This document shows positions 1-64,000 of a stretch of DNA of 64,000 nucleotides, one piece after another; position 1 is the stretch's first letter; each line of letters begins with the position of its first letter. Position numbers and translations under genes: made by a program. This stretch comes from Bilabrum cf. latius (taxonomy: Eukaryota). Below the pieces are notes generated by a model. The model saw only the letters and a list, made by a program, of their open reading frames with translations, was not told where the DNA came from and made no database searches. The stretch is from NCBI GenBank assembly GCA_965178125.1, contig OZ237739.1, positions 1,302,001 through 1,366,000 of the forward strand, given 5' to 3'.

Positions 1-542
1 CCCATTGGAGCAGTGCGAGAAGGGAGGCTGCCCTGAGTGCGAGACAGTATGGTGAGTTTATAGCAAGGTTGGTCGCAGGCATTGGTGCCGTCGGGCCTCC
101 CGTGCATGTCCATGTGACCGGCGAGTTTCCAATCCCTTCGTGTTGTTCCATGGCCATCAGCAGCGCGCTTGCAAGACACCGTGCCGTACAGCACCATTTC
201 CTGTTGTCGTTGCTGTTGATTTTGTTTTGTACGTACCGCAGCAAGCCGGCGGTGTGCCACACGGAGTGCACTGCGCCCGCCGCCAAGTGCGAGTCTACCT
301 GCGAGAAGCCAGAGTGCCAATGGCAGTGCCACAAGCCAGCGGATTGCCCCAGGCCCAAGTGTGCCCTCGAGTGCGATGACACGCCTTGCCAGCACGTGCC
401 GGCCCCTCCAGCAGAGCCCTCCCCGGAGCCGGAGCCGACGAAGGAGGTGCACATGACGGTGCACACCTCGACCACTACCCATTCTCACACCTCGGTCCCC
501 GGTGCTGAGGCCGCTCCGGCAGCAGAGGCCAGCAGCGCTTGA
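1..542 (+). CDS. Cysteine-rich repeat protein, 5'-partial; exons <1-51 and 242-542, intron 52-241
   Basis: The exon PLEQCEKGGCPECETV-TG|GTGAGT...CCGCAG|C joins in frame to CKPAVCHTECTAPAAKCESTCEKPECQWQCHKPADCPRPKCALECDDTPC. It ends at TGA 540-542, overlapping AATAAA. Confidence 0.7.
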   Translation, partial: HWSSARREAALSARQYGEFIARLVAGIGAVGPPVHVHVTGEFPIPSCCSMAISSALARHRAVQHHFLLSLLLILFCTYRSKPAVCHTECTAPAAKCESTCEKPECQWQCHKPADCPRPKCALECDDTPCQHVPAPPAEPSPEPEPTKEVHMTVHTSTTTHSHTSVPGAEAAPAAEASSA

Positions 543-677
543 ATAAAATTACGCACTTTCAGGTTGTCATCTCAAAGTTTAATCTGTATTTGTGGGCATA
601 TCCGGGACAATTCCGTGTGGAGCTCCGTTCTTGACGTACAGCCTGTTCCTGCAGCTCACAACTAATCCAAGCAATAT

Positions 678-1997
678 ATGGCGGAAAGCTCGCCAATTCA
701 CGTGGTTCTCCTTGGTGACTCTACCCTTGATAATGTTGTGTGGGTGGGGGATCCAGGTGAAGCGGTTCCCAGCGTGTTGCAGTCGGAGCTCGCATCTGGC
801 GCAGGCGGCGATGGAACCGCAACGGATGTCCGTGTCACAAACTATGCGGCGGATGGCTTCACTGCAGGAGATGTATTGAGAGGCAATGGAGCAACGATAA
901 GCTGGAAGCGGCGCAAGGACACGGGGGATCCATTCCCGACATCGTCACCGTTTGAGACATTTCAGCCCCTCGTTTTCCTCGATTCTCTATTTCCTGCCAA
1001 ACCAGACGATAAAGAGGGCGGTTCTCCGACCCATGTTTTGTTGAGCGTCGGTGGGAATGATGTTAGGCACGTGCTCGGCGACATGCTCTCGCTGCCGGAC
1101 GCACTGAGGAGCCTTGTGGCCTCGTACTCGGGCGTTCTTGAGCAACTGCTCGCCATGAGGGAAAAGCACGGCGTACAAGTGGCCATCATGACCCAGTACC
1201 AGCCATGCTTTGCTACAGACTCAGAGTACTACGGCGTGTATTCCAGCCTGGCAAGCGCCGCAGGAGCGCTCGGTGTGGGGGGCGGTGCCAGCCTGAGTGG
1301 TGCCGGCGGGACCTCGCGCAGCGCGGTAATCGCCACTGGATCTGCCGTCCTACTGGCGGTAATGCGGCAGGTGTACGCCCCCATCATGGCCCTCGCATCC
1401 AAGCACCGCATCCCCGTGATCGACCTGGCCTCCTCCCTCGACCCCAGGGAGGCCTCGCTCTACTCGCACCAGATCGAGCCAAGTGCCGCGGGGGGCAAGC
1501 TGATCGCACAGCTTGCGGCGCACGTGATAGCTCGTCATGACTTCAAAGGGGCGGCAAAGGTGTACCGGGTTGAGCCTCCCTCGACTGCGAGGGCAGCTGG
1601 TGCTGGTGCTGGTGCTGGTGCTGGTGCTGGTGCTGGTGCTGGTGCTGGTGCTGGTGCTGGTGCTGGTGCTGGTGCTGGTGCTGGTGCTGGTGCTGGTGCT
1701 GGTGCTGGTGCTGGTGCTGGTGCTGGTGCTGGTGCTGGTGCTGGTGCTGGTGCTGGTGCTGGTGCTGGTGCTGGTGCTGGTGCTGGTGCTGGTGCTGGTG
1801 CTGGTGCTGGTGCTGGTGCTGGTGCTGGTGCTGGTGCTGGCACCAAGGCGGAAGCGTCAGGAGGTGGTGCCGCACCCGCTGCCAGCGGTGGAGAGAAGTG
1901 CGGCGAGACCGAGAGAGACGCCGAGAGAGAGGGCATCTCTGTTGTGGCCAGCGATTTGGGCGACGGTGCTGCATGGGCTCCGAAGGCTTTCACCTGA
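678..1997 (+). CDS. SGNH/GDSL-type hydrolase with a (Gly-Ala)n low-complexity tail, 439 aa
   Basis: Block I VVLLGDSTLDN, block III LSVGGND and C-terminal HQIEPSAAGGKLIA are present. Ends TGA. Confidence 0.85.
   Translation: MAESSPIHVVLLGDSTLDNVVWVGDPGEAVPSVLQSELASGAGGDGTATDVRVTNYAADGFTAGDVLRGNGATISWKRRKDTGDPFPTSSPFETFQPLVFLDSLFPAKPDDKEGGSPTHVLLSVGGNDVRHVLGDMLSLPDALRSLVASYSGVLEQLLAMREKHGVQVAIMTQYQPCFATDSEYYGVYSSLASAAGALGVGGGASLSGAGGTSRSAVIATGSAVLLAVMRQVYAPIMALASKHRIPVIDLASSLDPREASLYSHQIEPSAAGGKLIAQLAAHVIARHDFKGAAKVYRVEPPSTARAAGAGAGAGAGAGAGAGAGAGAGAGAGAGAGAGAGAGAGAGAGAGAGAGAGAGAGAGAGAGAGAGAGAGAGAGAGAGAGAGAGTKAEASGGGAAPAASGGEKCGETERDAEREGISVVASDLGDGAAWAPKAFT
1596..1840 (+). repeat. Perfect coding microsatellite (GCTGGT)~41 encoding (Ala-Gly)n
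   Basis: Uninterrupted hexamer array of about 245 bp, in frame in the SGNH gene. Confidence 0.97.
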
Positions 1998-2130
1998 GCT
2001 TAATAATGAGGGTTTGTGTCGTTATAGCCTAACATTTGTCACGTTGCCACCGTCCCGACACCCAGCGCTTCCAAACCGGAACCAGACCAGTGGATCCGTT
2101 GTCGTTGCGTTCACCTGTATAGCGTCTTTT

Positions 2131-5100
2131 ATGCAAGGGTCGGCACGATATGAAGGCCAGTTTGCACCGATAGATCCAACAACTAGAACTGCCACAGTAT
2201 CGGGCACGTTGAGGGCTCAGATCGCGCGGGGACTAGGTGCGAGCCTTCAGGTGGATGCTACTGCCGAAATCCGCAGGATTTCAGAGTCCCGAACAATGCG
2301 TACGACGCTGGCTGCCACAGCAGCCAAAGATGGGTATTTGGGAGACGTTAAACGGGACCGTGCGTTGGCTAAGGTGCCTCGATCGGTGCTGAGCCGCACG
2401 GCAGTGCGAATTGGCGACGCAACTGCGTCCGTTGCAGGTGCAAACCAAGACGCTGCCGCAGTTGCGAATGACATCGATGAATTCGAGCGACGTTTAGAAG
2501 AACAGAAGAAGGCAAAAAAGGAGAAAAGCAGGCGCAAGCGCGGCAAGTCGACCGCAAAGTCAGTTGGGGCCCCAGCTGCTGAATCAAAACATGAAGTGAC
2601 GTCCGCCATGCGAGAGCTGAAAGAAATCGTCGACAGAGAACAACGAGACGGCACCGCAGGCATGCTGGTCGCGAAATCCGCGACCGCGGCACCGAGAGGC
2701 GTCACTACCGGCAGGGCGCTCGCCTCGGATGCTGCCCCGCTCGCGGCGGGAGCTACGGCCGCCATGCGACCAGACGTGCTCGCCTCCGCCGTCCGCGATG
2801 CAGATCTCAGCAACATGCGAGTGCAGGCCTTGGACGACGAGCTGCGCCGCTTCAGCAGCTTGGAAGACCTCCGTGTGAGCGGGGCGTAGATGCCGCTCCT
2901 CGAGCTGGGCTGCCTGCCGCCCTCTATCCGCAGCGTGCAGGCATACGGCTCGGGGATCGAAGAGGTCGCTTGGAGGGAGGGAGAAGGAGAAAAGAGGGGG
3001 GGAATGTCAGGGGGGTGGGGAAGCCGGCCGCCCAGCCGCGTCACTCGTCACACGATGGGCACAAGTCCGGGCTCAAGTGCCGGCCCCAGCGCAAGCGCCA
3101 GTCCCAGCGGCTCGCCCCGCCCGGGCGCCTCCCGCCTTGGGGTCACCACCGCCTCGGATGGAGGCATTCGGAGCCGAATTTAGGCTCGAATGGGCGAGCA
3201 GCTCACTCGGCTGGTGCACCTGGGTCTGGGGCACAACTCGATCCGGAGGCTTCCGGCTGACTTGCCGTCGCGGTGCCATGCCCTCCGCAGCCTGGACCTC
3301 GGGTGGTGTTCCCTGGAGAACGGAGAGAACCTTCTGCAGCAGGCCGAAGAGCTCTCACGTCTGTCCCACCTAAACACCGCTGGCAACCCCTGCTGCATGG
3401 CGGTGGGGTTCAGGGCCGAGACGCTCGCCAGGCTGCTGGGCCCGCCTTTGGGCCGTCGCACCATCGTGCAGTGCAGCACGGGCGCCCCTGGCCTTTCGCT
3501 CCACGAGCTGGACGGTGCCGGCGCAGTCAACGGATCCAGGAGGTATCTGAGAGAGGTGCGAGCTAGGGTGGAGGAGGCTGCCGTGGGCGGAGGCGAGCAT
3601 GGGACTGGGGCTGGGGCTGAGGCTGCTGCGGTCGATGGTGCATCAGGGCTGGGCGGGATGTCTCCACCGGGACAGCAGGCGGTACCGCCGATCGAGGGGA
3701 TATCTACTTCTGATATCTCTGGCTCTGAGGCAGCTAGTGCTAGCCCTCGTGGCTCAGCTGATATCTCTGGCTCTGAGGCAGCTAGTGCTAGCCCTCGTGG
3801 CTCAGCTGATATCTCTGGCTCTGAGGCAGCTAGTGCTAGCCCTCGTGGCTCAGCTGTAGCAGTTCCAATGTCTGGCCTGGCGCGATTGAACGATTTCCTG
3901 AAGCGTGCCCAGCGCTGCAGTGGCATGGCCTGGGAAGCTGCTGCTAGTTCACAGTAGGGCAAGTCACAGGGGAAGGAAGGGACAGGCGATGGCTCTCCTC
4001 CTACGTCTCCCTCTGATGGATACACAGAGGGCTCCAAGCCAGCCACCTCCCGCAGCAGCGCACGGAGCAGCAAGGGCAGCAGCAAGGGAAAGGGGGCCAA
4101 GGGCAAAGGCAAGACAGCCTCCCCGCGCCCTGCATCCGGCGCAGGTAACAGCAGCGGGGATGAGTCCGCCCAGCCAGCAAAGCCTCGCTTCAGGGCGGAA
4201 GTGTCCCCGCCGCTGCAACGGGTCCTGTAGCCGCTGCAGCCCGGCCTCAAGTGGAGGGGGAGCGCAGCCTCAGGGGCGTACGCCCTGGCCGGCCCACCTG
4301 CTCTAGAGGACGGCCTGGTGCTCCTGCGGGTGGGTGTGGGCGCGCTGTGGGGCCTACCCGCAGTGGAGCCGGTGCTAATGAGGCTGCTGCCTAGTCCCGG
4401 AGGTGGGGCGGGAGGTGGGGCGGGAGGTGGGGCGGCGGGGGGAACTGACCTTGGGTACGACCAGTACCTGGAGTTGCTTGCAGCTGCGATTACGCGGCAG
4501 AAGTAGGTCGATGATTCCGCGATGGCAGCCGTGGCAGGGACCGACGAGGGTGAGGGTAAAGAAGCTGCAGGCGGGGGCGAGGCAGTGGGCGATTCTGCGG
4601 CAGGACGCTTGGGCAAGCCATCGCCGCGGGCAGGGAAAGGAAAAGGAAAGGACAAAGGCAAGAACGAAAAGAAGGCAAAGGGCAAAGCCAAGGGCAAGGG
4701 CAAGGGCAAGGGCAAGGGCAAGGGAAAAGGCGGTGGGGCCGGCGAGAAGGCCGAGGAGCTGCGGGGTATCCGGCAAGCGTGCCAGCGCGCAGCAGCAGAT
4801 GCCATATTGGACTGGTGCGCAGCGGGGGCCAGGCGCACGCGTCTGGTCCTGTCGGTGGGTCTCCGCGTGCCGCCGCCGCTGGCAGCAGAGCAGGCTAGAA
4901 CGGCAGACCCGCTCGTCACGGCGGGGGTGCTGTTTCCGGCGGTGCCATCGGCGCAAGAGCCCGAGGCAATGACGCAGGCGGTCTCGGCGGCGGCGGCTGC
5001 TGCTGTGGCAGTAGACTCCGAGTCTGGCGATCGAGGTTCGGAATCAGGTTCAGGGAGTCCCAAGGCCAATGGCCGCAGCGGAAACAGCAAGGGAAAGGGG

Positions 5101-6717
5101 GGAGCGTCCAAGGGCAAGAAGGTGTCCCCGAAGGGAAAAGGAATGGGCAAAGGGTAGGAAGAAGAAGAGGAGGATGATGGGGGAATGCGGGAGGTCAAGG
5201 AGCAAATCAGCATCGCCGAGGAGCTGCGTCGGCGCATGTGGTCGAGGGAACTGCCGCCGGCAGTGGTGCCTGACTTGCGGGCATGCGTGGCGGCCCGTCC
5301 GTCTGTCGCAGTCAGGGACGCAGCGGCACACGAGGGGCTGTGGGTGTCTCTGGTGGAAGAAGAGCTGGACATGGAGGTGGGGAAAGTGGACGGGAGCGGC
5401 GGAGATGCCGCTGAAAGTACGAGAACCCCACCTGATTTCTGGGAGTCCGTCTCCGGTGTGGTGGAGGCTGTGCCTGAGGGTCATGTAGCGGAGCATGAGG
5501 TGCTGGCAGCCGGGGCCTCTCTCCCAAGATAGGACTAGGACTAGGGCCAGGAGGGTGTCAAGAGTAGCAGCATCGCGGGCCTGGACCTGGCGGGGTACGA
5601 GGCACTGAGGCGGAAGGAGGACCGGGTGCTGCAGGGCAAGGAGGATGAAGATGAAGATGAGGAGGAGGAGGACATAGCGGAACCAGGTGCTCCTGCCGGT
5701 GTGGCTGCATCGGGCGCGGCCATCCCAGGAGGATCTCCTCCGCACCGGCAGCAGCCGAGGGTGCTACGGAGGAGGCTCCTGGCGGAGGGGTACCTGCCCG
5801 CTGGAGACCTGCCGTGTCCAGGCACGGAGCATCAGTGGGCAGCTGAGGCAACCGGCAAGGAGGCGTGGCAGGCGGCGGCACGGGCTGCGGAGTGCGGGGG
5901 TGCCGCAACTCCAGCCGAAGCGCTTGCACTGGAAGGGGTTTCTGCCTCCAGTATGGACGATGGCGATGGTGCTCAGGCAAAGGGCAAGGGCAAGGAGAAG
6001 AGCAAGGCAAAGGGCAAAGGGAAGGGGAAGAAGGGGGGGGCTGATCCGGAACAGGAAGATGTGCCACAACCCGCCGTGAGGCCAGTCTCCAAGGCACAAC
6101 AGGACCCTGCCGAAGCCGTGGCTGCGCGGCGCCGCGCTGGACAGGTTCCGCTGCAGCTCCACTGGCGCGAGCTGCCGTGTGCGTTGAGAAGGGCGGCTCT
6201 GGCGGTGTCACTGGCCAGGGTGGTGCGGCGGCGCGGGGGTTAGGGCCTGGAGGATGTTCGGGGCAGCAGGGGCGGTGCTGTGGGTGGTGGAGAGGGGGGG
6301 GAAGAGGAGGAGGGCGATGGCGGGGACGAGGCTAGGGCGCTTCGGGCAGCGGCCCAGGCTGTGCCCGCCCCCGCCGTGCTGTCTGCCCCGGCATGCCAGG
6401 CGGCCAGTGGTGCGACGAGCGGGAGCATGGTGTTTGGGGTGGCGTTGAGGAGGGGCGAGGGCGAGCTGGACGAGGTGCAGGGTGTGCAGGGGGTGATGAA
6501 GGTTAGTCTCCGAGCCATCAAGAGAGGGTTGTAGTCGTGGCCACTGGATGGCGAGAGGGTGCCCAAGGAGGGTGGCCCTGCGTCTGACAAAGAGGGCGCG
6601 GTGTCTGGAGACGGTGGTGGCGAAGCAGCGCGTGCGACTGGGATCCCGCCCCTCGTGGCTTGGACATCGTTCGAGGCGCTGCGGACTGGGTGCTGGTTCG
6701 CAGAGGATGGCTCTTAA
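2131..6717 (+). CDS. Leucine-rich repeat protein (LRRC43-like), ~1528 aa with TAG=Gln
   Basis: One frame from ATG 2131 interrupted only by 11 TAGs (2887, 3181, 3955, 4228, 4504, 5155, 5530, 5536, 5542, 6241, 6532), ending at TAA 6715. LRRs: FSSLEDLRVSG, LTRLVHLGLGHNSI, LRSLDLGWCSL, and cap LSHLNTAGNPCC. The LRRC43 resemblance is from memory. Confidence 0.75.
3710..3856 (+). repeat. Three perfect tandem copies of a 48-bp coding unit (DISGSEAASASPRGSA)
   Basis: CTGATATCTCTGGCTCTGAGGCAGCTAGTGCTAGCCCTCGTGGCTCAG starts at 3710, 3758 and 3806. Confidence 0.95.
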
Positions 6718-6877
6718 TCTGCGGCGGCGCATCGATGGTGGCTGTGGACGCGACGGGGGCTTGCAGGTATTTGAAGTTTGCTCCTTGAATTTTCCACCTA
6801 GGAATTCGCAATCCACCGCACGGTGACCGTGCACTGCACCGGCAGTGGCCCTTGGACTCGGAGCGTCAGCTAGATAT

Positions 6878-8887
6878 ATGCTTTTCTCTACTTTTTTTCG
6901 TGCCATGCTCCGACAATGTGGGTCGCGGTTCTTTCGACTGAGCTGTGGGAAACACCGCAGCGTGCAGACCCGGTCCTTGCTCCCCAGCGGACGAATTTTG
7001 AAGTCCATCACCAGCAAGTGCTTCGCGATGGATAGCAGAGAGGTATCCCGCTCCATCGCTTCATCGGCGACAAATTCTCAATCTCAGAGGCAACGAAAAG
7101 CTAAAGCATCGTAGGGATAGTAGCAGCAGCAACCGCAAAAGAGATCTGAGCCTCCCAAGAGTAGGAGAGGAGCTGGCGTGGAGAACCAGGTAGTGCTATC
7201 GATGTCGGGGATCACCAAGGTGATTCCAGGCAACCGATAGCTGTTGAAGGATGCAAGCATGTCATTTTGGCAAGGCGCTAAGATTGGGGTCCTTGGTCTT
7301 AATGGATCAGGCAAGAGCACACTGCTGAAGATTCTGGGCGGAGTTGACAAGGACTACGATGGCGAAGTCACGCTCAAGACGGGCCTGCGAGTCGGGTATT
7401 TGCACCAAGAGCCTCCAATGAGGCAAGGATCAACCGTTAAAGAAGCGATTTTCGAGGGCTTGCGGGAGCAGCTGGATCTGATCGACCGGTTCAATGACCT
7501 CAGCAATCGAATGGGCGAGCCAGACGCCGATTTCGACAAGCTGATTGAGGAGCAGGCAGAGGTTTAGGGATTAATCGAAGCCGCGGATGGATGGAACCTG
7601 GAGCACCTGGTAGGAATCGCAAAGCGCGGCCTGAACGTGCCCCCGGACGACGCTCTGGTGGATTCGCTTAGCGGCGGGGAGAGGCGGCGTGTTGCCCTCT
7701 GCCGGCTGCTGGTCGAGAAGCCCGACCTGCTGCTGCTGGACGAGCCCACAAACCACCTGGATGCAGAGTCCGTCCACTGGCTTGAGAGGTTCCTGGAATC
7801 GTATCCCGGTACTGTGCTTGCGGTGACACACGACAGGTATTTCTTAGACAGCGTGGCCGGATGGATCCTGGAGGTGGATAGAGGAAATTTGTACCCTTAC
7901 GCTGGCAACTACAGGGTCTGGCTCGAGCGCAAGCAGGAACGGTTGAACTCGGAAGCGCGAGCAGACAAGGCGGCCAAGCGGGAGCTGGACGAGGAGCTCC
8001 AGTGGATCCGGGCGGGCACCAACGGGAGGCAGCGCAAGAGTGGTGCTCGGATTAAGGCATTCGAAGGCAAGCAGGACGATCTGCTGGCCAAGCAGCAGGC
8101 GCAGAGGTTCAAGACGGGAAGGATCGCCATTCCCCCTGGTCCTCGCCTGGGTCACGATGTAGTGCAGGTGGAGAACCTCACCATCTCCGTGCCCAAGGAC
8201 CGGCCGACCGGGGGCGACGGTCGCGAGGGAATCGACACAGAGGACGATGGGTCGGGCGAGCGGAGGATTTTGGTGGAGGAAGCCACGTTTACCATTCCCC
8301 GTGGAGCTCTGGTGGCCGTGGTGGGGCCCAATGGGGCGGGCAAGAGCACGCTCATGCAGACCCTCCTGGGACTCCGGAAGCCAGACTCTGGCAAGCTCGT
8401 GCTCGGCAAGACGGTGCAGCACGCGTACGCAGACCAGGGGCGCAACCTGGAAGAAGGCTAGACGGTGATACAGGCCGTCGCTCAGAACCAGGAGAACGTC
8501 GCGGTGGGAGACCTCACCGTCCACACGCAGCACTACCTCGCCAAGTTCAGCCTCTCGGGCGCCATGTCCAAGAAGATGGTCAGGGACCTTTCCGGCGGCG
8601 AGCGGTCGCGGGTCCATCTTGCTCGAACTCTGCTGAAGCCATGCAACGTGCTTGTGCTGGATGAGCCCACGAACGATCTCGACGTGGAGACTCTGCGCAG
8701 TCTGGAGGAGGCGCTCGAGCAATACTAGGGAAGCGCTCTCGTCGTCAGCCACGACAGGTACTTCTTAGACAGAGTCTGCACTCACGTGCTTAGTTTCGAA
8801 GGAAATGGCAAGCTACGTTGGTTCGAAGGGTCCTTTTCGGACTGGGAGCAGCGCTACGGCGCCAAGACCAAGCTGGCCACCTCGTGA
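6878..8887 (+). CDS. ettA: ABC-F ATPase, EttA-like, with a putative mitochondrial presequence, ~669 aa
   Basis: Motifs [105 protein letters not shown] and [12 protein letters not shown]. Continuous through 7 TAGs (7112, 7118, 7121, 7238, 7565, 8459, 8726) to TGA 8885. Start is 6878 or 6905. Confidence 0.92.
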
Positions 8888-9007
8888 ACCTTGCGGCTAC
8901 CGCTGCATGACGTGTACATTGTATTGAACAGAAACAACCAGTTGCGTGTGGTAGTGAAACTAGAAGAGAACAGATTGAGAGACAGTCAACAACATGGGCA
9001 AGTTGCA

Positions 9008-11464
9008 TCACTTGCCGCCCTTGGCCTTTGTGGCCTCCGACTTTGGCAAAAAGGCGGGGGGCTGTCCTCCCGCACCTGCACCTGCTGCACCTGCAGCGAC
9101 TTTCTTGCCCCATTCGCCAGAAGGAGCTGCGCCCGCGGGGGCAGCCGCTGCCTTCCCTCCCTCGCCGAGGCTCGGGAACGACCCAGGCTGGACGGTGTTT
9201 TTGGGTGTCGCCGATGACGAGGACTTCGCCTTGCTGGAGGAACCGCCCCCCTGCCCACCCTTCTTGCCACTGCCACCTCCACCGCCACCCCCGCCGCCAG
9301 ACCGATTGCTCCTCCCCCTCCCATTCCCTCTGCCATTGCCCCCGTTGTGCTTGCCACCCCCACCCCCACCGCCACCCCCGCGACGGTCACCACCACCACC
9401 ACTGCCCTGCTGCCGCCCCCGACCCTATCCCTATCCCTATCCCTATCCCTATCCCTATCCCTATCCCTATCCAGGACGCGGCTGCGCGAACCCCTACACA
9501 GGCACACCCCCCCCCTGCATGGGCGGCCTCGGAGCCTGCATGCCCCCTTGCATGCCAGCGCCCGCCACCGGCAATGCCATGCCTCCATGCTAGCCGGGCA
9601 TACCTGGCATGCCACCAGCGGGATACCCCATCATCGGCGCCCCAGGACCGCCAGGAGGTATCCCCTGATAGAACTGCGGAGGCGGGGGCGCGCCCATGTA
9701 TGGGCCTGTCGCACCCTGCACGAATGGCTGCGGCATGCCCCCCATGGGCACCCCTCTCGGAGGCATGGTGCCGGCCCCCGGACCGCCCATCCCGCCTCCC
9801 ATCGGCATGGACATGGGCACGCGGGCACCGCCCCAGCCGCCAGCATGCGGGGGTGCCATGCCCATCGAGGTGTGCACTGGCGGTGGGCCCATTGCCTGGC
9901 CAGGCCCTGCCATCGGCATGCTAGGGTGTGGCCACCCCTAGCTTGCTGCCATGCCCGGGCGTGGGCCCGGCGCTGACTGGCCTGTCGGCTTGAAGACGGG
10001 GGCGTTCGGATCTAGCTTGAACGGTGCGGCATTAGGGTCGAGCTTAGTCTTTGCCTTGGCTGGTGCCGGTGCTGGAGCCGGCGCTTGGCCCTAAGATGCC
10101 GCAGCAGGTGCAGGTGCAGGAACAGGTGCAGGAGCAGTGGCCGGGGCCAAGGCAGCAGCTGAACCGAGTCTCTAGTTCAGACCCATGGAGAACTGCCTCA
10201 AACTCTCCACCTCTGTTTGGCGATCCACTGAAGCAGGCTTTCCTTTAGAGCTGGAGCTCTTGTGCACCAACTTGTGACCCTTCTTCCCACCGTGCCTGGA
10301 CAGGGCCTTGCGATGGGCGTGCCCATCCTCTTCGAGCTTCTGGAACACCCTTGCCTTGACGTCCAGCTGCTTCTTGGCTTGTTGGTTCCCGACGGGTGCA
10401 GCAGCCGGGGCAGCAGCCGGGGCAGCAGCCGGGGCAGGAACGGGAGCAGGAGCGGGAGCAGGAACGGGTGCCGGGACGGTACGGCGAACGTCAGAGAACC
10501 TTCCCTCGGAGTCTTTCTCGTCCTTGCCACCCGCCGCTGCCCCGGTCCTCCAGCTCTTGGCACCCTCCGCCGCTCCCGGCGAGCCCATGGGAGCAGCTCC
10601 ATGGCCGATGGATTTGCCCTTGCCTTTGCCCTCGATGGCTGCGGCCGCCCTGGCGATTTTCCTCCGGTCCTCTGCAGAGAGCTCCCTCTCGTCCACCTTT
10701 TTGGTCGTGTAGTCCTGCTCCTTGAAGCCGTCGAACTTGACACCGATGTTCTCATTGGCCTTGAACTGATCGAAGGATTTGCCGGAGGAGATGGCGTCGT
10801 TCGGGGCGCTCCCGGCGTCCTGGGGCTGCAGCCACGACTGGTCCACGTCCTCCAGCTTGCGCTCGCCGCCGGCTGCACCGCCGTGCCCCTGGCGTGCCTG
10901 GGCCACTCGCTGCCCGATCTGCGCGTCCGTCGTTCCAGAGATAGACCCGGATGCCATGGACGTGCCGCCGTCGGGGAAGTACGCATCTTCTGCGCACATC
11001 TCTTCGATGGCAGTCCACGGGATAGTGAGGAAGTTTGCTTGCTTCTTTGGAAGTGAGATCGCCGACTCAAGAGAACCCTTCTTCTGCGCGCAACAAAAAA
11101 TAAATCATGCATGTTGCGTAGAATGATAGGAGTCCATACTTAGGCCACGCCACGATAAATTCCAGGCCAGTGTGAACTTACGGCGCAGTAATAGTGCTGC
11201 AGGTTCACCGACTGCTGGCTCGAGTTCGACCTGTCGCTTGAATGGTATTGCCCAATCCATTCCGATCCGTCGACACAATAGACAGTGACCTTCTCTCCCT
11301 GCGAAGATGCAAACAGGCATATTGGCACGGGTCCAGGTATCACCAGGGTGTAGCCGCACGTAGAACTCACATTCATGCCGCACGTGCGCAATACTGGTGA
11401 CCAAGCCCCGAGTTCTTACCTGGAGAGCAGTGAATGCATAAAGGACGCGCTCAGCCGATGACAT
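9008..11464 (-). CDS. ATXN2: Ataxin-2/Pbp1-like protein (Lsm, LsmAD, tandem PAM2, Pro/Gly/Met-rich and RG-rich tail), ~745 aa; exons 11464-11420, 11298-11182, 11083-9008
   Basis: Sm-like start ERVLYAFTALQGEKVTVYCVDGSEWIG, LsmAD FDQFKANENIGVKFDGFKEQDYTT, and PAM2 KLDPNAAPFKLDPNAPVFKP. Two GT-AG introns (121 and 98 nt) keep frame. About 13 in-frame TAGs. Ends TGA 9010-9008. Confidence 0.85.
9425..9472 (-). repeat. (GGATAG)8 coding repeat = (Gly-Gln)8 under TAG=Gln
   Basis: (CTATCC)8 on the plus strand, read GGA TAG in the ataxin-2 frame. Confidence 0.9.
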
Positions 11465-11596
11465 GATTTGCTTTCTATGTACTGAATGGGGCAGACTAAA
11501 CTATTTTGCCCTCTAGGCCCAAGTAACGTGTTGTTCCTTCTCAAAAAAATCAGAACTTGAGTGCCACCGACAAACTGACGGTCCATTCCAGCAGCA

Positions 11597-14500
11597 TCAC
11601 TCCTCCATGGCTTCTGAACCGCGGGACTTATCCACTGGGAGCTCACCAGGCAGCAGCATCGCATCGTCGTCGTCTTCATCGTCTTCGTCGTCGTCGTTGT
11701 CGCCCTCACCTTGCCCCGCGCCGCTTTGCTGCTCGTCCGGGCTAGCTGCATGCTGGTGTCCACCAGCGGCCCTGCCACTGCTAGTGTCCCTCAACGCAGA
11801 TGACGACTATGCAGCACCAGTCGATGCCCCTTCCATTCTCTACTGATGCAAAGGCTCGTCTTCCTCCTCGCCTGAACCAGCCGTCTCCCCACGTGGCTCT
11901 GCGTCAGCCGCACTCGCCCTGGCCTGCGCTGCAATGCGCTGCATCCTATCCAGCGCGCCCGACAGCTCCGACTCCACTGCTACCAGCTTCTTCAAGCAGC
12001 CTTCGCTGCCAGCATCCACGCTCCACATAGCAGAGCCCGCCCCTTGCTCGGACCAACCCGCGCCCCCACTGCCAATCCCACTGGCGCCGCTGGTCGTGTT
12101 CCTCCCCGCCGAAATGCCCGCGGTGCTCAAAATCTACACCAGCGCGCCGTCATCTACCAGTAGTTTCAGCTCCGAGTCCTGCCGCGAGGGAACAAACACC
12201 GGCAGCCGAAGCTCACCCGCCGCACCGGCCCCGCCCTGCCCTACCCCTAACCCAAGCCCGCCTCGGAGACACGCAGCGGGCAGCTTGCCGACGTCCTCCG
12301 CGTCCAGCCCCAGCGCCGCCGCCATCTCCACCAGCTGTTCCCTGCGGGCCGCAGCGGCCTCCCTGACAGTGACGAGTGCCTGCCTCACCACTGCCAGGGA
12401 CAGCGACAGCAGAGCGCCAAACGACCTCCTTGCCTCCTCCGGGCTCGACCTCGCGCCCACGATTCCCCGGTCCCCTACCCTCTCCAGAACCTTGCCCACG
12501 GCCCGACGCAGCCTGCCGCTAGGGTCACCCCCGTGCTCCACGGCCTCCTGCTCCACCAGAGCCCCTGCTGACCGCCTGGGCCACCGGTGCCCTCGCCCTT
12601 CCCCGTCTTCGAAGTCGACCTCGTCATCGTCCTCCTCGTCCGAGCTCTGCATGGCAGACCGCTTCCGCTTCTTTCCGCGGAGCCTTTTCCCGCCAGTCTT
12701 CTTCCCCCCCTTGCCCTTGCCCCTAGATCCCGCCTTCTTCTTCTTCGGAGCCGTTTTCCGGCCTCCCACGATCTTGACGAAGATGCCGGTCGTGGGCTCT
12801 GGCTCCAGGCCCAGCTGGATGCACCGGTTGCGGATGGCAGTCTCACTCCTCTTGGCCCCCGAGGGGAACTGCAGGGTCTGTGCCAGCGTGAACACAGCGC
12901 TCTCGATGCCGCCGAGGCTGCCGTGCTCCTCCTGTAGCGCCTTGTCGTCTTCCTTGGTCCAGGCAGGCCCCAGCCCGCCGCCACCTCCACCGGCCATGTC
13001 CTCCTCCTCGTCTTCGTCTTCGTCATCCTTCATCGCGTCGACAGGCGCGGATGGCTTGGCATCGCTGACCGGCAGTGCCTCTGCGGCCTCCCACGCCCGG
13101 ATCCGGAGCGCCCTGAGCTCAGCCTCCTCGTCGTTATCGTCGTTGACGGCAGCCGTCGCGTCCCACTCCTCCTCGTCGATCTCGCCCCTGTTCTGGGCCA
13201 GCTGCTCGTCCGCTTCCATCCTCGCCAGCTCGGCCTTGGAAGGTCCCCTGCCCGGGCCCTTGGCACCGCCGCGGCGGCTGCCCTGCGGCACGAGCTCCTC
13301 GTCGTACCCCACCGCAAGCAGGAGGGTGGCACCTCTCTCCCGCCACGTGATGGCCTCCACCAGCACCAGCGGGGACACAACCGAGGCCGTGGTCAGCGTC
13401 TGCACCACCTCCATGCACACCACCACGAATGGTGCGTACTGAGGCTTAGCCACGCGGCTGCCCGCAGACAGAGGCAGCCCGTCGGCACCGCGCTGCCCGG
13501 GCTTGGCCGCCTCCAGCAGCCGGAGGTCCGTCAGGGCTGCATTGCACACCTCCAAGAAATCAAAGTGCCACAGAAGAGGAGCGAAGGTGCGCGGGAAGCA
13601 CGCCTGCTGCGCAGCCGCCAGCCTGTCCTGCGCGCCCTCCTCCTCGCTGATCGCCTTCTCCATCACCTCGCGCGCCGCCTTGGCCTCCTCATCCAGTGCC
13701 GCGGCCCTGTCCAGCAGCTGCGACGTGGTCATGCCCAAGATGCCGGACTTGCCGGCGCCGGACGCGTCGCCGTCGCTCGCGCCGCCTCCAGCAGAGCCGT
13801 CGGCCGACCCCTCGCTCGGCCGCTAGGCCCCCGCGTTTGCCTGCCTCGCCGCCTCATCCGAGGCCTGCTGGGCGGCGTAGTACTTGGCCTGTGTGGGCTC
13901 GACCGCGGCCGCGCGGATGTCGAAGTCGATGGCTGCGCTGCGGTACTCCTTCACGGCGCTCCCGTCGCAGATCGACCTGAGCCTGCTCTCCACGGCACTG
14001 GGGTCCTGGTCCGGGATGGGGTGCCTCAGGATGCGCCGCATGATGTCAGCGGCCGCCTGCAGCTCGCCGGTGGGCAGCTCCGCGTAGCCTTGGGCCACGA
14101 AGAGGAGGGCCTGAGCTGCCTTGGGCTGGACGAGCTGAGCCAGGTAGCCGTGGTAGTCGAACGCCTCCTCGCGGATCTCGCTGGACGCCTTCTTCTTCTG
14201 CTGCTGCTCGCGCATGCCCTGCGCCACTTCCTCCTCGTCCTCGTCCTCGTCCTCGCCCGCAGCTGCGGCGCCGCCCCTCCTGCGCCTTTTTTTCTTCTGC
14301 ACCAGGAATCCATCCCGCGCGAGGGCCTCTCCCATCGACAGCATCATCTGCATGCAGCTCACCAGGTCGAGCGTGAAACCAGAGGTGAAGCGCCCGAACT
14401 CCCAGTTGCGCATGACTCGAGGCACCACCTCCATCACCTCACGCTCGTAGAAGAGCATCCGCACCATGGCCTTGCCCACCGCCCTCGAGTCGTCGTCCTC

Positions 14501-16962
14501 GCTCGCCCGCAGCGCCGAAAGCGTTGACAGCAGCTGCCGCAGCAGACTCACCGACAGAGCCAGGTCGTCGAACTTCTTCTGCTCGAGCCACTCAAGGGTC
14601 CGCTCCGAGCATCGCTTCAGGGTGAACGCGTCCATCACGGAGGAACAGCCGCCCAGCGCGGGCGAGTGCACCACAGGCTCGGGACCGAGGGCACCCAGCC
14701 TCGCTCTGGTGATCCCATCGGGCGCCTTGGCGTCGAACTAGGTCCCTTTCAGTGCCGCCCTCGCCTTGGCCTGCTGCATTATCCTCTTCCTGGACGCCGC
14801 CCATTCGCTCCTCTGCCTCTCTGCGTCTTTCTTGCCCTGCGCCTGCCTCGCCCGAGAGAAGCTCAGGCACCACGCCGCCAGCCGGAAGAAGTCCTGCTCC
14901 GCGCGGCTGTCCGAGTACTCTCGCTCATCCCGGGCCAGACGGTGCTTCACGTCATCCAGGAGCACGGTGAGGCCACCGGTGGAGAGCAAGTCGCCCATGG
15001 TCTCGCACACCGCAACGGCGGCCGCGTGCGACTCCGGACCGCGGAGCGCAGCGGCGGCCGCGGAGCCTACACGCGCAGCCTGCGCCACCGCTGCCCCAGA
15101 GCCAGCCATGGCCCCCTTCATGCCCAGCCTGCTGCCGCCCACGCGCTTCCTGCCCGCCCCGGGCTGGGATCGCATGCCCAGAGCCAGCGCGCTGCTCTGC
15201 CGCGCCGCCATCAGCTCGTCAACCGTGTGGTGCAGGCGCCCGTCGGCGCCCTGTCCCTGCGCCCGGAGGCGGGCCAGGGTCGCGTCGTCCGCCTGCGCCA
15301 CCTCCTCCGCCAAATCCCCCCCTGGGGGCGGGGCTGCTCCGGCTCCGGCGCCGGCGCCGCTCGGCCCCGGAGTGCCCCCGGCGGGCTGGGCCGGACCTCC
15401 GGCACGACCAGCCACAAAGATGCCGGAAAATCGGGAGTGGCGGGGCCCCCCGGTTCCGCTGCGGCGCGCGGCGCCACCAGTGAGGCGGTTGAGGGTCAGC
15501 AGCGAGTCGCCCGAGGCACCCGCCGCAGCGGCGGAAGACGACGAGGACGAGAAAGACTTGGTCGGGGTGGGTGCGATGGTCTGGCTGACCACGCGACCCC
15601 GTCTGGACCCGCGCGATCCGCGGGGACCGACACCCCCCGCAGCAGCCGTCCCCCCCTACCCCTCCCCCTCCCCCTCCCCCTCCCCCCTGGACGGGGACTG
15701 GAACGCGAACCGCCCCGACTCCGCCCCGGCGCCACCCCTCCGACGGCCCGCCTTGCCCCCCGACCCCCCGGCAGGCCCGCTCCTGAAGGCCCCGGCCAGG
15801 CTCCTCTTGGCCTCCATCGCGAGCCGCTCCTTCTTTGCCTTCTCCTCCGCACGGGCCTCCTCGTCTGCGGCGGCCTTGGCGTCCACCGCCTCCTGCGGGG
15901 AACACGACTCGGTGAGCAGCGTGAAGAAGCGGAGCAGCATCCTCGAGTAGTTCTCCGCGAAACCGGAACTGCGCGCGAGCGACCTGGCCAGCAGGACCGG
16001 CACCCGCGCCAGCCCCGCCTGGTGCATGGTCCCCACCCACTCCCAGCACAGCCGCTGCGCATCGGCCCGCTCTGACGCGCCGAGAGCGCCCGTGATCTGC
16101 TGCCTCTTCTCTTTGGCAGAGCGCCCCGCCATGCCGCTGTCCGGGGGCACCGAGTCATCAACCACGGAGGTGGGCCTCAGTGCGAGCATGTTGTTGAGGA
16201 AGTAGAGGCCCAGCTCGATCGTGTTGGTGACCGCGGCTGCGCGGTCGCCGGCCTTGGCACGGCCCATGGATCGGATCTGCAGGGCCTCGCGCAGCCGCTC
16301 GAGGACCACGCCTGCCACGACGGGCGAGCGCGCCACCGCCTGCTTGACGTCCAGCAAGGGGCCGTGCAGGCGAAGCACGGCGAAGGGGTGTGTGGACGGG
16401 TGCAGCGGCTCTGTCATGCGAGTGATCAGCTGGATGCAGTGGGGCAGCGTGGTTCTCTCCCTGCGGTGAAGAGAGGGAAATGCAATTGGGCCGGGCTGGT
16501 ACTGGGTTTCGGTCAGCAGCAACGGGTCTCGTCAAAAGCAGTCGCACTCTCTGCCTCACTCTACCTCGTCGTCAAAATAGTGCTCGATGAAGGGAATAAC
16601 TCGAGTTTGTGCAACTTTCCACTCTAGCAGCTTCTGGCGGATCCTCGTTTCCTGGTATTTGCTGTCGCGTTTCAAGTATCTGCGACGGGATCGGTGCGAG
16701 GGACGCGGAAGGCAAGGGGTGGATGCAGTATCATATTCCGTCGGCTGCTGCTTTACAGAGGAACTCACTGATGCAGCGCTCGAAGTGCACGCTCGGAATC
16801 TTCGTTCCGTCTGAAGACGCGAACCATTTCCTAATTCTCAGCATCGTACTCCTTCTTGAAGGAGCCAATGGTGTTCTGCCAGTTGAACAACTCCTCATCT
16901 GCGTCCCGCCGTTTCGACTGCTCTCTTCTCGTCATGGCAATGAGTCCATCTTGGATCTCCAT
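11597..16962 (-). CDS. TIMELESS: Timeless/Tof1 replication-fork protection protein, ~1725 aa; exons 16962-16769, 16679-16560, 16460-11597
   Basis: The spliced N-terminus ALRALHQYLKRDSKYQETRIRQKLLEWKVAQTRVIP...CIQLITRMTEP matches the Timeless pattern, and the RHSRFSG motif is present. Introns are 89 and 99 nt. Seven in-frame TAGs. Ends TGA 11599-11597. Confidence 0.8.
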
Positions 16963-17118
16963 GACGGCCTGTCCTGCCGCCACCAGCTATAGTTGCACCA
17001 GCAAGCACCGATTTTGAAATCTGTATGTTCCGCTGCTCCGGATTCGTTTTGCGCGGCGCCACTTTGGATTCCCCCCGGACAAGCAGAGCTGTAGCACTGG
17101 AACCAATAGGATTCCAGC
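16963..17118. promoter_or_regulatory. Probable bidirectional promoter between Timeless and DENR
   Basis: The divergent start codons are only 156 bp apart; promoter function is inferred from geometry. Confidence 0.45.
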
Positions 17119-17999
17119 ATGGCCGGTGTTGCTGAGGGTTCATCACCATTTGTAAATGAGGATGGGACGCTCAAGGAAGTGAAGACCGATTATTGCCCCC
17201 GTGAGCAACCAGAATAGGTTGATCGTTCTCAGCCCGCCGAGAGCATGCCAATCCACGCGCATCATAACCATGTTCGTCCAATGAATAATGCATCTATATC
17301 TATGCAGATTGCGGGTTGCCGTCTGAGTTTTGTGGATTTGCACCGGAGTACGAAACGCTGTGCAAGCCTCACTTGGCCGAGACGAACCCCGAGTTGCTGG
17401 CTGAGATCGAGGATGAGCGAGCAAAGGGGTTCAAGCTTGTGTCGAAGAAAGCGCCAAAGGTAGCCGCTGCGCCCGCAGAAGCTGCCGACCCGGCAGCAGG
17501 AGCAGAAAGCGCCACTGCACCAGCATCCGGCGCGGGAGCCGGCGGCGACGAAGCCGCACCTGCCGAGGCGTCTGCTGAAGGCGGGGACCCATCTGCACCA
17601 CCGCTGAGTCCAGAGGAACGCGCTAAGCGCGAGGCTGAGGTGAAGGCGAGAGCGGCCCGCGCCGCGAAGTTTGTCATGTGCGTGCTTCGCGAGACACGCG
17701 CGAAGAAGAACAAGAAGAACAAGAAAGACAAGAAGAGGAACAAAGTCTCTACCGGCATCGTGGGGATCGATGCCGCGGGTTTGGACCCCAAGGAGGCCTG
17801 CAAGACGCTTGGCAAGCGCATGGGCACCGCCTCCGTGCTGACCAAGAGCGACTCTGGCAGGCCTGAGATCTAGCTGCAGGGCGACCACATGAGGATCATC
17901 CCGAGGATCCTGGTGGAGGAACTGGGCGTGGACAGCGGGATCATTCGGATCGTGGAGGAGATCGACGGCAAGCTGCGAGCCAGGAAAGCATTCGCCTGA
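17119..17999 (+). CDS. DENR: Density-regulated protein DENR/Tma22 (Zn-binding N-terminus plus SUI1 domain), ~257 aa; intron 17201-17307
   Basis: Spliced DYCPHCGLPSEFC, then RNKVSTGIVGI..LDPKEACKTLGKRMGTASV and EI[TAG]LQGDH. Ends TGA 17997. Confidence 0.88.
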
Positions 18000-18180
18000 T
18001 GAAGGCAAGTGCTGGAGAGCGCCAGTGGATCGGGGGCGCTCTGGTTGGAGAGAGAGTAGAGGTCCGTGCTACAATTTTGTAATGCGGTAGGACAACCTGT
18101 ACATTTCTTTGTCTAGTAACAACGCATGCCACCGCACCGCCAGCAATGGCTGGTCCATACCATACCATGCCCAGCCTCAC

Positions 18181-19662
18181 TCACCCGGCTACCTGCACAA
18201 AGACGCCGAACCTGTACGTGTTCTTGACAAAGTTGACCGCGGCGCCCACGTCCACGAATCCTTGCGCGTCCAGCGACATGAGCTTGTGGTGGATCTTGGC
18301 CCCAAAATCGTAGTCCGAGTTCACCACGGTCCGCAGGGAGGTGTACGGCTCTCCGTTGCCCCCCATGTGGGGGGGGATTACCCTCAGGGGTACCTCCGTC
18401 TTGAGCACGAGCGTGGAGCTCATGTCCTCCTGCAGCAGCCACTGGGAGAGCACCGTGGCGTCGTTCTTCAGCGTGTGCAGATACCGCACCGCGAACGGAT
18501 ACTTCTCGTGGGGGTGGTAGCGTGCCATTACCGTGTTTTTCTGTGCGTCATCCATGTAGCTCCCGTGTGCCCCCAGAAGGGTGGCGGGCGCCTCGCTGGA
18601 CTAGCCCTCCAGCAGGTTGCCCCCTCGGATGGTGAGCACCCCGCCGAGGGCCAGCTACTCGGTGATGGCCTGGAAATAGGATACCTGGTGCTCGTCCTCC
18701 CCCGCCTGTGACTTGGACAGCGTGGTGGAGAAGTCCACCACGCAGTCGTCGGTGGACTTGACGCTGGCCGACATGCCCAGCTGCACGACCCCCGAGGGCT
18801 GCATAGCCATCATGGCCTGCTGCTGGGGATTCATCCCCGGAGAGGGGGCACCCCTCGGGGGCATGACCTGCGCATTGATGCCCACTGCAGTGTGGGAGCC
18901 CTCGATGCTCAGCTCGGGCATGAGGACGTACTTGCCCTGCCCGATGAACTGCACCGGCATGCGGATCGTGTTGGGTCCATCTGCTGCCACAAGGATGGGC
19001 TGCAGGCTCATCACGTCTGCCCCTGGCTCCGCCGGGGGTGCGAATCCCCCCCTGAGTGCTACCATCAGGTTTGCGGCGCCCTGCTCCGGTTCCATGGCAC
19101 CCATCTGCTTGCCTGCCACTTGCATGACCATGGTGAGACAGTCAGAAGGTAGCGTGTCGATGGCGGTCTGATGCCAGAGGTCCTGGAAGCTGATCACTCC
19201 CGCCGGGTCCATCTATCGCAGCAGTTCCTCCTGCTCCTTCTTCTTGCGCGCCTCCTGGTCCTCTTCCTCGCTGCCGTCCGTCGAAGTCGCCTCTTCGGCT
19301 GCCCTCATGTCCTCTGCGAGCTGCTGGGCTTTCGTCTTGCCTCCCCGCACGCCGCCCATCGTGAGCTGCTGCATGGCCATCATGTCTGCCATCTGGCCTT
19401 GCTCGCCTCCCGGGCCTGCCATTTGCGCCATGGCCCGCAGCTCCTCATCGATGCGAGCTTGCTCCTCCTTCGTCCTTCGTCGGCCCCGCCTGGCCCGTCC
19501 ACCGGCGGCACCGCGCTGCTGCTGCTCAGACTATCTCTATTCATCCTATTTCTTTATCTCTTCATCCATGGCTGCCGTGTCTCTGTCTAAGTCATCCAGG
19601 CCATCCAGCGGATCATCGTCCCCGTCTTCGCCAGGGTCGCAATAACTCAATGAAGCTCCCAT
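18181..19662 (-). CDS. TOM40: Divergent Tom40/eukaryotic porin-family beta-barrel, ~493 aa
   Basis: Starts MGASLS. Contains VSYFQAITE[TAG]LALGGVL (cf. Tom40 YLQSITPxLALGGEL) and a C-terminal beta-signal-like VNFVKNTYRFGVFVQVAG. Six in-frame TAGs. Ends TGA. Confidence 0.7.
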
Positions 19663-20124
19663 TCCGAAACATCCGGTGGCGAGTGCTGCATAAATCCAAT
19701 TTAATGCCGAAGAACCTGATCTGCTATCATTGATGCGCTATGTTGCAGCAGCAGGGGCATTGCTAGTTCGTAGCACAGAGGCACAGGACCGTCGGCTGGA
19801 ATTCAGCAATCTCGTAGCTATCTTGCCCGCTCTGCGAGCCGTACCTCCGATCATAACACTAATTTGATTTGAGGATTAATACACTAGCTATCAGTGTTTG
19901 TTCACGCGCGCACGGCTCGTAAATTGCAATTAAGCAAGAATACAGAAATACATTTGAAACAGCTCGGTACAAACACGCTGATCGAAACCGGAAGTGGCGA
20001 CCACCGAAACGCAGTCCGTTGCATTTGCGACCTTCCCAGCTATCACGTTGGACCTATGAGCAAGCTGGTTATGGAAACCAGCTGATTGTTGTATTGATTA
20101 GATTATCGTACGTATCTGCTTGCT

Positions 20125-23100
20125 ATGGAGGAGAGTAAATCGGAGAAGGGGGTGGACGACCAGACGGAAAGAATGGAGCTGGCAGTCCAGCCTTACTTCG
20201 TGCCTGGTCTGGCTGCGTCTGCGGTGCGCGCGGCAATTGAGCATGCTGATGAGGTGGAGCGCCGCACGGGGTGGGTCCCACAACAACCCGTCCCGTACCT
20301 GGTAAAGCTGCTGGTGTCCCGTGACCCGAACTCGCTCCGTGCGAAGCACCCAAAGTACGGCCACAGCCTAGGACTGTCAGAAGCAAGGCTGTATGCAAGT
20401 CTCCGACCGCCGAAGAGCTATCCAGTGGGTCTATTGGTCACTTTGCTGGAAAGAGAGCGAGCACTTGCCCTGCTGCGCCGCACTTCGGTAGAACGAGTGC
20501 GGGAAGCCAAGCGGAAGCTCATGCGAAAACTACACAATGACTGGGCGCGCGCCCGCAACATCCTAAAGCGCGTTTCGTGGGGTCCTGCCCCCGAAGACGT
20601 GCACGAAGAGCTCCGCGAACAGGGGAGAGCCGCGCTCGGTGCCCCCTGGGGAGCAGCATCCCTGGCAGGTGTCGGAGCAGGTGCTCGGGCTGGCAGTGAT
20701 ATGGGGCTGGGTGAGGGCTCGGCGCGCGAGGGTGACCGCGGGAAAATACAATTTTCTCGATTGGATCGCTGGGCGGGCCCCCCTGGGGAGGAGCCCCTGG
20801 ACCGGCTGAAGCTGAAGCTGGCGGCGGCTGCGGACGAGCAAGCAGGTGCTTCTGCCACGTTCGCGCTCGCCCCGGAGAGCGCCGCGGCCACGTCCCTGGG
20901 CGCGCTCCGAGCCCACCTGGACACCAGACTAGGTCTCAAGGCTCGCAGGAGAAGCGCGGTAGAGACAGACCACAAGGTTCTGGCCCAGGCAGCAGCCATG
21001 GGCATCCTCACGGGTCCTGGGGGCAAGCCACCAAGCCTACCTGCCGGCAGGTTTCCCGCCCTACTCCCCGCAAGCAAGGCGGTGCACAGCGGTCCAATGA
21101 GCGGCGTGGAAGGAGGAGACAGCGGCAAGGCGAACAGGCCAGGCCGTGGTCGCGGGGGTCAACAGCACCAGCACCAGCAATAGCCATACGTCAGGCGAAG
21201 GGGGTCCACAGCTGTGCCTGACGTGCAGACTGCCCTCCGGCTCCGGGCCATGGTGGCCACTGACGTGCCCTCCAGCGACTTGTCCCTGGGAGTACGAGCG
21301 CAGCACGGAAGAGCAGCGGGCGGGGCAGGGAACAGAGAGGGAGCGGCAGCAGCAGCTGCTGCGGCAAGCAGCACTGGAGATGGCTCGTATCCTCATGGGC
21401 CTGCTGCGGGCAGCTACTCGGGCTTGGCCGCGGGTGGTGGTCAGACTGCACGATCGACTGCTCAGAGCACCGCCCGGAGTGGTGACGGCGTTGGTGCTCA
21501 CGAAGATACACGCTAGCCTACCGCCATGCAGCTAGTGCCTCGGAGCGGAGGTGCAGCTGAGGCTCGCGCTAGGGCCAAAGACCTCACTGCGGCCACGGAC
21601 GTGCTGCTGCCCCCAGACGTGGACTTGGGCCTTCGCGGGCCGCTGTGGCAAGACTGCCTCTACTCAGACTATGCGCACAGGGCCCCACTCTAGCGTCTCG
21701 ATTTCCAAGGCATGACGTCGTACATGACGGACCCGCTGCTGCTTCGCATGCTGGGGCAGACGGGTGTTCTGTCGAGCCTTCGAGCCCTGCTACTGGCAGG
21801 CTGCAGGATGGTTACCGGCCCTGCGCTTCTCCCGGTGGTGTTCCAGGCGCAGCATCTGGTGGAGCTGGACGTCAGGCGCTGTGAAGGGCTGGGGGCGGGC
21901 TTCTTCCTCGGTCTGCTGGAGGACTCGCCTCCTCCTGCTGTCGCCGGGGCTGGGAGCAGTCGCAGTACTCGAATGCGGGGCAGGCGCACAGCGAGGCCGG
22001 CTGCTCGCCTGTCGCCGATCAGGGAGCAGGCAGGTCAGGGCGATCCATCGGCCGCCAAGCCCAAGACAAGCGCGCCCAGGGACCGACTGAAGGTGCTTCG
22101 GGCGGGCGGGTGCACCTGCGTCGACGGAAGGGTGGCGGCAAGGCTGTGCGCGGAACTGCGAGGCCTAGAATCAATTGATCTTTCGCGATGTCCCCGCATC
22201 ACGGATAAAGTGCTGGACGCTCTAGCAGGCCGACCAGGCGCTGTAGGAGGCGTGGGAGAGGGTGGTGGAGGGGGTGGCTCCAAGACGAAAGCAACGGCTG
22301 GATGGGGCCAGATCGAGCAAGTGTGGCTGGACCACTGCAAGGAGTTCAGCGAGGAAGGCTTCATGGCTCTCGCCTCTCATGCGGGGAGCCTCAAGCGACT
22401 GTCTCTGGTGGGCTGCAGGCAGCTGTCTGGATCGGCGTTTGCGGGCTTGCCTGCCCCTGTGGTGCGTCGGAGGCGGGTGGTCATGGTCAGTTCCAGGGTG
22501 CTGAAGAAAGAAGGCGTTCTTGTGGACGACGACGGCGCCGCAGCAGTCATGCCTGCACACGAAGGTGGGGACCAAGGCATGCAAGGCCCTGTAGGCAAGC
22601 TAGTGGGCGAGGGCGATGGCTTTCCCTCGGCAACGGACCGACCTGTCGTGGTGGCACTGGCCAGGCACGACCTTTCCGCTGCCCGGGAGCAGGACGAAAG
22701 GCCGTTGGTAGGGCACCGAGAGCTGCCGAACATGCTGGTTGCGAGGCTCATGCGAGCCACTGGGCTCGAGATGGATTTCCCCGAGAAGATTCGGGACGAT
22801 CACGCGCAAGCTCTGCTGCTAGCAAACCGTCTCGGCTTTGACCAGGAAGTGCGGGAAGCGGCCGCCGAGGTCGACGCTGTGCTGGACGAGGCGTTGGAGC
22901 TGTAGGAGAGGATTGGCAATGACCCTGCTAGGCACGCCAGCAGCACCATCCGCTAGTCCATCGATCCGCACCAGGAACAGGACGACGAGATGCTGCTAAT
23001 GCTGGCAAACGCTGTGAATCCAACCGTGGACAAGCACATGAATTCCACCAGCGCCGCCCGCGGTTCCGCCTCCGCAAGTGGCGGCAGGAAGAAAGCCATG

Positions 23101-26100
23101 GCTCGCCGCGCAAGGAGGCGTAGCGTCACAATCGGCGCTCCCGTACTGGAGACGAGGGGTGACCTGCCCCTCGCTGTGGTGCTATGGAGGCGCAGGCATG
23201 CAGTGAGGCGCTCCGGGATCGACCGCTTGAAGCCGTCCGGGGGCGTGATCGAGCAGCGCGCCGCGGCGAGCCGCAGCGCGGGCGAGGGTCACCTGGCAGC
23301 CGCTGGTGCTGTGGTCTCCAAAGAGGGCAACCTAAGCAGCATGGAGGCGAGGGCAGCCGTGGGAAACGCCAAGGGACTGGGCAGGCGCAATGCCGGCACC
23401 GGACGGCCTGTGGAATCGTAGTACGTCCATGTCAAGGGCAAGCTCGGAGTCAATCCAGACCACGACGTGATCGGCGGCGGCGGCGAGGTGGGCGCTGGTG
23501 GAGGGCACGGTGCAGGCCACGAGGGCGGGGATGGGGGTGGGCTGACTCTAGGGGAGAAAGTGACGCGCAATAGGCGAGGCAGCCTGGCTGGGATTGACTT
23601 GTCGGGGACACAGGCCATGGAAGCCGCCGCTGCAAAGATCCTCGGCAATACGGGGCAGCTTCCGCATGGTGAGCCCGGGGTCGATGAAGCGGACTTGGGA
23701 AGGGGAGAGTCGCGCGCGTCAAGGAGGTCCATGGAGTCTAGCAGTAGCAGCAGCAGCAAGCAGGCACTCGCCGCGGCTGCAATTGCTCGGCAGCGCGAGA
23801 CGGTGATCTTCCTTGCGGCTGCGGCTCTTAGGAAAGGGCGCCGATTGGACTGGGCCCAGGGCCTCGAGAGCAGGTGTGCCCTGGAGACTCTGAACCTAAC
23901 AAAGTGCGCCCTCGTGGATGATGAAGGGCTCGAGTACGTTGCAAGGGCGTGCGGTGAGCTCAGGTCGGTGCTGCTCTCGAGGTGCGGGAGAGTGGGTCCC
24001 CGAGGGCTGGCTGCCTTGCTCACAGGCTGCCAGAAACTGGAGGAGCTGGACCTAACCGACTGCGTGCAGATCGACGACGGAGCTCTGCAGGTTGCGGTGT
24101 CCTCCAGCGCGGCGGGCGGGTCCAAGCTTCTGCTACAAGGATCAGACAGCGGTGGGGCCAGCCTCGCCGCCAAGCAGCTGCAGAAGGACAACGTGGATGA
24201 GGGCATCGAGAAAGTGGCTCGCGAGATGGCCACGCCAGCCGCACAGGCCCGCAAGGCCGCCCTCGCAATGGAAAAGTCGCGCAAGCGGGAGCAGGCACTG
24301 GTGAAGCTCGCGCTCAACGCAGGCACGGAAACGAGCGGTCGGCGAGGCTTTGCGTCGGGTGCGATCCCCGACCGCTTCGAGGCGGACGGCGGGGAGGACC
24401 AGACGTGGCTGCAGGCGGTGCGGCAGCCTGTGCCATTGAAGGTGTTGAAGCTGACTGGGTGTCACAAGGTGAGCGATGCCGGTGTGGACATCCTGGCGAG
24501 TCGGTTCGGTCGCACGCTGCAGGAGCTGTGCCTGGAGGGCCTGTACCGAGTGACGGACGAGGCACTTGCGTGCATCGCACGAGAGTGCTACGGCCTGCGC
24601 GTGCTTCGCGTCGGTGGCAGGTTGAATCTGCAGGTGGTCGCGATGAGGCGCGACGAGGCAAGGGGCGAGGGTGAGGGCAAGGAGGCGGCACTGGGTGGTG
24701 GCAGCAAGTACGTGATGGCCGTACGTGCGATGGATCCCGGTGACGACGATGGAGTCCTAGAATCCGATGGGGACGACGACGGGCCGAAGAAACAGGGTAG
24801 GAAGGTAGCTCTGCCTTCGATCGGGGTGCAGAAAGTGGCGCCGGAGCGGCGGCAACACACGTTTTTTGGCCAGCCCAAGATCACGGGGGCGGGTCTCGGC
24901 CTCCTGTTCCGGTCCCTTGCCATTCGGGCCTCGCTGGAGGTGCTAGACCTCAGCAAGTGCGTGACTCTGGATAGCAACGACATCCAGGCGATGCTGCCGG
25001 CGCCACCCGCCAACTGGAAGGACGCTCACGCTCGGCGCGCAGCCAGACAGAGACGGAAGGCGGCAGAGCGAGCAAAGCGCTGGCGCAAGCCCCGCCGCCC
25101 AGGGTCTCCGGTCCCAGGTCGGCACATCCACGGCTTTGTTTTGCCGGGTAGAATTGGTGGTGATGCGGGTCTCGACCACCCGCTGGTTGCCCCAGGGCGG
25201 GCGTACTCAGACACAGGAGAGCTTGCGATGGTCCGTCGACCGCGCCTTATTTCAGATCAGTCGGACGGGTACGTTGGCGGGATGGGAGCAGGTCCGGCCT
25301 CGCCCTCCTCGGGCACCGGTACTGGCATAGTATCCGCTCGGGATGGTCAGGACGCTGGGATGCTTGCTCTGGCAAACCAGGCACATCGACCGCCCGCCGA
25401 GCGCCAGACCCATCGTCAGGCCACCCCGACGGGGCACAGCCAGCGGCGCATGAGCACGCCTGCATTCTCCCCTGTTGGGGTGTTTGTGGCCCCTGCTCGC
25501 TCCCGAGCCATTTCGTTTGACCCAGAACAGGTGCACAGCATGAAGAGCCCAGCCCTGGACCGAGGGGGGTTCGGAAACACTTCTCCGCACGCACGTGTGA
25601 TGGCCGAGTCGGCATCACCCGCACCTCCAGGGCAGGAGGCATACGGACGTGTCCGGATGGCCCCACTCACGCTGCCGTCGTCACCATCTACCGATCCCGT
25701 CACCAAGATGCTATTCGCAGCGTTTGCTGCTCTCGAATCGTTCGATGATGCCGGACGGTTCGTTGTACCTGCGAGCGCTGGCACGGGCGGCGGCACAGGG
25801 CTGGCAGGGCTGTCGATCAAGACGCAGCTGGATCTTCTGTCGGCTGCCAAGCGCCCACGCCGAGTCAAGTGGGGCGGCGCTCTCGGTTCCACTCAAGCCC
25901 CCAGCATGCTCATGCGCAGGTCTCACTTCGGCAAGCAGGAGTCGTGGCGCGCGCGCGCGGGCAAGAAGCTGGGCGCAGGTGGGCTGTCCCTCCTCGAGCT
26001 TGAGGAACACCCGGCCAACGTGTACAAGGGGTACTTTGACATGCGGCGGGGCTCTGCCGGTGCGGTGCAGCACAAGCTCCTGCTCCCGTCAGGCATGGAG

Positions 26101-29100
26101 GAGACAGACAACGAGCAGGACGTTGGCGGGCCCCATTCTGCCTCCCGCCCAGACCCATACGAGGATCTCGACGATCTGTCCAGCGTGGCGTCGTCGATTT
26201 CCAGCCTATCAGGGGCCAGTGCAGGCAGCGAGGAGTTTGACGCAGAGCTGAGGACGGAGCCATTCGCTCTCAAGGAGCTGGTTCTGCCCGGCGTGCAGGT
26301 GGACGACGATGCCGCCATGTGGATCGCACGCTGGCTCGAATGGCAGCATCACCTCTCCCGGGAGCCAACCGACATAGCGGCAGAGCGGGAGCGCAAGACC
26401 GCCATGCTGCCTCCTTCCGCACGGCTAGCTCCGGTCGTTCCCACAGAGGCAGCTGAAAAGCGGCCAGGCCTGCAAAAGCTGTACCTGGCCAAATGCAGGC
26501 AGCTCACGGACGTCGGCGTGGCTGCACTGGCGCTAATGCTCCCGCACGCAACGCACGTGCAGCTCGACAGCTGCCCTCGGCTGACCTCGTTCGCCGTGAC
26601 TGCACTGGCCCGTCGCTGCAGCGAGCTCAAGTGGCTGAGTATCAAGGGATGCGAGCTCGTGGACGGCCGCTCCATGCTGGCCATCTCCAGGATGTGTCCA
26701 TTCATGGAGCGAGTGCAGGTGGCGAGGTGCCCTGGGATCAAGCAGGCCGCCATGCTGGAGGCAGCTGCATCCTTGCACCGTGTGTGGATGGGTCTCGAGT
26801 CCTCGCTGGAGGTGCTGCACGCCCCGGCCAGGGCGGAGCGCATCGGTTCTATCGCATCTGTGTCCACGTCCGGCTCGTCACTGGCTGGATCGCACAGAAA
26901 AGCCTCCAGAGGTTTCAAAGGGCTCGTATCCGGCGGCAAAGCTGGGGCCGATGACGACGCGAAGAGCGCCGGATCAGCCGACAGCATGGAAGCTGTGGCG
27001 GACAGCGAGACTGTGGCTGTGCCGGACGGGGACACTGGTCCTGGCGGTCAGCCAATTGCTGCAGGAGCAGGTATGCCTGGCGATGCCATTGCTACTGAAG
27101 TCGGATCAAAGGATGATGCGTTGCCGGCTGGATCTGGAGTGATCCAAAGATACGAGGCCTGGGTCGAGCGCCAGACCGTGCGAAAAGGGAAGGCAGTCAG
27201 CGGAGTGCGGCTGCTGAAGGGCGCCAAGGACATGGACAGGAGCGAAAGGAAGCGGAAGGAAGGACTACATTGGACGGGGCAAGGCATCGTTCGGTCCTCC
27301 AGTGCAGCCAGCCACGGTATAATAGGGGCAGGCAGCGCACGTGGTGGGTCCGCGAGGCCTGCCGTGCCCCTGCCGCAGATTGCAACGCAGGAGCATTCTG
27401 GCTCCTCTTCGATCAGGAGGTCCTCAGTGCTGTCAGCTGTGTCTAGGAAATCGGGTTCATCGCGGTAGAGGAAGGCCTCCATGGCGGGAAGCGTAGTGTC
27501 GGCCAATTCTGTGGAACTAGCGGGCTTCGGAGCCGGGTCGCCGGAACTTCTCATCGTCACGCCAGACAAGGGCATGCGTGGATGCCCGCCCATCGCGACT
27601 GCTTGCTTCTAGAAGCGAGCCTTGGAACAGCGGTCGGCGCTTGTGCTGCAGCGGGCACTCCGGTCCTACCACATCAGGTGCATGTGCCTTCGGGCGCAGA
27701 GAGCCGTTGAGACGGCCCGTCGTGAGCGGGTGTACCGCGCTGCCATCGGCGTGCAGATGCTGTGGAGAGCCTACGTGGCCCGCAGGGTATTCTACGCTCG
27801 TCACATGGAATGGCTGGGCCGGGTCACGAAGGAAACCAAGAACGGCGCGCGGCTGATTCAGCGGATGGAGCGGGGCAGGCAGGCGCGTGCCGTCACACGG
27901 TCGCTTCGGCTGGCTCGTAGGCTGCGTCTGCTGCACGTCTGGCGCCAATTCAAGAGGCGTTACAACCACTACGTCCTAGAAAAACCCGAGCGCGCCACTT
28001 TGGACATCCAAAGGGTGTGGCGTGGGCACGTCGGGAGGGAGCTGTACAAGCGGGAGACGGGCCGGACCCTCGGGGCTGTGAAGCGCCTGGTTCGCTGGTA
28101 CCTGCACACCCAGGCCATGGATCGCATTCACGGGCGCCCGGCGGCGCGGGTGCAGGCCCGCCAGGACCTCATTCTGCACGCGAGGCCTTATCCATGGCCC
28201 ACGCCGGAGCTCGCCAAGGCTGCTCGGAGGAGGAGGAAGCGAGTGAGCAAAGACCCTCCCGAGCCAAAGAGCTGCTTCCGTTGCAGGTTTCCGGACGCGG
28301 ATCCGTTGCGGGACGGAGAGGCCTGGGCTGCGGTGATCAGGGAAGGCGTGGGTCAGGCGCAGGCGGGTCGCATGCCCGTGGCACAGCTGGCTACAGGGCT
28401 GCAGCAGCGCATCCGGTGCCGGAGCATCGCAGCGCTCTGGGTGCAGACTCGATTCAGGGGATGGGTGTACGGCCGCAAGCCGTATTTGGCCCTGCTGCAG
28501 CTTCGTGCATCGTCCGCCTCAATGATACAGCGCAAGTGGCGACGCACACATGCCCGCGGCACCTTCGCTGAGGTGAAGCAGCGGCTGCTCAGGGCAGCCG
28601 AGCACCTCCAGGCAGCCGCCCGTGGTCGACTGGCCAGGCATCGGTTCGTGCGGCACTTTATCGTCTATCGGTACCTCGAGACGCCCCCCATGCTCTTCCT
28701 GCCGAATGCCACGTCTGTGCGGGAGGTGGCTGCGTGGGTGTACCACCGCGGCGAAGACCCGCGGGCGAAGGCCCATGTCAGGAGCCTGCTGGGTCACGGT
28801 GCAGACATCCAGGTCCCGGCAGCCCGGGCCGAGGCTGAGGAGTCTCTGCGTGCGGTGACCGTGGCTGTTCGTTTAATGCGAAAGCGTCACGTTTACCGCA
28901 GCAGCCCGCTCATCGAAGAAGTCTTGAAGATGCGGCATTCGAACGGGAGGGAAGCGCTCAAGATAGTCAGGTACTACCGCCGGCACAGGTTCCGCGCCCT
29001 TCTACACAACCGCATCTTCCAGCGGAGGCTGGGCGAGATGCGGCGTAGAAATGCAGCTTGCACGATTCAGCGGCAGTGGAGGGCACACGTGGAGCGGAGG

Positions 29101-32100
29101 ATCGTGTTCGAGCTCAGGAAGAAACTCAATGCTGCCCGCACCATCCAGAAGATCGCGCGCGGTACGATGGCCCGCGCCCTGGCCCGCAAGATCCGGGTCA
29201 GGGCCGTGCGGGAACGTGCAGCGCGGCGCGCGCAGCTCTTGGATGTTGATAGCATGCGGAAAGCCGGCCACGCCCCACGGAAGGCCGCAGCCGCTGCCTC
29301 TTCGGGTGCTGGATCCAATGACCGTGAGAGACATGAGGGGGAGCCATTCGTGGGCAGGGACAACTTTGTCAGGTGGATGATGCAGACGCAGGCTCTGGGC
29401 GCAGTGTTGGCCCTGCAGCACTGGTGGCGCCGCGTGATCGGGCCACACCTGCAGCTGTGGAGATGGTAGAGGACCAAGAACAGGGCCGCTGAGGTGATCC
29501 AGCGATTCACGCGGGCGCGAGCCTGGCGACGATGGTTCCAAGAGGTGCGCATGAGACGATGGCACGCAGCCAACCGCATCCAGCGGTCGTTCAAGAAGTT
29601 TCAGGCAAGGCAGATGTGGCAGAGGGCGCTCCGCCAACGGGCGATTCTGCGGACGCATGCCGCCGCCCGAGCCAAGGCAGTGCACAGAGTCACTCTGCTG
29701 CTCGCAGACCGCATGGCCAAAGAGGACGAAAAGGACCAAAAGGCAGCAGTACTGTTACAGCGCAAGTACCGTCGCTTGCGGTAGCTTCGCATGGCGGCCA
29801 CGTGGCGAGCACGGAAGCGGATCCTCGAGAATGCTGGCAAGTACACGGGGCAGGTACGGCTGCTGCTGGCCATTCTAGAGGCGCAGATGACGGTGATCCC
29901 GCACGTGAGCAGCTCGATCTACCTGCCCGCGTCAAGGCACTCTTTGGTCAAGAGAGTGTCCCGCAAGCTGGGGTTCAACTTGTTCGAGGCGGTGAGGAAA
30001 GAGATACTGGGGGAGGACGCTGCTGCTGCGGAGGAGGACGAGCAGGCGATGATGGTGGACGATAGGCAGAACCCAGTCGCGACTCGACCGGCAGCCAGCG
30101 GACAAGGGGCTGCTACCGCTCGAGATGGGCGGCAGACGAGCCGCCCGGACAGCAGCGCTTCCTCCCGCATGCAGCTGGCCCTGCACGCGATCAGCCAGCC
30201 CAAGGGCATCGACGCTCTGGTGGCACAAGCAGCAGGGTCCACACCTCGCCTAGTGTCCATCGCGCCCGCCACTTCCAACGACACCGGTGGCCTGGGCTCG
30301 TTCGTCCGACGGATGAAGGTTCGCCGTGGCTCCCTGTCCGCGCGCTCCTCCGGGTCCAACCGCCGCATACCCACGCGGTCGGAGGTCATGCGGGCGCTGC
30401 ACAGGGCCTCCTCGGGGACAGCCGGGACGCTGGTTCGAGTGCCACGGAGGGAGCGGCGCAGCGTGACAAGCAAGACTGCAGACGAGCGGTCGGGTGTAGG
30501 GTCGATCGGCCGTCCGCCCACCCACGATGCGCCGCTCGAGTCGCCCGGCCAGGACCCTTACTCAGGCGCTGTCGTGCCGTTCGGCGGCGCGCTCAGGCCC
30601 TCCTCCCCCAGCTCAGTGGCAAGTTCGCACGGCTCCGAGGAGACGCCTCGCGCCGGCGGCGGCGAGCCGCATGACGCAGATGATGCATCGCACGCTACGC
30701 CTCGCTCCGCGGTTGGATCGAATCGGCAGCCCCGATCCCTTGGAGTAGCTGCCTAGGGCAGAGCAAGGGGCCGCAGGGCGGTGGCTCGGTTGGGCGCGGC
30801 ATCCCCGGTAGCGCCATCGTCTCCCACGCCGATGTCAGGAGAGCAGACGTCCTTCCAGCTGCCCCGGCTCGCCCTGACGGATGGAGGCAGCGCGTCGCCG
30901 ACATCAGCCGCTCAGGCTGGCATGCGTTCCCCGCCCAACCCGCTTGGGAGTCCCCCCGTGGTGGGGTCATCCAGGGAGGCTCCCGGTTCGTCCACCCCCA
31001 CGAGCCAAGCACGCGCGGCTGGTGCGGCTCGGCGGCCGGTGCCCATGGTGCGGCCGGGCTCCGCGCCTGCGTCGCCGTCTGCTTCCAAGCTGCAGCAGCA
31101 GGCGTCTTTCTTCGCGTCTGGGACGCATCTCGCTGCGGTCGGGTCTGAAGAGGAGGACGGTGATGGCGGCTCTGCCAATGGAGGGGAATAGTACAGGGGT
31201 AGGCTAGCAGACTTGAGCGATGTGGGCGATGTTGAGGATGAAGACGCCGTCACACGCACGAGTCCCACGGGTGATGGGAATGCCAGCCCCGGAGGCCAGC
31301 TTGATGGTGCTCCCGACGACGCAGCGGCAGGCGGTGCTGGACTAGACGATTATGAGGGCTTCATCATCCACGGCACACCAACGCAGGACATCAGGGCGCT
31401 GGGCATGCTGGAGGCCGACAGCGAAGCTGGCGACGGCAAAGGGTCGGGTTTCGCAACGGGTGCTGCGGGTGCGGACGGTGAGAGCGATGCAGGCGCTGGC
31501 GTCCTCGAGAAGAGGCTCAGCAGCGGCGTGGCGGATCGTCAGCGGCGAATTTCTCAGGCGCATGCCGCCCGTCTGGCACGATACCAGTCCACCGTGTCTC
31601 TGGGCGAGCCCTCGGTGAGTTCACTGAGCCAGCAAGCGCTGGAGGACGACAAGATTCTCGAGAGCATCCTGAAGCGGGGCCTACGTCGATTGCGGGACAG
31701 CAACGACGAGCTAGCCATCGCCGGGGAGGCGGAGGCTAGGGCAGTGGAGGTGTCCGCTAGGCTGGCAGAAGAAGATAGGAGGCAATTTGGCGGCTGGGCA
31801 GAGTTCTGCGCTGCTGCCGTGTACGTGCTGCAGGAAGCCGCCAGGAGAACTCCGGGCTTCAGCGTGGGTGACATGCAGCTGGCGCTGGCGTGCGACGAGT
31901 CTGCGTGGCTGAGGTACCACGTGGCCTTCAGGAGCGAGAATCTGCTCGAGTCCTCGTGCGCGTTTGACTTTGGGCTGCTGGTGGGGAACGACGACGTCGA
32001 GCTGGCGCAGTCCATTGCGATCCAGCAGCGCGCGAGGGTGCGTGCTGCTCGCAAGGCCCGTGCTAGCGGGGAGCTGCCTCGCGTGGTGCAGGCCATGGCA

Positions 32101-32973
32101 TCCGGAGTTCGAGGGTCCAAGAAGGAGGGCGCCTCGAAGAAGGCCATGGCTCTGTCCAAGGCGAGCGGGCTCAAGTTCGGCGCGTCTGTCTCTGGGGGCG
32201 ATCGTGACGAGGACACGTTTCAGGACCCCGCGACGCAGAGGAGGTTTGCGGCTGTGCTGGCCAAGCGGCTCAAGCTGGACCGTCTCACGAAAAACTTCGA
32301 GGGTAAGGAAGAGCTCCTGAAGAGACTCAAGAGACAGGAGGACGAGATGCGGGACAGGCGCGCGTTCGGCGGGAAGAGGGACGGAGGCATGAGTGTAGTT
32401 GTGAGCTCGGCCAAGCTCCGGCTGGCGCAGGTCAAGCTGGGCCTGGATGACGACAGGAGGGTCAGGGGCAGGCCAGGGCGATTCGGGATGCGCGGGTGGG
32501 AGTGGACGCTGACCACCGCCCGGCCCGACTCGGGCGAGCTGACGGACGTTGACGTCAGGCTGCGTCAGGCCATCGCCTCACTGGAGGACGCGCGGGTGGT
32601 CGGGTTGCATCACCACGCAGCCATGCTAAGGGAGGTTAGGAGGCTGAGGAGGGAGCGGGCGCAGATGCGCGGCGTGATGGCCAATGCCCAGCTGGTGGAC
32701 GCACAGAGGGAGCAAGGAATATCTTTCTTCCGGTCTGCGGCCGACGAGGTCAGCGGGGAGCTGGCTGATGCAGAGCTTACGGTGAGGCGGCTCCGGGGTG
32801 AGGCGGGACGGCAGGAGCGGTCCGTGAGGAAGTTCCTCGGCGAGCTGGCAGAGCACGCGAGGGAAGAGGGCGGGATGGTCTCGAAGGACTGGCTGCTGGA
32901 GGCGTGCGACCAGCTCATGGCCGGGGTGGGAATCGAGGTGCGGAGGCACAGGGGGAAGAAGATCATCGTCTGA
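20125..32973 (+). CDS. Giant single-frame protein with Cys-containing (FBXL/AMN1-type) LRRs and multiple IQ motifs, ~4282 aa
   Basis: One 12849-nt frame broken only by 12 TAGs (21181, 21514, 21691, 22903, 22954, 23419, 27466, 27610, 29467, 29782, 30754, 31189), ending TGA 32971. LRR_CC examples: LESIDLSRCPRITD, LEELDLTDCVQIDD, LKLTGCHKVSD. IQ examples: IQRVWRGHVGR, IQKIARGTMAR. Confidence 0.85.
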
Positions 32974-33081
32974 CAAGCGGATGCCCGAGGTTGCGGGCAC
33001 AGCGGCCCCTGCAGCCGCGCTGCGCCACCACTTGTCATACCAGTCTCAACAACGAAAATAGTCTAAGGCATTCTTGTTCCA

Positions 33082-33846
33082 ATGCACGCCATGAAACGGT
33101 TCAGATTACGCTCTTGCCAGTAGCATGTCATGTAGGCTTGGTCGATGGCAACACAAAGGTAGCTAGCTAGATTGAGAAGACCGGTGTCAACGTCTTCAAT
33201 TGCACTCGAAGAAATACGGAATCCGTACAGGTACACTGGAGAGGGCCCCGATGCCGCCCCACCAATTGTTTAGGAATATAAGTCGCAGCGATCTGCCGTG
33301 AAAGGCTAGCGAGATGCTTTCTTGGGTGCCGCAGCATGGGGCGGCGGTATCTTGATAGTGGTTGTTCTCATGCTGGACCCGCTTGGGGCAGCAGAGAGAG
33401 ATGATGGGCGTACGCATGTACTCACAGGATTCTAGGATGCTTCAAAGCGCTTTGGAGATCGGTACTTGCTTGGAATCTCACCAGATGCTGTAGAATCTCG
33501 GCAAAGGGCACGGGATGCAAGGAGGCAGCTGCTGCGAGAGGAAACAGAGAGACAGTGAGTATGTGGCGCGCAGCTCCTTGCGCTACAAACTCTCCAAGTG
33601 TGGTTTACACCCATGTTTGTATTGATCTACCCAATGTCCGCTCGCAGATGGAATGGAGCTCCAGAATGGGTGCGCGAGATGAGCCACTACCGATTGCAGC
33701 GACCTCCCCCCCTCTCGACAGACGTGCTCAAGGCTCTCGAGGACGATGGGGAGCTCAAAGGCAGAAAGCAGATCGCAAAAGTCACGGCTACAGGCAGCAG
33801 ATCTGCTAGAAAGAGCGAGAGTGGCGACTCGAGCAGCGCAAGCTGA
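33082..33846 (+). CDS. Small putative mitochondrial single-pass membrane protein, ~223 aa; intron 33555-33647
   Basis: Exon 1 is open only with TAG read through (33121, 33133, 33160, 33271, 33307, 33433). It has an Arg-rich acid-free N-terminus and a TM-like AFLGAAAWGGGILIVVVLML. The GTGAGT..CGCAG intron joins in frame to exon 2, ending TGA. Confidence 0.65.
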
Positions 33847-33960
33847 TCGTGGCTGGCCTTGGAATCCGCGGAAGGAGCCGAGCGACAGGATCTGATACAA
33901 GAAGTTGTCTCACTTTGCTCGCAGTGCCAATCACCATTATTATGTATTGCGGCACTCCTC

Positions 33961-36783
33961 TCATTCAGCTCCGAATCCCACGATCGCCTGCCCCATATCG
34001 ACGCAAGTCGTTGCAGGGGGCTCTCCCGCATGGAGCGATGGGTCCGTGTCGGTGCGTGCCCGCCACGCCTCGGAGGCAGCTGCAGACACGGCCGGCAGCT
34101 CCACTGCCACGTCCAAGGCCAGCACCACGGGCCTGCTGTGCAGGCACTGCCTGACTGCATCTTCACCTGGTCGGTCTTCGCCCGCGCCTGCCGCACCGCC
34201 TGCTGCATCAATGTGTGCGGGGCTGCTGCTAGGTCCATAGCCCTCCCCCTTTCCCTCCCTCTCTGCACCACCAGCCCCTGCACCCTGTCTATCACACCGC
34301 GCGCTGCAAGACAGGGCTGCGAGGCCGATGGCAACGGCGGGCGGGACGCGCACAGGCACAGCGATGTACGTCTGGTGCAGCACCCGTCTGAGCATCCAAG
34401 GGCGCGCTCCCCAGCCAAACGGGCCTGCACCGGCCTTTGCATCCGCACTGCCTGCACCCTCACCTGCTTCGGCTCGTTTCTCAAGCTCGTCCAGCTCTTC
34501 CGGTTCCTCTTCATTTTCTTCCTCCTCCTCCTCCAGCACGGTGAGGTCAGGCATGTGCATCCCCGCCCGGTAGCACCTGCCCCCTAGCCCGACCGGCTCC
34601 AGCACCACAGCACATTTCTAGTTGAGGCCAACACCATCACCACCATCACCAGCTTCCTCATGCCTGGCCCCAGCAAAGGCGGCCTCCTCCGCTACCTCCC
34701 CGGCACATGCAGCGGACAAAGGCGCCCGCTCCTGCGGCGGGTTTGGCCACCATGCGGGGTGTGATGACTCATGATCCGATCCAGCCCCACCCGCCTCGGC
34801 TGCCGGTAGCGGCTTGGTGCCCTTGGCGCCCTTGGCGCCCGGCAGCGCTCCTGAGGGATCTTCTCCGGTCGCAACCAGCGAACCGTTATTCCCCAGCCGC
34901 AGGGCCACCTCAGCAGGCACCGGGTTCACGGCTCGTAGCACGACCCAGCCCAGCAGGCAGTCTGCCTCCACCTCCTTGCAGAGGGCAGGGGACACCACGG
35001 GCTCCCAGGCAGGGTCACGGGCCAGCTGCCTCTGGCAGGCCTCCTTGAACTGCTCGCCTGCCGCGAGGACAGCCGGAGACGTCAGGACCGCACGAAGCGC
35101 AGCCCTGACCCCCTGCCCTGCAGCAGGGTACACCGCGTGCAGCATCCTCCGGGCCCTGGACCTCGCGGTGCCAGAGAGCCCGGCGTGCCAGTCGGATCTC
35201 CGTGCCTGGTCGCGCACATCTTGTCGCGAGGATGGCGCGGCTGCCCGCTCTGCAGCTGCACCCTCGCTCGCGGCGGCGGTCTAGAGCGGCAGCGCGGGTA
35301 CGAATCCCGTGACTGCAATCGAGGGCAAGTACCTCGCGGCGAACTCGCTCTTGCTCGCCCACGCCAGGTAGTGAGCCTCTGTTCCCTGGGCGGGGGCAAC
35401 CGCGGCTCCTTTCCGCGATCCTGTGCGTGGAGCGACGCAGTCGGCCGGTTTCTTGTGGGGAGTCACGAGCAGCCCTGGCCGCCTCTGGTGGAGGCAACTG
35501 CGGCACCTGAGCTGCCTGAACTGAAACAGTGGCAGGGGTCGGGGGCAGCGCTGCAGCCACGGGGACGAGTCCAAAAGGCTTTCGTCGGGCCGGGGATTCT
35601 GCGTCAAATCGACGTCTTGCACGGCCCACGCACCGCCGGATAGCCTAGACCCAGCGGCGCTCGGCTGCGCCCACTCCAGCAAGGACTGCAAAGCGTCAGG
35701 AGGCACGCCCCCGCCCCCTTCGCTGTCGCCAGAACCCGCGCCAGAAGCAGCAGACGAAGAGTCGACGGGTCCTGAAATCCCTCCGTCTCTGGAGACGTCC
35801 TCACCAGCGACCACCGGCAGCGGGCGAGCAAGCGACTCCCTGGCAGCGAGCAAGTGCTCCACTCGCCTGCTCGCCCGTCGTCCAGCGAGCGAACCCGAGC
35901 CCAGGAGCGGGTCAAACGCAGATTCATCGGGAGCCATGCCCTGGTCTCCGAGCGCCGACAGGCCCCTCCCCTAGCTTGCGACCTCCCGCGCTCTCGCCTC
36001 GAGCTTCCGCTCCAGCCGCGCGATGCCTGCCGGGAGCTCTGACTTCGGCTCCGACGAGTCCTTCGACTCGGACGATGCGCCACTATCCACAGTTTTAGGC
36101 GCTGCATCCAGGAGCTTTGCCTTAGAGTTGCGGCCGCCTGTCGGCTTGCGACGCCCCGATTTGCCCGACACTCCAAAATCAGCTCGAGCCTCTGACAACG
36201 GTCTCCCAGCCGCCCCCACCCTTGGCATTGCGCCGCCAACAGAAGGATCGCATGATGCGAGCGCAGCAACTGCGAGTAGATGCTTCTGCGCAGCCGCGTG
36301 GCCGTCTATCTCCCCGCCAGAGCTTTGGCGCTCGCGCAGAATCTTTGCACTCGATGCGTCCAAGCTCGGAAGTCGGCGCGTGTAGGGGGAGTCGCCCAAC
36401 TGTTTAGATGATCGCATAGCTGCCCCGATCAGCGCGAACTTGTCACGGGCACTCAAGCCGGCCGCATATTCAGAATCCCAGCTGCAGTGGGGGCAACGCA
36501 GGCATGCCCCGCCGTCTGACGAGGGTCCAGCAGCAAGCTGGGTTTCACAGTCTGGACAAAAGAATGAAGTCTTTGATCTGCCACCAGCCTCCACTACGTC
36601 TAGCTGATCCACAAGCTCAAGTGTACGCGGGCACCATCCTGGGGTTGCATCGTCCTAAACTTCATCCGGATGCGGTGCAATGACGCGTGCGCACTACCCA
36701 CAGAACAATAATCTACTTAAAACTTCGGGTTCAATACAACCTGACACAATATGGTTCACCGTTAGCGCCCCATCAAGCGCCAT
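33961..36783 (-). CDS. DCTN4: Dynactin subunit 4 (p62), ~940 aa
   Basis: LSRLLFCG[TAG]C, FFCPDCETQL, LRCPHCSWDS, LRCRSC and FAARYLPSIAV match the p62 pattern. Five in-frame TAGs. Ends TGA 33963-33961. Confidence 0.8.
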
Positions 36784-36870
36784 ATTTGAATGCCCGCGAC
36801 GACGCAGATTTGATAAGTGGCTCCGAGTCGCAGAGAATGGTATTCGTGTTTTGCACGCAGAAATGCGGCG

Positions 36871-37914
36871 TCAGCCGCGTATCTTCACAGGCATCATCAT
36901 TGCCAACTACCTAGATGTCGCTAGCAGCCTCCCGCCGTCATCGAACGCGTCGCAATCCGTCCCAACCATGCCATCCGAGATCCTCTCGGAGCGGTGCCAG
37001 ACCCTCACTCTCTCCGTGCCCTTGCTGGGCCTGGCCCTGAAGTGCGTGTGCAGCTGCAATGTGGGCACCCAGGTGAACTTTGGCAGGCAGAGGAGCATGA
37101 CGGGCGGGGGCAGGCCATCCAGGATGAACGCAAGGGACTGGGCGTCGATCGGCCGGCTCCTGCCCCCCAGCTCGGGCTCCGGTTCCAGGCTGACGTGGCA
37201 GGCATACTCGGGACGACGACCGCTCGCTTCCGGTAGAACACGATTGAAATGATCCGCGCCGCTCTCCGTGAATGCCCCGGCCTGCACGTCCACCAGGGGC
37301 GGCTCCGCGGCTGATGCTGCCGCAAAGGCGGGATCCACGAGCACTCGCGTGCGGCCCGCGATAGGGAACTGCGGCACGCCCGGTTGCGGCGGGCCGTCAG
37401 TTTCTGAGAAGAAAGGATAGGCCTTGTGCAAGCCCACACAAGCTTCAGGCTGCGGAAGCTGCCGCACAATGCTCGGCACGTCGCTCAGGCTAGCAGATAC
37501 GCCCTGCATGGGCCCCTGACTGAGGTCGCCTAACGTTGCGATCATCCTCGCCACCTCGCCCTTTCTTGAAATTAGCCGCACGGATAGATTAGCCGTTGAG
37601 CGGCCCGATTTTATCGCATCAACCTCTATTGAATGCTCCTCGTCCGCCAGTGGTGGCTGCAAGAAGGTGACTGAAGTCACTAGCGGGTCCGGGTATCGGC
37701 CGTCGAATGAAGCAATTGCAGCGCGAATCATTGCTAGCTGCACAGCACCTCCGTTTGGGTACACTGTCACGTTGAATTTACTCGACACTGTAGTGTTGAA
37801 CATATTCCCGTCCTATGCAACTGCAACAAGTCGATCCAACGCAAAGTGTGGTGCTGAACTCAAGTATCTTCGAGAACTGAGACTAGAAAAGCGAGCCAGG
37901 CTTCGTTTCATCAT
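36871..37914 (-). CDS. Hotdog-fold acyl-CoA thioesterase (TesB-like) with a mitochondrial presequence, ~347 aa
   Basis: MMKRSLARFSSLSSRRYLSS presequence, YPNGG, PDPLVTSVTFLQP, KSGRST, LAFILDGLPP, WVPTLQL and GRLLATSR[TAG]LAMM. TAGs at 37813 and 36907. Ends TGA 36873-36871. Confidence 0.88.
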
Positions 37915-38056
37915 CGTGGGAATCTCGCTCGGATGCAAGTGAAACTGTTCGGCATCACGGCACATTGTTTGGCCGGACCCGCCGGAGAAAGTTCCTGCAT
38001 CATGCTGTGCCCGAAAGGTGTGTCGCCGGCTCTCCATTTGCAACAAACATTCCACC

Positions 38057-41000
38057 TCACAACAGCTCACCCGCGTCTTCCTCTGCCTGCAACAGCAAGT
38101 CCTCTGCGTGCTCCAGCGCGATCCGCGCCCAGCCGGCCAGCTGCCCCCACCTCTCCGCAGACGTGGTGAGCGATAACAGGGCGACATCACCGCCCGCGGT
38201 CCTCTCCTCTCCCCTGGACTGCTGCCGTGATACCCCACGTGCACTCGCCTCACCGGGGTACGCATTTCCGTCGTGGTCTGCCTGCAGCGAGGCAGACAGC
38301 AGCTCGGATGCAAAAGCATCCCCGGCCTGGGGCCGCGATCCGGAGAGTCGCCTCCCCCCCCTCATCGTCACTGCCGCACGGGGGCCCCGCCTAATGCCCA
38401 CCACCGCGCTGCTGCCCCCAGCCTCCGTCGCACTCGTGCCCGCGGGTCCCTTGGCGCTCCTCTTACCGCTCTGGCCAGTGTCGTGCCCCCCGCCGCTTTC
38501 ACCACCCCCACGGGAGCCTACCACCACGAAGCCGCCCGAGCCACCGCCGGGCGCCTGCACGGTCCCCAGCTACCCAGCCGACTCGAACAGCGTCTTCCAC
38601 GCCCTGGATGCCTTCGCAAACGCGGGCGGCGCTGCCACCCCGGGAACTCGGTGCCTCGCCATGGCCCCGAGTAGGGTGCCATCCACGCCCACCACGGCCG
38701 GATGCTGGATCAGGGCGTTGATGGACCTGTCCTTGGACGGCCGCAGCCGGGGATCGGGCTTGCGTTCCTCATTCGCAGCAATCTGCGCCCGGCCCGCATT
38801 GGCTAGAAGGCTGGATTTGGGCTTGCTGCGCGTGGAGAGCGCCGCCCCGGGCAGTCCCGCCCCGCCCTTGCTGTCTGCAGCCGCCTGCTCATACTGCTCG
38901 ACCTCCTGGTCCTTGGCATCGATCGCACGAAGCTCTCGGGACAGCCCGTCCTGCGCGTCAGTGGCGATTTTCAGGACCTGCCGGAGCCTGTTGACTACGA
39001 AGCGCGCATCTGCGAGGCGGAGCAGCTGCCCCGCTGCTCGCTCCACCGCTCCGATATCCAGCCCCGTCGTGCTCGAAGGCACTTCCCCCCTACCAACGGC
39101 CGCCATCGTGGCCCGTTTGTGGAACGAGGCTCTCTTCTCAAAGGGGACTTGCAGGCAGTGCCAGGCCACTCGCAGGCGGGTCACCATGGGCACTCGTACC
39201 AGCAGCTGCTCCCAGCTGCCGGTCTTGGAGACCACGGACAGCTCACGCGAGGCGCTGCGAGGGCTCTCCCTCGACGCCTTCCGAGGAGCGTCACCCTCAT
39301 CGAGCGCGAGCTGAAGCGCCGCCTCGCTGGGTAGCGGACAGGCACGCAGTCGCTCCTGCATGGCGGCCAGCTTGATGTCTCCCGAGGCGTCTTCCTCGTT
39401 GTCCTCCCCGCCGCGATTGTCCCCGAGACCCCGCTCCTGGTCCACAGCAGCCGTCCCCAAGCGGCGCACCGTGATGTCGCTGCCTTCAGAGCCCGCGCTG
39501 TGTCCGCCCCTACTTGACATCTGCCTACTTCTTGCTCGGCTTTTAGCAGCGGCTGCCGCCCGCAGGTCAGCATCAAGTGCGGTGCGGAGAGACTCGAGAG
39601 ATGTGGAGGGGCGCCCGCTGCCCTCGGCCTCGATGGTCGCTGCGGAGGCTCCATCATTCGGTCGATTGAACCCTGAGATTGACGACGTGGATGGCCTCTT
39701 CTGACCAGACGAGCGGCCCTCGCCCGCCCGAAAAGCGCCTGTGCCAGTGTCCCTGCTGCTGCCGGCACGGTCTTGTTGGCTCCTTCCCGAGGCCACCCGA
39801 GGTGCTGCTCGCGAAAACCGAGCCGTATGCCGTGGGCCACCCAGGGCGGACCGGGCCGTGTGTGAGGCAGCCAGGTAGCTCCGATGGGTTGCGCCACCTG
39901 TGACTGCAATGCCAATGGACCCTCGCGAGTTTCTTCTGGCACGGATATTGGGTATGCCCGCGGCGCTCTTGCCCCCTGCTGTGGCTGCCCTGCTGCGCCT
40001 CTACGGAGTGATTGCCCGCCTGCCAGTGGGCACAGAGAGCGAGGTCGGGATGCCTGCCTCACTGGCAGCGTCATCACTATCGCCGGGGAACAGCATGCTT
40101 CCGTCCCTGCTTGCTTCGGCATCGCTGCCATACTCATCGAGGTCTCCGCCCTCCTCCACCAGCACGCCCACTTCCTCCAGGGCAAGCCTCCACAGAGACT
40201 CTACGTTCTGCTGTGAGAGCTTCTTGGTGCACCACACGCGCGCCTCGTTCTCCTCTCGTGCACGTGCCAGCTCCATGGGAGGGAGCCGGAGGGTCTCTCG
40301 ACTCAGCCCCGTCAGGTTTGCGCCAGTGACATTCGAGCGCTTGGTTGGCCTTGTAGGGTTAGACTCGCCGTGCACGGCCGTGTACCACAGCGATGACGTG
40401 GTGCGTGCTTCGGCACGGTGATAATCTTTATCGGCTGCCTTCATCTCGAGCAGCTCGGAGCCCAGCGATGCCACGCTACCCACGGACCCTCGCCGAGTGG
40501 TCGCGGAAGCGATCCCTGCAGCCATCGAGCTCGAAGCGCCCGCTCTGCGAAATGACCCCGTGGCGTGGAGCGTGAGCTGGCTCTGGCTGGCTCGCAGCTT
40601 CCTCTTCATTCTCTCCTTGCGGGCTTTGGCCTCCTGTTCCTTGGTCTCGTACATCGATGCGGTCGCGTACAGCCGCTCCCGCTTGCGCACGCAGCGGTCC
40701 ACCGCCTCCTGGCACTGGGACTCGACGTGGCCCAGCAGAGTGGCCGCTGCTCGGGCCAGGGTTTGGAGCGGAATCTTGGGCATCACCGAGTTACGTAGCC
40801 ACGGAGAAAACTGAAACGATTCCGTGTGTGTAGCTAGCTGCGGCGCCAGACCGAGCGCAGCTTCCGCGGGCGAGATTCGCTTCAGCCTCACCGACGCGCT
40901 GATGGCCCTGCGGCTGAGGCTGATCCTGCACAGGTGCCCCCGCACCATCACCACGTCCGTGTATCCTTCCTGGGAATAAATGGGCTCCGCGGACGGCTGG

Positions 41001-44000
41001 GACGTGAGCCCTTCCGCTAGCACCGCGGCCGCCTCTGCCGACTCACCGGCTGCCAGGGCAGCCGCCCGTGCCGCCTCCACTGCTGCAGCGCTGGCATTAC
41101 GCATGCCCAAGCTCCCGCTACTTCCAGCGCCTATACCGCCGCTGATGTGCCCGCACTCTCGCAGCTGCTGCTCGAACTCACGAATGGTTGCGTCAAGCTC
41201 ACTAACGGCGCCACTAGACGTAGCGACGTGCTGGCGATAAAATCGGGGCGCGCTGCCCGCTCCACTGGACGCCAGCAGAGCGTCATCAGCATCAAGTTCG
41301 GCCTGTTCGGCCTGCTTCTTGTCCACAGACCCCTTGCCACCACGGGCTGAGCGGGACATATTTTGCGAAGCTGACTTGGCGCCGGGCTCCACCTCAATTC
41401 GAATGACCGGAAGGTGCTCCACGTTCTGACGGTGCCTGATTGCCTGCACAGCGTTGCGTGCAGCCTGTTCCGGCGACGCAGCGCCTCGGCGGAAGGCAGC
41501 AACTGCTGCGGTTGCCGCAACGACGATGGAAGACCTCCGCTCATCAGAGCGCGGCTCTTCCTGCTGCTTTGATGGAGCATTGGCACCTTGATCACCGTTA
41601 CCAGTCGGGTCACGCCCTGAAGCGGATATTGCCTCAAGCAGCGCGGCCTTTCGCGCCTACGTCTTTGCTCCTACGGCTGCCGCCAAGCCAGAGATGCTGC
41701 CCGATTTCCGCCTGCCCCTCGGGGCTGCGCCGAGAGCGGTGCCAGCATCGCCCGGTTGCGAGGCATCGCCGTCCACTTCCTGATCTAGATCAGCTCCTTC
41801 GTCGTCACCATCCGAGAGAATTTCTTCTGCAGCTGATCCGCTCGAGTGGACACCCTTCCGCAGTATCTCGGTAACAATCACCGCCATGACCCGCGCCCTG
41901 AAATGCTTGGCAGCCTTGAGTCTCCTCTCCTCCTTGCTCGGACTCTAGGGTCCTTTGCCAGAAGACTTCGCGCTCGTGCCCTGGCGGTTGCTCTGCATCT
42001 GCTCGCTGGAGGCAGTGGCCCGCCAGGTTTTGCCCTGCCTCTTGGCCGCTGCCTCGCGCATGCGCATGAGAGACTTCTCGCTGCTGCCGTGCATCTCTCT
42101 CTCCCGCTGCCGCCTGATCCTCCTAGACTCATTCTTTGCCTGCCTGACCGACTCTTCCAGCATCTTGACGCGGCGCTGCCCGCTGCTTTCCTTCTCCTGC
42201 TGCAGCTCCTCTAGCGTGGCCACGCCCGCAGACACCTTGAGCACATCCTCCTGCGACATGGGAGTGGCACCAGACTGGATGCGTTGCAGGCGCACGTACC
42301 GGTTCTGCTCTGCCTGATGCACGTGCGCGGCGTCAGAGGTCAGCGCTAGCCGCATGCGCCCGAAGAGGCTGTCGCTCTTTAGCATCTCTAGGTTTCTCTG
42401 CCGGGCCACTTGAGCGTCGTGCTCGCGGGTGAGCTTGTCCGCGGCGGCGCGTGGACCCGTGGGGTCGGACACTGTCGTCACGGTTCTGCCATCGTCGCTG
42501 CCGATGGCCGTCCTAGAGGTGGGCAAACTGGACACGATGGGAAGCGCACCACTGCGATCGGCCGCAGAGCTCTCGCCGCCAGGTCCCGCCAGGCCCTCTA
42601 TGCCGATGTGCAGCTGCTCAGCGGCATCTTCGGGGTCGTTGCCTGTGATGAGACCAAGCACCGCCGTCCACAGAGCCTCTTCCCTCTTCTCCTCCTCGCT
42701 TTCCAGCTTGGGATCCATCCCGGGGATGAGACCTGTCGTCAGGTCCGGTGCCCGAGCCAGCTCCTGATTGCTGAAGAACTCCCTCGTCTCGTGCCTCAGC
42801 TTCTTGGCGGCACGCTTCACCGCCCGGCGGATCTCCTCCTCCTCCGCGGCTCTGGCTCCTCGTGCCAGCCGCAGCACCTCCCGCAGCTTCTTCGTGTCGA
42901 AACGGCCATGCCTCGCAAAGAATGCAGCAGGCAAGCCGCCCCCCCGGGCTATCTGCTTCCCTGCGAGTGCCTGAATGGGCACCTTTCTAAGGTCCATGGC
43001 CCGCCGCTGCACCGAGCCGCCCCCGCCCCCGGAGCCACCCCCTCCGGCATCGCCTCCACCGCCGCCGTCTTCGTGCGCAGACGCAGCCGCAGCACCCAGG
43101 AGCCTATCGGCCTCGATTCGGCTCAGCAGCTGCAGCTGGGCCGTCGTGATGCTCCGCTACATCCTGCGCCGCCCGGGGTGCGGCCGAACGTCCCAACCGA
43201 AAATGCTTTGCAGAGGCACGCTATGCGAGCGCACTTCTTCCGTGGCTTTTCGCAGTGCTGCGCTCCCTGCGCCCGGAGCAAGCTTCCAGTCGGGCTCGCG
43301 CAGCACGCTGTAGTCCACGATCTGGCGCGGCTTGCTGCTGCCACCTGGCCTATCCTGCTATGAATCTTTCGTTGTCGATCGCCGCATGCTACCTGCGGCT
43401 CGCAGCTCCTCCTCGTCCTCGTCGCTGCTGGAAGACGGCAAGCCCACGTCGAGGCCGAGCAGGTAGGCAGGTCGCTTGCCCAGCTGTGCCCCTCCCACGG
43501 CACCAAGAGAGCCGGATTGTCCTGCCGCACGAACACTTCCGTCCTCTTTGGCACCTCTACTAGCCATTGTGGCCGCCCCCGACTTTGACCAGCCTCTCTC
43601 CTCGATTCTGCTACGGACCTTGGATCTTTGCTGCTCCTGTCTCCTCGTCCTCGCGATGATACGCTCCTCTTCCTCCGAGCTGCTTCCCCTGGAGGCGTCG
43701 CTCATGTATCCTGCCCCGCGAGGATCGGTGATCTCGTCTGCCCCGCCCACCGGCACCAACCCGTCCCGCTCTCCCTGCCCCACTCCTCCCCCACTTCCTC
43801 CTCCTCCCCGCCGCCGCCCCGAATCCATCGCCTAACTCCCTCGCGATCGACCGGAGGCTAGCCGGCCATCGTCCTGGGCGCCGATTCCACTATCACCCCC
43901 ATTGTTGTCTGCATCGTCGACGATCCCGCCGCTGAGGATGGCTGCCGCATGTCGGCTGGTCGGTCGGCCCGCCGCACCGTACGACGCGTGTCGCAGCGAA

Positions 44001-45841
44001 AACGCCTGCAGCGACTTGCGACCAACGATGCCGCCCTTCTCGGCTGCCCCAGCCAGCGCCTTGAGTCGCCATCTAGCCCTAGGCCCTGGGTCTGCCTTGG
44101 TAGGCTGACTATCCTTGGCTCGCGTGCTGGCTTGGCTACCCGGAGGCGCTGCCTGCCCGCCTTCTGAACGCTTTCGCCCTGCCCTGCCCCGCGATGGCTT
44201 CGTTTGTGACTTTGTTGCCCTGCCCTTCGCCTGGTTTGCTTCAGTGCTCCCATCAGCAACCCCTCCACCTCTTTCACCTTCGCCCTCGTCGCCTCTATCG
44301 CCTCCATCCTGCTGCATGTCAAGTGCAGCGATGGCCGCCATAGAGGCGCGCCGCCTGCGCCCAACACTCCCTCCCATGCCGCTAACGCTGCTGCCCATTG
44401 CACCCGTCGCGATGGACAGGTGCGGTACTCTTGCATTGGCCCGGGCCTGCGGGGTCCTCGTTGCACCTGCATCCCCTGCACCCCTTGCATTCCTATCCAG
44501 TCCATTCCCAGCCTCCTCCTCCACCTCCACCGCCTCATCATCCTGCTCCTGCACTGGATCCAGTGTGCTGCCGTCTCCAGCAGAAAGCCCACGTCTCATC
44601 AGGTCCATCTAGCTCCACGCGGCCTGCTATCTCTCCGACACGGCAGAGACAGGAGCCCCAGAGTCCCTGAACACGTCCTCTGCCAGCAGCAGCTCGCGCA
44701 CATGCACCGAGATGCCGTCCTGGTCCTGGTCCCTGTCCCTGTCCCCGTCCTTGCCAGCCCGTGTCCCATCGCCACCAACACCCCCATTCGCACCCCTACC
44801 CCTGTTCCCTGCCTTGTTTCTCGCCAGTTTCTTGGCCTCCCTGGCCCTCCACCTGGTCGCAACCTCCTTCGTGCGCGGGCGGGCGAACGGTTCCATGGCG
44901 CGGTCGAGGCCTCGCTGGGTCACCGTGCGGCCTTCCCTCCTGGCCTCACGGGCCTCTGCGAGTCGTGCCAGGCGTCTGTTGCGCCGGTGCACTGACACAG
45001 CACCCCCACCGCCCTGGGTATCCAAGAGACCGAGCGGGTAGGTTGGCACTGTGAAGTTGCTGAGGGGGGCGCTGAGGTCGTTTGCCGAGGCATGCAGGGG
45101 GGCACCGGGGAGCGGCCTGCTCCTTGAGATGCGAGCGGACGGTACGTCCAGCATCCTGTGGATGGCATCCAGCTGCTCCTCCGTCAGCGTGGCGGAGGCA
45201 GCTGCCTGCTGCTCCGGCCCGGGGTCGCCTCCTCGCTCCGCCGCTCTGGCCGCGCCTCTGCCAGACTTGGATCCGCGGTGCCTGCCTAGGCTAGCCTCCA
45301 GCGTTCGGCCTTCCCCATTCCCGCTAGCAACCGCGGTCACTGCTCGGATTCGATCCTTCGCAGCTGCTCTCATCCTGCTGTTCTGGTCCATGTCTCGCTG
45401 GGTGATCTCAATGTCCTCGCCGCGACGCTTTTCCACGAGAAACCCAACCACCTGCTTGGCTGCTCCGGATGGCGCCGGGGACAGTACCATGGGCTCAATA
45501 GAGTGAAATGGCCTGCCACGAACGTACTTGTGGTACTCTGCGTTTGCTTCGAGCCTGGCTTGGACGCCGTGTGGCAAAAAGAACCGCTCCTCTGGAAGCA
45601 TAAGGGCTCTTCGTTCCAGCTACGCAGCCTTGTCTGCGATATAAAGGCGTAAATACAGAGTGCAAACTTGTGCATGGGTGAGTTATTGCCAATTGCGAAC
45701 GCTGCAAGAAATGGTTGAAGCCTGACCATATTCGCCGAGGCCCAGCATCTCGCGCAACAGCGTATCACCGGCACCACTCTCGTCATGGCCCCGTAAAAGT
45801 TCTTTAAGCTTTGACTTTGTTGTTTGGGGGCTATTGGCCAT
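38057..45841 (-). CDS. Large low-complexity/coiled-coil protein of unknown function, ~2560 aa; probable exon 1 at 45841-45727, intron 45726-45634
   Basis: One frame from 45633 to 38057 broken only by TAGs (45620, 44627, 44609, 43832, 43358, ~43157, 41945, 41657, 40001, 38570), ending TGA. The 5' exon is tentative (weak GTCAGG donor); ATG 45601 is an alternative start. Confidence 0.7.
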
Positions 45842-46051
45842 AAGGCGTTTGCAGATTTGCTTGCCAATGTCGCAGGTCCGTTGGTGGACGTTTTAATTCC
45901 GGATGCTCAATTGATCCGATCTCATCCAGGGATAGGCCCTACGAGGAATAGCCGTTGCGAGTGTACCGTGCAGTCCGCAATGCGTATGAACCAAATCATT
46001 CTCATGCCCGTCTTTCGTTGTGCTGGCAGGCACAATCCGAGCACGGAGGAA

Positions 46052-46096
46052 CCAGCCGGGGGCTGCACGTGGCCAGCCGGGGGCTGCACGTTGGCC
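46052..46096 (+). repeat. Two-copy 21-bp tandem repeat CCAGCCGGGGGCTGCACGT(T)GG
   Basis: Copies start at 46052 and 46073 in apparent intergenic DNA. Confidence 0.8.
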
Positions 46097-46774
46097 GGTC
46101 GGTGTCCAGTAAGGCGGATAGAGACGTGATCGGCTGCAAGTGTTGGAGTGTCTGTTCACGCAAAACTGTACGATTTGTGGGTAATTGGTACTCCGCTGCA
46201 CCGAGCTTGGTTGTTCTATGAGGGCTCGCCTGCTCTTGCTGTGATCACACTTTTCTAATCTATCGGCGTCCAGGCTGGCATCGTTGCTGGGGATTGAGCC
46301 ACGTATTGGTACAAATCCGCTAGGAAAGTATCGTAGGGTGCACGAATGTACTTCTTGGAAGTCGCGAAGCACGGATCAAACATTGCGACCAGCTTGGATC
46401 AGTGATGCCGAATCCGTCTGTCGCCGGCGAGGTGACGAGTTCCGGTTCGCAAAGGCAGGATTCTACAGGGCTTTCCGGCATATTTCCGTGCAAGATGGGT
46501 GCATGTTGCTCTAATGATCCTACTGGGAATACTCAAAATTAGTCTGTGCCAGTATCTGACGCTGTCAACAGTGAGTGACGGGCCCATATCGCCGTATTTA
46601 AACGCCGAAAGCGACTAGCCCTTGCCTCGAAAGCTAAGCCTAGTGGGCCCAAAGGTCTGCCCATGAACTAGAATACCGCCTTTATAATACCAGAAGTGTC
46701 TTTTCTATCATATAACTTGATACGCGCAGGTGTTCGCGCCCGAACACGTGCCAGTGTGGTGAGGAGGATGGAGC

Positions 46775-48190
46775 ATGCAAGCATCCATCATGCTGGCATC
46801 GGCAGCTAAAACTGCGATGAGCCGACCAAGCCAGAGCCCCAGGTTTGCAATTGATTCGCCTCGAATGCACGAGAACGGCGATTGTCAATATTTCATTCGC
46901 TTTCAAACGCAGGTCTATCCCGAATCTAGCTCCCAAGAGCCATTGCAGGGTTGCATAAAGACGAGCCACTGCTAGCGGCGACATTCAAAGAGGAGGAACG
47001 ATCAAGCCGCCTGGAACAAACTGCATAGTATAAAGCAACGCTATGCATCGCTTGCTTTGCGCCTTCCGGAGTTCGACCGGCTAACCGGAGGAGCGGCAAC
47101 TGATATTACAGCGGGTGCATCCCGAACGGGCCGGAGCAGAACACATGGATCGTTACTAGTTGGAGCTAGCAAAGTCAAAACAGTAGCAATAAATGATGAA
47201 ATATCTGGAGCTGCTTGCCGAACCACGTCTTGCTCTGCCCTCGGAGGGCACGGCCAGGGAGACTCAATGCGACCAGGAGCTGCTGTTCAGTCAGCGGCGA
47301 GCTGCCATTCCCTTCGAAACGAAGCGATCACGAGCGCTACAGCGCTCTCTAGATGGCAGGTACAATTGCAAGGCACCCCTTCTTGTGAAGACCTGCTAGA
47401 CCTCTCCGACTCCGGTCCCACTGACGACATCGGACAGCAGCTGGAGTCGCCAATGCCCGCGGGGTCACCCGCCGCCGGCAAGAGGGCGAGCAACTTCAAG
47501 CTGGCAGGCGACACTGCCCATCTCCGCCGGATGAAGTCTGTCCCAAATCTGCATGCTGCTGGTCTGGGCCATGGACCCATGCCCGTGCCCATGGTCACCA
47601 ATGGCGGTGGTGGCAGGACTGGCGCTGTCTCCAAGGACCTCCAGGCCAGAGTTGATCGGCACCTCAGGGGTGACGACTCAGACAAGGGGGCAGACAGCAG
47701 CGGCAGCTATCGCCGTGGATCGCACGGGTTCTCCTCCCACGGTTCCTCCGTGTGGCTCCCTGCAGCTGGCAGCGGTTCCTCGCACGTGCCCCTGCCGGGA
47801 GGCGAGCATGGAGCAGGTGCTTCGGGGGGCGAGCATGGTGGCGGCGAATAGCCAGACATGGCAGACTTTCCGAACTTTGGTTCCATAGAGGCGCCGGCCA
47901 ATGCACGCTGCAGGTGGCTGGAACAACACCAAAGGCGGGGCAGCAGCCTAGACTCCGTGGGGCAGCTGGCCGTGCTGGGCGCACCGGGGCCATCGGGGAA
48001 CAGCGAGACGGGAGACAGCATTGGCCCTGCCCCATGCAGCGGGAGCATGGAGAGCTTGCGAAGGGAGGTGGAAAGGATGCATGATCTCTACGGAAGCAGG
48101 AGCAGCAGCAGGAGCAGGAGCAGGAGCAGGAGCAGCAGCAGCAGCAGGAGCAGGAGCAGGAGCCAGGGGGCGGGGAAGGTGTAGCCGTGA
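46775..48190 (+). CDS. Hypothetical disordered protein with an SR-rich tail, up to 471 aa; start uncertain
   Basis: ORFs 46775-46975, 47057-47851 and 47858-48184 are one frame joined by TAGs, ending TGA 48188. Contains basic kinase-site-like motifs RRMKSVP and RRGS. Confidence 0.5.
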
Positions 48191-48364
48191 GCGGGCTGCC
48201 TGACAGCCTGCCCGCGAGCTGTTTCTTGGGCACCAATGCAGGTCTCTAGAATGACCTGCGTGTAGCGACTAGTTTCTGTGCAACCATTACAATCTGCAGT
48301 CATTCACTGAGAATGAGAAACAGTCCCTGGATCGGCGAGCTTTCATCGCCGAGCTTGGGGGGCT

Positions 48365-50318
48365 TCAACGCCTGCCGCCTCGTTTGCCCCTCCTCCTCTC
48401 TCTGATGTCGAGCGTCCTGATTTCATCCGCTCTCATTTCTGCCTCCATACGCCGCTCCCAGCCCGGCGAGATGGGGTTGTCCTCGAGCCACTGCAGCATC
48501 TTCGCTTCGCTCTCCTTCTCCAAGGCGGCCTTCTTGCTCCTCTTCATGCGGCCGAACCGCTTTCGGGTCTTGGCACCGTTCTTACTGCTGGCAGCGCCTT
48601 GCAAACCTTTCGTTTTCTTGGACCCGAGACCAGCATCCCCGAGGGCCGCCTCGTCTTGCGCGGCGCCCTCTTCTGGTTCCGCAAGCAGCACGTCAGCCAG
48701 CGTGGCACCCTCCCTGGCCGCCTCCAGAACGGCCTCCCTGCTGGCATCGTGACCCGCGCCATCGTGACCCGCGGCCCAGGGCGAGGCCGCCTGCACCAGG
48801 TCTTCCACAGACCCCCCTGCCCCTGCCGCATCCCCGGGCATGAGCGCACCCGTCGCCAGAGCCTGCGCGTTCCGCTCCATCTGCGCGTCTGCATCCTCCA
48901 CCTCGACCCTCTCTGGCAAGTCCCTGTCCCAGATCCCCTCCACGTTCAGGGAGGCGCGTGCATCCGCCTCGAAGACGTTGACCACCATGTTGCCGCAATC
49001 TACCGCCATCCAGTCGTCCCCGCTCCGGTTCTCTACCTCCCACCGACCCACAGAGTCCCACTCGCGCAGCTTGCGGCGCCGCAGTGCCCTGCACACCATG
49101 TCTGCCAGCCTCCTCATGTGGCTTGTCGTTCTCCCAGTCACGAAGATCAGGTGCTCAGCCAGTGACGTCTTTCGGCTCACGTCCAGCACACGCACGTCCA
49201 CGCCCCCTTCCTCTCTGAGTGCCCTTGCCACCTCGTCTGGGGCGAGCGGCTGGCCCTCCCGCACGGGGATGGGGTCTGCCGCCCTCTCGTGGGGTCGTTG
49301 CTGGGTGGGAGGCACCCAGGAGAATTCTCCCGGCGTGTGGGGGGCGTCCTCTGGTGCATATATGGGGGCTTCCGATTGAATGGAGGAAGAGGAGAGGGGG
49401 GGAGACTCCCCTGGGTGGCTCAACGAAACACCGTCTGACGCATCAATCGATGCAGTAGCATCTACCGATGGAAACTCCGATGGAACGGCATGGGAAGACT
49501 GGCTTGCCCTCGCTGTCGATGACTCAGCAGAGGGGGGGTAAGGCCCAGGCGCTGTCGCTAGGGAGGGGGCCTACGTGGGAGGCACCGTCCCCGCCTACTG
49601 GGGGAAATTCAAAGGGGGCGCAAACGAAGAGGCAAGCGATTCTGCCTATGCTGATCCACCTTCGCTGCTAGCGACCTCTTCGCTCCCCCACATGGCCACG
49701 TCGTCCCGCCCGGAGACTGCTTCGGAGGCGTACATGCGAACCAGGGCGTCGTAGGCGCGAGCCGCGGCTTCCGGCGTGTCGTACTCGCCACCGGAAACTT
49801 CTGTGCCGCGATGGGGTAATTCCAAGACTGCTTCGAACATTCTAGAGTCCCTGTCGAAAATGACACCGTGAAATCCACGGTACGGCTTGCGAGGGTGCTT
49901 GGGCTTGCCCGATTGCCCTGCCTCCTTGAGTTGCTCCTAGGCTGCAGACACCACCTTCTCGGCTTCGGCTTCGGAATTATACACACCTGCAAAGTTGAAT
50001 ATATGCTCATGCTTGTACAACATGTTGAATGAGCGAAGCACAGAATCAGAGTACCGCCAACGGAGTGCACTGTTTGCTGGGCAGCCACAACTTACCCAGC
50101 AAAAACTCGTTGCCATCCGGCGTAGTCACGACGGCTTTAAACTATTTGCTCTTCTCGACTGGCTTAACGCTTGCTTTAGCCAGAGCTGCGAGCCCACGGA
50201 TGTTCCCGAGATTCCACACCAGGGTGCCTCGCCCATAATTTCCGCACAGCACACCGCGCAGTTGCAAAGTTCGGCAGTATAATGGCTAAAGACATCGACT
50301 ACCTCGCACGAAAGCCAT
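48365..50318 (-). CDS. Fusion of a presequence, two AP2-like domains and an RsfS/Iojap (MALSU1-like) domain, ~614 aa; intron 50095-49987
   Basis: RsfS: VRVLDVSRKTSLAEHLIFVTGRTTSHMRRLAD..DDWMAVDCGNMVVNVFEADARASLNVEGIW. AP2-like: YRGFHGVIFDRDSRMFEAVL..GEYDTPEAAARAYDAL..LNFP. Continuous through about 6 TAGs. Ends TGA. Confidence 0.8.
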
Positions 50319-50537
50319 CTGCGAGCAATGATTTCTTCGTTTGAAGGGTGGATGGAAAAATGAGCAATGAAATTGCACTGCACTGTAAGACTGCAGTCTG
50401 CAGCAGTTGCGGCCGAAAGTCCACCGTCATGGTCATGCTGTCATTGCGCAGCACCCATTGTTCGGTTATGCTTGACCTTCAATAAGATTTCAGATTCCAG
50501 ATTTCAGCAACGAGCCAAGAGCGCATTCCAAGCGCCA

Positions 50538-53183
50538 TCAGGGGGGCGGGGTGCGGCCACTGGCCGCTGTCCTGTGAGCCATCCTTGCGTTCATCATCGC
50601 AGCGTACTGCGAGCGACCGTCCGCGCCGCTCCCGTGCCGAGGCGTGCCCCCGGCCCTTGGCAGCGCCACGCCGCGCGAGGGAACAGGGGCCCGGCGCCCC
50701 CCTCGAGCATGACCCTTGGCTCCCCTCACAGACCCCTGCGCTCCCCTGCCGCTGCGCGAGCAATACCCCAGGCAGACCCCAACGCAGGAAGTCATTAGAT
50801 CAAGCAGGCCTGCCGCATGCCGCACCAGCCACTGCAGCGCTTGCAGCATCCAGCCGACCGCACCACCCACCACCGAGCCGCACAAGGCACGCCATACACC
50901 AACGCCCCGGCCCACACTAGTCCCACCCGCTGCACCTCCCCGCCCCTTGCCCTATCTATGGAACGGGATCAAAGCCCCGTCACCGCGCACCTCCTCCGCG
51001 AGGGCCCTAACCAGGAGCACCTGCAGACCTGCAAGCACCACAGCGACCGCCACGTAGCACGCCATCGAGGTGTCCAGAGACCACAGGTGGTCTTTGACCA
51101 CCTTTGTGTGGGTCGCCTGTCTCGTCGTCATGCGCAGCGCCTCGTTCCGCACCCCCTGCAGCACCTTGCCGGCGGCGCGGGCCGTCCCCTCCATCTGCTC
51201 CATGAGGGCTGCCAGGTCCTGTCCTGGGTTCGTGTCTAGGTCCAGCTCAGAGGAGGGAAGCGCGCCCTGGGCGCTGCCCATGCCCATGCCGCCACCGACA
51301 CGGCTGTTCCCTGACCACGTCAGGTCGTCGTGCGTGGGCTGGCCGCTCGCACCCTCCCCCTCACCCCCGCCCTCACCCTCTGACCCATCGGGGGACAGCA
51401 CCTCCCCCCTCCCAAGCAGCCTGTGTCTCCCCGCCATGGGGTCCCTCTGTCTGACCACCCTGAGGCCCACTGTAAGCACCGCTTGGTGCGCGGCTCCGTT
51501 GGTGAATCGCATGCGGTACCTGCCCCCAGGGAACAACTCGAAGGCGACGTCGTCCCCCGCCAGAGTGCTGACGTGGTACACGCGGTCGATTCCACTACCA
51601 CCACCGCCCCGTCCACTCGTCACATCCCCGATGATCTTGCTGGTGAGCTCCAGCCGCAGGTTGCCCTCGGCCAGGTCGCTGGGCGGAGGCAGCGGGGGAG
51701 GAGGAGCGGCGGCTGCCGACGAGGGGTCCACGTAGCCGGGTGCGCCGGGGCCCAGCATGGGGTCGGCTGCACCGGCACCGGCACGCCCTCCCGCGCCCAG
51801 CCCGCCTTCTCCACCATCCCCGCCTGTGCCCCTTTGTTCCCTGCCCTCGTCCTTGCCCCTGCCCTTGCCCCCGGATCGTCTCGCCCTGGCTAACCATTCC
51901 CTTGACCCCGCCGCCTGGAGCTCCTCGTCGTCCCAATCCACCCGGAATCCCAGCAGAGCCCACAGCTCCGGTGTTTCCGTGCCGTCAGCGCCAGCATCAT
52001 CATCGTCCTGTTCTTCCTGTCGATCTTCTCCTTTACCTCTTCCTTGATCTTGATCCACCCCTTCCTTTGCTTGCCCAGGATTCGATTGCGTCTGCTGCTG
52101 CTGCTGCTGCTGCTGCTGCGTATTCCTCTGCTCATCCATAGCCCTGGCCCTAGCCTTCAAGGCCCCGATGCTCTCTCCGATTGCAGGGCCGGTGGGGGCC
52201 TTCTTGCCGTTCAAGAACTTGGCCTCCCGAGCCTCCCTGTGCCTCCGCTCGACCTCGGCGGCGGCTGCATCCGCCAGCTCTGCCCTACTCAGCTTCTTGC
52301 TGCTCGGATCGCCGACAGCGGGCATGCTGGCGCTGGCGGTTGCAGACCCGGGCAGAGCTAGGTTGGCCTGGTTATCGTATTTCATCGCGTGTGCATCTTC
52401 CCCGGCGCTGAGCCGTCTCCTGCCCGGCCCCTGCCCCGGCCGCTGCCCCGGCCCTTGCCCCGGTGCCGCCGCAGAAGCAGCTCGTGCCGTCCTCGAGACA
52501 GCGCCCGCGCGGGCTGTAGTGTCGCGGTGCTGGTCGCTCGCCGCCGCCATGGCCCTTGCTCGGTCGAAGGCGTCTGCCGCGGGGGCGTCCTCGAAAAGAT
52601 CCACGTGCTCCCCTGGCTCAATCCGCATGGTCAGCACGCCCTCCAGCTCGGCCAGGACAGAGTGCCTGGCTCGGTGGCCGAGCGGAGGCGAGCCGCCGGA
52701 CTTGCCTGAGGGTCGTGCGGTGCCTGGCACCGAATCAGGGCTATCTAGCCCCGCCTCTTCTGGGGCAAGGGAATTCGATTCGGGCGCGTGGCTGCCTTCC
52801 GGCACTGCCTGGTCGGTCTATGCATCCACGGTGCCACTGCCGGTTCGTGTGCCGTGTGGTTGGGCGGCCGAGCCGGTCCAAAGGATATCATCGTCTTTCG
52901 CATGCTCCTCGCCGTTTTGTGAAGTGGCGTCGCCACCAGGAGCCTCTGAGGGCAAACCAGATGCCTCAGGCGGGATGCTACCATCGCCACTTGGACGCAT
53001 GCCTCTTACCTTGCTTGCTATTGAACCTGTCGCGAGCCTCCCGAGCCCCCCAAGGCCTGGCTGAATATCGACAGCAGACACATTTACGGATATCATCAGT
53101 AAGCATGAAATCATTACGGCCCGAGCCGCAGGAGCGAGCGCGCGGCCAGCCGCGATACACGAAGCATGTTGCCTAGCAGCCAT
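50538..53183 (-). CDS. p24/emp24 GOLD-domain-like membrane protein with long insertions, ~881 aa
   Basis: Signal-like VMISCLLMISVNVSA, GOLD-like strands LTMRIEPGEHVDLFE and GGRYRMRFTN, a coiled coil, then TM YVAVAVVLAGLQVLLVRAL. TAGs at 52818 and 50952. Ends TGA 50540-50538. Confidence 0.65.
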
Positions 53184-53390
53184 TACAGCTGCTAAAAGAC
53201 CGAGTCTGCAAAGTGAAGCCACTCAGCCAGCCGTAATTAGCAGTCAGGCGGCTTCTGCCAGGTACGTTAAGGTAAGTCTAAAGCGTGCTGGGCGCGCCGT
53301 TCGCTGTGTGCAACCGGTTCCGCAACTTGAAGTGGCGGCCTCAAGCCTCTATCGGCCGTGCAGGCCGTTGCATCCACACACACGCACAAG

Positions 53391-54000
53391 ATGGCTGCAT
53401 CTGGAGCCGGTACAGATGATAAATCAACTGGAGGGGGTGGTGACGCTGCGCAGGAACGAGAGGCCATGCAAAATATGAACTCCGGAGCTGCCGAAGTCGA
53501 AATTGATGAGGAGAAGGTTATGGGGGAATTGTAGGAGCTTTTGAAGGACGTCAACGCCGAAGAAGCAGAAAGATAGTTACTGTGAGCCAAACCAGTTGCG
53601 AAGCTTGTAGGCGCACTGTGTGCAGATTCCATGTGTGCAAATCAATGGACAACTCGATCGCAAACTCTCACCCCCCCACAGGGAAAAGGCACTGAAGGCT
53701 ATTAAGGTGTCAGATGCGGACGTTGAAACCGTATCGACTGAGTTTGAGATTAGCAAGCCGATTGCCCGCCGAAAAATCCGAGAAGCCGGCGGCAATGCAT
53801 CGGAAGCAATGCTGAGGCTCATGGGTGTGGCAGAGGATGACAAAGGAAAGGCGGTACTGGATCGCATGTAGCGCAGGCTGAAGCGATTGCAAGAGTTGAT
53901 GGCAGAAGCCAAGGAAAAGGGACTGGACGAAGCTGCCGCTATGGCTGAGGCTTCAAGGTTGTTGGCAGAGGAGGACAAGGCGGCGAGCTCAAAGCAGTAA
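53391..54000 (+). CDS. HYPK: HYPK-like (NAC-type UBA) protein, ~169 aa; intron 53582-53681
   Basis: EKALKAIKVSDADVETVSTEFEISKPIARRKIREAGGNASEAMLRL matches the HYPK UBA pattern. TAGs at 53532, 53574 and 53869. Ends TAA 53998. Confidence 0.8.
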
Positions 54001-54161
54001 TGCCGGCGATATTCGCGTGGTTCTAATTCCACATATACACGCAACAAATGAATGCTACACCTACCTCAGTGTCTGCGAGCGGGAGCTTGCCTTCCAAGTC
54101 AGGAAAGGCCCCTATCATCGCCCTCCCCGTCTCAAGCGTCCTGGCAAGGTGGCCGCTATGT

Positions 54162-55553
54162 TCAAGACTGGCTTTGCTGTACCCCGCTCTATCCGGCGGC
54201 AGAAGGCGCTTGAATCGTGGAGTCGCTCGTGGAGTCGCTCGATACGCCCGCTGTCGGGGGCCATCGCCGAGGCAGCTGATCCGCAGCCGTGCCAGTGGGA
54301 TACTCCCTGGAGGCACCTGCTCGTGCTGAGCCGAGCAGGGGCGCGCGTGCTCGCCCAGAGAACAACGGAGCAGCGGCCCTGCCGCCCCGCACAATCCGTG
54401 CAATTCCACGGCCTGAAGCCATACTTGTACAGCCAATGCTCATCCATCCAATGTCGTCGCCCGGAGCATCTGCCCCGTGCTCGCTTCTTCGGCCAACCTC
54501 CGCCCTCACCAGGCTGCTGGCACCAACAGCATCGCTTCCAAAGGCGAAGGCCTAGTTCCCCCGGAGCATGAGTCCTCTGGCCCCTGCAGATGTCCCCGAG
54601 GCGGGGACGGCGGCGACCCAAGCGTGCCCCGGGCCATGGAATTGCCCAGGGGTCAAAGTAATTGCAGTTGATTCTGTCTGCGAGTCTCCGAGCATCATGG
54701 CTTGGCGGGGAGCTGCACGGTGACCCCATGGCTGGTGCGCACTCTGCGTGGCACTACTAGTACCACCCGGGCTGCCACTTGCAGCTGACTTGGGTGTGCC
54801 GCCTTGCTCGATGCTGCCTGTAGCAGGTGAGCCTACGTCAATATTATCTCTCGCTCCAGGCGCACCGACAGTCAGACATTGGTTCTACTCTCCCGAGGGG
54901 CAGGCTGTGCCGTCCGAGGGCAACTCGTCTGCCTTTGCAAATGCAGCTCGAACCGCACACATCATCGTTTCACTTCGCACTGCGTGCCCAGTGTTGCCAA
55001 GTAGGACTGCCCCAGGGCTATCACCTGCCACAATCTCACGCGTACCAATTTTTCCTTGCGTGCGTTCTTCTTGCATACCGTATACAGACCACTGCCACGG
55101 TCTTACCGCCGCATAATTGGCACCAGCTGCATCAGGGTGCAGATACCCTGTACCGGGCACTACTGGCATCCCTGCCTTTGCTCGGCACTTAGATGCATCC
55201 AGCCCCGCTCGAAAGGCTTGTCTAGAACTTTTCGGTCGTATATCTTCCAATTCTCCGGGGCATGTCTTGCGCGAGCGAGTACATTGGGCCGAAGTGGCGC
55301 GAGGCATCATCCTCTGATGCTTCGGTTTTACGCAATGTATTGCCATTTGAGCGCCACTGACAGGAAAATTACTGCCTAAAATTTCTGTTGTATCCCCCAA
55401 ATGCCGCTGATAGTCACGGTGTGAGTCGGTAGCAGCTTGGGCTCGCGCAACCTCAACCAGATTGCTTGCGCCACGGCGTCGCCACGTCACTGCGTCGTTG
55501 ATGGGGGGCGATAGGGAGGGGACGGTGTTGCTTTGCAAATGAGACTGCATCAT
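54162..55553 (-). CDS. Hypothetical protein, tandem paralog of the 3' half of the 56525-59575 gene; 5' end unresolved
   Basis: A 464-codon frame broken only by 3 TAGs. It shares RPKSSxxAxRAGLxxSKxRxxxGxPxVPG and GASRExPTGTAADQLPRRWPPTAGVSS with its neighbour. Confidence 0.55.
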
Positions 55554-56524
55554 ATCATCATTGGTATTATAGTCCTTACAATTAGTCGCTTTGAATGCAA
55601 ACTCACTCGCCTATGACGCTCCTGCAGCGGTAGCATCAGCAACCATACGCGGTGTTGGCTCTGTCCACACAAACTTGTCGCAACCACCCTTGTCTGTGTT
55701 CCGCAATATATTAGCGACTAACATGTTTAGTTGATTTCGTGCATCTCTTGGTCCGATTTTTGTTCGTTAGTGCGTGTTTATGCAAAGAAAGCGAGGCGTG
55801 CTCAGCTCGGCAGTACTGTCTTCGTCTTCAATAATTGCAGCAGATGCGTCATCGTGTTTCTGGTCTTTCTCGGCTGTTTACCAGGCTGTCAGACGGTCAG
55901 TACCACTTGGCGGTCTCTTACAGTTTGGTCGCATTAATATTATCTCGCGCTTAGGATTAATTGTTCCCGATGAAATAAGGCAGCAACGCAGGACTCCGCT
56001 CTGCAAGTTCGAAGCCACTCTGCGACCATGTGCTCAGGCGTCATTGCGTGCTGCACCAGGCCTTTCGGTCAGTTCAGACTGATCAGCACAAGATTGGACT
56101 TGCTGGTGCAGGTACGGGCAGCTAGATTGCCTGGATTTGCTTTTGCTTTCGAAATGTGTGGCAGGAAACAGTGGCCCTCACATCGGATGTCCAGGAGCAA
56201 CCCACCGAAAGACGTCGACGGAGCACAGACGGATTATACATTATCTCCTCCTTCAGTAGTACAGCTGTATCGTAGACGTATGTCATTCATCGATTGCTGC
56301 GTTTGGCAGTGGCGGCCGCTCATAGCGTGAGCCCCGAAGCCTCGGGATTCCGACAAGGGTGAGCAGAGACCGTATGGGACAACGAGGCCTTGAAACTGGT
56401 ATCTTCTCAAATGCAGACAATAAAAAGTAGCCGGGGCTTCAGCATTCACTGGCATGCGAATCCCTAGCGTGGCCCCAAAGCAGGCCCCAGCGCGCAATGC
56501 TGCGGTGCCTAGCTGGCAGCGGGA

Positions 56525-59500
56525 TCAATCATCGGTCTCGCTCGATACGCCCGCTGTCGGGGGCCATCGCCGAGGCAGCTGATCCGCAGCCGTACCAGTG
56601 GGATGCTCCCTGGAGGCACCTACTCGAATCTCGCGTGCTCGCTCAGAGGGCGGCACGTCTGCTGCCCTGCCACCCCGCACAACCTGCGCCATCTCGGGTC
56701 CCGCCGGTCCGGTCGCATGCGACGCGCTCATCCAGGCCCCTGCCCCGTGCTCGCCTTCCGCGTCTTCAAACACGGCGCCCGGCACGTCCCGATCGGCGGC
56801 ATCAGCACCGCCTTCCTGCGCGCTTTGACCGGCAGTATCCCGCAAACCGGCTCCTTGCGCCTGTGTATTTGATGCAGTTGCACCCGTGCTGCGTTGGACA
56901 AGCTCGTGCTTGCCATGGAGGCCAGCGCGTCCATCAGCGCCACCAGCGCCGTCACCTGCTGCTCGGAGGGCTGCCACTCGCCGCCGGAGCACCTCTGCTC
57001 TGGCCATCGCGGCGTTAGGAACACTCTTTGCGAGTGTGGTATCATGCTGTGCTTGGTTGGTCGGGTGCAGCCCGTCTTGCTGTTGGTCCTGAGATCGAGG
57101 TCGCTCAATGCCCATTCCGCGATGAGCTATCACGGCGCTGCGGAGATGCTTTTTTCCTACATAATCTTCCCGCTCTTTGTCTGCATCATCAAAGGGGAGG
57201 CCCTCGTCCCATTCAGGCAGCAAGGCAGCTGCTGTGGGGCCCACAGGTTGGTGAGCATCTGGTCCACGAATCGCTGCCTGCCCCTCTGCCGCTGCAATCG
57301 CCGCGATTCCAGTATTCCGAGAGAGATCGACTCGCCCCGTGGCGTAGTCTGCGTACGTATCACGCACTTGAGCGCGATCGGGAGACCAGGGCGATGTCAT
57401 TGCAGCTCGCCATGCCCCCACGTGGCGCTGGCTCGGCCGGTTGCTGGCAGTCAACCTACGGCCGGGAACAAGTGGCAATCCTTCCTCCACTCGGCGCTTA
57501 GACGATTCCAGTCCAGCTCGGAGAGCTTCATCAGAGCTTTTTGGGCGGTTTTCTTTCCTGGAGTCCTCGGTTGGCTCCTGTGGGCGCGTCGGCAGCGCCG
57601 AGGTCGATCGAATGTGCCGGTGGTGCCGCCGGCTGCCGGCTGTTCTAATCGCCTACGCGGGTTCCGTCGGGCAACCAGCGGATCGAAGACTTTCGCTTAT
57701 TCCTTCCGAATCCGCTGCCGGGGGCTGCTTAGTGCCTGCTGGTGGTGCCGAGTGCCCAATGACAGCCTTCGGATCGCCACCGCCGACACCCGCTGCAAGG
57801 CCATATGATGAGCGGGTGAAGAGATCTTTCGTGTCAAATAGGCTATAACGCAAGCAGATTGACACTGCTACTGTTCACTCACACTGTTCGTCTAAATGCG
57901 TCGGACCGGTCGCCTGTGGCTTGTCGCCGGCGGCGTCCTCGATAGATGTCGCAAGCCGGCCGGGACCGTCTGGTAGTGCTGGCGCCACGGTATCGACTTT
58001 AGGTGTAGATGCTGCCACCCTGGCGTCACGTTTAGTCTTCTTTACAGCCGCACTTAATTCGCCGCTCGATGTATCCATGCCGACAGGATCAGCTTGACCC
58101 GCGGTCTCCTGTGTGCCAGGGCCACCTGCGAAAGGAGTGTTGCGCAACGGGTGACAACGGCCCATCTTGAAGAGATGCATCCGATCTAGACGGATGGCCT
58201 TGGGATCAGCTCCTGGCCCAATCCAAGAGACCAACTAAGGCCGCAAATCAAGCAAGCAGAGTGTCTCACGTTCGTCTGCAGCAGCCCGCCCAAGGTCAGG
58301 ACCGTTGCCTCTCTCATGGGGTCCAGACTCCTACTCCTGATCCTGATCCACGCCTCCATCACCTGCCTCCATGAGCAACTTGCCCTCTTCGTACTCTCGC
58401 CTGCGGATGAACGCGGGGGTTCCCAGGGGCGAAAACGCGCTCGACTCCTTCGATGGCAGCGGCTCACCCCTGTCTCTGGCTGCCTTGCGAGCCACTGCCT
58501 GCACCACCGCCAGCAGGCACGCGTCGGGGGACCGGCGAAACCGCTCCCGCAGCTGCGCAGGGCTGAGGGGCTTCACACCACGCTCTTGCCACTCCTTGGC
58601 TCCCTGCTCCTCAGGTGCATCGCACTGCTGTGCCTGCCTAGAGGCCGAGACAGAAGAGCCCATGCCTGGGAGAGTCCGCCCGTGCATCGAGCCGGCCTTG
58701 CTTGCATACGGCGAGAGGGGAGCTCGAGCAGAGGCGGGGGGACTAAACCGACGCTGTTGGCTGGTGTGTGTCATTGCCGGGCTGCGTGTAATGGCACCTC
58801 TGATATGGCGCTAGTAGGACTGGGTGGCGCCCCTCGGGGCAGGGTGCTTTGGCCCGGGCCCGGGGGGGCGGGCTGGGGACGGAGAGGGTGCAGATGATGC
58901 GGCCGGGCGCGGATCTAATTGTTCCTCGCTCTAATCAGCGTGTGCGGCGGCCCCGGACAGCTCCGCTGCCAGGTTGCGGGCCACGGCGTGCCCCAGGTGC
59001 TCGCCCGTCTCGCCCGCTGCAGCTCCGATTACAGGCTGCTTGCTCGACGGTCCTCCGGTGCTCAACCTTCCCCCCGCGGGGCTGTCCCGCGGCTGAGATG
59101 TACGCCTGAGCCTCGCATCAATGTATGGCGTCTTCGATTCCTCTGCCCTGTGCACGGCTTCCGCAACTGCAGTCGAGATGGCTGACGCCAGCCTTCCGTT
59201 GCGGCGCGGGGTTCTCGTCGAAGCAGCGCCGGTACTTTTTCGAGACATGCTGCCTGCTAAAAGACGCTCAACCTTACGTTCGGCCTCCTCCCGTGCCATC
59301 GGGTTGTTCGGGCTTACGCTGGCGAGAGCGCGGTGGACCTGCACAGAGGAAACGGCAACGCATAGCACACAAGCAGCAATTCAGCCGTCCGGAGTGAGTA
59401 AAGCACCTGCTGCCACTACTCATCTCACAAGTTCGCCCTTAGACAGCCTATACTCTTCTTCGTCATGCTAGTAACTGTTCCAGGCTGGCTTTGGTCGAGC

Positions 59501-59575
59501 TGCACGCGGACGCACCGACGTTCCAGCTTTCCGCTGCGAATGCCTCCTATGCTGCATCCGCTGCGATGGCTTCAT
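56525..59575 (-). CDS. Disordered protein with a possible SPICE1-like N-terminal motif, ~956 aa; introns 59428-59339 and 57882-57793
   Basis: The frame is continuous via 6 TAGs and two 90-nt GTGAG..TGCAG introns; the second removes an in-frame TGA. N-terminal KPAWNSYQHDEEEYRLSKGELVHRALASVSPNN loosely resembles SPICE1 (from memory). Confidence 0.6.
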
Positions 59576-59895
59576 CGCTTAAATATAGATATAGGCTCCA
59601 AATAAAGCAACCTTGCACCTTTCTACAGGAATGAAGCAAAATATGCGACTGAAAACCGAAACGAAAATTTGAATCCGTAACGGGGCTCAGGGCCGATTTC
59701 AAATCTTCATCTTTCAAATAAGCCACACGCAAACCCACCCCGGCAGCGCTTTGGGAGATGTTGGCGGGCCCTCTGTAACAAAATAAATTTAGGGGAATCG
59801 CTCAGTGAGCAATCATGTACCTGCCGCTCCCAGCGCCTGCACGCTCGCCAAAGGTATCTCTAGGCCTACTAGTAAAAGTAAGCGGAACTCGCACC

Positions 59896-62800
59896 TCACT
59901 CCCCCGCATAATGCTGCTCCTGCTTGGCCCTGTAAGCCTCGAGAGCCTGGGCGCGGAGCTGCCTGGCCGTGGCCTCCCCTGTCTGGTCCACCAGGGAGGC
60001 AAGCAGCCCGGGCGCGCACCCACTCGTCACACCCCGTCCGCCTCCCATGTTCCCGTCCCCATCCGCACCCGAGTCCACCTTCCCGTGCTCCCCCGCCAGA
60101 CCCAGCAGCTCGGCAGGGTGCCCGAACTCGGCCACCTCTCCGTCCTTCATCGCCAAAATGTAGTCCGAGTCCATCACGGTGCCCAGCCGGTGCGCCACGA
60201 TGAGCATGGTCGACCCCTTCAGATCGCTGCGGATGGCCCGCTGGATCACGGCGTCCTCCGCAGGGGACACTGAGGACGTGGCCTCATCCATCACGCACAC
60301 GCGGCTCTTGCGGAGAATCGCCCGAGCCAGGCACAGCAGCTGCCGCTCCCCCGCAGACCAGTTCCCCCCGCCGTCCTCCACCTCTGCGTCCAAACCGCCG
60401 CGCCCGGCCCCGGAACCACTCGCCACACCGACCGCACTCGTCACACCAGACCTCGTCACACCACCACCACCACCACCACCACCGCCGCCGCCCTGCCTCC
60501 TCACCGCATCCCCCAGGCCCACCCTGTCCAGCGCCTCCCACAGCTGCTCGTCCGAATACTCTCCGAACGGGGCCAAGTTGTACCTCACAGTGCCGCTGAA
60601 GAGCACCGGGTCCTGGGGAACAAGGCTCATGGAGCTCCTGAGCTTGCCCAGGGGCACGCCCGCCACGTCCACGCCGTCGATCTTGATGCAGCCTCCCGCG
60701 AAATCGATCATCCGGAACATGGCGAGCATCAGCGTGCTTTTGCCGCTACCCGTGCGGCCTACGATGCCCACCCTGCTGCCCGCCGGCACCTTGATGCTGA
60801 CGTCCTTGAGCACCAGGGGCAGACCCTCGCGGTACCGCGCGCTCAGCCCAGACAGCTCGACATGGCCCCGGAACGGCCAGCGCCGAAGCTCGCTGGGCCA
60901 TCGGGACCGGTCCCAGCCGGGCGCCAATCGAAGCAGGCTGGTGGGAACGCCCACTCGCGCCGCCCAGCCCCCCCGCTCCCCTTGTTGTTCCCTGGATCCC
61001 GCCGCCCCCTCGCTGCCCTCGTGCTCCGCCGCTGCCCCGATGGCCCGGTCCTCCGCCTCTGGACCCGCGGTCAGCTGCTCCCTGGGCACCCTCCCTATGT
61101 AGAAGAGCAGCCGCTCCACCGAGGTGAACAGGGCCTCTGCCTCGCTCGCCTGCCGCGTGGCGAACTGGAACACCCCCGCCGTCTGCAGCGCAAACACGAG
61201 AGCCAGGCCGGCGATGCCCCCGGACTCCGTGCCTCTCGAGAGGACAGCCACCAGAGCGGTGCTGAACACGATCAGCGTGGTCACTGTGTCGAGGCGGATC
61301 CCCACCCATCGGTTGCAGCCGTAGAACGACGTGTAGGCCCTGTCATTCGCATCGGACAGGGCAAGGAACCTCTCGAAGTATGCGTCCCCGGCCCCGAACG
61401 CACGCAGGGTGGAGATACCCTCAAGCGAGGTCTGCAGGAGAGACACGATCGGGGACCGACTGACACCATCCAGCCGCTTGAGGGCCCGCACGCTCCTCCT
61501 GAAATACTGCAGGATGGCGTAAAAGAGGTAGGCGATGGGCAGCGCGCCCACCAGAAACCAGGGCAGGAACACCGCAACGCTGACGATGGACAGGCCAACG
61601 AGAGACACAGTCTCCAGTGTGGTTTGCAGCACGGTGGGCAGGGTCTGGTCCACCAGATCCTAGTCCGAGGTGAACCTGTTGATGATCCTGCCCAGCGGAG
61701 TCCGGTCGAAAAAGCTCCTCGTGGCCTGGATGATGGATGCAAACACCTCGTCGTGCACATTGCGGGACGCCTCCAGAGACACCAGGGCGAAGGTGGCGCC
61801 GAACAGCAGGGACAGGGCGAAGACAGCCGAGCTGGCGATCACATACGTCGTCGTGAAACGGATCAAGTCGTCCTCCGCCAGCCCAGCCCGCGTCGTGACG
61901 TTGGCAGGCAGCCCGTCTTTTGCAGCCGCGGCCGATGCGTCCACCCACTCGCTTACCGAGAAATCCGCGACCACCCTAGAGCTTCTGCTGGCCAGCAGCA
62001 GCACCAGAATCAGCACGCCCAGCCAGCAGGAGCCCCCTGCCGCGAAGTACTTCCCGACTGTACTGCACGACACGCTGCCTTCTTTCCTGTCCTCTTCTGA
62101 GGTGAGCGTCCCGCTCGCTGGCTTACCAGTAGCCGCCGGCTTCTCGTCAGCCGACGGAGCGGCGGCCGCCTGGAGAACATCACTCTGACTGGAGCCTGCG
62201 GCAGAGGCGCCACCGTTGCTACTGGGCTGCGCGGACCCGCCCTGCCCGGCAATCTTGCTGGCCTCCTGGATGCCGACATCCACGTCGCTGGCTGCAGCTG
62301 TCGCCTGGGACGCGGCCGCCCCAACGTTCGCCTGCTGGTTGCCCGCCGCCGAGCTTTGCGCGTCATCTTCGCCGTCTTGCTTGCCGCTTGCCTCGTTCGG
62401 ACCATTGGTCTAGGCTTCCGATGCGGGTGGCGACGGAGAGGGCGAGGGCGACACGGAGCAGCCGTACATGCCCATGTCGACCCCCGCATCGCATAGCTGG
62501 GCAAAGCTGCCCGTGTGCTGCACCTCGCCCTGGGCCAGTATCACCACCTGGTCGCACTGGGGCAACCACTGGACCTGGTGGGTGACCAGCAGCACGGTCT
62601 TGCCCTGCTGCCGAAGCATCCCGTCGATGCACTGCTCCCACAGGTGCCGCCCCACGTGAGTGTCCACGGCGCTCAGGGGATCGTCCAGCAGCACAACGTC
62701 TGCGTTTGCGTACACCGCCCTGGCCAGCGTGATGCGTGCCTTTTGTCCCCCAGATGCGTTGAACCCCCTGGCGCCCAGCTCTGTCTGGTCCCCGTTCGGA

Positions 62801-64000
62801 AACATGGCCAAGTCGCTCTCGAGCGCGCAAGCCCGCACCACCTCCCGATACCTCTTCTCATCGAACTAGCTGCCAAACAGGATGTTGTCTCGAACAGAGG
62901 CATTGAAGATCCACGCCTCCTGCGCGACGTACGACACGCTGCCGCGAAGGCCCGAGCTCCCGCCCAGCTTCACCATGCGGCCCAGCAGGGCACCCAGCAG
63001 GCTGCTCTTGCCCGAGCCTACCGGCCCAGCAATGCCCACCACGGACCCCTTCGGCACCTCCAGTGACACGTCTCGCAAATGGAAGCCGCCGCCCGCACCG
63101 GTGCCGCTCTTGTCCACTGGCTGTATCACCTTACCACTGGCCGTCTTATCGGGAGCTTCGGTGCTATCGCCACCCTTGGTGGTCTGCTTGCTCTGGCCGC
63201 CTGCCGCCTTACCGCCCCCTCTGCCTGCGTTGGGTCCCGGTGACGGAGCGCCTCTTCTCTGCAGCACCTGCGCAAGCGCTTGTTCCCTGTCCCTGTCTTC
63301 CTGCCGGTACCAGGCAAAGGTGGCGCCATGCAGCCGCACGGCCACGGGTCTGGCCTCCGCATCCGCATCGGCATCCGCTGCACTGGCACTCTTGTCTCCA
63401 GCTGAGGGCGCTGCAAATCGCCCATTGGTTGGGTGTGACCCGTCTCCGTTCAGCTCAGCTACGGCCTCATCGTCCGCATCTGTCGACCCGGGCGCGTCCG
63501 CCAAGGCCACCGCGGTGCTGGAGCTAGCCGATCCGCTATGTGATGGCTTGTTCGCGCTGGGCGAGTTGGTTGGCTCGTCTTCAAGTCGGTCAGGCATGTC
63601 CCCGCGGGAAGCTTCTGGCAGCAGCAAGAAGGCCTGTGCCCTTTCAACGCCCACGATCGCCTCGCTGACGAAGCGCAGGCCCAGGGGTCCAACCGTGACT
63701 GGGAACCGCAGCACGTTGAACAGAGCCAGCACGCTCCACGCGGCATCCGCCCTGAGGGGCTCCCCCAGCACCAGGGAGTGGAAGAGGAACGTGACCAGGC
63801 CAACGATGAGGCTGGAGGTGAAGCCCAAACCGGAAGAACACGCCCGGATCCACGCGGCCGTCCGCAGGTGCGCCACTTCCTCCCCCCTGATGTGCGCCAC
63901 CCTCGCAGCGAAAGGGGCCTCCCAGGCCATCTGCTTGACCAGGCGGATCCCGCGCAGCACCTCGGTCATGAGACGGACCCTCTGGTCGGTCAGACGGACG
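59896..64000 (-). CDS. ABCC/MRP-type ABC transporter, 5'-partial (end of TMD1, NBD1, TMD2, NBD2)
   Basis: GPVGSGKSSLL, YVAQEAWIFNASVRDNILFG, SGGQKARITLARAVY, LLDDPLSAVD, FFDRTPLGRIINRF, GRTGSGKST, WSAGERQLLCLARAIL and IVAHRL. TAGs at 62866, 62410 and 61660. Ends TGA 59898-59896. Confidence 0.93.

Follow-up and report, generated by a model that had tools for sequence, protein, structure and literature searches.

Gene content of the window

The stretch of DNA analyzed here (hereafter, the window) is 64 kb in length, with a GC content of 0.58-0.70, about 0.63 overall. We modelled 16 coding frames within it, on both strands, with a total of 17,921 codons. GC3 was too weak a frame detector to tell sense from antisense frames. 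No tRNA gene was detected in the window by ARAGORN, and no Rfam family matched it at gathering scores. The stretch 2001-22000 was compared with assembled contigs from two spliced runs (X6 and X7) and one DNA run (X5). The genes and open frames are as follows.

666-1997, + strand: GDSL-like lipase gene containing a long repeat that encodes (AG)n; 439 codons, no TAG, ends in TGA
1528-6717, + strand: long open frame with weak LRR matches, 1729 codons between stops; 11-12 TAG, ends in TAA
6827-8887, + strand: EttA-type ABCF ATPase with an N-terminal extension; 7 TAG, ends in TGA; Pfam ABC_tran (2.8e-52) and ABC_tran_Xtn
9008-11104, - strand: low-complexity protein gene; 13 TAG; upstream exons at 11182-11297 and beyond 11419; spliced X6 and X7 contigs
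9425-9472, - strand: (GGATAG)n microsatellite within the coding frame, where it would encode a run of (Gly-Gln)n; translation GXGXGXGXGXGXGXG
11597-16531, - strand: Timeless, large exon of 1644 codons; 6 TAG, ends in TGA; Pfam TIMELESS (7.4e-08)
17308-17999, + strand: DENR exon 2; ends in TGA; Pfam SUI1 (6e-12) and DENR_N (3.6e-4)
18181-19875, - strand: gene of no recognized family (earlier "Tom40-like"); 7 TAG, ends in TGA
20098-32973, + strand: giant gene with LRR_6 and IQ-rich regions, a single open frame of 4291 codons; 12 TAG, ends in TGA
33961-36870, - strand: gene of no recognized family (earlier "DCTN4"); 5 TAG, ends in TGA
36871-38361, - strand: acyl-CoA thioesterase (4HBT_3, 4HBT_3C; Pfam 1.3e-16 and 2.7e-10); 2 TAG, of which one falls on a conserved Gln; ends in TGA
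38057-45682, - strand: long gene of no recognized family, 2541 codons; 9-10 TAG, ends in TGA
46763-48190, + strand: possible gene, less certain, 471 codons; 3 TAG, one just two codons before the TGA
48365-50125, - strand: RsfS (ribosomal silencing factor) with a long N-terminal extension; 4 TAG, ends in TGA; Pfam RsfS (7.9e-19)
50538-53222, - strand: gene of no recognized family, 894 codons; 2 TAG, ends in TGA
57875-59380, - strand: possible gene, less certain, about 474 codons; 4 TAG
59896-63999, - strand: ABCC (MRP-type) transporter, 5′ end beyond the window; 3 TAG, ends in TGA; Pfam ABC_tran (9.1e-43) and ABC_membrane (2.1e-36)

Among the housekeeping genes named in the original prediction, DENR and Timeless were supported by Pfam. 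The labels Tom40-like and DCTN4 were not supported, as neither 18181-19875 nor 33961-36870 had a Pfam family (E ≤ 0.01) or a PDB sequence match (E ≤ 1). For residues 225-564 of the former, an AlphaFold2 model from the single sequence had a pLDDT of 32, too poor for use. The best homologues of the ABCF protein were bacterial EttA proteins, with 49-53% identity. DENR exon 2 was without a match in a PDB sequence search; its single in-frame TAG lies within the SUI1 domain (PEIXLQGD). The match of the GDSL-like gene to Pfam Lipase_GDSL (E 3.3e-4) was below the curated cut-off. A repeat lies at 1596-1840. The frame at 1528-6717 probably has its true start downstream of the GDSL-like gene. Within the microsatellite, CTANCC repeated three times had six overlapping matches, with none expected in shuffles. 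The frames at 46763-48190 and 57875-59380 (~470-500 codons, seven TAGs together) are uncertain as genes because they are short for DNA this GC-rich.

In-frame TAG, terminators and codon usage

A total of 89 in-frame TAGs were found after the first Met of the 16 modelled frames (91 when counted stop to stop). In-frame TAA and TGA were both absent from the 17,921 codons of the window; as a lack of TAA and TGA was part of the frame definition, these zero counts are partly circular, but frame length and domain completeness argue against an artefact. The off-frame triplets of the same DNA (n = 35,810) included 219 TAG, 88 TAA and 550 TGA, TGA being 2.5 times as common as TAG, and these rates predicted about 110 TAG, 44 TAA and 275 TGA in frame. 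Only the GDSL-like gene lacked TAG; the other 15 of the 16 frames each had at least one, and among them are the ABCF, Timeless, DENR, thioesterase, RsfS and ABCC genes, all supported by Pfam. These values are close to the 18 of about 20 genes and about 100 TAGs counted in the original prediction. Its claim that no gene ends in TAG also held, as the terminators of the 16 frames, a small sample, were TGA (15) and TAA (1).

In the standard reading, the longest open frames had 1348, 766 and 621 codons. With TAG as a sense codon they extended to 4291, 2541, 1729, 1644 and 1367 codons, and with TAA as a sense codon the lengths were nearly unchanged. In the modelled frames, TAG would make up ~11% of the glutamine codons (89 TAG vs 698 CAG and CAA, of which 123 were CAA). 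The ratio of TAG to CAG (89:575) was near that of the synonymous pair TTG and CTG (156:763).

TAG in spliced transcripts

Three introns were seen in the compared stretch, all with GT..AG borders.

11084-11181, - strand: intron of 98 nt; joint 11083>11182 in X6 and X7, X5 unspliced there
11298-11418, - strand: intron of 121 nt; joint 11297>11419 in X6 and X7 (marked "cut +1", "between: not known")
17201-17307, + strand: DENR intron of 107 nt; joint 17200>17308 in X6 and X7

The DENR splice restores YCPHCGLPSEFC, and the three joints agree with the intron length of ~100 nt noted earlier. As they carry spliced joints (98, 121 and 107 nt), which are missing from the DNA run X5, the X6 and X7 contigs are RNA-derived. 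The listed pieces of these contigs had no letter differing from the window and spanned at least 28 of the 48 TAGs in 2001-22000, which provides the evidence for UAG in mRNA that the original prediction had called for. Contigs identical to the window letter for letter included one from X6 over the ABCF gene (6908-8935), one from X7 over DENR exon 2, and those from both X6 and X7 at 18091-19908. At least five TAGs of the frame at 1528-6717 were unchanged in pieces of X6 and X7 contigs, and an X6 contig of 12.8 kb begins at 20042, at the giant gene. The DNA run X5 independently repeated the letters of the window, and none of the counted TAGs is removed by the three introns seen. The letter-for-letter match of the spliced contigs at TAGs indicates that UAG is neither edited nor spliced out.

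The residue encoded by UAG

We compared the window translations with a set of protein fragments from close relatives (69-100% identity). The residues of the relatives opposite window TAGs were Q in 10 of 13 cases, E in two and G in one. Window CAG paired with Q in 143 of 176 cases and CAA in 23 of 26 (81-88%), and for codons one base from TAG the share was 0.7% (GAG), 2% (AAG) or 0% (TTG, TCG, TGG and TAC). The pattern is thus not due to mutational closeness alone. Eight fragments of relatives covered the giant gene, in which window TAGs were opposite Q eight times, E once and G once.

A metagenome scan for relatives yielded one locus only, a contig (L001) with a Timeless orthologue that is 74% identical to that of the window. 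Its 704-codon frame has four in-frame TAGs and no TAA or TGA, and the TAGs are opposite CAG (three) and AAG (one) in the window. Conversely, L001 has S and D opposite window TAGs, with the S falling in a poorly aligned stretch. Scans of GTDB genomes and viral contigs with the giant gene found no relative.

The fragments are known as protein only, and their ends represent stops of some kind or contig ends. Inside the giant gene, the next window codon after such an end was CAG or CAA in five of seven cases, and the others were TTG and a shared TAG. Two of the ends precede a window CAA, a codon that a single change would turn into TAA in the relative. Within Timeless, fragments P0255 and P0260 end before a window CAG, and P0253, which ends before GGC, was left out of the likelihood. 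Over 27 scored comparisons, Q was the partner in 20 and any other residue in at most two, and the likelihood (BLOSUM80) favored Q over the next-best residue, E, by 16 log10 units.

Distant homologues were also compared. In 120 homologues of the EttA-type protein, TAG columns were Q (112/120), K (104/120), P (99/120) and, in one case, a mixture of E, T, F and Q. In the thioesterase motif LATSRXLAM, TAG aligned with Q in both PDB matches (3bbj_A and 3rqb_A), and the second TAG of this gene aligned with S in 3rqb_A. The TAG columns of the ABCC gene were variable among homologues (E/P/D; a gap; M/L/Q). Gln at TAG columns, which the original prediction had singled out as a check, was therefore seen in the relatives, in the conserved EttA column and at one thioesterase TAG, the remaining distant columns not being Q.

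There are at least three diverged members of the clade, namely the window, a relative with ~90% identity, and the relative with 74% identity in Timeless. The code, which corresponds to NCBI table 15 in its layout, is common to a clade, since at least two relatives have UAGs of their own in frame at sites other than those of the window. The interchange of TAG and CAG between relatives resembles that of the synonymous pair TTG and CTG.

Alternative readings of the in-frame TAGs

The meaning of UAG could depend on its position, with Gln inside genes and termination close to the 3′ end of the mRNA, a system known from Condylostoma and karyorelict ciliates (and, for UAA, from Blastocrithidia). Sixteen terminators are few enough to be compatible with a minority use of TAG stops, and a TAG stop with a few sense codons after it would be indistinguishable from the two TAGs that lie 2 and 12 codons upstream of a terminating TGA. 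Nevertheless, no frame ends in TAG, the C-terminus of the giant gene matches fragment P0242 of a relative up to the TGA, and TAGs occur along the length of the genes and are not depleted in the last deciles; we consider positional ambiguity very unlikely. It is likewise highly improbable that both UAR codons encode Gln, in the layout of table 6 reported for Amoeboaphelidium, ulvophytes, hexamitids and many ciliates, and that UAA is scarce simply because the genome is GC-rich. The two fragment ends before a window CAA, one transition from TAA, and the use of TAA as a terminator in one gene only are in line with this reading. It is opposed by the absence of in-frame TAA from 17,921 codons, as against the ~19 predicted if TAA stood to the 123 CAA codons as TAG does to CAG, and by the result with TGA as the sole stop, when the giant, Timeless, ABCC, ABCF, RsfS and other main frames kept their limits and contained no internal TAA.

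The assignment of UAG to another residue (Glu, Leu, Ser, Lys, Tyr or Trp), with precedents in Scotinosphaera (Ser) and in the rhizarian exLh and some ciliates (Leu), could draw on the TAG partners E (two), K, L, S, D and G, and on the K and P columns of EttA. Given the 20 of 27 comparisons with Q, the likelihood difference, and the 0-2% pairing of neighboring codons with Q, it appears extremely unlikely. The last alternative, with a vanishing probability, is that the code is unchanged and the TAGs either reflect pseudogene mutations or assembly errors or are removed by RNA editing or splicing. No evidence in its favor was found. TAG alone of the three stops occurs in frame, the DNA contigs and the spliced RNA contigs show the same letters, the three introns leave the counted TAGs in place, and the relatives have in-frame TAGs of their own in these genes. 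For the genes covered, this alternative is refuted.

Probable reassignment of UAG to glutamine and its significance

Taken together, the window is most likely (probability about 0.9) nuclear DNA of a GC-rich, intron-poor eukaryote in which UAG has changed from a stop to a glutamine codon, with UGA, the usual terminator, and UAA still ending translation. The original prediction of a sense UAG, most likely Gln, is upheld by three independent lines of evidence, that is, the frame statistics, the TAGs in spliced transcripts, and the comparison with relatives and distant homologues. UAG would be read by a tRNA-Gln with anticodon CUA, whose position-34 C would allow it to decode UAG and not UAA, and the recognition of UAG by eRF1 would be lost or weakened.

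Standard-code gene callers split almost every gene of this organism, and the database proteins of its relatives are fragments of genes broken in this way. Nuclear codes that give UAG and UAA different meanings are few. If its origin is independent, this would be the first UAG-only reassignment to Gln in a GC-rich genome, where the loss of UAG stops cannot be put down to AT mutation pressure, and the turnover of TAG and CAG could be observed between close species. If the lineage is new, it would serve as an independent replicate of how UAG uncouples from UAA, and a GC-rich, TGA-terminating genome would be a misfit for codon capture under AT pressure. Its diverged members and public transcript data would then allow changes in tRNA and eRF1 to be compared across species.

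Lineage and comparison with known carriers of the code

A quick single-gene tree of ABCC, without ciliate or metamonad rows, placed the query in a clade (SH-aLRT 99) whose sole named member is the labyrinthulomycete Mucochytrium quahogii. Named homologue matches (M. quahogii, Microstomoeca roanoka, Aphanomyces stellatus and Didymoeca costata) were too few for placement. The ESM Atlas, searched with the TAG-free ABCC open frame, returned generic ABC clusters only and no taxonomic lead. A search of mainly open-access literature found no report of such a code in stramenopiles, labyrinthulomycetes, thraustochytrids or new eukaryotes from 2023-2026. The composition and stop usage are unlike those of known carriers, which makes a non-ciliate host and an independent origin of the reassignment plausible. 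The fuller proposal, an independent and undescribed UAG-only origin in a GC-rich (~63%), TGA-terminating, intron-poor, non-ciliate protist clade that may be stramenopile, is tentative, at a little less than even odds.

Among the known carriers, Iotanema is an anaerobic metamonad, and a translating organelle is not expected in a fornicate such as this. In contrast, the window has RsfS and an N-terminally extended EttA-type ABCF, which suggest that its organism may have such an organelle. The code of the fornicate Iotanema spirale has the same table layout, with UAG as glutamine and UAA as a stop (Panek et al. 2017, PMC5304391). By late 2024, UAG-only reassignment to Gln was on record for Iotanema, Protocruzia and two phyllopharyngean ciliate lineages (PMC11687900). 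In Protocruzia tuzeti and the two phyllopharyngean lineages, UAG encodes Gln and UAA and UGA are stops, as in the window (McGowan et al. 2024, PMC11687900). As described there, the phyllopharyngean genomes have a GC content of 27.4-53.6% and use mostly UAA as a stop, with UGA least. The window, however, has a GC content of about 0.63, TGA in 15 of 16 terminators, gene-dense DNA over 64 kb, and GT..AG introns of ~100 nt.

The aphelid Amoeboaphelidium protococcarum is a non-ciliate in which UAG encodes Gln as in the window, but TAG and TAA are both reported as Gln there (PMC5304391, PMC6299283, PMC11687900), and the window is without in-frame TAA. It is an algal parasitoid, which would fit a sequence that appears in runs labelled with several organisms. 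We rejected Amoeboaphelidium as the source, as the GC content of its genomes is 40.5% and 39.9% (Table 1 of PMC10608142) against ~63%, in-frame TAA is absent, and there were no close named matches, with no Amoeboaphelidium protein among those that carried names. The split of UAG from UAA is shared with Scotinosphaera (Ser) and with the rhizarian exLh and some ciliates (Leu), as cited by PMC11687900, whereas the partners of the window TAGs are mainly Q, with S once and L once. In crAss-like phages with genetic code 15, TAG is also read as Gln (PMC9523058), but this is phage recoding in bacterial hosts, whereas the window contains nuclear eukaryotic genes with spliceosomal introns.

Open frames and stop triplets

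Evidence was drawn from the window, from public sequencing runs containing its sequence and from relatives in databases. Across its 64 kb (GC 0.58-0.70), the longest open frames under the standard code were 1348, 766 and 621 codons. When TAG was read through, the longest frames extended to 4291, 2541, 1729, 1644 and 1367 codons. Reading through TAA made no material change to frame lengths. Many frames grew when TGA was read through, with the longest at 1348, 1247 and 1229 codons; such a gain is expected on removing the stop triplet that is commonest in GC-rich DNA.

A total of 16 coding frames on both strands (17,921 codons) were modelled. They contain 89 in-frame TAG and neither TAA nor TGA, these zeros being partly inherent in the way frames are delimited, versus 219 TAG, 88 TAA and 550 TGA in the remaining two frames of this DNA (35,810 triplets). 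The TAG rate was about equal in frame (0.50%) and off frame (0.61%), and approximately 44 TAA and 275 TGA were missing in frame relative to the off-frame rates. The frames terminate at TGA (15) or TAA (1); the original prediction, that genes on both strands carry in-frame TAG and that none ends in it, was therefore confirmed (0 of 16 for the latter). At 1.3% stops per triplet, chance alone cannot account for frames of 900-4300 codons. The limits of the main frames were unchanged when TGA was taken as the sole stop, with no TAA inside them.

Genes recognised in the window, with their Pfam support

6827-8887 (+), EttA-type ABCF, ABC_tran 2.8e-52
11597-16531 (-), Timeless, 7.4e-08
17308-17999 (+), exon 2 of DENR, SUI1 6e-12
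20098-32973 (+), giant gene, LRR_6
36871-38361, acyl-CoA thioesterase, 1.3e-16
48365-50125, RsfS, 7.9e-19
59896-63999, ABCC transporter, Pfam support

The Pfam matches uphold the DENR and Timeless labels that had been assigned from sequence alone. The ABCF gene is a bacterial-type EttA on a eukaryotic nuclear contig, with best matches to bacterial EttA at 49-53% identity; its product, which is extended by about 120 residues at the N-terminus, may be targeted to an organelle. Genes are tightly packed around the thioesterase: no more than about 90 nt separate its stop (36871-36873) from the first Met of the next gene, which is in the same frame, and at 38057-38361 the stop-to-stop frame that precedes the thioesterase first Met shares sequence with the 3' end of the 2541-codon open frame. 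Long antisense frames opposite real genes are usual in GC-rich DNA, including one of 776 codons opposite Timeless (14139-16469, +, with TAG read through), so an open frame of about 500 codons is weak evidence for a gene here. The frames at 46763-48190 and 57875-59380 (about 470-500 codons each, seven TAG jointly) are uncertain genes, as neither is individually significant in GC-rich DNA. A long hexanucleotide repeat at 1596-1840 encodes (Ala-Gly)n in the frame of a GDSL-like gene and (Leu-Val)n in another frame. Two direct repeat pairs (54235-54404 and 56538-56692; 89 nt at 97% and 61 nt at 74% identity), about 2.3 kb apart, sit in a stretch of approximately 53.2-57.9 kb to which no gene was confidently assigned.

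UAG in spliced transcripts

The ABCF stretch, or part of it, was present in 15 runs from 10 studies, none of them recorded as RNA. We compared contigs from four runs (X5, X6, X7 and X9) with window positions 2001-22000. The X5 contigs were identical to the window and unspliced, and X5 thus behaves as DNA. Contigs from X6 and X7 showed no differing letters and skipped 11084-11181 (98 nt) and 11298-11418 (121 nt), both with CT..AC ends (GT..AG on the minus strand), as well as 17201-17307 (107 nt, GT..AG), the last joining the DENR exons to give YCPHCGLPSEFC. Because these contigs carry spliceosomal splices, X6 and X7 are RNA-derived, and the three joints bear out the earlier description of introns of about 100 nt.

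The X6 and X7 pieces cover at least 28 of the 48 in-frame TAGs in 2001-22000, so that UAG, as the original prediction had proposed to verify, is present in mRNA. Among the pieces listed, these include all seven in ABCF, all seven in the gene at 18181-19875, one in DENR, five in the gene at 9008-11104, five in the first long gene and three in the giant gene. The identity of the contigs across these sites excludes RNA editing or splicing-out of TAG for those genes.

The residue at UAG

Run X9 contains a syntenic relative, with one 26,755-nt contig over 10171-21933 in which 8-10% of letters differ. This relative (about 90% identical) was compared via its predicted proteins, which are broken into fragments in the protein collection. 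Eight fragments from relatives matched the giant gene at 87-99% identity, and a 26,755-nt contig is the source of five. Fragments cross 10 of its 12 TAGs, with Q in eight cases and E and G in one each; one further TAG lies at a fragment end and is read as a probable shared stop, and one lacks fragment coverage. In the reverse direction, seven fragments stop inside the giant gene, where the next window codon is CAG (3), CAA (2), TTG (1) or TAG (1). The two that end just before CAA (P0244 and P0247, at codons 1586 and 3148) are known from protein only, and the relative's codon there may be TAG or TAA, TAA being a single-step change.

For Timeless, a representative search returned 56 proteins (E<=0.001), and the seven closest (69-100% identical) were aligned. 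Window TAGs face Q twice (residues 866 and 1429) and E once (residue 1527), and a stop is shared with a fragment at 1538. The near-identical fragments P0255 and P0260 end directly before a window CAG, and P0253 ends before GGC. A Timeless orthologue on the JGI metagenome contig L001 (74% identity over 703 aligned residues) has a 704-codon frame with four TAG and no TAA or TGA, versus 5, 3 and 28 off frame. Its TAGs stand opposite CAG (3) and AAG (1), and the two window TAGs in this region stand opposite GAT and, in a badly aligned low-complexity stretch, TCA. P0256-P0258 duplicate the L001 sites, which were counted once.

As a control in the same protein alignments, Q was the partner of TAG in 10 of 13 cases, similar to CAG (143/176) and CAA (23/26), versus 0.7% for GAG, 2% for AAG, none for TTG, TCG, TGG or TAC, and 4.1% among all partner residues. 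As these single-base neighbours are rarely paired with Q, mutational closeness to CAG alone is insufficient to explain the pattern. In a BLOSUM80 likelihood built on 27 comparisons (20 with Q, two with E and one each with G, S, D, L and K, omitting the P0253 end), Q led E by 16 log10 units. Judged from these alignments, TAG acts as a glutamine codon, in agreement with the original prediction.

Distant homologues gave a mixed picture. Of 120 bacterial EttA homologues, 112 have Q in one of the TAG columns, and the two PDB matches of the thioesterase, 3bbj_A and 3rqb_A, each have Q opposite the TAG of the motif LATSRXLAM. Contrary to these, other EttA TAG columns have K (104/120), P (99/120) or a mixture, the ABCC columns are mixtures of E/P/D and M/L/Q, and a second thioesterase TAG is opposite S. 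With few conserved columns in one window, this evidence alone would be indecisive; it is the comparison of close relatives that decides the residue. The codon table of UAG as Gln with UGA and UAA as stops is shown in mRNA and in a clade.

Turnover of TAG

TAG accounts for 89 of 787 glutamine codons. Its ratio to CAG, 0.155, is near the 0.20 of TTG:CTG, two synonymous codons that also differ at the first position. At most two of the 14 comparable window TAGs in the giant gene and Timeless coincide with a stop in the approximately 90% relative, and none of six sites is common to the window and L001. For TTG, too, L001 and the window have no site in common, and the window codon opposite an L001 TTG is mostly CTG or CTC. 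We infer that the low sharing of TAG reflects ordinary synonymous T/C turnover under strong GC bias. Within a coding frame at 9425-9472 (-), a (GGATAG)n microsatellite is read as (Gly-Gln)n, a gene-internal expansion of a TAG-containing unit.

Decoding, lineage and known codes

On the pattern established for comparable codes, UAG would be decoded by a tRNA-Gln carrying a CUA anticodon, to which UAA would be closed, and eRF1 would have ceased to compete for UAG. The alternative is that tRNA-Gln(CUG) reads UAG as a near-cognate codon. ARAGORN found no tRNA gene in the 64 kb, and Rfam gave no match there.

Beyond the close clade, the best matches of ABCC and Timeless, at no more than 43% and 36% identity, respectively, were proteins of environmental origin or derived from sequencing runs; the named matches were one thraustochytrid, one oomycete and two choanoflagellates. 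In a quick ABCC tree of 24 rows, the query fell in a clade (SH-aLRT 99) whose sole named member is Mucochytrium quahogii, separate from the choanoflagellate-plus-animal ABCC5/12 clade. This single-gene tree may point towards stramenopiles, as a lead and nothing more. An aphelid source (Amoeboaphelidium) was rejected on GC (40.5% and 39.9% in the portion consulted of PMC10608142) and on the reported reading of TAA as Gln too (PMC6299283, in part).

No report of a UAG-only Gln code in a GC-rich non-ciliate, stramenopile or labyrinthulomycete was found in full-text literature including few subscription journals and no supplements. The kind of code is known; that the lineage is truly undescribed for it has about even odds, because this literature coverage is partial and the window sequence is already in 2025 runs from several studies. 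According to the sections consulted of PMC11687900, UAG-only reassignment to Gln is known from Iotanema, Protocruzia and two phyllopharyngean lineages, and the ciliates with this code have a GC of 27.4-53.6% and prefer UAA stops. The window differs from these ciliates in both its GC of 0.58-0.70 and its terminators, 15 of 16 being TGA.

Follow-up and report, generated by a model that had tools for sequence, protein, structure and literature searches.

Evidence that UAG encodes glutamine while UAA and UGA terminate translation in a GC-rich microbial eukaryote

In the window, the whole 64-kb stretch of DNA analysed here, UAG was translated, was retained in mRNA, and had glutamine as its meaning, and TAA was barred from reading frames no less strictly than TGA and terminated two genes. 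We consider it highly probable that UAG specifies glutamine and that UAA and UGA are the only stops, which is the pattern of NCBI table 15 and not that of table 6. In all likelihood, the DNA is nuclear and comes from a microbial eukaryote of high GC content (63% in the window) in which UAG alone has been reassigned. A related species, represented by the metagenome locus L001, shows the same code features as the window. The splitting of UAA from UAG is rare, being described for a handful of lineages so far, and decoupling as such is already known from passages of two papers (PMC5304391, PMC11687900).

UAG as a glutamine codon

Eighteen gene models, comprising 18,782 codons, contained 101 in-frame TAG codons, no internal TAA, and no internal TGA, in line with a preliminary description of this DNA that had counted about 100 in-frame TAGs and no TAA within genes. 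The models are as follows.

g01, 678..1997, plus strand: hydrolase of the SGNH/GDSL type carrying a (Gly-Ala)n tail; 0 TAG; TGA, with in-frame GCC TAA TAA TGA directly downstream; protein search (Protein Atlas) matched only bacterial SGNH hydrolases
g02, 2131..6717, plus strand: low-complexity protein of 1,528 codons; 11 TAG; TAA stop at 6715-6717
g03, 6878..8887, plus strand: ABCF ATPase of EttA type, extended at its N-terminus by a basic segment; 7 TAG; TGA
g04, 9008..11464, minus strand: LSm/ataxin-2-like protein, named by eye with no Pfam match; 13 TAG, including a (GGC TAG)8 run; TGA; predicted introns 11084-11181 (contains TAA 11139-11141) and 11299-11419
g05, 11597..16417, minus strand: Timeless-domain protein; 6 TAG; TGA
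g06, 17119..17999, plus strand: DENR (SUI1 and DENR_N); 1 TAG; ends in TGA TGA; predicted intron 17201-17307 with TAA triplets
g07, 18181..19854, minus strand: protein without known family; 7 TAG; TGA
g08, 20125..32973, plus strand: leucine-rich-repeat protein of 4,282 codons; 12 TAG and no TAA; TGA
g09, 33961..36783, minus strand: 940 codons; 5 TAG; TGA, with in-frame TAA TAA 7-8 codons on
g10, 36871..37914, minus strand: acyl-CoA thioesterase; 2 TAG; TGA
g11, 38057..45748, minus strand: 2,532 codons; 10 TAG; TGA; RNA-supported intron 45634-45726
g12, 46495..48190, plus strand: protein beginning MGACC; 4 TAG; TGA; RNA-supported introns 46571-46729 and 46758-46911
g13, 48365..50318, minus strand: RsfS-domain protein; 6 TAG; TGA; RNA-supported intron 49985-50093
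g14, 50538..53183, minus strand: 881 codons; 2 TAG; TGA; orthologue in L001
g15, 53391..54000, plus strand: HYPK; 3 TAG; TAA stop at 53998-54000; RNA-supported intron 53582-53681
g16, 54162..55724, minus strand: paralogue of g17; 4 TAG; TGA; RNA-supported intron 55490-55606
g17, 56525..59575, minus strand: 908 codons; 5 TAG; TGA; RNA-supported introns 57793-57882, 58123-58266, and 59337-59426
g18, 59896..63999, minus strand: ABCC-type ABC transporter, 5' end cut by the window; 3 TAG; TGA; orthologue in L001

The gene models are real and expressed. When positions 42001-62000 were compared with contigs of runs X6-X8, which we guessed to be RNA and which are not recorded as such, ten splice joints of the GT..AG/CT..AC type were found, and contigs of the DNA run X5 contained none. 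Nine of the ten joints were used as introns, the tenth (54234/56538) being left out for its TC..TC ends, and the spliced frames stayed open across the RNA-supported introns. The introns near 11 kb and 17 kb are predicted, and contigs of this kind cannot reveal poly(A) sites.

Multiple observations support a sense role for UAG. First, the longest stop-to-stop frames rose from 1349 codons to 4292, 2542, 1730, 1645, and 1368 codons once TAG was read; reading TAA in addition (4292, 2773, 1749, 1645, and 1368 codons) brought almost no further gain, and the sole large one, from 2542 to 2773, crosses an intron with RNA support as well as upstream DNA that is richer in AT. Second, Pfam domains extended across TAGs in the EttA, ABCC, DENR, RsfS, HYPK, and thioesterase genes. 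Third, 55 TAGs passed a flank test for coding-like sequence on both sides. Finally, 19 of the 31 in-frame TAGs of 42001-62000 were present with 0 differing letters in RNA-like pieces, and UAG is therefore not edited away.

Comparison of L001 with the window points to glutamine as the inserted residue. At 14 TAG sites with local identity of at least 0.5, the partner codon was CAG at seven, TAG at one, and GAG at one; six of the seven TAG/CAG pairs had TAG in L001 opposite CAG in the window, and one pair was the reverse. Within the ABCC gene of L001, TAG occupied two invariant glutamines, in the Q-loop LVPQDP and in IQRAIR of nucleotide-binding domain 2. Among homologues of the window's own proteins, one TAG of the EttA gene fell at a column with glutamine in 91 of 120 sequences, and at six of the seven EttA and ABCC sites the commonest homologue residue was E, K, P, or M rather than Q. 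The neighbour analysis found no excess of glutamines beside TAG, and the tandem paralogues g16 and g17 were too diverged to inform on TAG.

Across homologue columns (120 homologues each), glutamine scored highest (-20.5) and glutamate came next (-21.5), and this step of one log unit is the point that speaks for a code in which UAG is translated as another residue, glutamate being the nearest. The seven CAG partners against a single GAG at the 14 well-aligned sites, together with the two invariant glutamines, argue against it. A related possibility is that UAG is sense or stop depending on context, as could be suggested by TAGs in the last 10 codons of g12 (at -2) and g16 (at -9), but chance alone would give about one gene with such a TAG (18 x 10 x 0.0054), and past a TAG located 17 codons ahead of the stop in the L001 ABCC gene the sequence is still conserved relative to the window. 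We regard an alternative or ambiguous meaning of this kind as very improbable, and read UAG as glutamine.

UAA as a terminator

TGA ended 16 of the 18 genes, and TAA ended g02 and HYPK. The preliminary description had named TGA as the dominant stop and had listed 18 TGA and 2 TAA ends, the latter at 6715 and 53998; the dominance of TGA and both TAA-ended genes were recovered, whereas the number of TGA ends was 16, or 17 with a cut gene that ends at 540. All three genes of L001 ended in TGA.

Codon usage bears directly on the status of UAA. The TAA trinucleotide was present in the same coding sequences 102 times in the two sense-strand off-frames and 91 times on the antisense strand, and its in-frame absence therefore does not stem from a lack of the trinucleotide. 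With the window's CAA/(CAA+CAG) value of 0.195, the probability of observing no TAA beside 101 TAGs was 3e-10, and with the lowest NNA share of any box (0.09) it was 7e-5. The 95% upper bound on the TAA share was 2.9%, and our sample, one 64-kb window and 6.9 kb of one relative, is compatible with a TAA share below ~2.5-3%. In L001, where the CAA share was 0.41, 1,739 codons included 19 TAGs and no TAA (P=4e-5).

These values weigh heavily against a reading under table 6, by which both UAA and UAG would be glutamine, TAA would be too rare to see at high GC, and the two genes would really end at TGAs 16-18 codons on. A GC3 of 0.71 in the window's coding sequence is in keeping with this reading, as is the standing of the coupled change as the commonest in eukaryotes, according to passages of PMC5304391 and PMC8629427. 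A-ending codons, however, are not rare (NNA share 0.09-0.42 in all other boxes), and the probabilities of only 3e-10 to 7e-5 and the equal absence of TAA from L001 argue against it.

The location of the two TAAs provides a further test. The next TGA lay 18 codons beyond the TAA of g02 and 16 codons beyond that of HYPK, the same extensions that the preliminary description had given, and this nearness of a TGA (at most 19 codons in both frames) counts in favour of table 6. A TGA within 19 codons past the true stop was nevertheless found for 6 of the 16 TGA-ended genes, and if TAA were a sense codon of low frequency, its two copies would both lie among the final 19 codons of their frames with a probability of ~3e-4. 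In HYPK, GC3 was 0.75 just before the TAA versus 0.38 in the 16 codons to the next TGA; in g02, GC3 over the 18 codons past the TAA was 0.56, a value that is not clearly non-coding. The C-terminus defined by a homologue, a check that the preliminary description had proposed, gave a concordant result: the terminal TGA of the HYPK orthologue in L001 lies four residues past the TAA of the window, at about the same place, and no alignment of the two tails was possible past ...EEDKA. The proposal that UAG is reassigned and UAA is still a stop is thus supported, and its caveat, that TAA might also encode glutamine, is disfavoured because of four independent lines, namely codon usage, L001, TAA position, and the HYPK C-terminus. 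We judge the table 6 reading extremely improbable.

Elsewhere in the window, no TAA with convincing coding-like flanks on both sides was found. Three weak flank cases all lay off the modelled frames, two opposite a long gene and one in another frame of g12. TAAs did occur in introns, two predicted (11084-11181 and 17201-17307) and one RNA-supported (45634-45726 of g11, where the TAA bounds the long frame). The first of these holds the TAA that had been assigned to an intron at 11140; it occupies 11139-11141 on the minus strand, inside a predicted GTAAGT...GCAG intron.

It could also be supposed that UAA has no assignment or terminates poorly, with no tRNA to read it and poor recognition by eRF1, and that it is avoided everywhere, leaving UGA as effectively the sole stop. 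Just two of 18 genes end in TAA, and both have a back-up TGA at most 19 codons downstream, which speaks for this idea. A harmful, unassigned codon would not, however, be expected to close a conserved and well-expressed gene such as HYPK, which had the top RNA-like contig depth of the compared stretch (56 in X6), contig depth being a poor measure of expression. In addition, TAA TAA serves as in-frame back-up stops after the TGAs of g01 and g09. We consider non-assignment of UAA quite improbable, and favour termination at UAA as well as at UGA.

Relatives and known codes

L001 was the one close locus among 11 in a search of metagenome contigs, and its ABCC protein was 75% identical to that of the window over 795 aligned residues; a search of genome contigs gave no close relative (best 35%). 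Identity to named relatives reached no more than ~45% for ABCC and 39% for DENR. The DENR search returned 74 matches, the best at 68 bits, and Phytophthora capsici (rank 4) was the only named organism among the 10 looked up. In an ABCC tree of 39 rows, hand-picked from ~240 matches to cover named lineages and the closest of those without names, a single clade comprised the window, P0247, L001, and P0248 and lay within a group of 11 unnamed sequences, with no clear placement among holozoan ABCC5, diatoms, and Phytophthora. In order of distance from the window, the L001 species comes first, then P0248, and then the P0126-P0130 clade, which looks to have the standard code. Runs labelled as algae or protist metagenomes contain a small share of the window's words, which is no evidence of habitat.

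The closest match in code is Iotanema spirale (Fornicata), for which passages of PMC5304391 describe UAG as glutamine and UAA and UGA as stops, and which shares with the window both the code table and the reassignment of UAG alone to glutamine in a non-ciliate nuclear genome. The predominant stop differs, being UAA in I. spirale (same passages) versus UGA in the window (16 of 18 genes). I. spirale is an anaerobic fornicate, whereas the window carries RsfS and an EttA-type factor, both extended at the N-terminus by basic sequence. These may be signs of organellar translation.

Ciliates provide additional examples, with passages of PMC11687900 reporting UAG alone as glutamine in Protocruzia tuzeti and two phyllopharyngean lineages, with several independent origins; these share with the window glutamine at UAG and a stop at UAA. 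The window is unlike ciliates in its 63% GC, its 18 genes on both strands of 64 kb, its GT-AG introns of 90-159 nt, and its very long low-complexity proteins. Ciliate genomes are not known to show such features.

The aphelid Amoeboaphelidium protococcarum, like the window, represents a non-ciliate heterotroph with TAG as glutamine, but in secondary statements within PMC6299283, PMC5304391, PMC11687900, and PMC6394959 its TAA is glutamine as well, whereas TAA is not a sense codon in the window. The window's ABCC, moreover, did not group with chytrid sequences in the tree. Identity with Amoeboaphelidium was rejected on composition, its genomes having 40.5% and 39.9% GC (PMC10608142, Table 1) versus 63% in the window and 58% in L001. 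In other decoupled codes, too, UAG has changed and UAA stays a stop: passages of PMC5304391 and PMC11687900 give UAG as leucine in the rhizarian exLh and as serine in Scotinosphaera, amino acids that differ from the window's, and part of PMC9523058 describes 'code 15' phages with TAG as glutamine, which are viruses of bacteria. Iotanema apart, our literature search did not find a GC-rich non-ciliate eukaryote with UAG alone as glutamine, and supplementary files may list more lineages. PMC3975115 makes no reference to the code.

A tentative reading, to which we give somewhat less than an even chance, is that the window and L001 represent a clade of protists, barely sampled or undescribed and comprising two or more species, in which UAG as glutamine with UAA as a stop evolved independently of all known cases and for the first time in a GC-rich non-ciliate genome that apparently keeps organellar translation and has UGA as its main stop.

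Possible mechanism and implications

By analogy with such codes as presented in passages of PMC5304391, UAG would be read by a tRNA-Gln(CUA) derived by a single mutation from tRNA-Gln(CUG), and eRF1 would have lost recognition of UAG and kept that of UAA and UGA. UAA could remain a stop because C34 of tRNA-Gln(CUA) would be unable to pair with the A of UAA; the same source predicts a tRNA-Gln(CUA) that is unable to read UAA for I. spirale. The preference for UGA may follow from the G+C-rich composition. No tRNA gene was detected in the window by ARAGORN or Rfam or in L001 by ARAGORN, and the eRF1 gene is absent from the 64-kb window and from L001.

UAA and UAG nearly always change together, with Iotanema, a rhizarian, Scotinosphaera, and some ciliates as the few exceptions in passages of PMC5304391 and PMC11687900. 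The window adds one more case, seemingly of separate origin, from a GC-rich genome whose chromosomes are of the ordinary multi-gene kind, and its value as a data point is strengthened by a second species that shares the change and by nine introns supported by spliced RNA-like contigs. The case is relevant to the way in which eRF1 and one tRNA with a CUA anticodon can separate UAG from UAA, and to whether composition, through CAG to TAG transitions and UGA as main stop, decides which stop is captured. Gene callers run with table 1, 6, or 11 would break or over-extend genes here, and table 15 is the one to use. Sequencing runs that contain 99% of the window's words, among them the DNA runs X1-X5, exist under organism labels, and there may thus be material for finding the tRNA and eRF1 and for proteomics.

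Reading frames, introns, and stop codons

The 64-kb window, whose G+C content is 63%, is cellular, eukaryotic, nuclear DNA. Under standard stops its longest stop-to-stop frame was 1,349 codons; reading TAG gave frames of 4,292, 2,542, 1,730, 1,645, and 1,368 codons, and reading TAA as well gained nearly nothing (4,292, 2,773, 1,749, 1,645, and 1,368 codons). The single long gain (2,542 to 2,773) comes from running through intron 45634-45726, which has RNA support, and on into upstream DNA richer in A+T. The TAG-read frames had the following Pfam matches.

EttA-type ABCF ATPase
Timeless
ABCC transporter
acyl-CoA thioesterase
RsfS
HYPK UBA domain
DENR (SUI1 and DENR_N)
leucine-rich repeats

To look for introns, contigs of three presumed RNA runs (X6-X8) and of a DNA run (X5) were aligned to positions 42001-62000. 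X6-X8 contained ten joints ending in GT..AG or CT..AC; X5 contained none of these, and nine were accepted as introns. Four more joints were long skips whose ends did not resemble intron borders, and they were discounted as assembly joins: two in X8 (12,396 and 2,303 bases), one in X5 (6,376 bases), and a further short-sided one. With the nine introns spliced out, every gene concerned was a single open frame from ATG to TGA or TAA. Three predicted introns outside the RNA-compared stretch were placed by eye at GTAAG/GTGAG...CAG sites.

Introns of the gene models
45634-45726, joint in RNA-like contig
46571-46729, joint in RNA-like contig
46758-46911, joint in RNA-like contig
49985-50093, joint in RNA-like contig
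53582-53681, joint in RNA-like contig
55490-55606, joint in RNA-like contig
57793-57882, joint in RNA-like contig
58123-58266, joint in RNA-like contig
59337-59426, joint in RNA-like contig
11084-11181, predicted by eye
11299-11419, predicted by eye
17201-17307, predicted by eye

In g11 the earliest ATG of exon 1, an exon supported by RNA, is at 45786 and does not share the frame of the 2,532 codons; the ATG that does lies at 45748 (window 45727-45786, minus strand). Such an arrangement suggests leaky scanning or an upstream ORF that overlaps. Only one base difference was reported across the 20 kb compared: position 50443 is A in the window and T in X5, X6, and X8, probably through strain or allelic variation.

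The final set of 18 gene models, from which a cut nineteenth gene with an apparent TGA end at 540 was left out, comprised 18,782 codons with 101 in-frame TAGs and no internal TAA or TGA, which confirms the split between TAA and TAG reported in the preliminary description. The two TAA ends reported there also stood; its 18 TGA ends became 16.

6715-6717, TAA stop of g02 (low-complexity protein)
53998-54000, TAA stop of HYPK

Within the same coding sequences TAA occurred 102 times in the other two frames of the sense strand and 91 times antisense, and TGA occurred 591 and 550 times off frame and never in frame. Thus, the TAA trinucleotide is available but is specifically excluded from the reading frame, like TGA. 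A model-free scan of every stop triplet, requiring 40 codons on each side to be coding-like by codon log-odds and free of TGA, passed 55 TAGs, three TAAs, and one TGA; because the long frames had served to train the score, the scan is a consistency check rather than an independent gene finder. None of the three TAAs, which scored weakly (0.07-0.13), lay in a modelled coding frame: two were opposite a long gene and one was in another frame of g12.

Back-up stops in frame follow g01 (TGA GCC TAA TAA TGA, 1995-2009), DENR (TGA TGA, 17994-17999), and g09 (in-frame TAA TAA, 7-8 codons past TGA, 33937-33963), a number of genes too small for a selection test. In g01 a long dinucleotide-type repeat (about 1650-1900, plus strand) encodes a (Gly-Ala)n tail, and its other frames imitate long ORFs.

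UAG as glutamine

L001, a 6,897-base, 58% GC metagenome contig from a relative, carries orthologues of three window genes: ABCC (identical at 600 of 795 aligned residues), g14 (308 of 781), and HYPK (112 of 169), with 9 in-frame TAGs in the part of ABCC present, 10 in g14, and 3 in HYPK. Twenty-five TAG sites were alignable between window and contig, 14 of them at local identity of at least 0.5, where the partner codon was CAG at seven, TAG at one, and TCA, CGG, GGA, GAG, AAA, or GCT at one each. Two TAG/CAG sites are invariant glutamines in a 15-sequence ABCC alignment (Q-loop LVPQDP and IQRAIR). Homologue columns for EttA and ABCC (120 each) ranked Gln first (log-likelihood -20.5) and Glu second (-21.5), a margin weak by itself; Gln was the commonest homologue residue at one of seven TAG sites (91/120). 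Of the 31 in-frame TAGs in 42001-62000, 19 appear unaltered in the RNA-like contigs (the other 12 fall outside the listed pieces), which rules out RNA editing for at least those 19. In g04 (9008-11083, minus strand), a (GGC TAG)8 microsatellite reads as (Gly-Gln)8.

UAA as a stop codon

Four lines of evidence support the proposal that UAG was reassigned and UAA kept as a stop, and they count against the caveat raised with it, that TAA might also be Gln. First, A-ending codons are not rare in the window (CAA 19.5% of CAA+CAG, GAA 25.5% of GAA+GAG, AAA 18.3% of AAA+AAG). The probability of no TAA beside 101 TAGs is 3e-10 at a 19.5% share and 7e-5 at 0.09, the lowest NNA share among boxes; the TAA share in the window has a 95% upper bound of 2.9%. 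Second, L001 has 19 TAGs and no TAA in 1,739 codons (P=4e-5), and its CAA share is 0.41, so GC bias could not conceal TAA there. Third, if TAA were a randomly placed sense codon, both in-frame TAAs would fall inside the last 19 codons of a frame with a probability of about 3e-4; if TAA is a stop, the feature left to account for is a TGA at most 19 codons downstream, and one also follows 6 of the 16 TGA stops. Finally, coding character falls across the HYPK TAA (GC3 0.75 to 0.38, codon score 0.33 to -0.22) and, less steeply, across that of g02 (0.72 to 0.56 and 0.01 to -0.17). The homologue-defined C-terminus agrees: L001 HYPK stops at TGA four residues past the window's TAA, where read-through would add 16 residues. 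The two tails do not align past ...EEDKA, which leaves this end supportive but short of decisive.

Known codes, mechanism, and relatives

Reassignment of UAG alone to Gln is described for Iotanema spirale and, among ciliates, for Protocruzia tuzeti and two phyllopharyngean lineages, alongside UAG=Leu in a rhizarian and UAG=Ser in Scotinosphaera (PMC5304391, PMC11687900). Iotanema has a code identical to that of the window but prefers UAA as its stop, whereas the window prefers UGA, and differs in composition and gene content. The evidence supports the window code as a further case of this already known UAG-only variant; supplements aside, a literature search found no description of the window's organism.

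According to PMC5304391, a CUA-anticodon tRNA decodes UAG and fails on UAA, a single mutation separates tRNA-Gln(CUA) from tRNA-Gln(CUG), and eRF1 has to lose recognition of the reassigned codon. For the molecular basis here, we infer that a tRNA-Gln with anticodon CUA would read UAG, leaving UAA unread, and that eRF1 would have ceased recognising UAG. The 64 kb contain no tRNA and no eRF1 gene, and no Rfam family reached its gathering score there. Frequent TAG/CAG differences between species fit free C-to-T exchange among synonymous Gln codons, and the fact that TAG never changed to TAA is consistent with in-frame TAA being strongly selected against.

Across 457 tree columns the Logan protein P0247 and the window ABCC are ~99% identical, and L001 is matched by P0248. 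A tree built from 39 ABCC rows chosen by hand placed these four inside a clade of 11 sequences that had no settled position. The best DENR match among 1.84 billion representatives scored only 68 bits. Amoeboaphelidium, an aphelid cited in secondary sources as reading both TAG and TAA as Gln (PMC6299283, PMC5304391, PMC11687900, PMC6394959), was dropped as a source: its genomes are 40% GC (PMC10608142 Table 1) versus 63%.

ABCC, the g14 orthologue, and HYPK directly adjoin in L001 (1-6897); in the window (50538-63999) HYPK is separated from ABCC by g16 and g17, and relative orientations are unlike those in L001, which points to rearrangement or insertion after the species split. These two genes (g16, 54162-55724; g17, 56525-59575; both minus strand) are diverged tandem paralogues (141 of 489 aligned columns identical) with a common near-identical C-terminal motif, ...PTGTAADQLPRRWPPTAGVSS, and neither matched a known family. 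EttA (6878-8887, plus strand), a translation factor of bacterial type that shares 49-55% identity with bacterial EttA, is extended at its N-terminus by about 120 residues of basic character; the N-termini of RsfS and the thioesterase are likewise basic, a pattern that may reflect organelle targeting.

Follow-up and report, generated by a model that had tools for sequence, protein, structure and literature searches.

The DNA analysed here, a stretch of 64,000 bases (hereafter the window), is very probably nuclear DNA of an organism that reads UAG as glutamine and retains UGA and UAA as stops, and it would carry an intact EttA of the organelle type in which TAG is an ordinary glutamine codon. 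On codon comparison, the assignment of TAG to glutamine with TGA and TAA as stops is well supported. The host appears to be a GC-rich, gene-dense and intron-poor microbial eukaryote whose cytoplasmic ribosomes would decode UAG as glutamine, with UGA as the main terminator and UAA also kept as a stop. From what is established for such codes, decoding of UAG would proceed via a tRNA-Gln with the anticodon CUA, and eRF1 would be blind to UAG. In the 64-kb window itself, neither a tRNA gene nor an Rfam family match was found, and the Pfam search returned no eRF1 gene.

Stop codons across the window

TAG is a sense codon throughout the window. With TAG read through, the 15 longest stop-to-stop frames grew from a summed length of 27,741 nt to 56,355 nt, while reading through TAA yielded only 28,134 nt. 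With TAG read as sense, 16 non-overlapping long ORFs cover 55,053 of the 64,000 bases and contain 102 in-frame TAGs in 18,351 codons; TGA terminates 14 of them and TAA the remaining two. Five of these ORFs matched a Pfam family (EttA, Timeless-like, LRR_6, RsfS and ABCC). All five end in TGA, and their 8,579 codons include 32 TAGs and not a single TAA or TGA, the frequencies of which in the off-frames are 0.26% and 1.5%, respectively.

UAA and UGA are not sense codons in this 64-kb sample. The extensions gained by reading through TAA were few and non-coding in appearance (GC3 0.33-0.55), and the gene upstream of the EttA gene terminates at TAA both in the window (6715-6717) and in a sister species (locus L002, see below). 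The window has a GC content of about 63%, and counting in all six frames gave 305 TAA versus 772 TAG triplets; since TAA is rare in GC-rich DNA, 64 kb has limited power for the detection of a rare sense use of TAA.

An ambiguous code, in which UAG specifies glutamine within genes and serves as a context-dependent stop elsewhere, as in Condylostoma and karyorelict ciliates, is unlikely. It would account for two ORFs with a TAG close to the terminal TGA, namely ORF 46763-48190 at a distance of 2 codons and ORF 54162-55766 at a distance of 9 codons, and true TAG terminators are invisible by construction when TAG is set as sense. However, a density of 102 TAGs in 18,351 codons would by chance place a TAG within the last 10 codons of about 0.9 ORFs out of 16. 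Moreover, both ORFs are weakly coding (GC3 of 0.63 and 0.52, respectively) and lack a family match, and in the five family-matched ORFs the last TAG is located 53 to 594 codons upstream of TGA.

The assembly is sound. Four public runs have contigs over the stretch, two of which span it completely, and no differing letters were listed. As an aside on these data, no RNA record was listed among them, and the assignment of runs X6 and X7 to RNA is a guess.

An EttA-type gene with in-frame TAG codons

One of the family-matched ORFs encodes an EttA-like protein and contains TAG at 7112, 7118, 7121, 7238, 7565, 8459 and 8726 before it ends with TGA at 8885-8887; all coordinates given in the initial annotation are correct. 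Its features are as follows, with column counts referring to 117 homologues.

6878..8887, + strand: EttA-like ABCF coding sequence with the stop TGA at 8885-8887; in-frame ATG candidates for the predicted start codon at 6878, 6905 and 7028
6878..7186, + strand: N-terminal extension that bacterial EttA lacks, basic and Ser/Arg-rich with a Gln-rich run at its end; gaps in 111-114 of the 117 homologues
7112..7123, + strand: three in-frame TAGs (7112, 7118, 7121) directly 5' of CAG CAG CAA; not alignable to homologues
7238..7240, + strand: TAG in nucleotide-binding domain 1 (NBD1), upstream of Walker A; E 71, T 15, Q 10, V 8, I 6, others
7295..7321, + strand: NBD1 Walker A (GLNGSGKST), located in the translation
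7406..7408, + strand: NBD1 Q-loop glutamine, CAA in the window and TAG at the same codon in sister loci L001, L002 and L003
7565..7567, + strand: TAG in the NBD1 arm region; Q 89, E 28
7667..7762, + strand: NBD1 signature (LSGGERRRV) and Walker B with catalytic Glu ([12 protein letters not shown]), by motif location
7868..8071, + strand: inter-domain linker, Pfam ABC_tran_Xtn PF12848 (PtIM region), matched at residues 280-347 of the translation P0001 with E = 4.5e-9
8189..8260, + strand: Gly/Asp-rich lineage-specific insertion of about 22-24 residues where NBD2 begins, seen in the alignment to E. coli EttA as gaps of 7 and 15 residues
8324..8350, + strand: NBD2 Walker A (GPNGAGKST), by motif location
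8459..8461, + strand: TAG in NBD2; K 86, N 19, Q 1, others
8588..8683, + strand: NBD2 signature (LSGGERSRV) and Walker B ([11 protein letters not shown]), by motif location
8726..8728, + strand: in-frame TAG, with the H-loop motif of NBD2 starting 6 codons further on; P 94, A 17, D 3, G 2, S 1, Q 0
8744-8764, + strand: NBD2 H-loop VSHDRYF, 6 codons downstream of TAG 8726

With TAG read as X, the frame scored 712.8 bits against the NCBIfam EttA equivalog NF008775, above its cut-off of 599, and 710.1 bits against TIGR03719 (ABC_ABC_ChvD subfamily), below its cut-off of 806.75. The TIGR03719 match is made up of two stretches split by the NBD2 insertion, and its score was also lowered by the X residues. 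In the comparison with E. coli EttA in the PDB (3j5s, 4fin), translation residues 53-609 were aligned with E = 6.5e-168 (both structures about 7e-168), in one stretch across four core TAGs and with no frameshift, TGA or TAA. The match exceeds chance because this alignment to a solved EttA is unbroken over the core TAGs.

Both nucleotide-binding domains possess Walker A, Q-loop, signature, Walker B with the catalytic Glu and H-loop, a membrane domain is absent, and the Pfam search assigned two PF00005 stretches to the protein. It thus resembles E. coli EttA in having two ABC domains with all motifs and the linker, at about 50% identity end-to-end, and differs from it by some 50-110 additional residues at the N terminus, an insertion of 22-24 residues in NBD2 that is longer in the sister species than in the window, and the seven TAG codons. 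The gene (6878/7028-8887) is therefore predicted to encode a complete and probably functional ABCF ATPase of the EttA type that is extended at its N terminus. The degree of identity to E. coli EttA suggests that the protein may bind the ribosomal E site and gate formation of the first peptide bond in response to the ratio of ATP to ADP.

The extension is basic and hydroxylated, resembles a targeting peptide and may act as one; a comparable basic N-terminal extension is present in the sister species. Bacterial-like EttA proteins of eukaryotes have been grouped into the subfamilies mEttA and algEttA/cpEttA, and mEttA is described as carrying an N-terminal extension with predicted mitochondrial targeting peptides (PMC6723617, Murina et al. 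2019). The window protein has an N-terminal extension in common with mEttA. Most likely, it is imported into an organelle, where it would act on ribosomes of the bacterial type.

Probable glutamine at TAG sites: distant homologues and a sister species

The initial annotation had derived TAG = Gln from the EttA family, a conclusion that is well supported by the sister orthologue described below and that the family columns do not single out. The sequence contexts on which it relied, VIPGNR[TAG]LLKD and EEQAEV[TAG]GLIEAADGW, are present, likewise QY[TAG][10 protein letters not shown], the run TAG GGA TAG TAG CAG CAG CAA at 7112-7132 and the position of TAG 8726 upstream of the NBD2 H-loop. The bacterial motif cited there with Q at 7238 is a weak point: Q is found in that column in only 10/117 homologues and E in 71/117, the residue of E. 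coli EttA being H. Tabulation of all seven TAG columns, as had been proposed, in 117 homologues and then in 150 cluster representatives left three columns unalignable, one dominated by glutamine (7565) and three dominated by other residues. Across the four alignable columns, Gln and Glu reached the same likelihood in the 117 homologues (log10 -6.0 each), so that the tabulation ended in a tie. The annotation had named columns dominated by another residue such as Glu as its refutation; by that rule, the Glu-dominated column 7238 would speak against Gln.

The location of three TAGs next to a poly-Gln run had also been used as an argument. It turned out to be anecdotal, given that TAG is not enriched next to CAG or CAA across the window and ranks 24th of 61 codons for such a neighbour. 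The ABCC gene was uninformative about glutamine: its two alignable TAG columns contain E 70, D 26 and P 17 (62868) and M 88 and L 22 among 120 matches, Gln was never found in either of them, and a third TAG column was unalignable. Alignment to a distant family can miss the meaning of a reassigned codon because new TAG codons mostly arise at variable positions.

The question of which residue TAG encodes appears to be decided by the EttA copy of a sister species and not by the bacterial EttA family, and the codon comparison supports this well. Sister loci L001, L002 and L003, each from a different metagenome assembly, share 87.6% protein identity with the window gene over 539 codon pairs, at 76% identity of nucleotides and 47% of third positions. 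They also contain in-frame TAGs, at sites that differ from those of the window. At six of the eight core sites with TAG in either species, the other species has CAG or CAA: the window TAGs 7565, 8459 and 8726 face sister CAG, CAA and CAG, respectively, and sister TAGs face CAA 7406, CAG 8030 and CAA 8720 of the window, the latter site being two codons upstream of the one at 8726. Codon 7406 encodes the NBD1 Q-loop residue, which is Q in 117/117 homologues and in 135/138 non-gap representatives, and it is TAG in all three sister loci (L001 nt 166, L002 nt 3863, L003 nt 1633). The two other core sites have partners that are not glutamine, namely ATC (Ile) in the sister opposite TAG 7238 and GTG (Val) in the window at 8399 opposite a sister TAG. 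UAG positions thus correspond to glutamine at six of eight core sites in the close orthologue, including the Q-loop, and in one of four columns among distant homologues. The seven TAGs are best described as ordinary glutamine codons that may have interchanged freely with CAG and CAA over evolutionary time.

It is very unlikely that TAG specifies another residue, be it Glu, Leu or Ser, which are its meanings in peritrich ciliates, the rhizarian exLh and Scotinosphaera, respectively, or Lys or Tyr. Glu is favoured as much as Gln by the four alignable family columns, and it is the most frequent residue at 7238 and at the ABCC column 62868. Yet none of the eight core TAG sites lies opposite a Glu, Leu, Ser, Lys or Tyr codon, and the invariant Q-loop position is among them. 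In the same alignment, sister Gln stands opposite only 5 of 514 non-Gln window residues (Glu 1/43, Lys 0/28, Leu 0/69, Ser 0/28, Tyr 0/12, Trp 0/8). The likelihood of the eight partners favours Gln over Glu, the next best residue, by 10^4.2 with BLOSUM90 and 10^2.9 with BLOSUM62, and other residues are disfavoured by 10^3 to 10^4.

Glutamine would also result under the standard code if TAG were a true stop that is repaired to CAG by U-to-C editing of the mRNA. A single T/C change separates TAG from CAG, and three of the six Gln partners are CAG. The other three are CAA, however, which is two changes away from TAG, and more than 100 edited sites would be required in 64 kb of nuclear genes. A hint against editing comes from a 2,028-nt contig of run X6, a run rated as probably DNA, which has transcript-like ends and corresponds to 6908-8935 with no difference. 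Taken together, we regard editing as extremely improbable.

A pseudogene, or TAGs that represent assembly or sequencing errors, would be in line with the fragmentation of the gene under the standard code; the sister EttA was likewise cut short by a public gene caller, whose product in a public collection of proteins (P0392) is 204 residues long and bounded by two TAGs. This explanation is nevertheless refuted for practical purposes. TAG is the sole interruption of the frame over 2 kb, with no frameshift, TGA or TAA and with all catalytic motifs intact, the same pattern is present in 16 ORFs, the longest of which has 4,292 codons, and the two runs spanning the stretch show no differences. In addition, protein identity of 87.6% at a third-position identity of 47% indicates that the EttA gene is under purifying selection.

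All evidence for glutamine, the reading preferred here, derives from a single gene and a single sister lineage. The upstream gene is fast-evolving (47% identity to L002) and uninformative; opposite its 11 TAG sites, L002 encodes N, L, K, G, S, E, G, T, S, A and E, and in no case Gln. The N-terminal TAGs of the EttA gene were placed ambiguously when aligned with the sister species, both as protein and as DNA. By eye, the sister sequence x-S-x-R-x-K-R can be set against Q-S-Q-R-Q-R-K of the window with a 3-residue gap, which was not counted as evidence. As to further relatives, the search for shorter proteins found the sister fragment P0392 alone, the matches to ABCC in the scan of genome contigs were all distant ABC genes of bacteria (24-35% identity), and the scan of viral contigs gave no match. 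Loci L004-L042 are of the bacterial type (35-59% identity) and have no in-frame stops.

Relation to known genetic codes

A nuclear code with UAG as Gln and UAA and UGA as stops, which we take to be NCBI table 15, is already known from other eukaryotes. Phyllopharyngean ciliates, which are among them, have gene-sized chromosomes, unlike the long contigs on which the window genes are located (a 212-kb record in run X1). According to PMC5304391 and PMC11687900, this code is used by Iotanema spirale, Protocruzia tuzeti and two phyllopharyngean ciliate lineages. As in the window, UAG alone is reassigned in these organisms, the residue is glutamine and UAA still ends genes. In contrast, TGA is the chief terminator of the window (14/16 ORFs), whereas UAA is preferred in the Iotanema, Protocruzia and phyllopharyngean lineages (PMC11687900), and the GC content of about 63% compares with 27-54% in Phyllopharyngea according to the same paper. 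Furthermore, the window encodes organellar-ribosome factors (EttA-type, RsfS), which would not be expected in an anaerobic fornicate such as Iotanema.

Reassignment of both UAA and UAG to Gln is reported in PMC11687900 and PMC8271138 for many ciliates, hexamitin diplomonads, Streblomastix, Amoeboaphelidium and ulvophycean green algae. These codes share with the window the reading of UAG as Gln and TGA as a working stop; they differ in that TAA in the window gives no sign of sense use and ends the upstream gene in both species. The green alga Scotinosphaera, with UAG as Ser and UAA retained as a stop (PMC8271138), resembles the window as an organelle-bearing eukaryote with a UAG-only reassignment, but a Ser codon is opposite none of the eight core TAG sites here.

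Reassignment of UAG alone is rare, since the two codons UAA and UAG normally change in concert (PMC5304391, PMC11687900). A GC-rich lineage outside ciliates and fornicates with UAG alone read as Gln was not listed in the literature searches, which covered the main text of freely accessible papers. We tentatively suggest, as a possibility we hold at slightly under even, that two species, one represented by the window and the other by loci L001-L003, belong to an undescribed, or not yet code-annotated, GC-rich, intron-poor and organelle-bearing protist or algal lineage that independently reassigned UAG alone to Gln and uses UGA as the main terminator. In that case, the coupling between UAA and UAG would have been broken independently once more, outside ciliates and fornicates and at the other extreme of GC content. 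A GC-rich lineage in which most genes end in UGA would then provide an additional independent case for the study of how eRF1 and the tRNA with anticodon CUA separate UAA from UAG, and a test case for whether GC pressure, under which TAA is rare and TAG relatively common, favours the UAG-only route. With respect to methods, the meaning of the reassigned codon was settled by a close relative where distant family members failed to identify it here. All genes of the organism would be mis-called under the standard code, and annotation must use a table in which TAG encodes Gln.

The EttA gene and its protein family

The EttA frame on the forward strand contains seven in-frame TAGs (7112, 7118, 7121, 7238, 7565, 8459 and 8726) and closes at TGA 8885-8887 without any internal TGA or TAA. 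The TAG coordinates and all sequence contexts quoted in the initial annotation are present, and TAG 8726 lies ahead of the H-loop of the second ABC domain (NBD2), as had been claimed.

Features of the EttA gene
6878, 6905 and 7028, + strand: in-frame candidate start ATGs
7406, + strand: Q-loop glutamine (GYLHQEP) of the first ABC domain (NBD1), CAA in the window, Q in 117 of 117 homologues
8189-8260, + strand: insertion rich in Gly and Asp, about 22-24 residues, at the NBD2 start, absent from E. coli EttA
8744-8764, + strand: NBD2 H-loop motif VSHDRYF, with TAG 8726 six codons upstream

When TAG was translated as X, the protein passed the cut-off of the NCBIfam EttA equivalog NF008775 (712.8 bits vs. 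599) and stayed below the stricter cut-off of TIGR03719 (710.1 bits vs. 806.75), and Pfam recognised two ABC_tran domains and the ABCF linker PF12848. Residues 53-609 form a single aligned stretch with the solved structures of E. coli EttA (3j5s, 4fin; E about 7e-168), with gaps only at a 22-residue insertion at the NBD2 start, of which the sister species has a longer and different version, and, over a shorter length, in the linker. Each of the two ABC domains has its Walker A, Q-loop, signature, Walker B and H-loop motifs intact. The N-terminal extension is not found in bacterial EttA (111-114 of the 117 homologues are gapped there); basic N-terminal extensions also occur in P0005, P0010 and P0067, the three closest full-length homologues outside the sister species (about 53% identical). 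Bacterial-like eukaryotic ABCF subfamilies have been reported, among them mEttA, which has predicted mitochondrial targeting peptides (Murina et al. 2019, PMC6723617). The product is a predicted organelle-imported EttA.

The family alignment comprised the 120 best matches minus the fused or duplicated P0002-P0004 (749-841 residues). TAGs 7112, 7118 and 7121 fall inside the N-terminal extension and are unalignable to these 117 homologues; the remaining four are referred to as core TAGs.

Residues of the homologues (n = 117) and of E. coli EttA, and sister-species codons, at the core TAGs
7238: E 71, T 15, Q 10, V 8, I 6, P 3, F 2, H 1, Y 1; E. coli H; sister ATC (Ile)
7565: Q 89, E 28; E. coli E; sister CAG
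8459: K 86, N 19, A 4, R 4, V 1, I 1, Q 1, H 1; E. coli K; sister CAA
8726: P 94, A 17, D 3, G 2, S 1; E. coli P; sister CAG

The initial annotation had expected EttA-family columns to identify TAG as Gln, which holds for column 7565, but the other three are dominated by E, K and P. It had also taken dominance of a residue such as Glu as speaking against Gln, and by that measure column 7238 would weigh against Gln. The same column pattern was seen in 150 more diverse cluster representatives, and a simple column likelihood placed Gln and Glu level (log10 L = -6.0 each). Because the tallies are mixed and the two residues tie, the family alignment alone is insufficient for Gln.

Position-specific evidence from a sister species

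A scan of metagenome contigs yielded three loci with an EttA gene copy (L001-L003), each from a different assembly. Protein identity to the window was 87.6% over 539 codon pairs; since only 76% of the nucleotides and 47% of the third positions were identical, the loci represent a sister species and not the same strain. The window's upstream neighbour gene is also present in L002. The sister EttA has in-frame TAGs of its own, none of them at a window TAG site.

Window codons opposite the sister TAGs
7406: CAA
8030: CAG
8399: GTG
8720: CAA

Thus, a Gln codon stands opposite TAG at six of the eight core sites, and only 5 of the 514 non-Gln window residues in the same alignment have a sister Gln opposite. 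The partners of the window Gln codons in the sister EttA are Q (14), TAG (3), E (2), K (2) and P (1). The meaning of TAG shows most clearly at one site, the Q-loop glutamine at 7406, the column of which holds Q in 135 of 138 non-gap cluster representatives, and which is encoded by TAG in all three sister loci (L001:166-168, L002:3863-3865, L003:1633-1635). With substitution-matrix conditionals, Glu came second to Gln, trailing it by a factor of 10^4.2 (BLOSUM90) or 10^2.9 (BLOSUM62). At the level of sequence comparison, the sister orthologue supplies position-specific evidence for TAG = Gln, and TAG is very probably a dedicated Gln codon. This well-supported reading agrees with the initial annotation, although the basis stated there was only partly right.

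Zero support for Gln is added by several other results, some of which point away from it; they fit the expectation that TAG newly arises from CAG at variable positions. The TAG columns of the ABCC transporter, aligned with 120 matches, showed E 70/D 26/P 17 and M 88/L 22, the third being unalignable. Between window and sister, identity in the upstream gene is only 47%, and the residues opposite its 11 TAG sites are of various kinds, with Gln at 0 of 11. Although TAG GGA TAG TAG CAG CAG CAA is present at 7112-7132 as reported, the poly-Gln argument built on it is an anecdote: neighbourhood of TAG to CAG/CAA is not enriched window-wide (rank 24 of 61 codons). Seven of the 13 TAGs of ORF 9008-11104 are supplied by a hexanucleotide microsatellite.

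9423-9472: microsatellite (CCCTAT)x8.3 within ORF 9008-11104, read on the - strand as a Gly-TAG dipeptide repeat

Further repeats were noted in frame 1528-6717: a perfect (GCTGGT)x40.8 microsatellite at its 5' end (1596-1840), which reads as a Leu-Val repeat and may lie upstream of the true start codon, and a perfect 48-bp tandem repeat of 3.1 copies (3710-3856) with a Ser/Ala-rich 16-residue unit.

Stop codons across the window

Across the whole window, TAG serves as a sense codon. When it is read as such, the 15 longest stop-to-stop frames add up to 56,355 nt instead of 27,741 nt, about twice as much, the longest measuring 12,876 nt; with TAA read as sense the sum stays nearly unchanged (28,134 nt). 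Of the 64,000 bases, 55,053 belong to sixteen ORFs without mutual overlap, which contain 102 TAG, 597 CAG and 153 CAA codons in frame and terminate in TGA (14) or TAA (2). Coding signals are weak in four of them (16600-17607, 46763-48190, 54162-55766 and 56083-57648), which may not be genes. A Pfam family was matched by five ORFs (EttA, Timeless-like, LRR_6 giant protein, RsfS and ABCC), which together account for 32 of the TAGs and without exception terminate in TGA.

20098-32973: LRR_6 giant ORF of 4,292 codons, 12 in-frame TAGs in an uninterrupted single frame, introns not evident
48365-50125, - strand: RsfS (ribosomal silencing factor) ORF of 587 codons, domain E = 7.9e-19, long non-domain extensions

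By eye, many Arg/Gln-rich IQ-like repeats occur in the second half of the giant ORF. RsfS is the window's second factor for bacterial-type (organellar) ribosomes. Timeless, the ABCC transporter, the 4,292-codon LRR protein, low-complexity repeats and a GC content of about 63% identify the window as nuclear DNA of an intron-poor eukaryote.

Both in the window (6715-6717) and in L002 the upstream gene has TAA as its terminator, though not at the same place, and TAA read-through lengthens only a few frames by extensions with a GC3 of 0.33-0.55, resembling intergenic DNA. TAA therefore appears to be kept as a stop; rare sense use may occur, the sample being 64 kb of GC-rich DNA. An ambiguous code, in which UAG means Gln inside genes and stop for some genes, would account for a last TAG 2 and 9 codons before TGA in ORFs 46763-48190 and 54162-55766, respectively, but about 0.9 such ORFs are expected by chance and both are doubtful as genes, which makes this code improbable.

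Several public runs from 2025 cover the stretch whole. Records of runs X1 and X5 span 6720-9000 with 0 differences, and no differing letters are listed there for any run. Repair of TAG by RNA editing is highly improbable. A 2,028-nt contig of run X6 corresponds exactly to 6908-8935 with 0 differences, the neighbouring contigs ending at 6861 and starting at 8955. These bounds are transcript-like, and the contig is no more than a hint against editing, from a run rated 'RNA? (probably DNA)'.

Possible decoding and relation to known codes

By analogy with described UAG-only reassignments (PMC11687900), UAG would be decoded as Gln by a CUA-anticodon tRNA that leaves UAA untouched, and eRF1 would have lost UAG recognition. 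The 64-kb window contains no tRNA gene and no Rfam match. UAG = Gln with UAA as stop is a kind of code already known: it is reported for Iotanema spirale (PMC5304391) and for Protocruzia tuzeti and two phyllopharyngean ciliate lineages (PMC11687900), whereas UAG = Ser is reported for the green alga Scotinosphaera (PMC8271138). The window is set apart from all of these by its GC content, long contigs, TGA as main stop and organellar-ribosome factors; no paper on a lineage like this one was listed in our search of the openly accessible literature.

The main practical value lies in the correct annotation of this genome. With the standard code, a public gene caller cut the sister EttA to a 204-residue 'protein' (P0392), which starts just past the Q-loop TAG and stops at the following TAG. 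As this example illustrates, the proteins of the lineage sit fragmented in public collections.

Follow-up and report, generated by a model that had tools for sequence, protein, structure and literature searches.

Stop codons are seldom reassigned in nuclear genomes, and every independent case is informative about how genetic codes change; most stop reassignments occur in AT-rich settings. Reassignment of UAG alone to glutamine is described for Iotanema spirale, Protocruzia tuzeti, Hartmannula sinica and Trochilia petrani (PMC11687900, PMC5304391). Reassignment of both UAR codons to Gln is described for many ciliates, Ulvophyceae, Hexamita, Streblomastix and Amoeboaphelidium protococcarum (PMC11687900, PMC5304391, PMC2984419). 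In ciliates, Q-rich motifs are described as having expanded via the reassigned TAA and TAG codons (PMC10942620).

The stretch of DNA analyzed here, referred to as the window (64,000 nucleotides), has a GC content of ~63%, spliceosomal GT-AG introns and organelle-type genes (an EttA-like gene with an N-terminal extension, and RsfS). Its minus strand carries an ataxin-2-like gene interrupted, under the standard code, by eight consecutive GGA-TAG codon pairs. The explanation we propose, with considerable confidence, is that UAG has been fully reassigned to sense, most probably to Gln, and that the array is translated as (Gly-Gln)8 in an expressed ataxin-2-like gene.

The array is a hexanucleotide microsatellite at 9425..9472, corresponding to residues 538–553 of the exon-3 product. 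Tandem Repeats Finder reported positions 9423-9472 as a repeat of period 6, with 8.3 copies of the unit CCCTAT, 100% matches and 0% indels; a perfect hexamer array of 48 bases is not of chance origin. Read on the minus strand, the eight GGA-TAG pairs occupy 9425-9472 without remainder, with TAG codons starting at 9469, 9463, 9457, 9451, 9445, 9439, 9433 and 9427, each preceded by GGA. They share their frame with a minus-strand ORF (9008..10999, or 9008..11083) whose open frame depends on TAG being a sense codon; counted from its first ATG, ORF 9008..10999 comprises 663 codons, 13 of them TAG, and terminates at TGA. An earlier reading made from the sequence only (hereafter the sequence-only reading) had placed (GGA TAG)8 in frame at this position, which the repeat finder and the codon frame bear out. 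The upstream flank that it gave, GTG TAG GGG TTC GCG CAG CCG, is present as written; GRGRQQG follows downstream, and the ~140 codons it had counted beyond the array amount to 138 in all before the TGA at 9008-9010. The C-terminal peptide it named, NTVQPGSFPSLGEGGK, is encoded at 9152-9199, and a further TAG-bearing stretch to which it had drawn attention, TAG GAC TAG GAC TAG GGC CAG at 5530-5550, lies in frame in a long plus-strand ORF. The array has a perfect unit, a length that is a multiple of three and an in-frame position, as befits a coding microsatellite, within a stretch (9262-9481) that is presumably exonic. The earlier proposal, that nothing hinders TAG from expanding in a coding microsatellite, is a reasonable inference.

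The gene that harbors the array consists of three exons and 745 codons, which form a single frame after joining, from the ATG at 11464-11462 to the TGA at 9008-9010, all on the minus strand. The coding part of exon 1 (11420..11464) begins at this probable start codon, and contigs extend to 11476 (run X6), 11473 (X7) and 11462 (X8). Intron 1 (11299..11419; 121 nt, GTAAG...CAG, 55% GC) is bridged in X6, X7 and X8 contigs by a joint at 11297>11419 (cut +1). It is followed by exon 2 (11182..11298; 117 nt), which encodes the central part of an Lsm-like domain, and by intron 2 (11084..11181; 98 nt, GTAAG...CAG, 45% GC), for which a joint at 11083>11182 is found in the same three runs and is absent from X1, whose contig is unspliced across 9482-11700. 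Exon 3 (9008..11083), with 691 codons and the TGA stop at 9008-9010, carries all 13 in-frame TAG; five of these stand singly, with starts at 10174, 10093, 9940, 9592 and 9496.

Both introns are thus missing from transcript-like contigs of three runs (X6, X7 and X8, from two studies), where the RNA nature of the runs is only a guess and X6 carries the label ‘probably DNA’. In X6 the spliced contigs follow the genome colinearly as far as 9482, ten bases short of the array, and in X7 as far as 9577; the unspliced stretch 9482-11083 in the contigs contains five TAG. Since the contigs run unspliced from 11083 to 9482, the array is entered in the GGA-TAG frame. Beyond the array, contigs cover 8955-9261 (X6) and 9061-9218 (X7), and the intervening stretch 9262-9481, masked as a repeat in all four runs and hence devoid of contig cover, is uninformative on the mRNA. 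The ataxin-2-like gene appears to be expressed, and the array is probably retained in its mRNA. The same sequence occurs in runs filed under several organism labels, as would be consistent with a widespread cobiont.

The protein is very divergent. An LsmAD-like core (FDQFKAN ... DYTT ... AAAIEG) is encoded at 10628..10774 on the minus strand and was located from phmmer matches, the Pfam content of relatives and Atlas clusters. Two adjacent PAM2-like motifs (LDPNAxxF) follow at 9992..10042, downstream of two in-frame TAG. An exhaustive phmmer search of 1.84 billion representatives returned only six proteins at E <= 0.001. The Pfam scan took in five of these six, the remaining one, P0242, looking like an unrelated repetitive protein; LsmAD was recognized in P0243, P0245 and P0246, where it occupies the aligned part with E values from 9e-17 to 1e-8, and no Pfam family was found in P0241 and P0244. 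In a language-model comparison, the ten top-ranked Atlas clusters that have a family assignment were all LsmAD/SM-ATX (best score 0.90, 197/256 features). The N-terminus resembles an Lsm domain by eye only, the domain being divided over three exons. Exon 2 alone gave no Pfam match, a word-indexed homology search with residues 1–170 of the exon-3 product yielded none of 1,243 candidates at E <= 0.001, and sequence searching of the PDB, with 190 amino acids from the N-terminus as query, returned just a chance-level match (E 1). The order of elements, from an Lsm-like N-terminus through an LsmAD-like core and PAM2-like motifs to a long Met/Pro/Gly-rich tail, is that of the Ataxin-2/Pbp1 family, whose C-terminal half is disordered, but the LsmAD of the window's own protein goes unrecognized by Pfam (PF06741; no match at E <= 1 or E <= 0.1) and its PAM2 (PF07145; E 0.038, 14.1 bits) falls under the cut-off of 20. 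The identification as ataxin-2 made in the sequence-only reading is upheld only indirectly, by the phmmer matches with LsmAD (three of six) and the Atlas clusters, and is weakened by these two Pfam results. ‘Ataxin-2-like’ is a fair name, with family membership supported indirectly by sequence comparison.

The metagenome contig L001 (2,626 nt, ~58% GC) carries a relative of the gene, an orthologue whose product is 49% identical over residues 15–165; before it comes the acidic C-terminal end of the upstream neighbor that the gene also has in the window. The orthologue's frame contains three TAG in 498 codons, one of which separates FDQFKAN from DYTT in the LsmAD core, and the database protein P0241 terminates exactly at this TAG. 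The pairwise alignment of the window protein with L001 spans 584 columns, 207 of them identical, and the pair of PAM2-like motifs is kept (LDPNAxxF, twice). The window's TAG at 10093 lies opposite a standard Gln codon in L001; among the other aligned TAG of the window, one is opposite Ser and two are opposite gaps. Conversely, the three TAG of L001 lie opposite Lys, Asp and Phe of the window protein. The L001 contig stops in the Met/Pro/Gly-rich region, short of the array's position, and is uninformative on the array. A contig pattern scan for further relatives produced 74 pattern matches, none of which was confirmed.

If the standard code applied, translation would stop at TAG 10174, the first in the gene, and all that lies beyond, the array included, would be 3' UTR. 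Only the textbook meaning of TAG speaks for this reading, which we regard as having next to no chance of being correct: the PAM2-like motifs conserved in L001 sit past two TAG, and other genes of the window tell the same story. Domains run on past in-frame TAG in an EttA-type ABCF protein, an ABCC protein and an acyl-CoA thioesterase, and TAG is also found inside a SUI1 domain. Several gene models reach the ends of domains that match solved proteins over their whole length, EttA (E 1e-167) and ABCC5 (E 2e-200); DENR gave no match in the PDB. One ORF of 4,282 codons contains 12 TAG, with no TAA and no TGA.

The frame stays open past the array for 138 codons (9011..9424, minus strand), encoding an Arg/Gly-rich tail with Gly runs and then a mixed tail, as judged from codon usage and frame, with contigs of X6 and X7 over part of it. 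The codon-usage score for 9011-9424 is +9.6 nats in frame, whereas the two alternative frames score +1.6 and -39.8; for the tail at 9011-9230 the in-frame score is +13.4. The Gly runs are spread over all four GGN codons (17 GGT, 17 GGC, 13 GGG and 4 GGA). A second frame, in which the array reads as Asp-Arg, is likewise open across and past the array, and the codon-usage margin is modest. Nonetheless, the spliced contigs to 9482, the open frame and the best codon usage agree with the claim that the array lies inside the gene and in frame.

A different account would remove the array, alone or with flanks within 9262-9481, as a short in-frame intron that is spliced from the mRNA and never translated. 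No contig bridges the masked stretch 9262-9481, each in-frame TAG supplies an AG, for which the GT at 9499 or that at 9477 would in principle be an in-frame partner. Against these points, the two verified introns (98 and 121 nt) start with GTAAG, end with CAG and have a GC content of 45–55%, versus 68% in the masked stretch, and no donor of the GTAAG or GTGAG type was found on the minus strand at 9000-9600. Colinearity of the contigs to 9482 leaves just 10 nt for a donor, and no joint across the region is reported in any run. Splicing would moreover leave the window's other 81 in-frame TAG unexplained, and we consider a hidden intron highly improbable. Under the favored reading, translation would continue through the array and end 138 codons later at UGA.

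Codon counts extend the argument to the whole window, in which long ORFs and domain matches yielded 16 gene models with 17,773 codons. TAG occurs 89 times in frame, versus 108 and 111 times in the +1 and +2 frames, so that its in-frame frequency is close to the off-frame rate. TAA (40 and 48 times in the +1 and +2 frames) and TGA (261 and 281 times) are never found in frame, an absence that is partly built in, since the models end at the first TGA or TAA, though the models still include the ORF of 4,282 codons and several that reach domain ends. Fifteen models terminate at TGA, one at TAA and none at TAG, a distribution with which, given how the models were built, dual use of UAG is compatible. 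Among Gln-type codons, 566 are CAG, 122 CAA and 89 TAG, the last making up 11.5% of the three taken together. From the CAA:CAG ratio, ~19 in-frame TAA would be expected in the 17,773 codons, with none observed, TAA having been preset as a stop; UAA is probably still a stop, or avoided, and UGA would be the usual terminator. By eye, Gln codons next to TAG showed no enrichment over chance.

Context-dependent use of a codon as both sense and stop is known for other codons in Condylostoma and Blastocrithidia. By analogy, UAG could be ambiguous here, with the eightfold run acting as a brake on the yield of full-length protein. Partial termination at TAG is compatible with the window data, and G follows TAG in 38 of 89 cases, yet the bias after CAG is similar (236 of 566). 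What makes such ambiguity very unlikely is that none of the 16 models ends in TAG, that TAG is about as common in frame as off frame, and that an expressed gene with 13 TAG would give almost no product if termination competed appreciably. Even at 30% readthrough per codon, 13 TAG in one message would leave ~1e-7 of the product, and leaky readthrough consequently cannot account for a full-length protein. The sequence-only reading had argued for efficient UAG decoding rather than leaky readthrough; its reckoning holds up, and the tally of in-frame and terminal TAG is in its favor.

Full reassignment to sense leaves the identity of the amino acid to be determined from conserved columns of alignments. 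For the EttA-like protein, 117 of 120 listed homologues were aligned, three longer than 700 amino acids having been omitted, and the aligned region takes in four TAG. At column 230, 113 of the 117 have Q and 4 have E; column 121 has E 44 and Q 36, column 528 has K 93, and column 617 has P 63 and A 44. In the same gene, TAG is embedded in a CAG run (TAG GGA TAG TAG CAG CAG...). In the acyl-CoA thioesterase, a TAG near the C-terminus lies opposite Q in 3bbj as well as 3rqb, the two solved homologues, and the other TAG lies opposite F in the one alignment covering that codon. Columns of the ABCC protein, for which 111 of 120 matches were aligned, were also tried as a guide to the meaning of TAG and are uninformative: column 368 has P 46, E 44 and Q 1, and column 770 has M 46, V 33 and Q 13. 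An Atlas search with part of the ABCC protein yielded no pointer to a taxon.

The two columns with TAG that are strongly conserved are thus both Gln, in keeping with the meaning that had been assigned to UAG from the sequence, and the remaining columns vary within their families. Some of these columns, taken at face value, favor a residue other than Gln, be it Glu, Lys, Leu or another, in which case the array would be (Gly-X)8: E outnumbers Q at EttA column 121, K dominates at column 528, and the ABCC columns are P/E and M/V. The TAG codons of L001, opposite K, D and F, point the same way, and codes that read UAG as Leu or UAR as Glu are described (PMC11687900, PMC12153298). Such a reading is unlikely nonetheless, given that the only two strongly conserved TAG columns are Gln (113/117 and 2/2), that the homologues themselves differ at the remaining columns, and that a crude product over the six EttA and ABCC columns favors Q over E by ~27 to 1. 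In this small sample, TAG is most probably best read as Gln.

If UAG encodes Gln, it would be read by a tRNA-Gln with anticodon CUA, following the logic of tRNA-Sup(CUA) set out in PMC11687900. Such an anticodon cannot decode UAA by wobble, which would let UAA persist as a stop (PMC11687900). The release factor eRF1 would in turn no longer recognize UAG. The 64-kb window contains no tRNA genes. Replication slippage is the most likely origin of the array, starting from a GGA-TAG unit that differs from GGA-CAG by a single transition; the copy number of the array would then vary in 6-nt steps. The array would lie in the last exon, in the putatively disordered C-terminal half of the protein, between the Met/Pro/Gly-rich stretch and the Arg/Gly-rich tail. 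Arg/Gly-rich disordered tails are typical of RNA-binding proteins. In such a tail (Gly-Gln)8 would serve as a low-complexity linker, with no sign of a further role.

Eight adjacent TAG in an expressed housekeeping-type gene offer a compact demonstration that UAG termination is abolished, since no full-length protein could be made if termination occurred at an appreciable rate. In practical terms, standard-code gene callers will cut short nearly every gene of this organism; the database protein P0241 stops right at a TAG of this kind.

In comparison with described codes, the window resembles Iotanema and the ciliates that read UAG alone as Gln in having in-frame UAG where homologues conserve Gln, no UAA or UGA observed in the reading frames of models built with both as stops, and no model that ends in UAG. 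It differs from these ciliates in that they favor UAA as the terminator, whereas UGA ends 15 of the 16 models here, and phyllopharyngean GC contents of 27.4–53.6%, as given in PMC11687900, compare with ~63% in the window; its ordinary GT-AG introns are a further difference. With the UAR-to-Gln codes it shares a UAG read as Gln and UGA as terminator, but the lack of in-frame TAA (none in 17,773 codons, ~19 expected) and the one model ending in TAA, in 64 kb only, set it apart. An aphelid source of the Amoeboaphelidium kind, to which Paraphysoderma among the ABCC matches had pointed, is rejected on base composition, the Amoeboaphelidium genomes having 40.5% and 39.9% GC (PMC10608142, Table 1). 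A literature search found no GC-rich non-ciliate with a UAG-to-Gln code, which is not a claim that such a case is unpublished. As a tentative suggestion, which we would not yet favor, the window and L001 may come from an undescribed GC-rich lineage with introns and organelles, comprising at least two species, in which UAG alone changed to Gln and UGA became the near-exclusive terminator, independently of ciliates and fornicates and in a genome of the opposite base composition to the AT-rich settings of most stop reassignments. Were such a GC-rich lineage real, with UAG reassigned and UAA retained, composition-driven codon loss would be an unlikely explanation for the change, and its proteins would provide easy targets for mass spectrometry. 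The array also has a counterpart in the Q-rich tracts of ciliates, where reassigned stop codons likewise contribute to low-complexity sequence containing Gln; here, by contrast, the tract is a perfect Gly-Gln hexanucleotide microsatellite in a GC-rich genome whose main Gln codon is CAG. The phenomenon is of a known kind, that of the UAG-to-Gln codes, and the array illustrates complete reassignment rather than a new mechanism. What may be new is the host, with its 63% GC, ordinary introns, organelle-type genes and UGA as the main stop.

The gene models of the window, built from long open reading frames and domain hits, terminate in TGA in 15 of 16 cases and in TAA in the remaining one. In-frame TAA is absent from the 17,773 codons of these 16 models, for which TAA had been defined as a stop when they were built, against approximately 19 occurrences expected if TAA were a glutamine codon used at the CAA:CAG ratio. 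Together, the missing TAA codons and the distribution of terminators suggest that the reassignment is limited to UAG.

The ataxin-2-like gene (-) is convergent with the EttA-like gene (+), and only 120 nt separate their TGA stops (window 8887-9008); the genome is therefore compact. An orthologue of the ataxin-2-like gene lies on a metagenome contig, L001 (1-2626), where it is preceded by the same acidic-tailed neighbour as in the window. This orthologue contains three in-frame TAG codons, one of which is where the database protein P0241 is cut short.

Sequence words sampled from window 6800-12000 were present at 99% in public sequencing runs under two organism labels (A and B), and at 32-85% in putatively RNA-like runs under two more labels (C and D). 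The runs under these four labels stem from four studies, a spread that would fit an organism present in several hosts as a cobiont or contaminant. In all four runs whose contigs aligned to the ataxin-2-like region, summed contig depth rises to hundreds to thousands at a (GCAGGT)-like, Pro/Ala-coding stretch (window 10013-10214) and at the acidic-tail repeat (window 11629-11700); low-complexity sequence of this kind is common to many contigs.

Tandem arrays also lie within other reading frames. A (GCTGGT) array of 40.8 copies with 100% matches (window 1596-1840) sits inside the ORF at 678-1997 (+), which translates it as ~80 alternating Ala and Gly residues and weakly matches the GDSL-lipase family (E 3e-4). 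Position 1537, considered as the start of the neighbouring 1,726-codon ORF, overlaps this array in a different frame and is probably wrong. A perfect 48-nt repeat of 3.1 copies (window 3710-3856), inside a long (+) ORF, encodes a 16-residue unit three times.

Among the other genes, a DENR-like gene (window 17289-17999, +; SUI1 E 1e-12, DENR_N E 2e-4), whose first exon was not found, carries one TAG immediately upstream of the LQGD motif in its SUI1 domain. A single, intronless ORF of 4,282 codons (window 20125-32973, +) holds 12 in-frame TAG codons, and its Pfam matches are leucine-rich repeats only (LRR_6 E 4.5e-10, LRR_4 E 0.018). Finally, an RsfS (iojap-type) protein (window 48365-50116, -), for which Pfam returned no family besides RsfS, possesses a long N-terminal extension that, judged by eye, may resemble an AP2-type DNA-binding domain.
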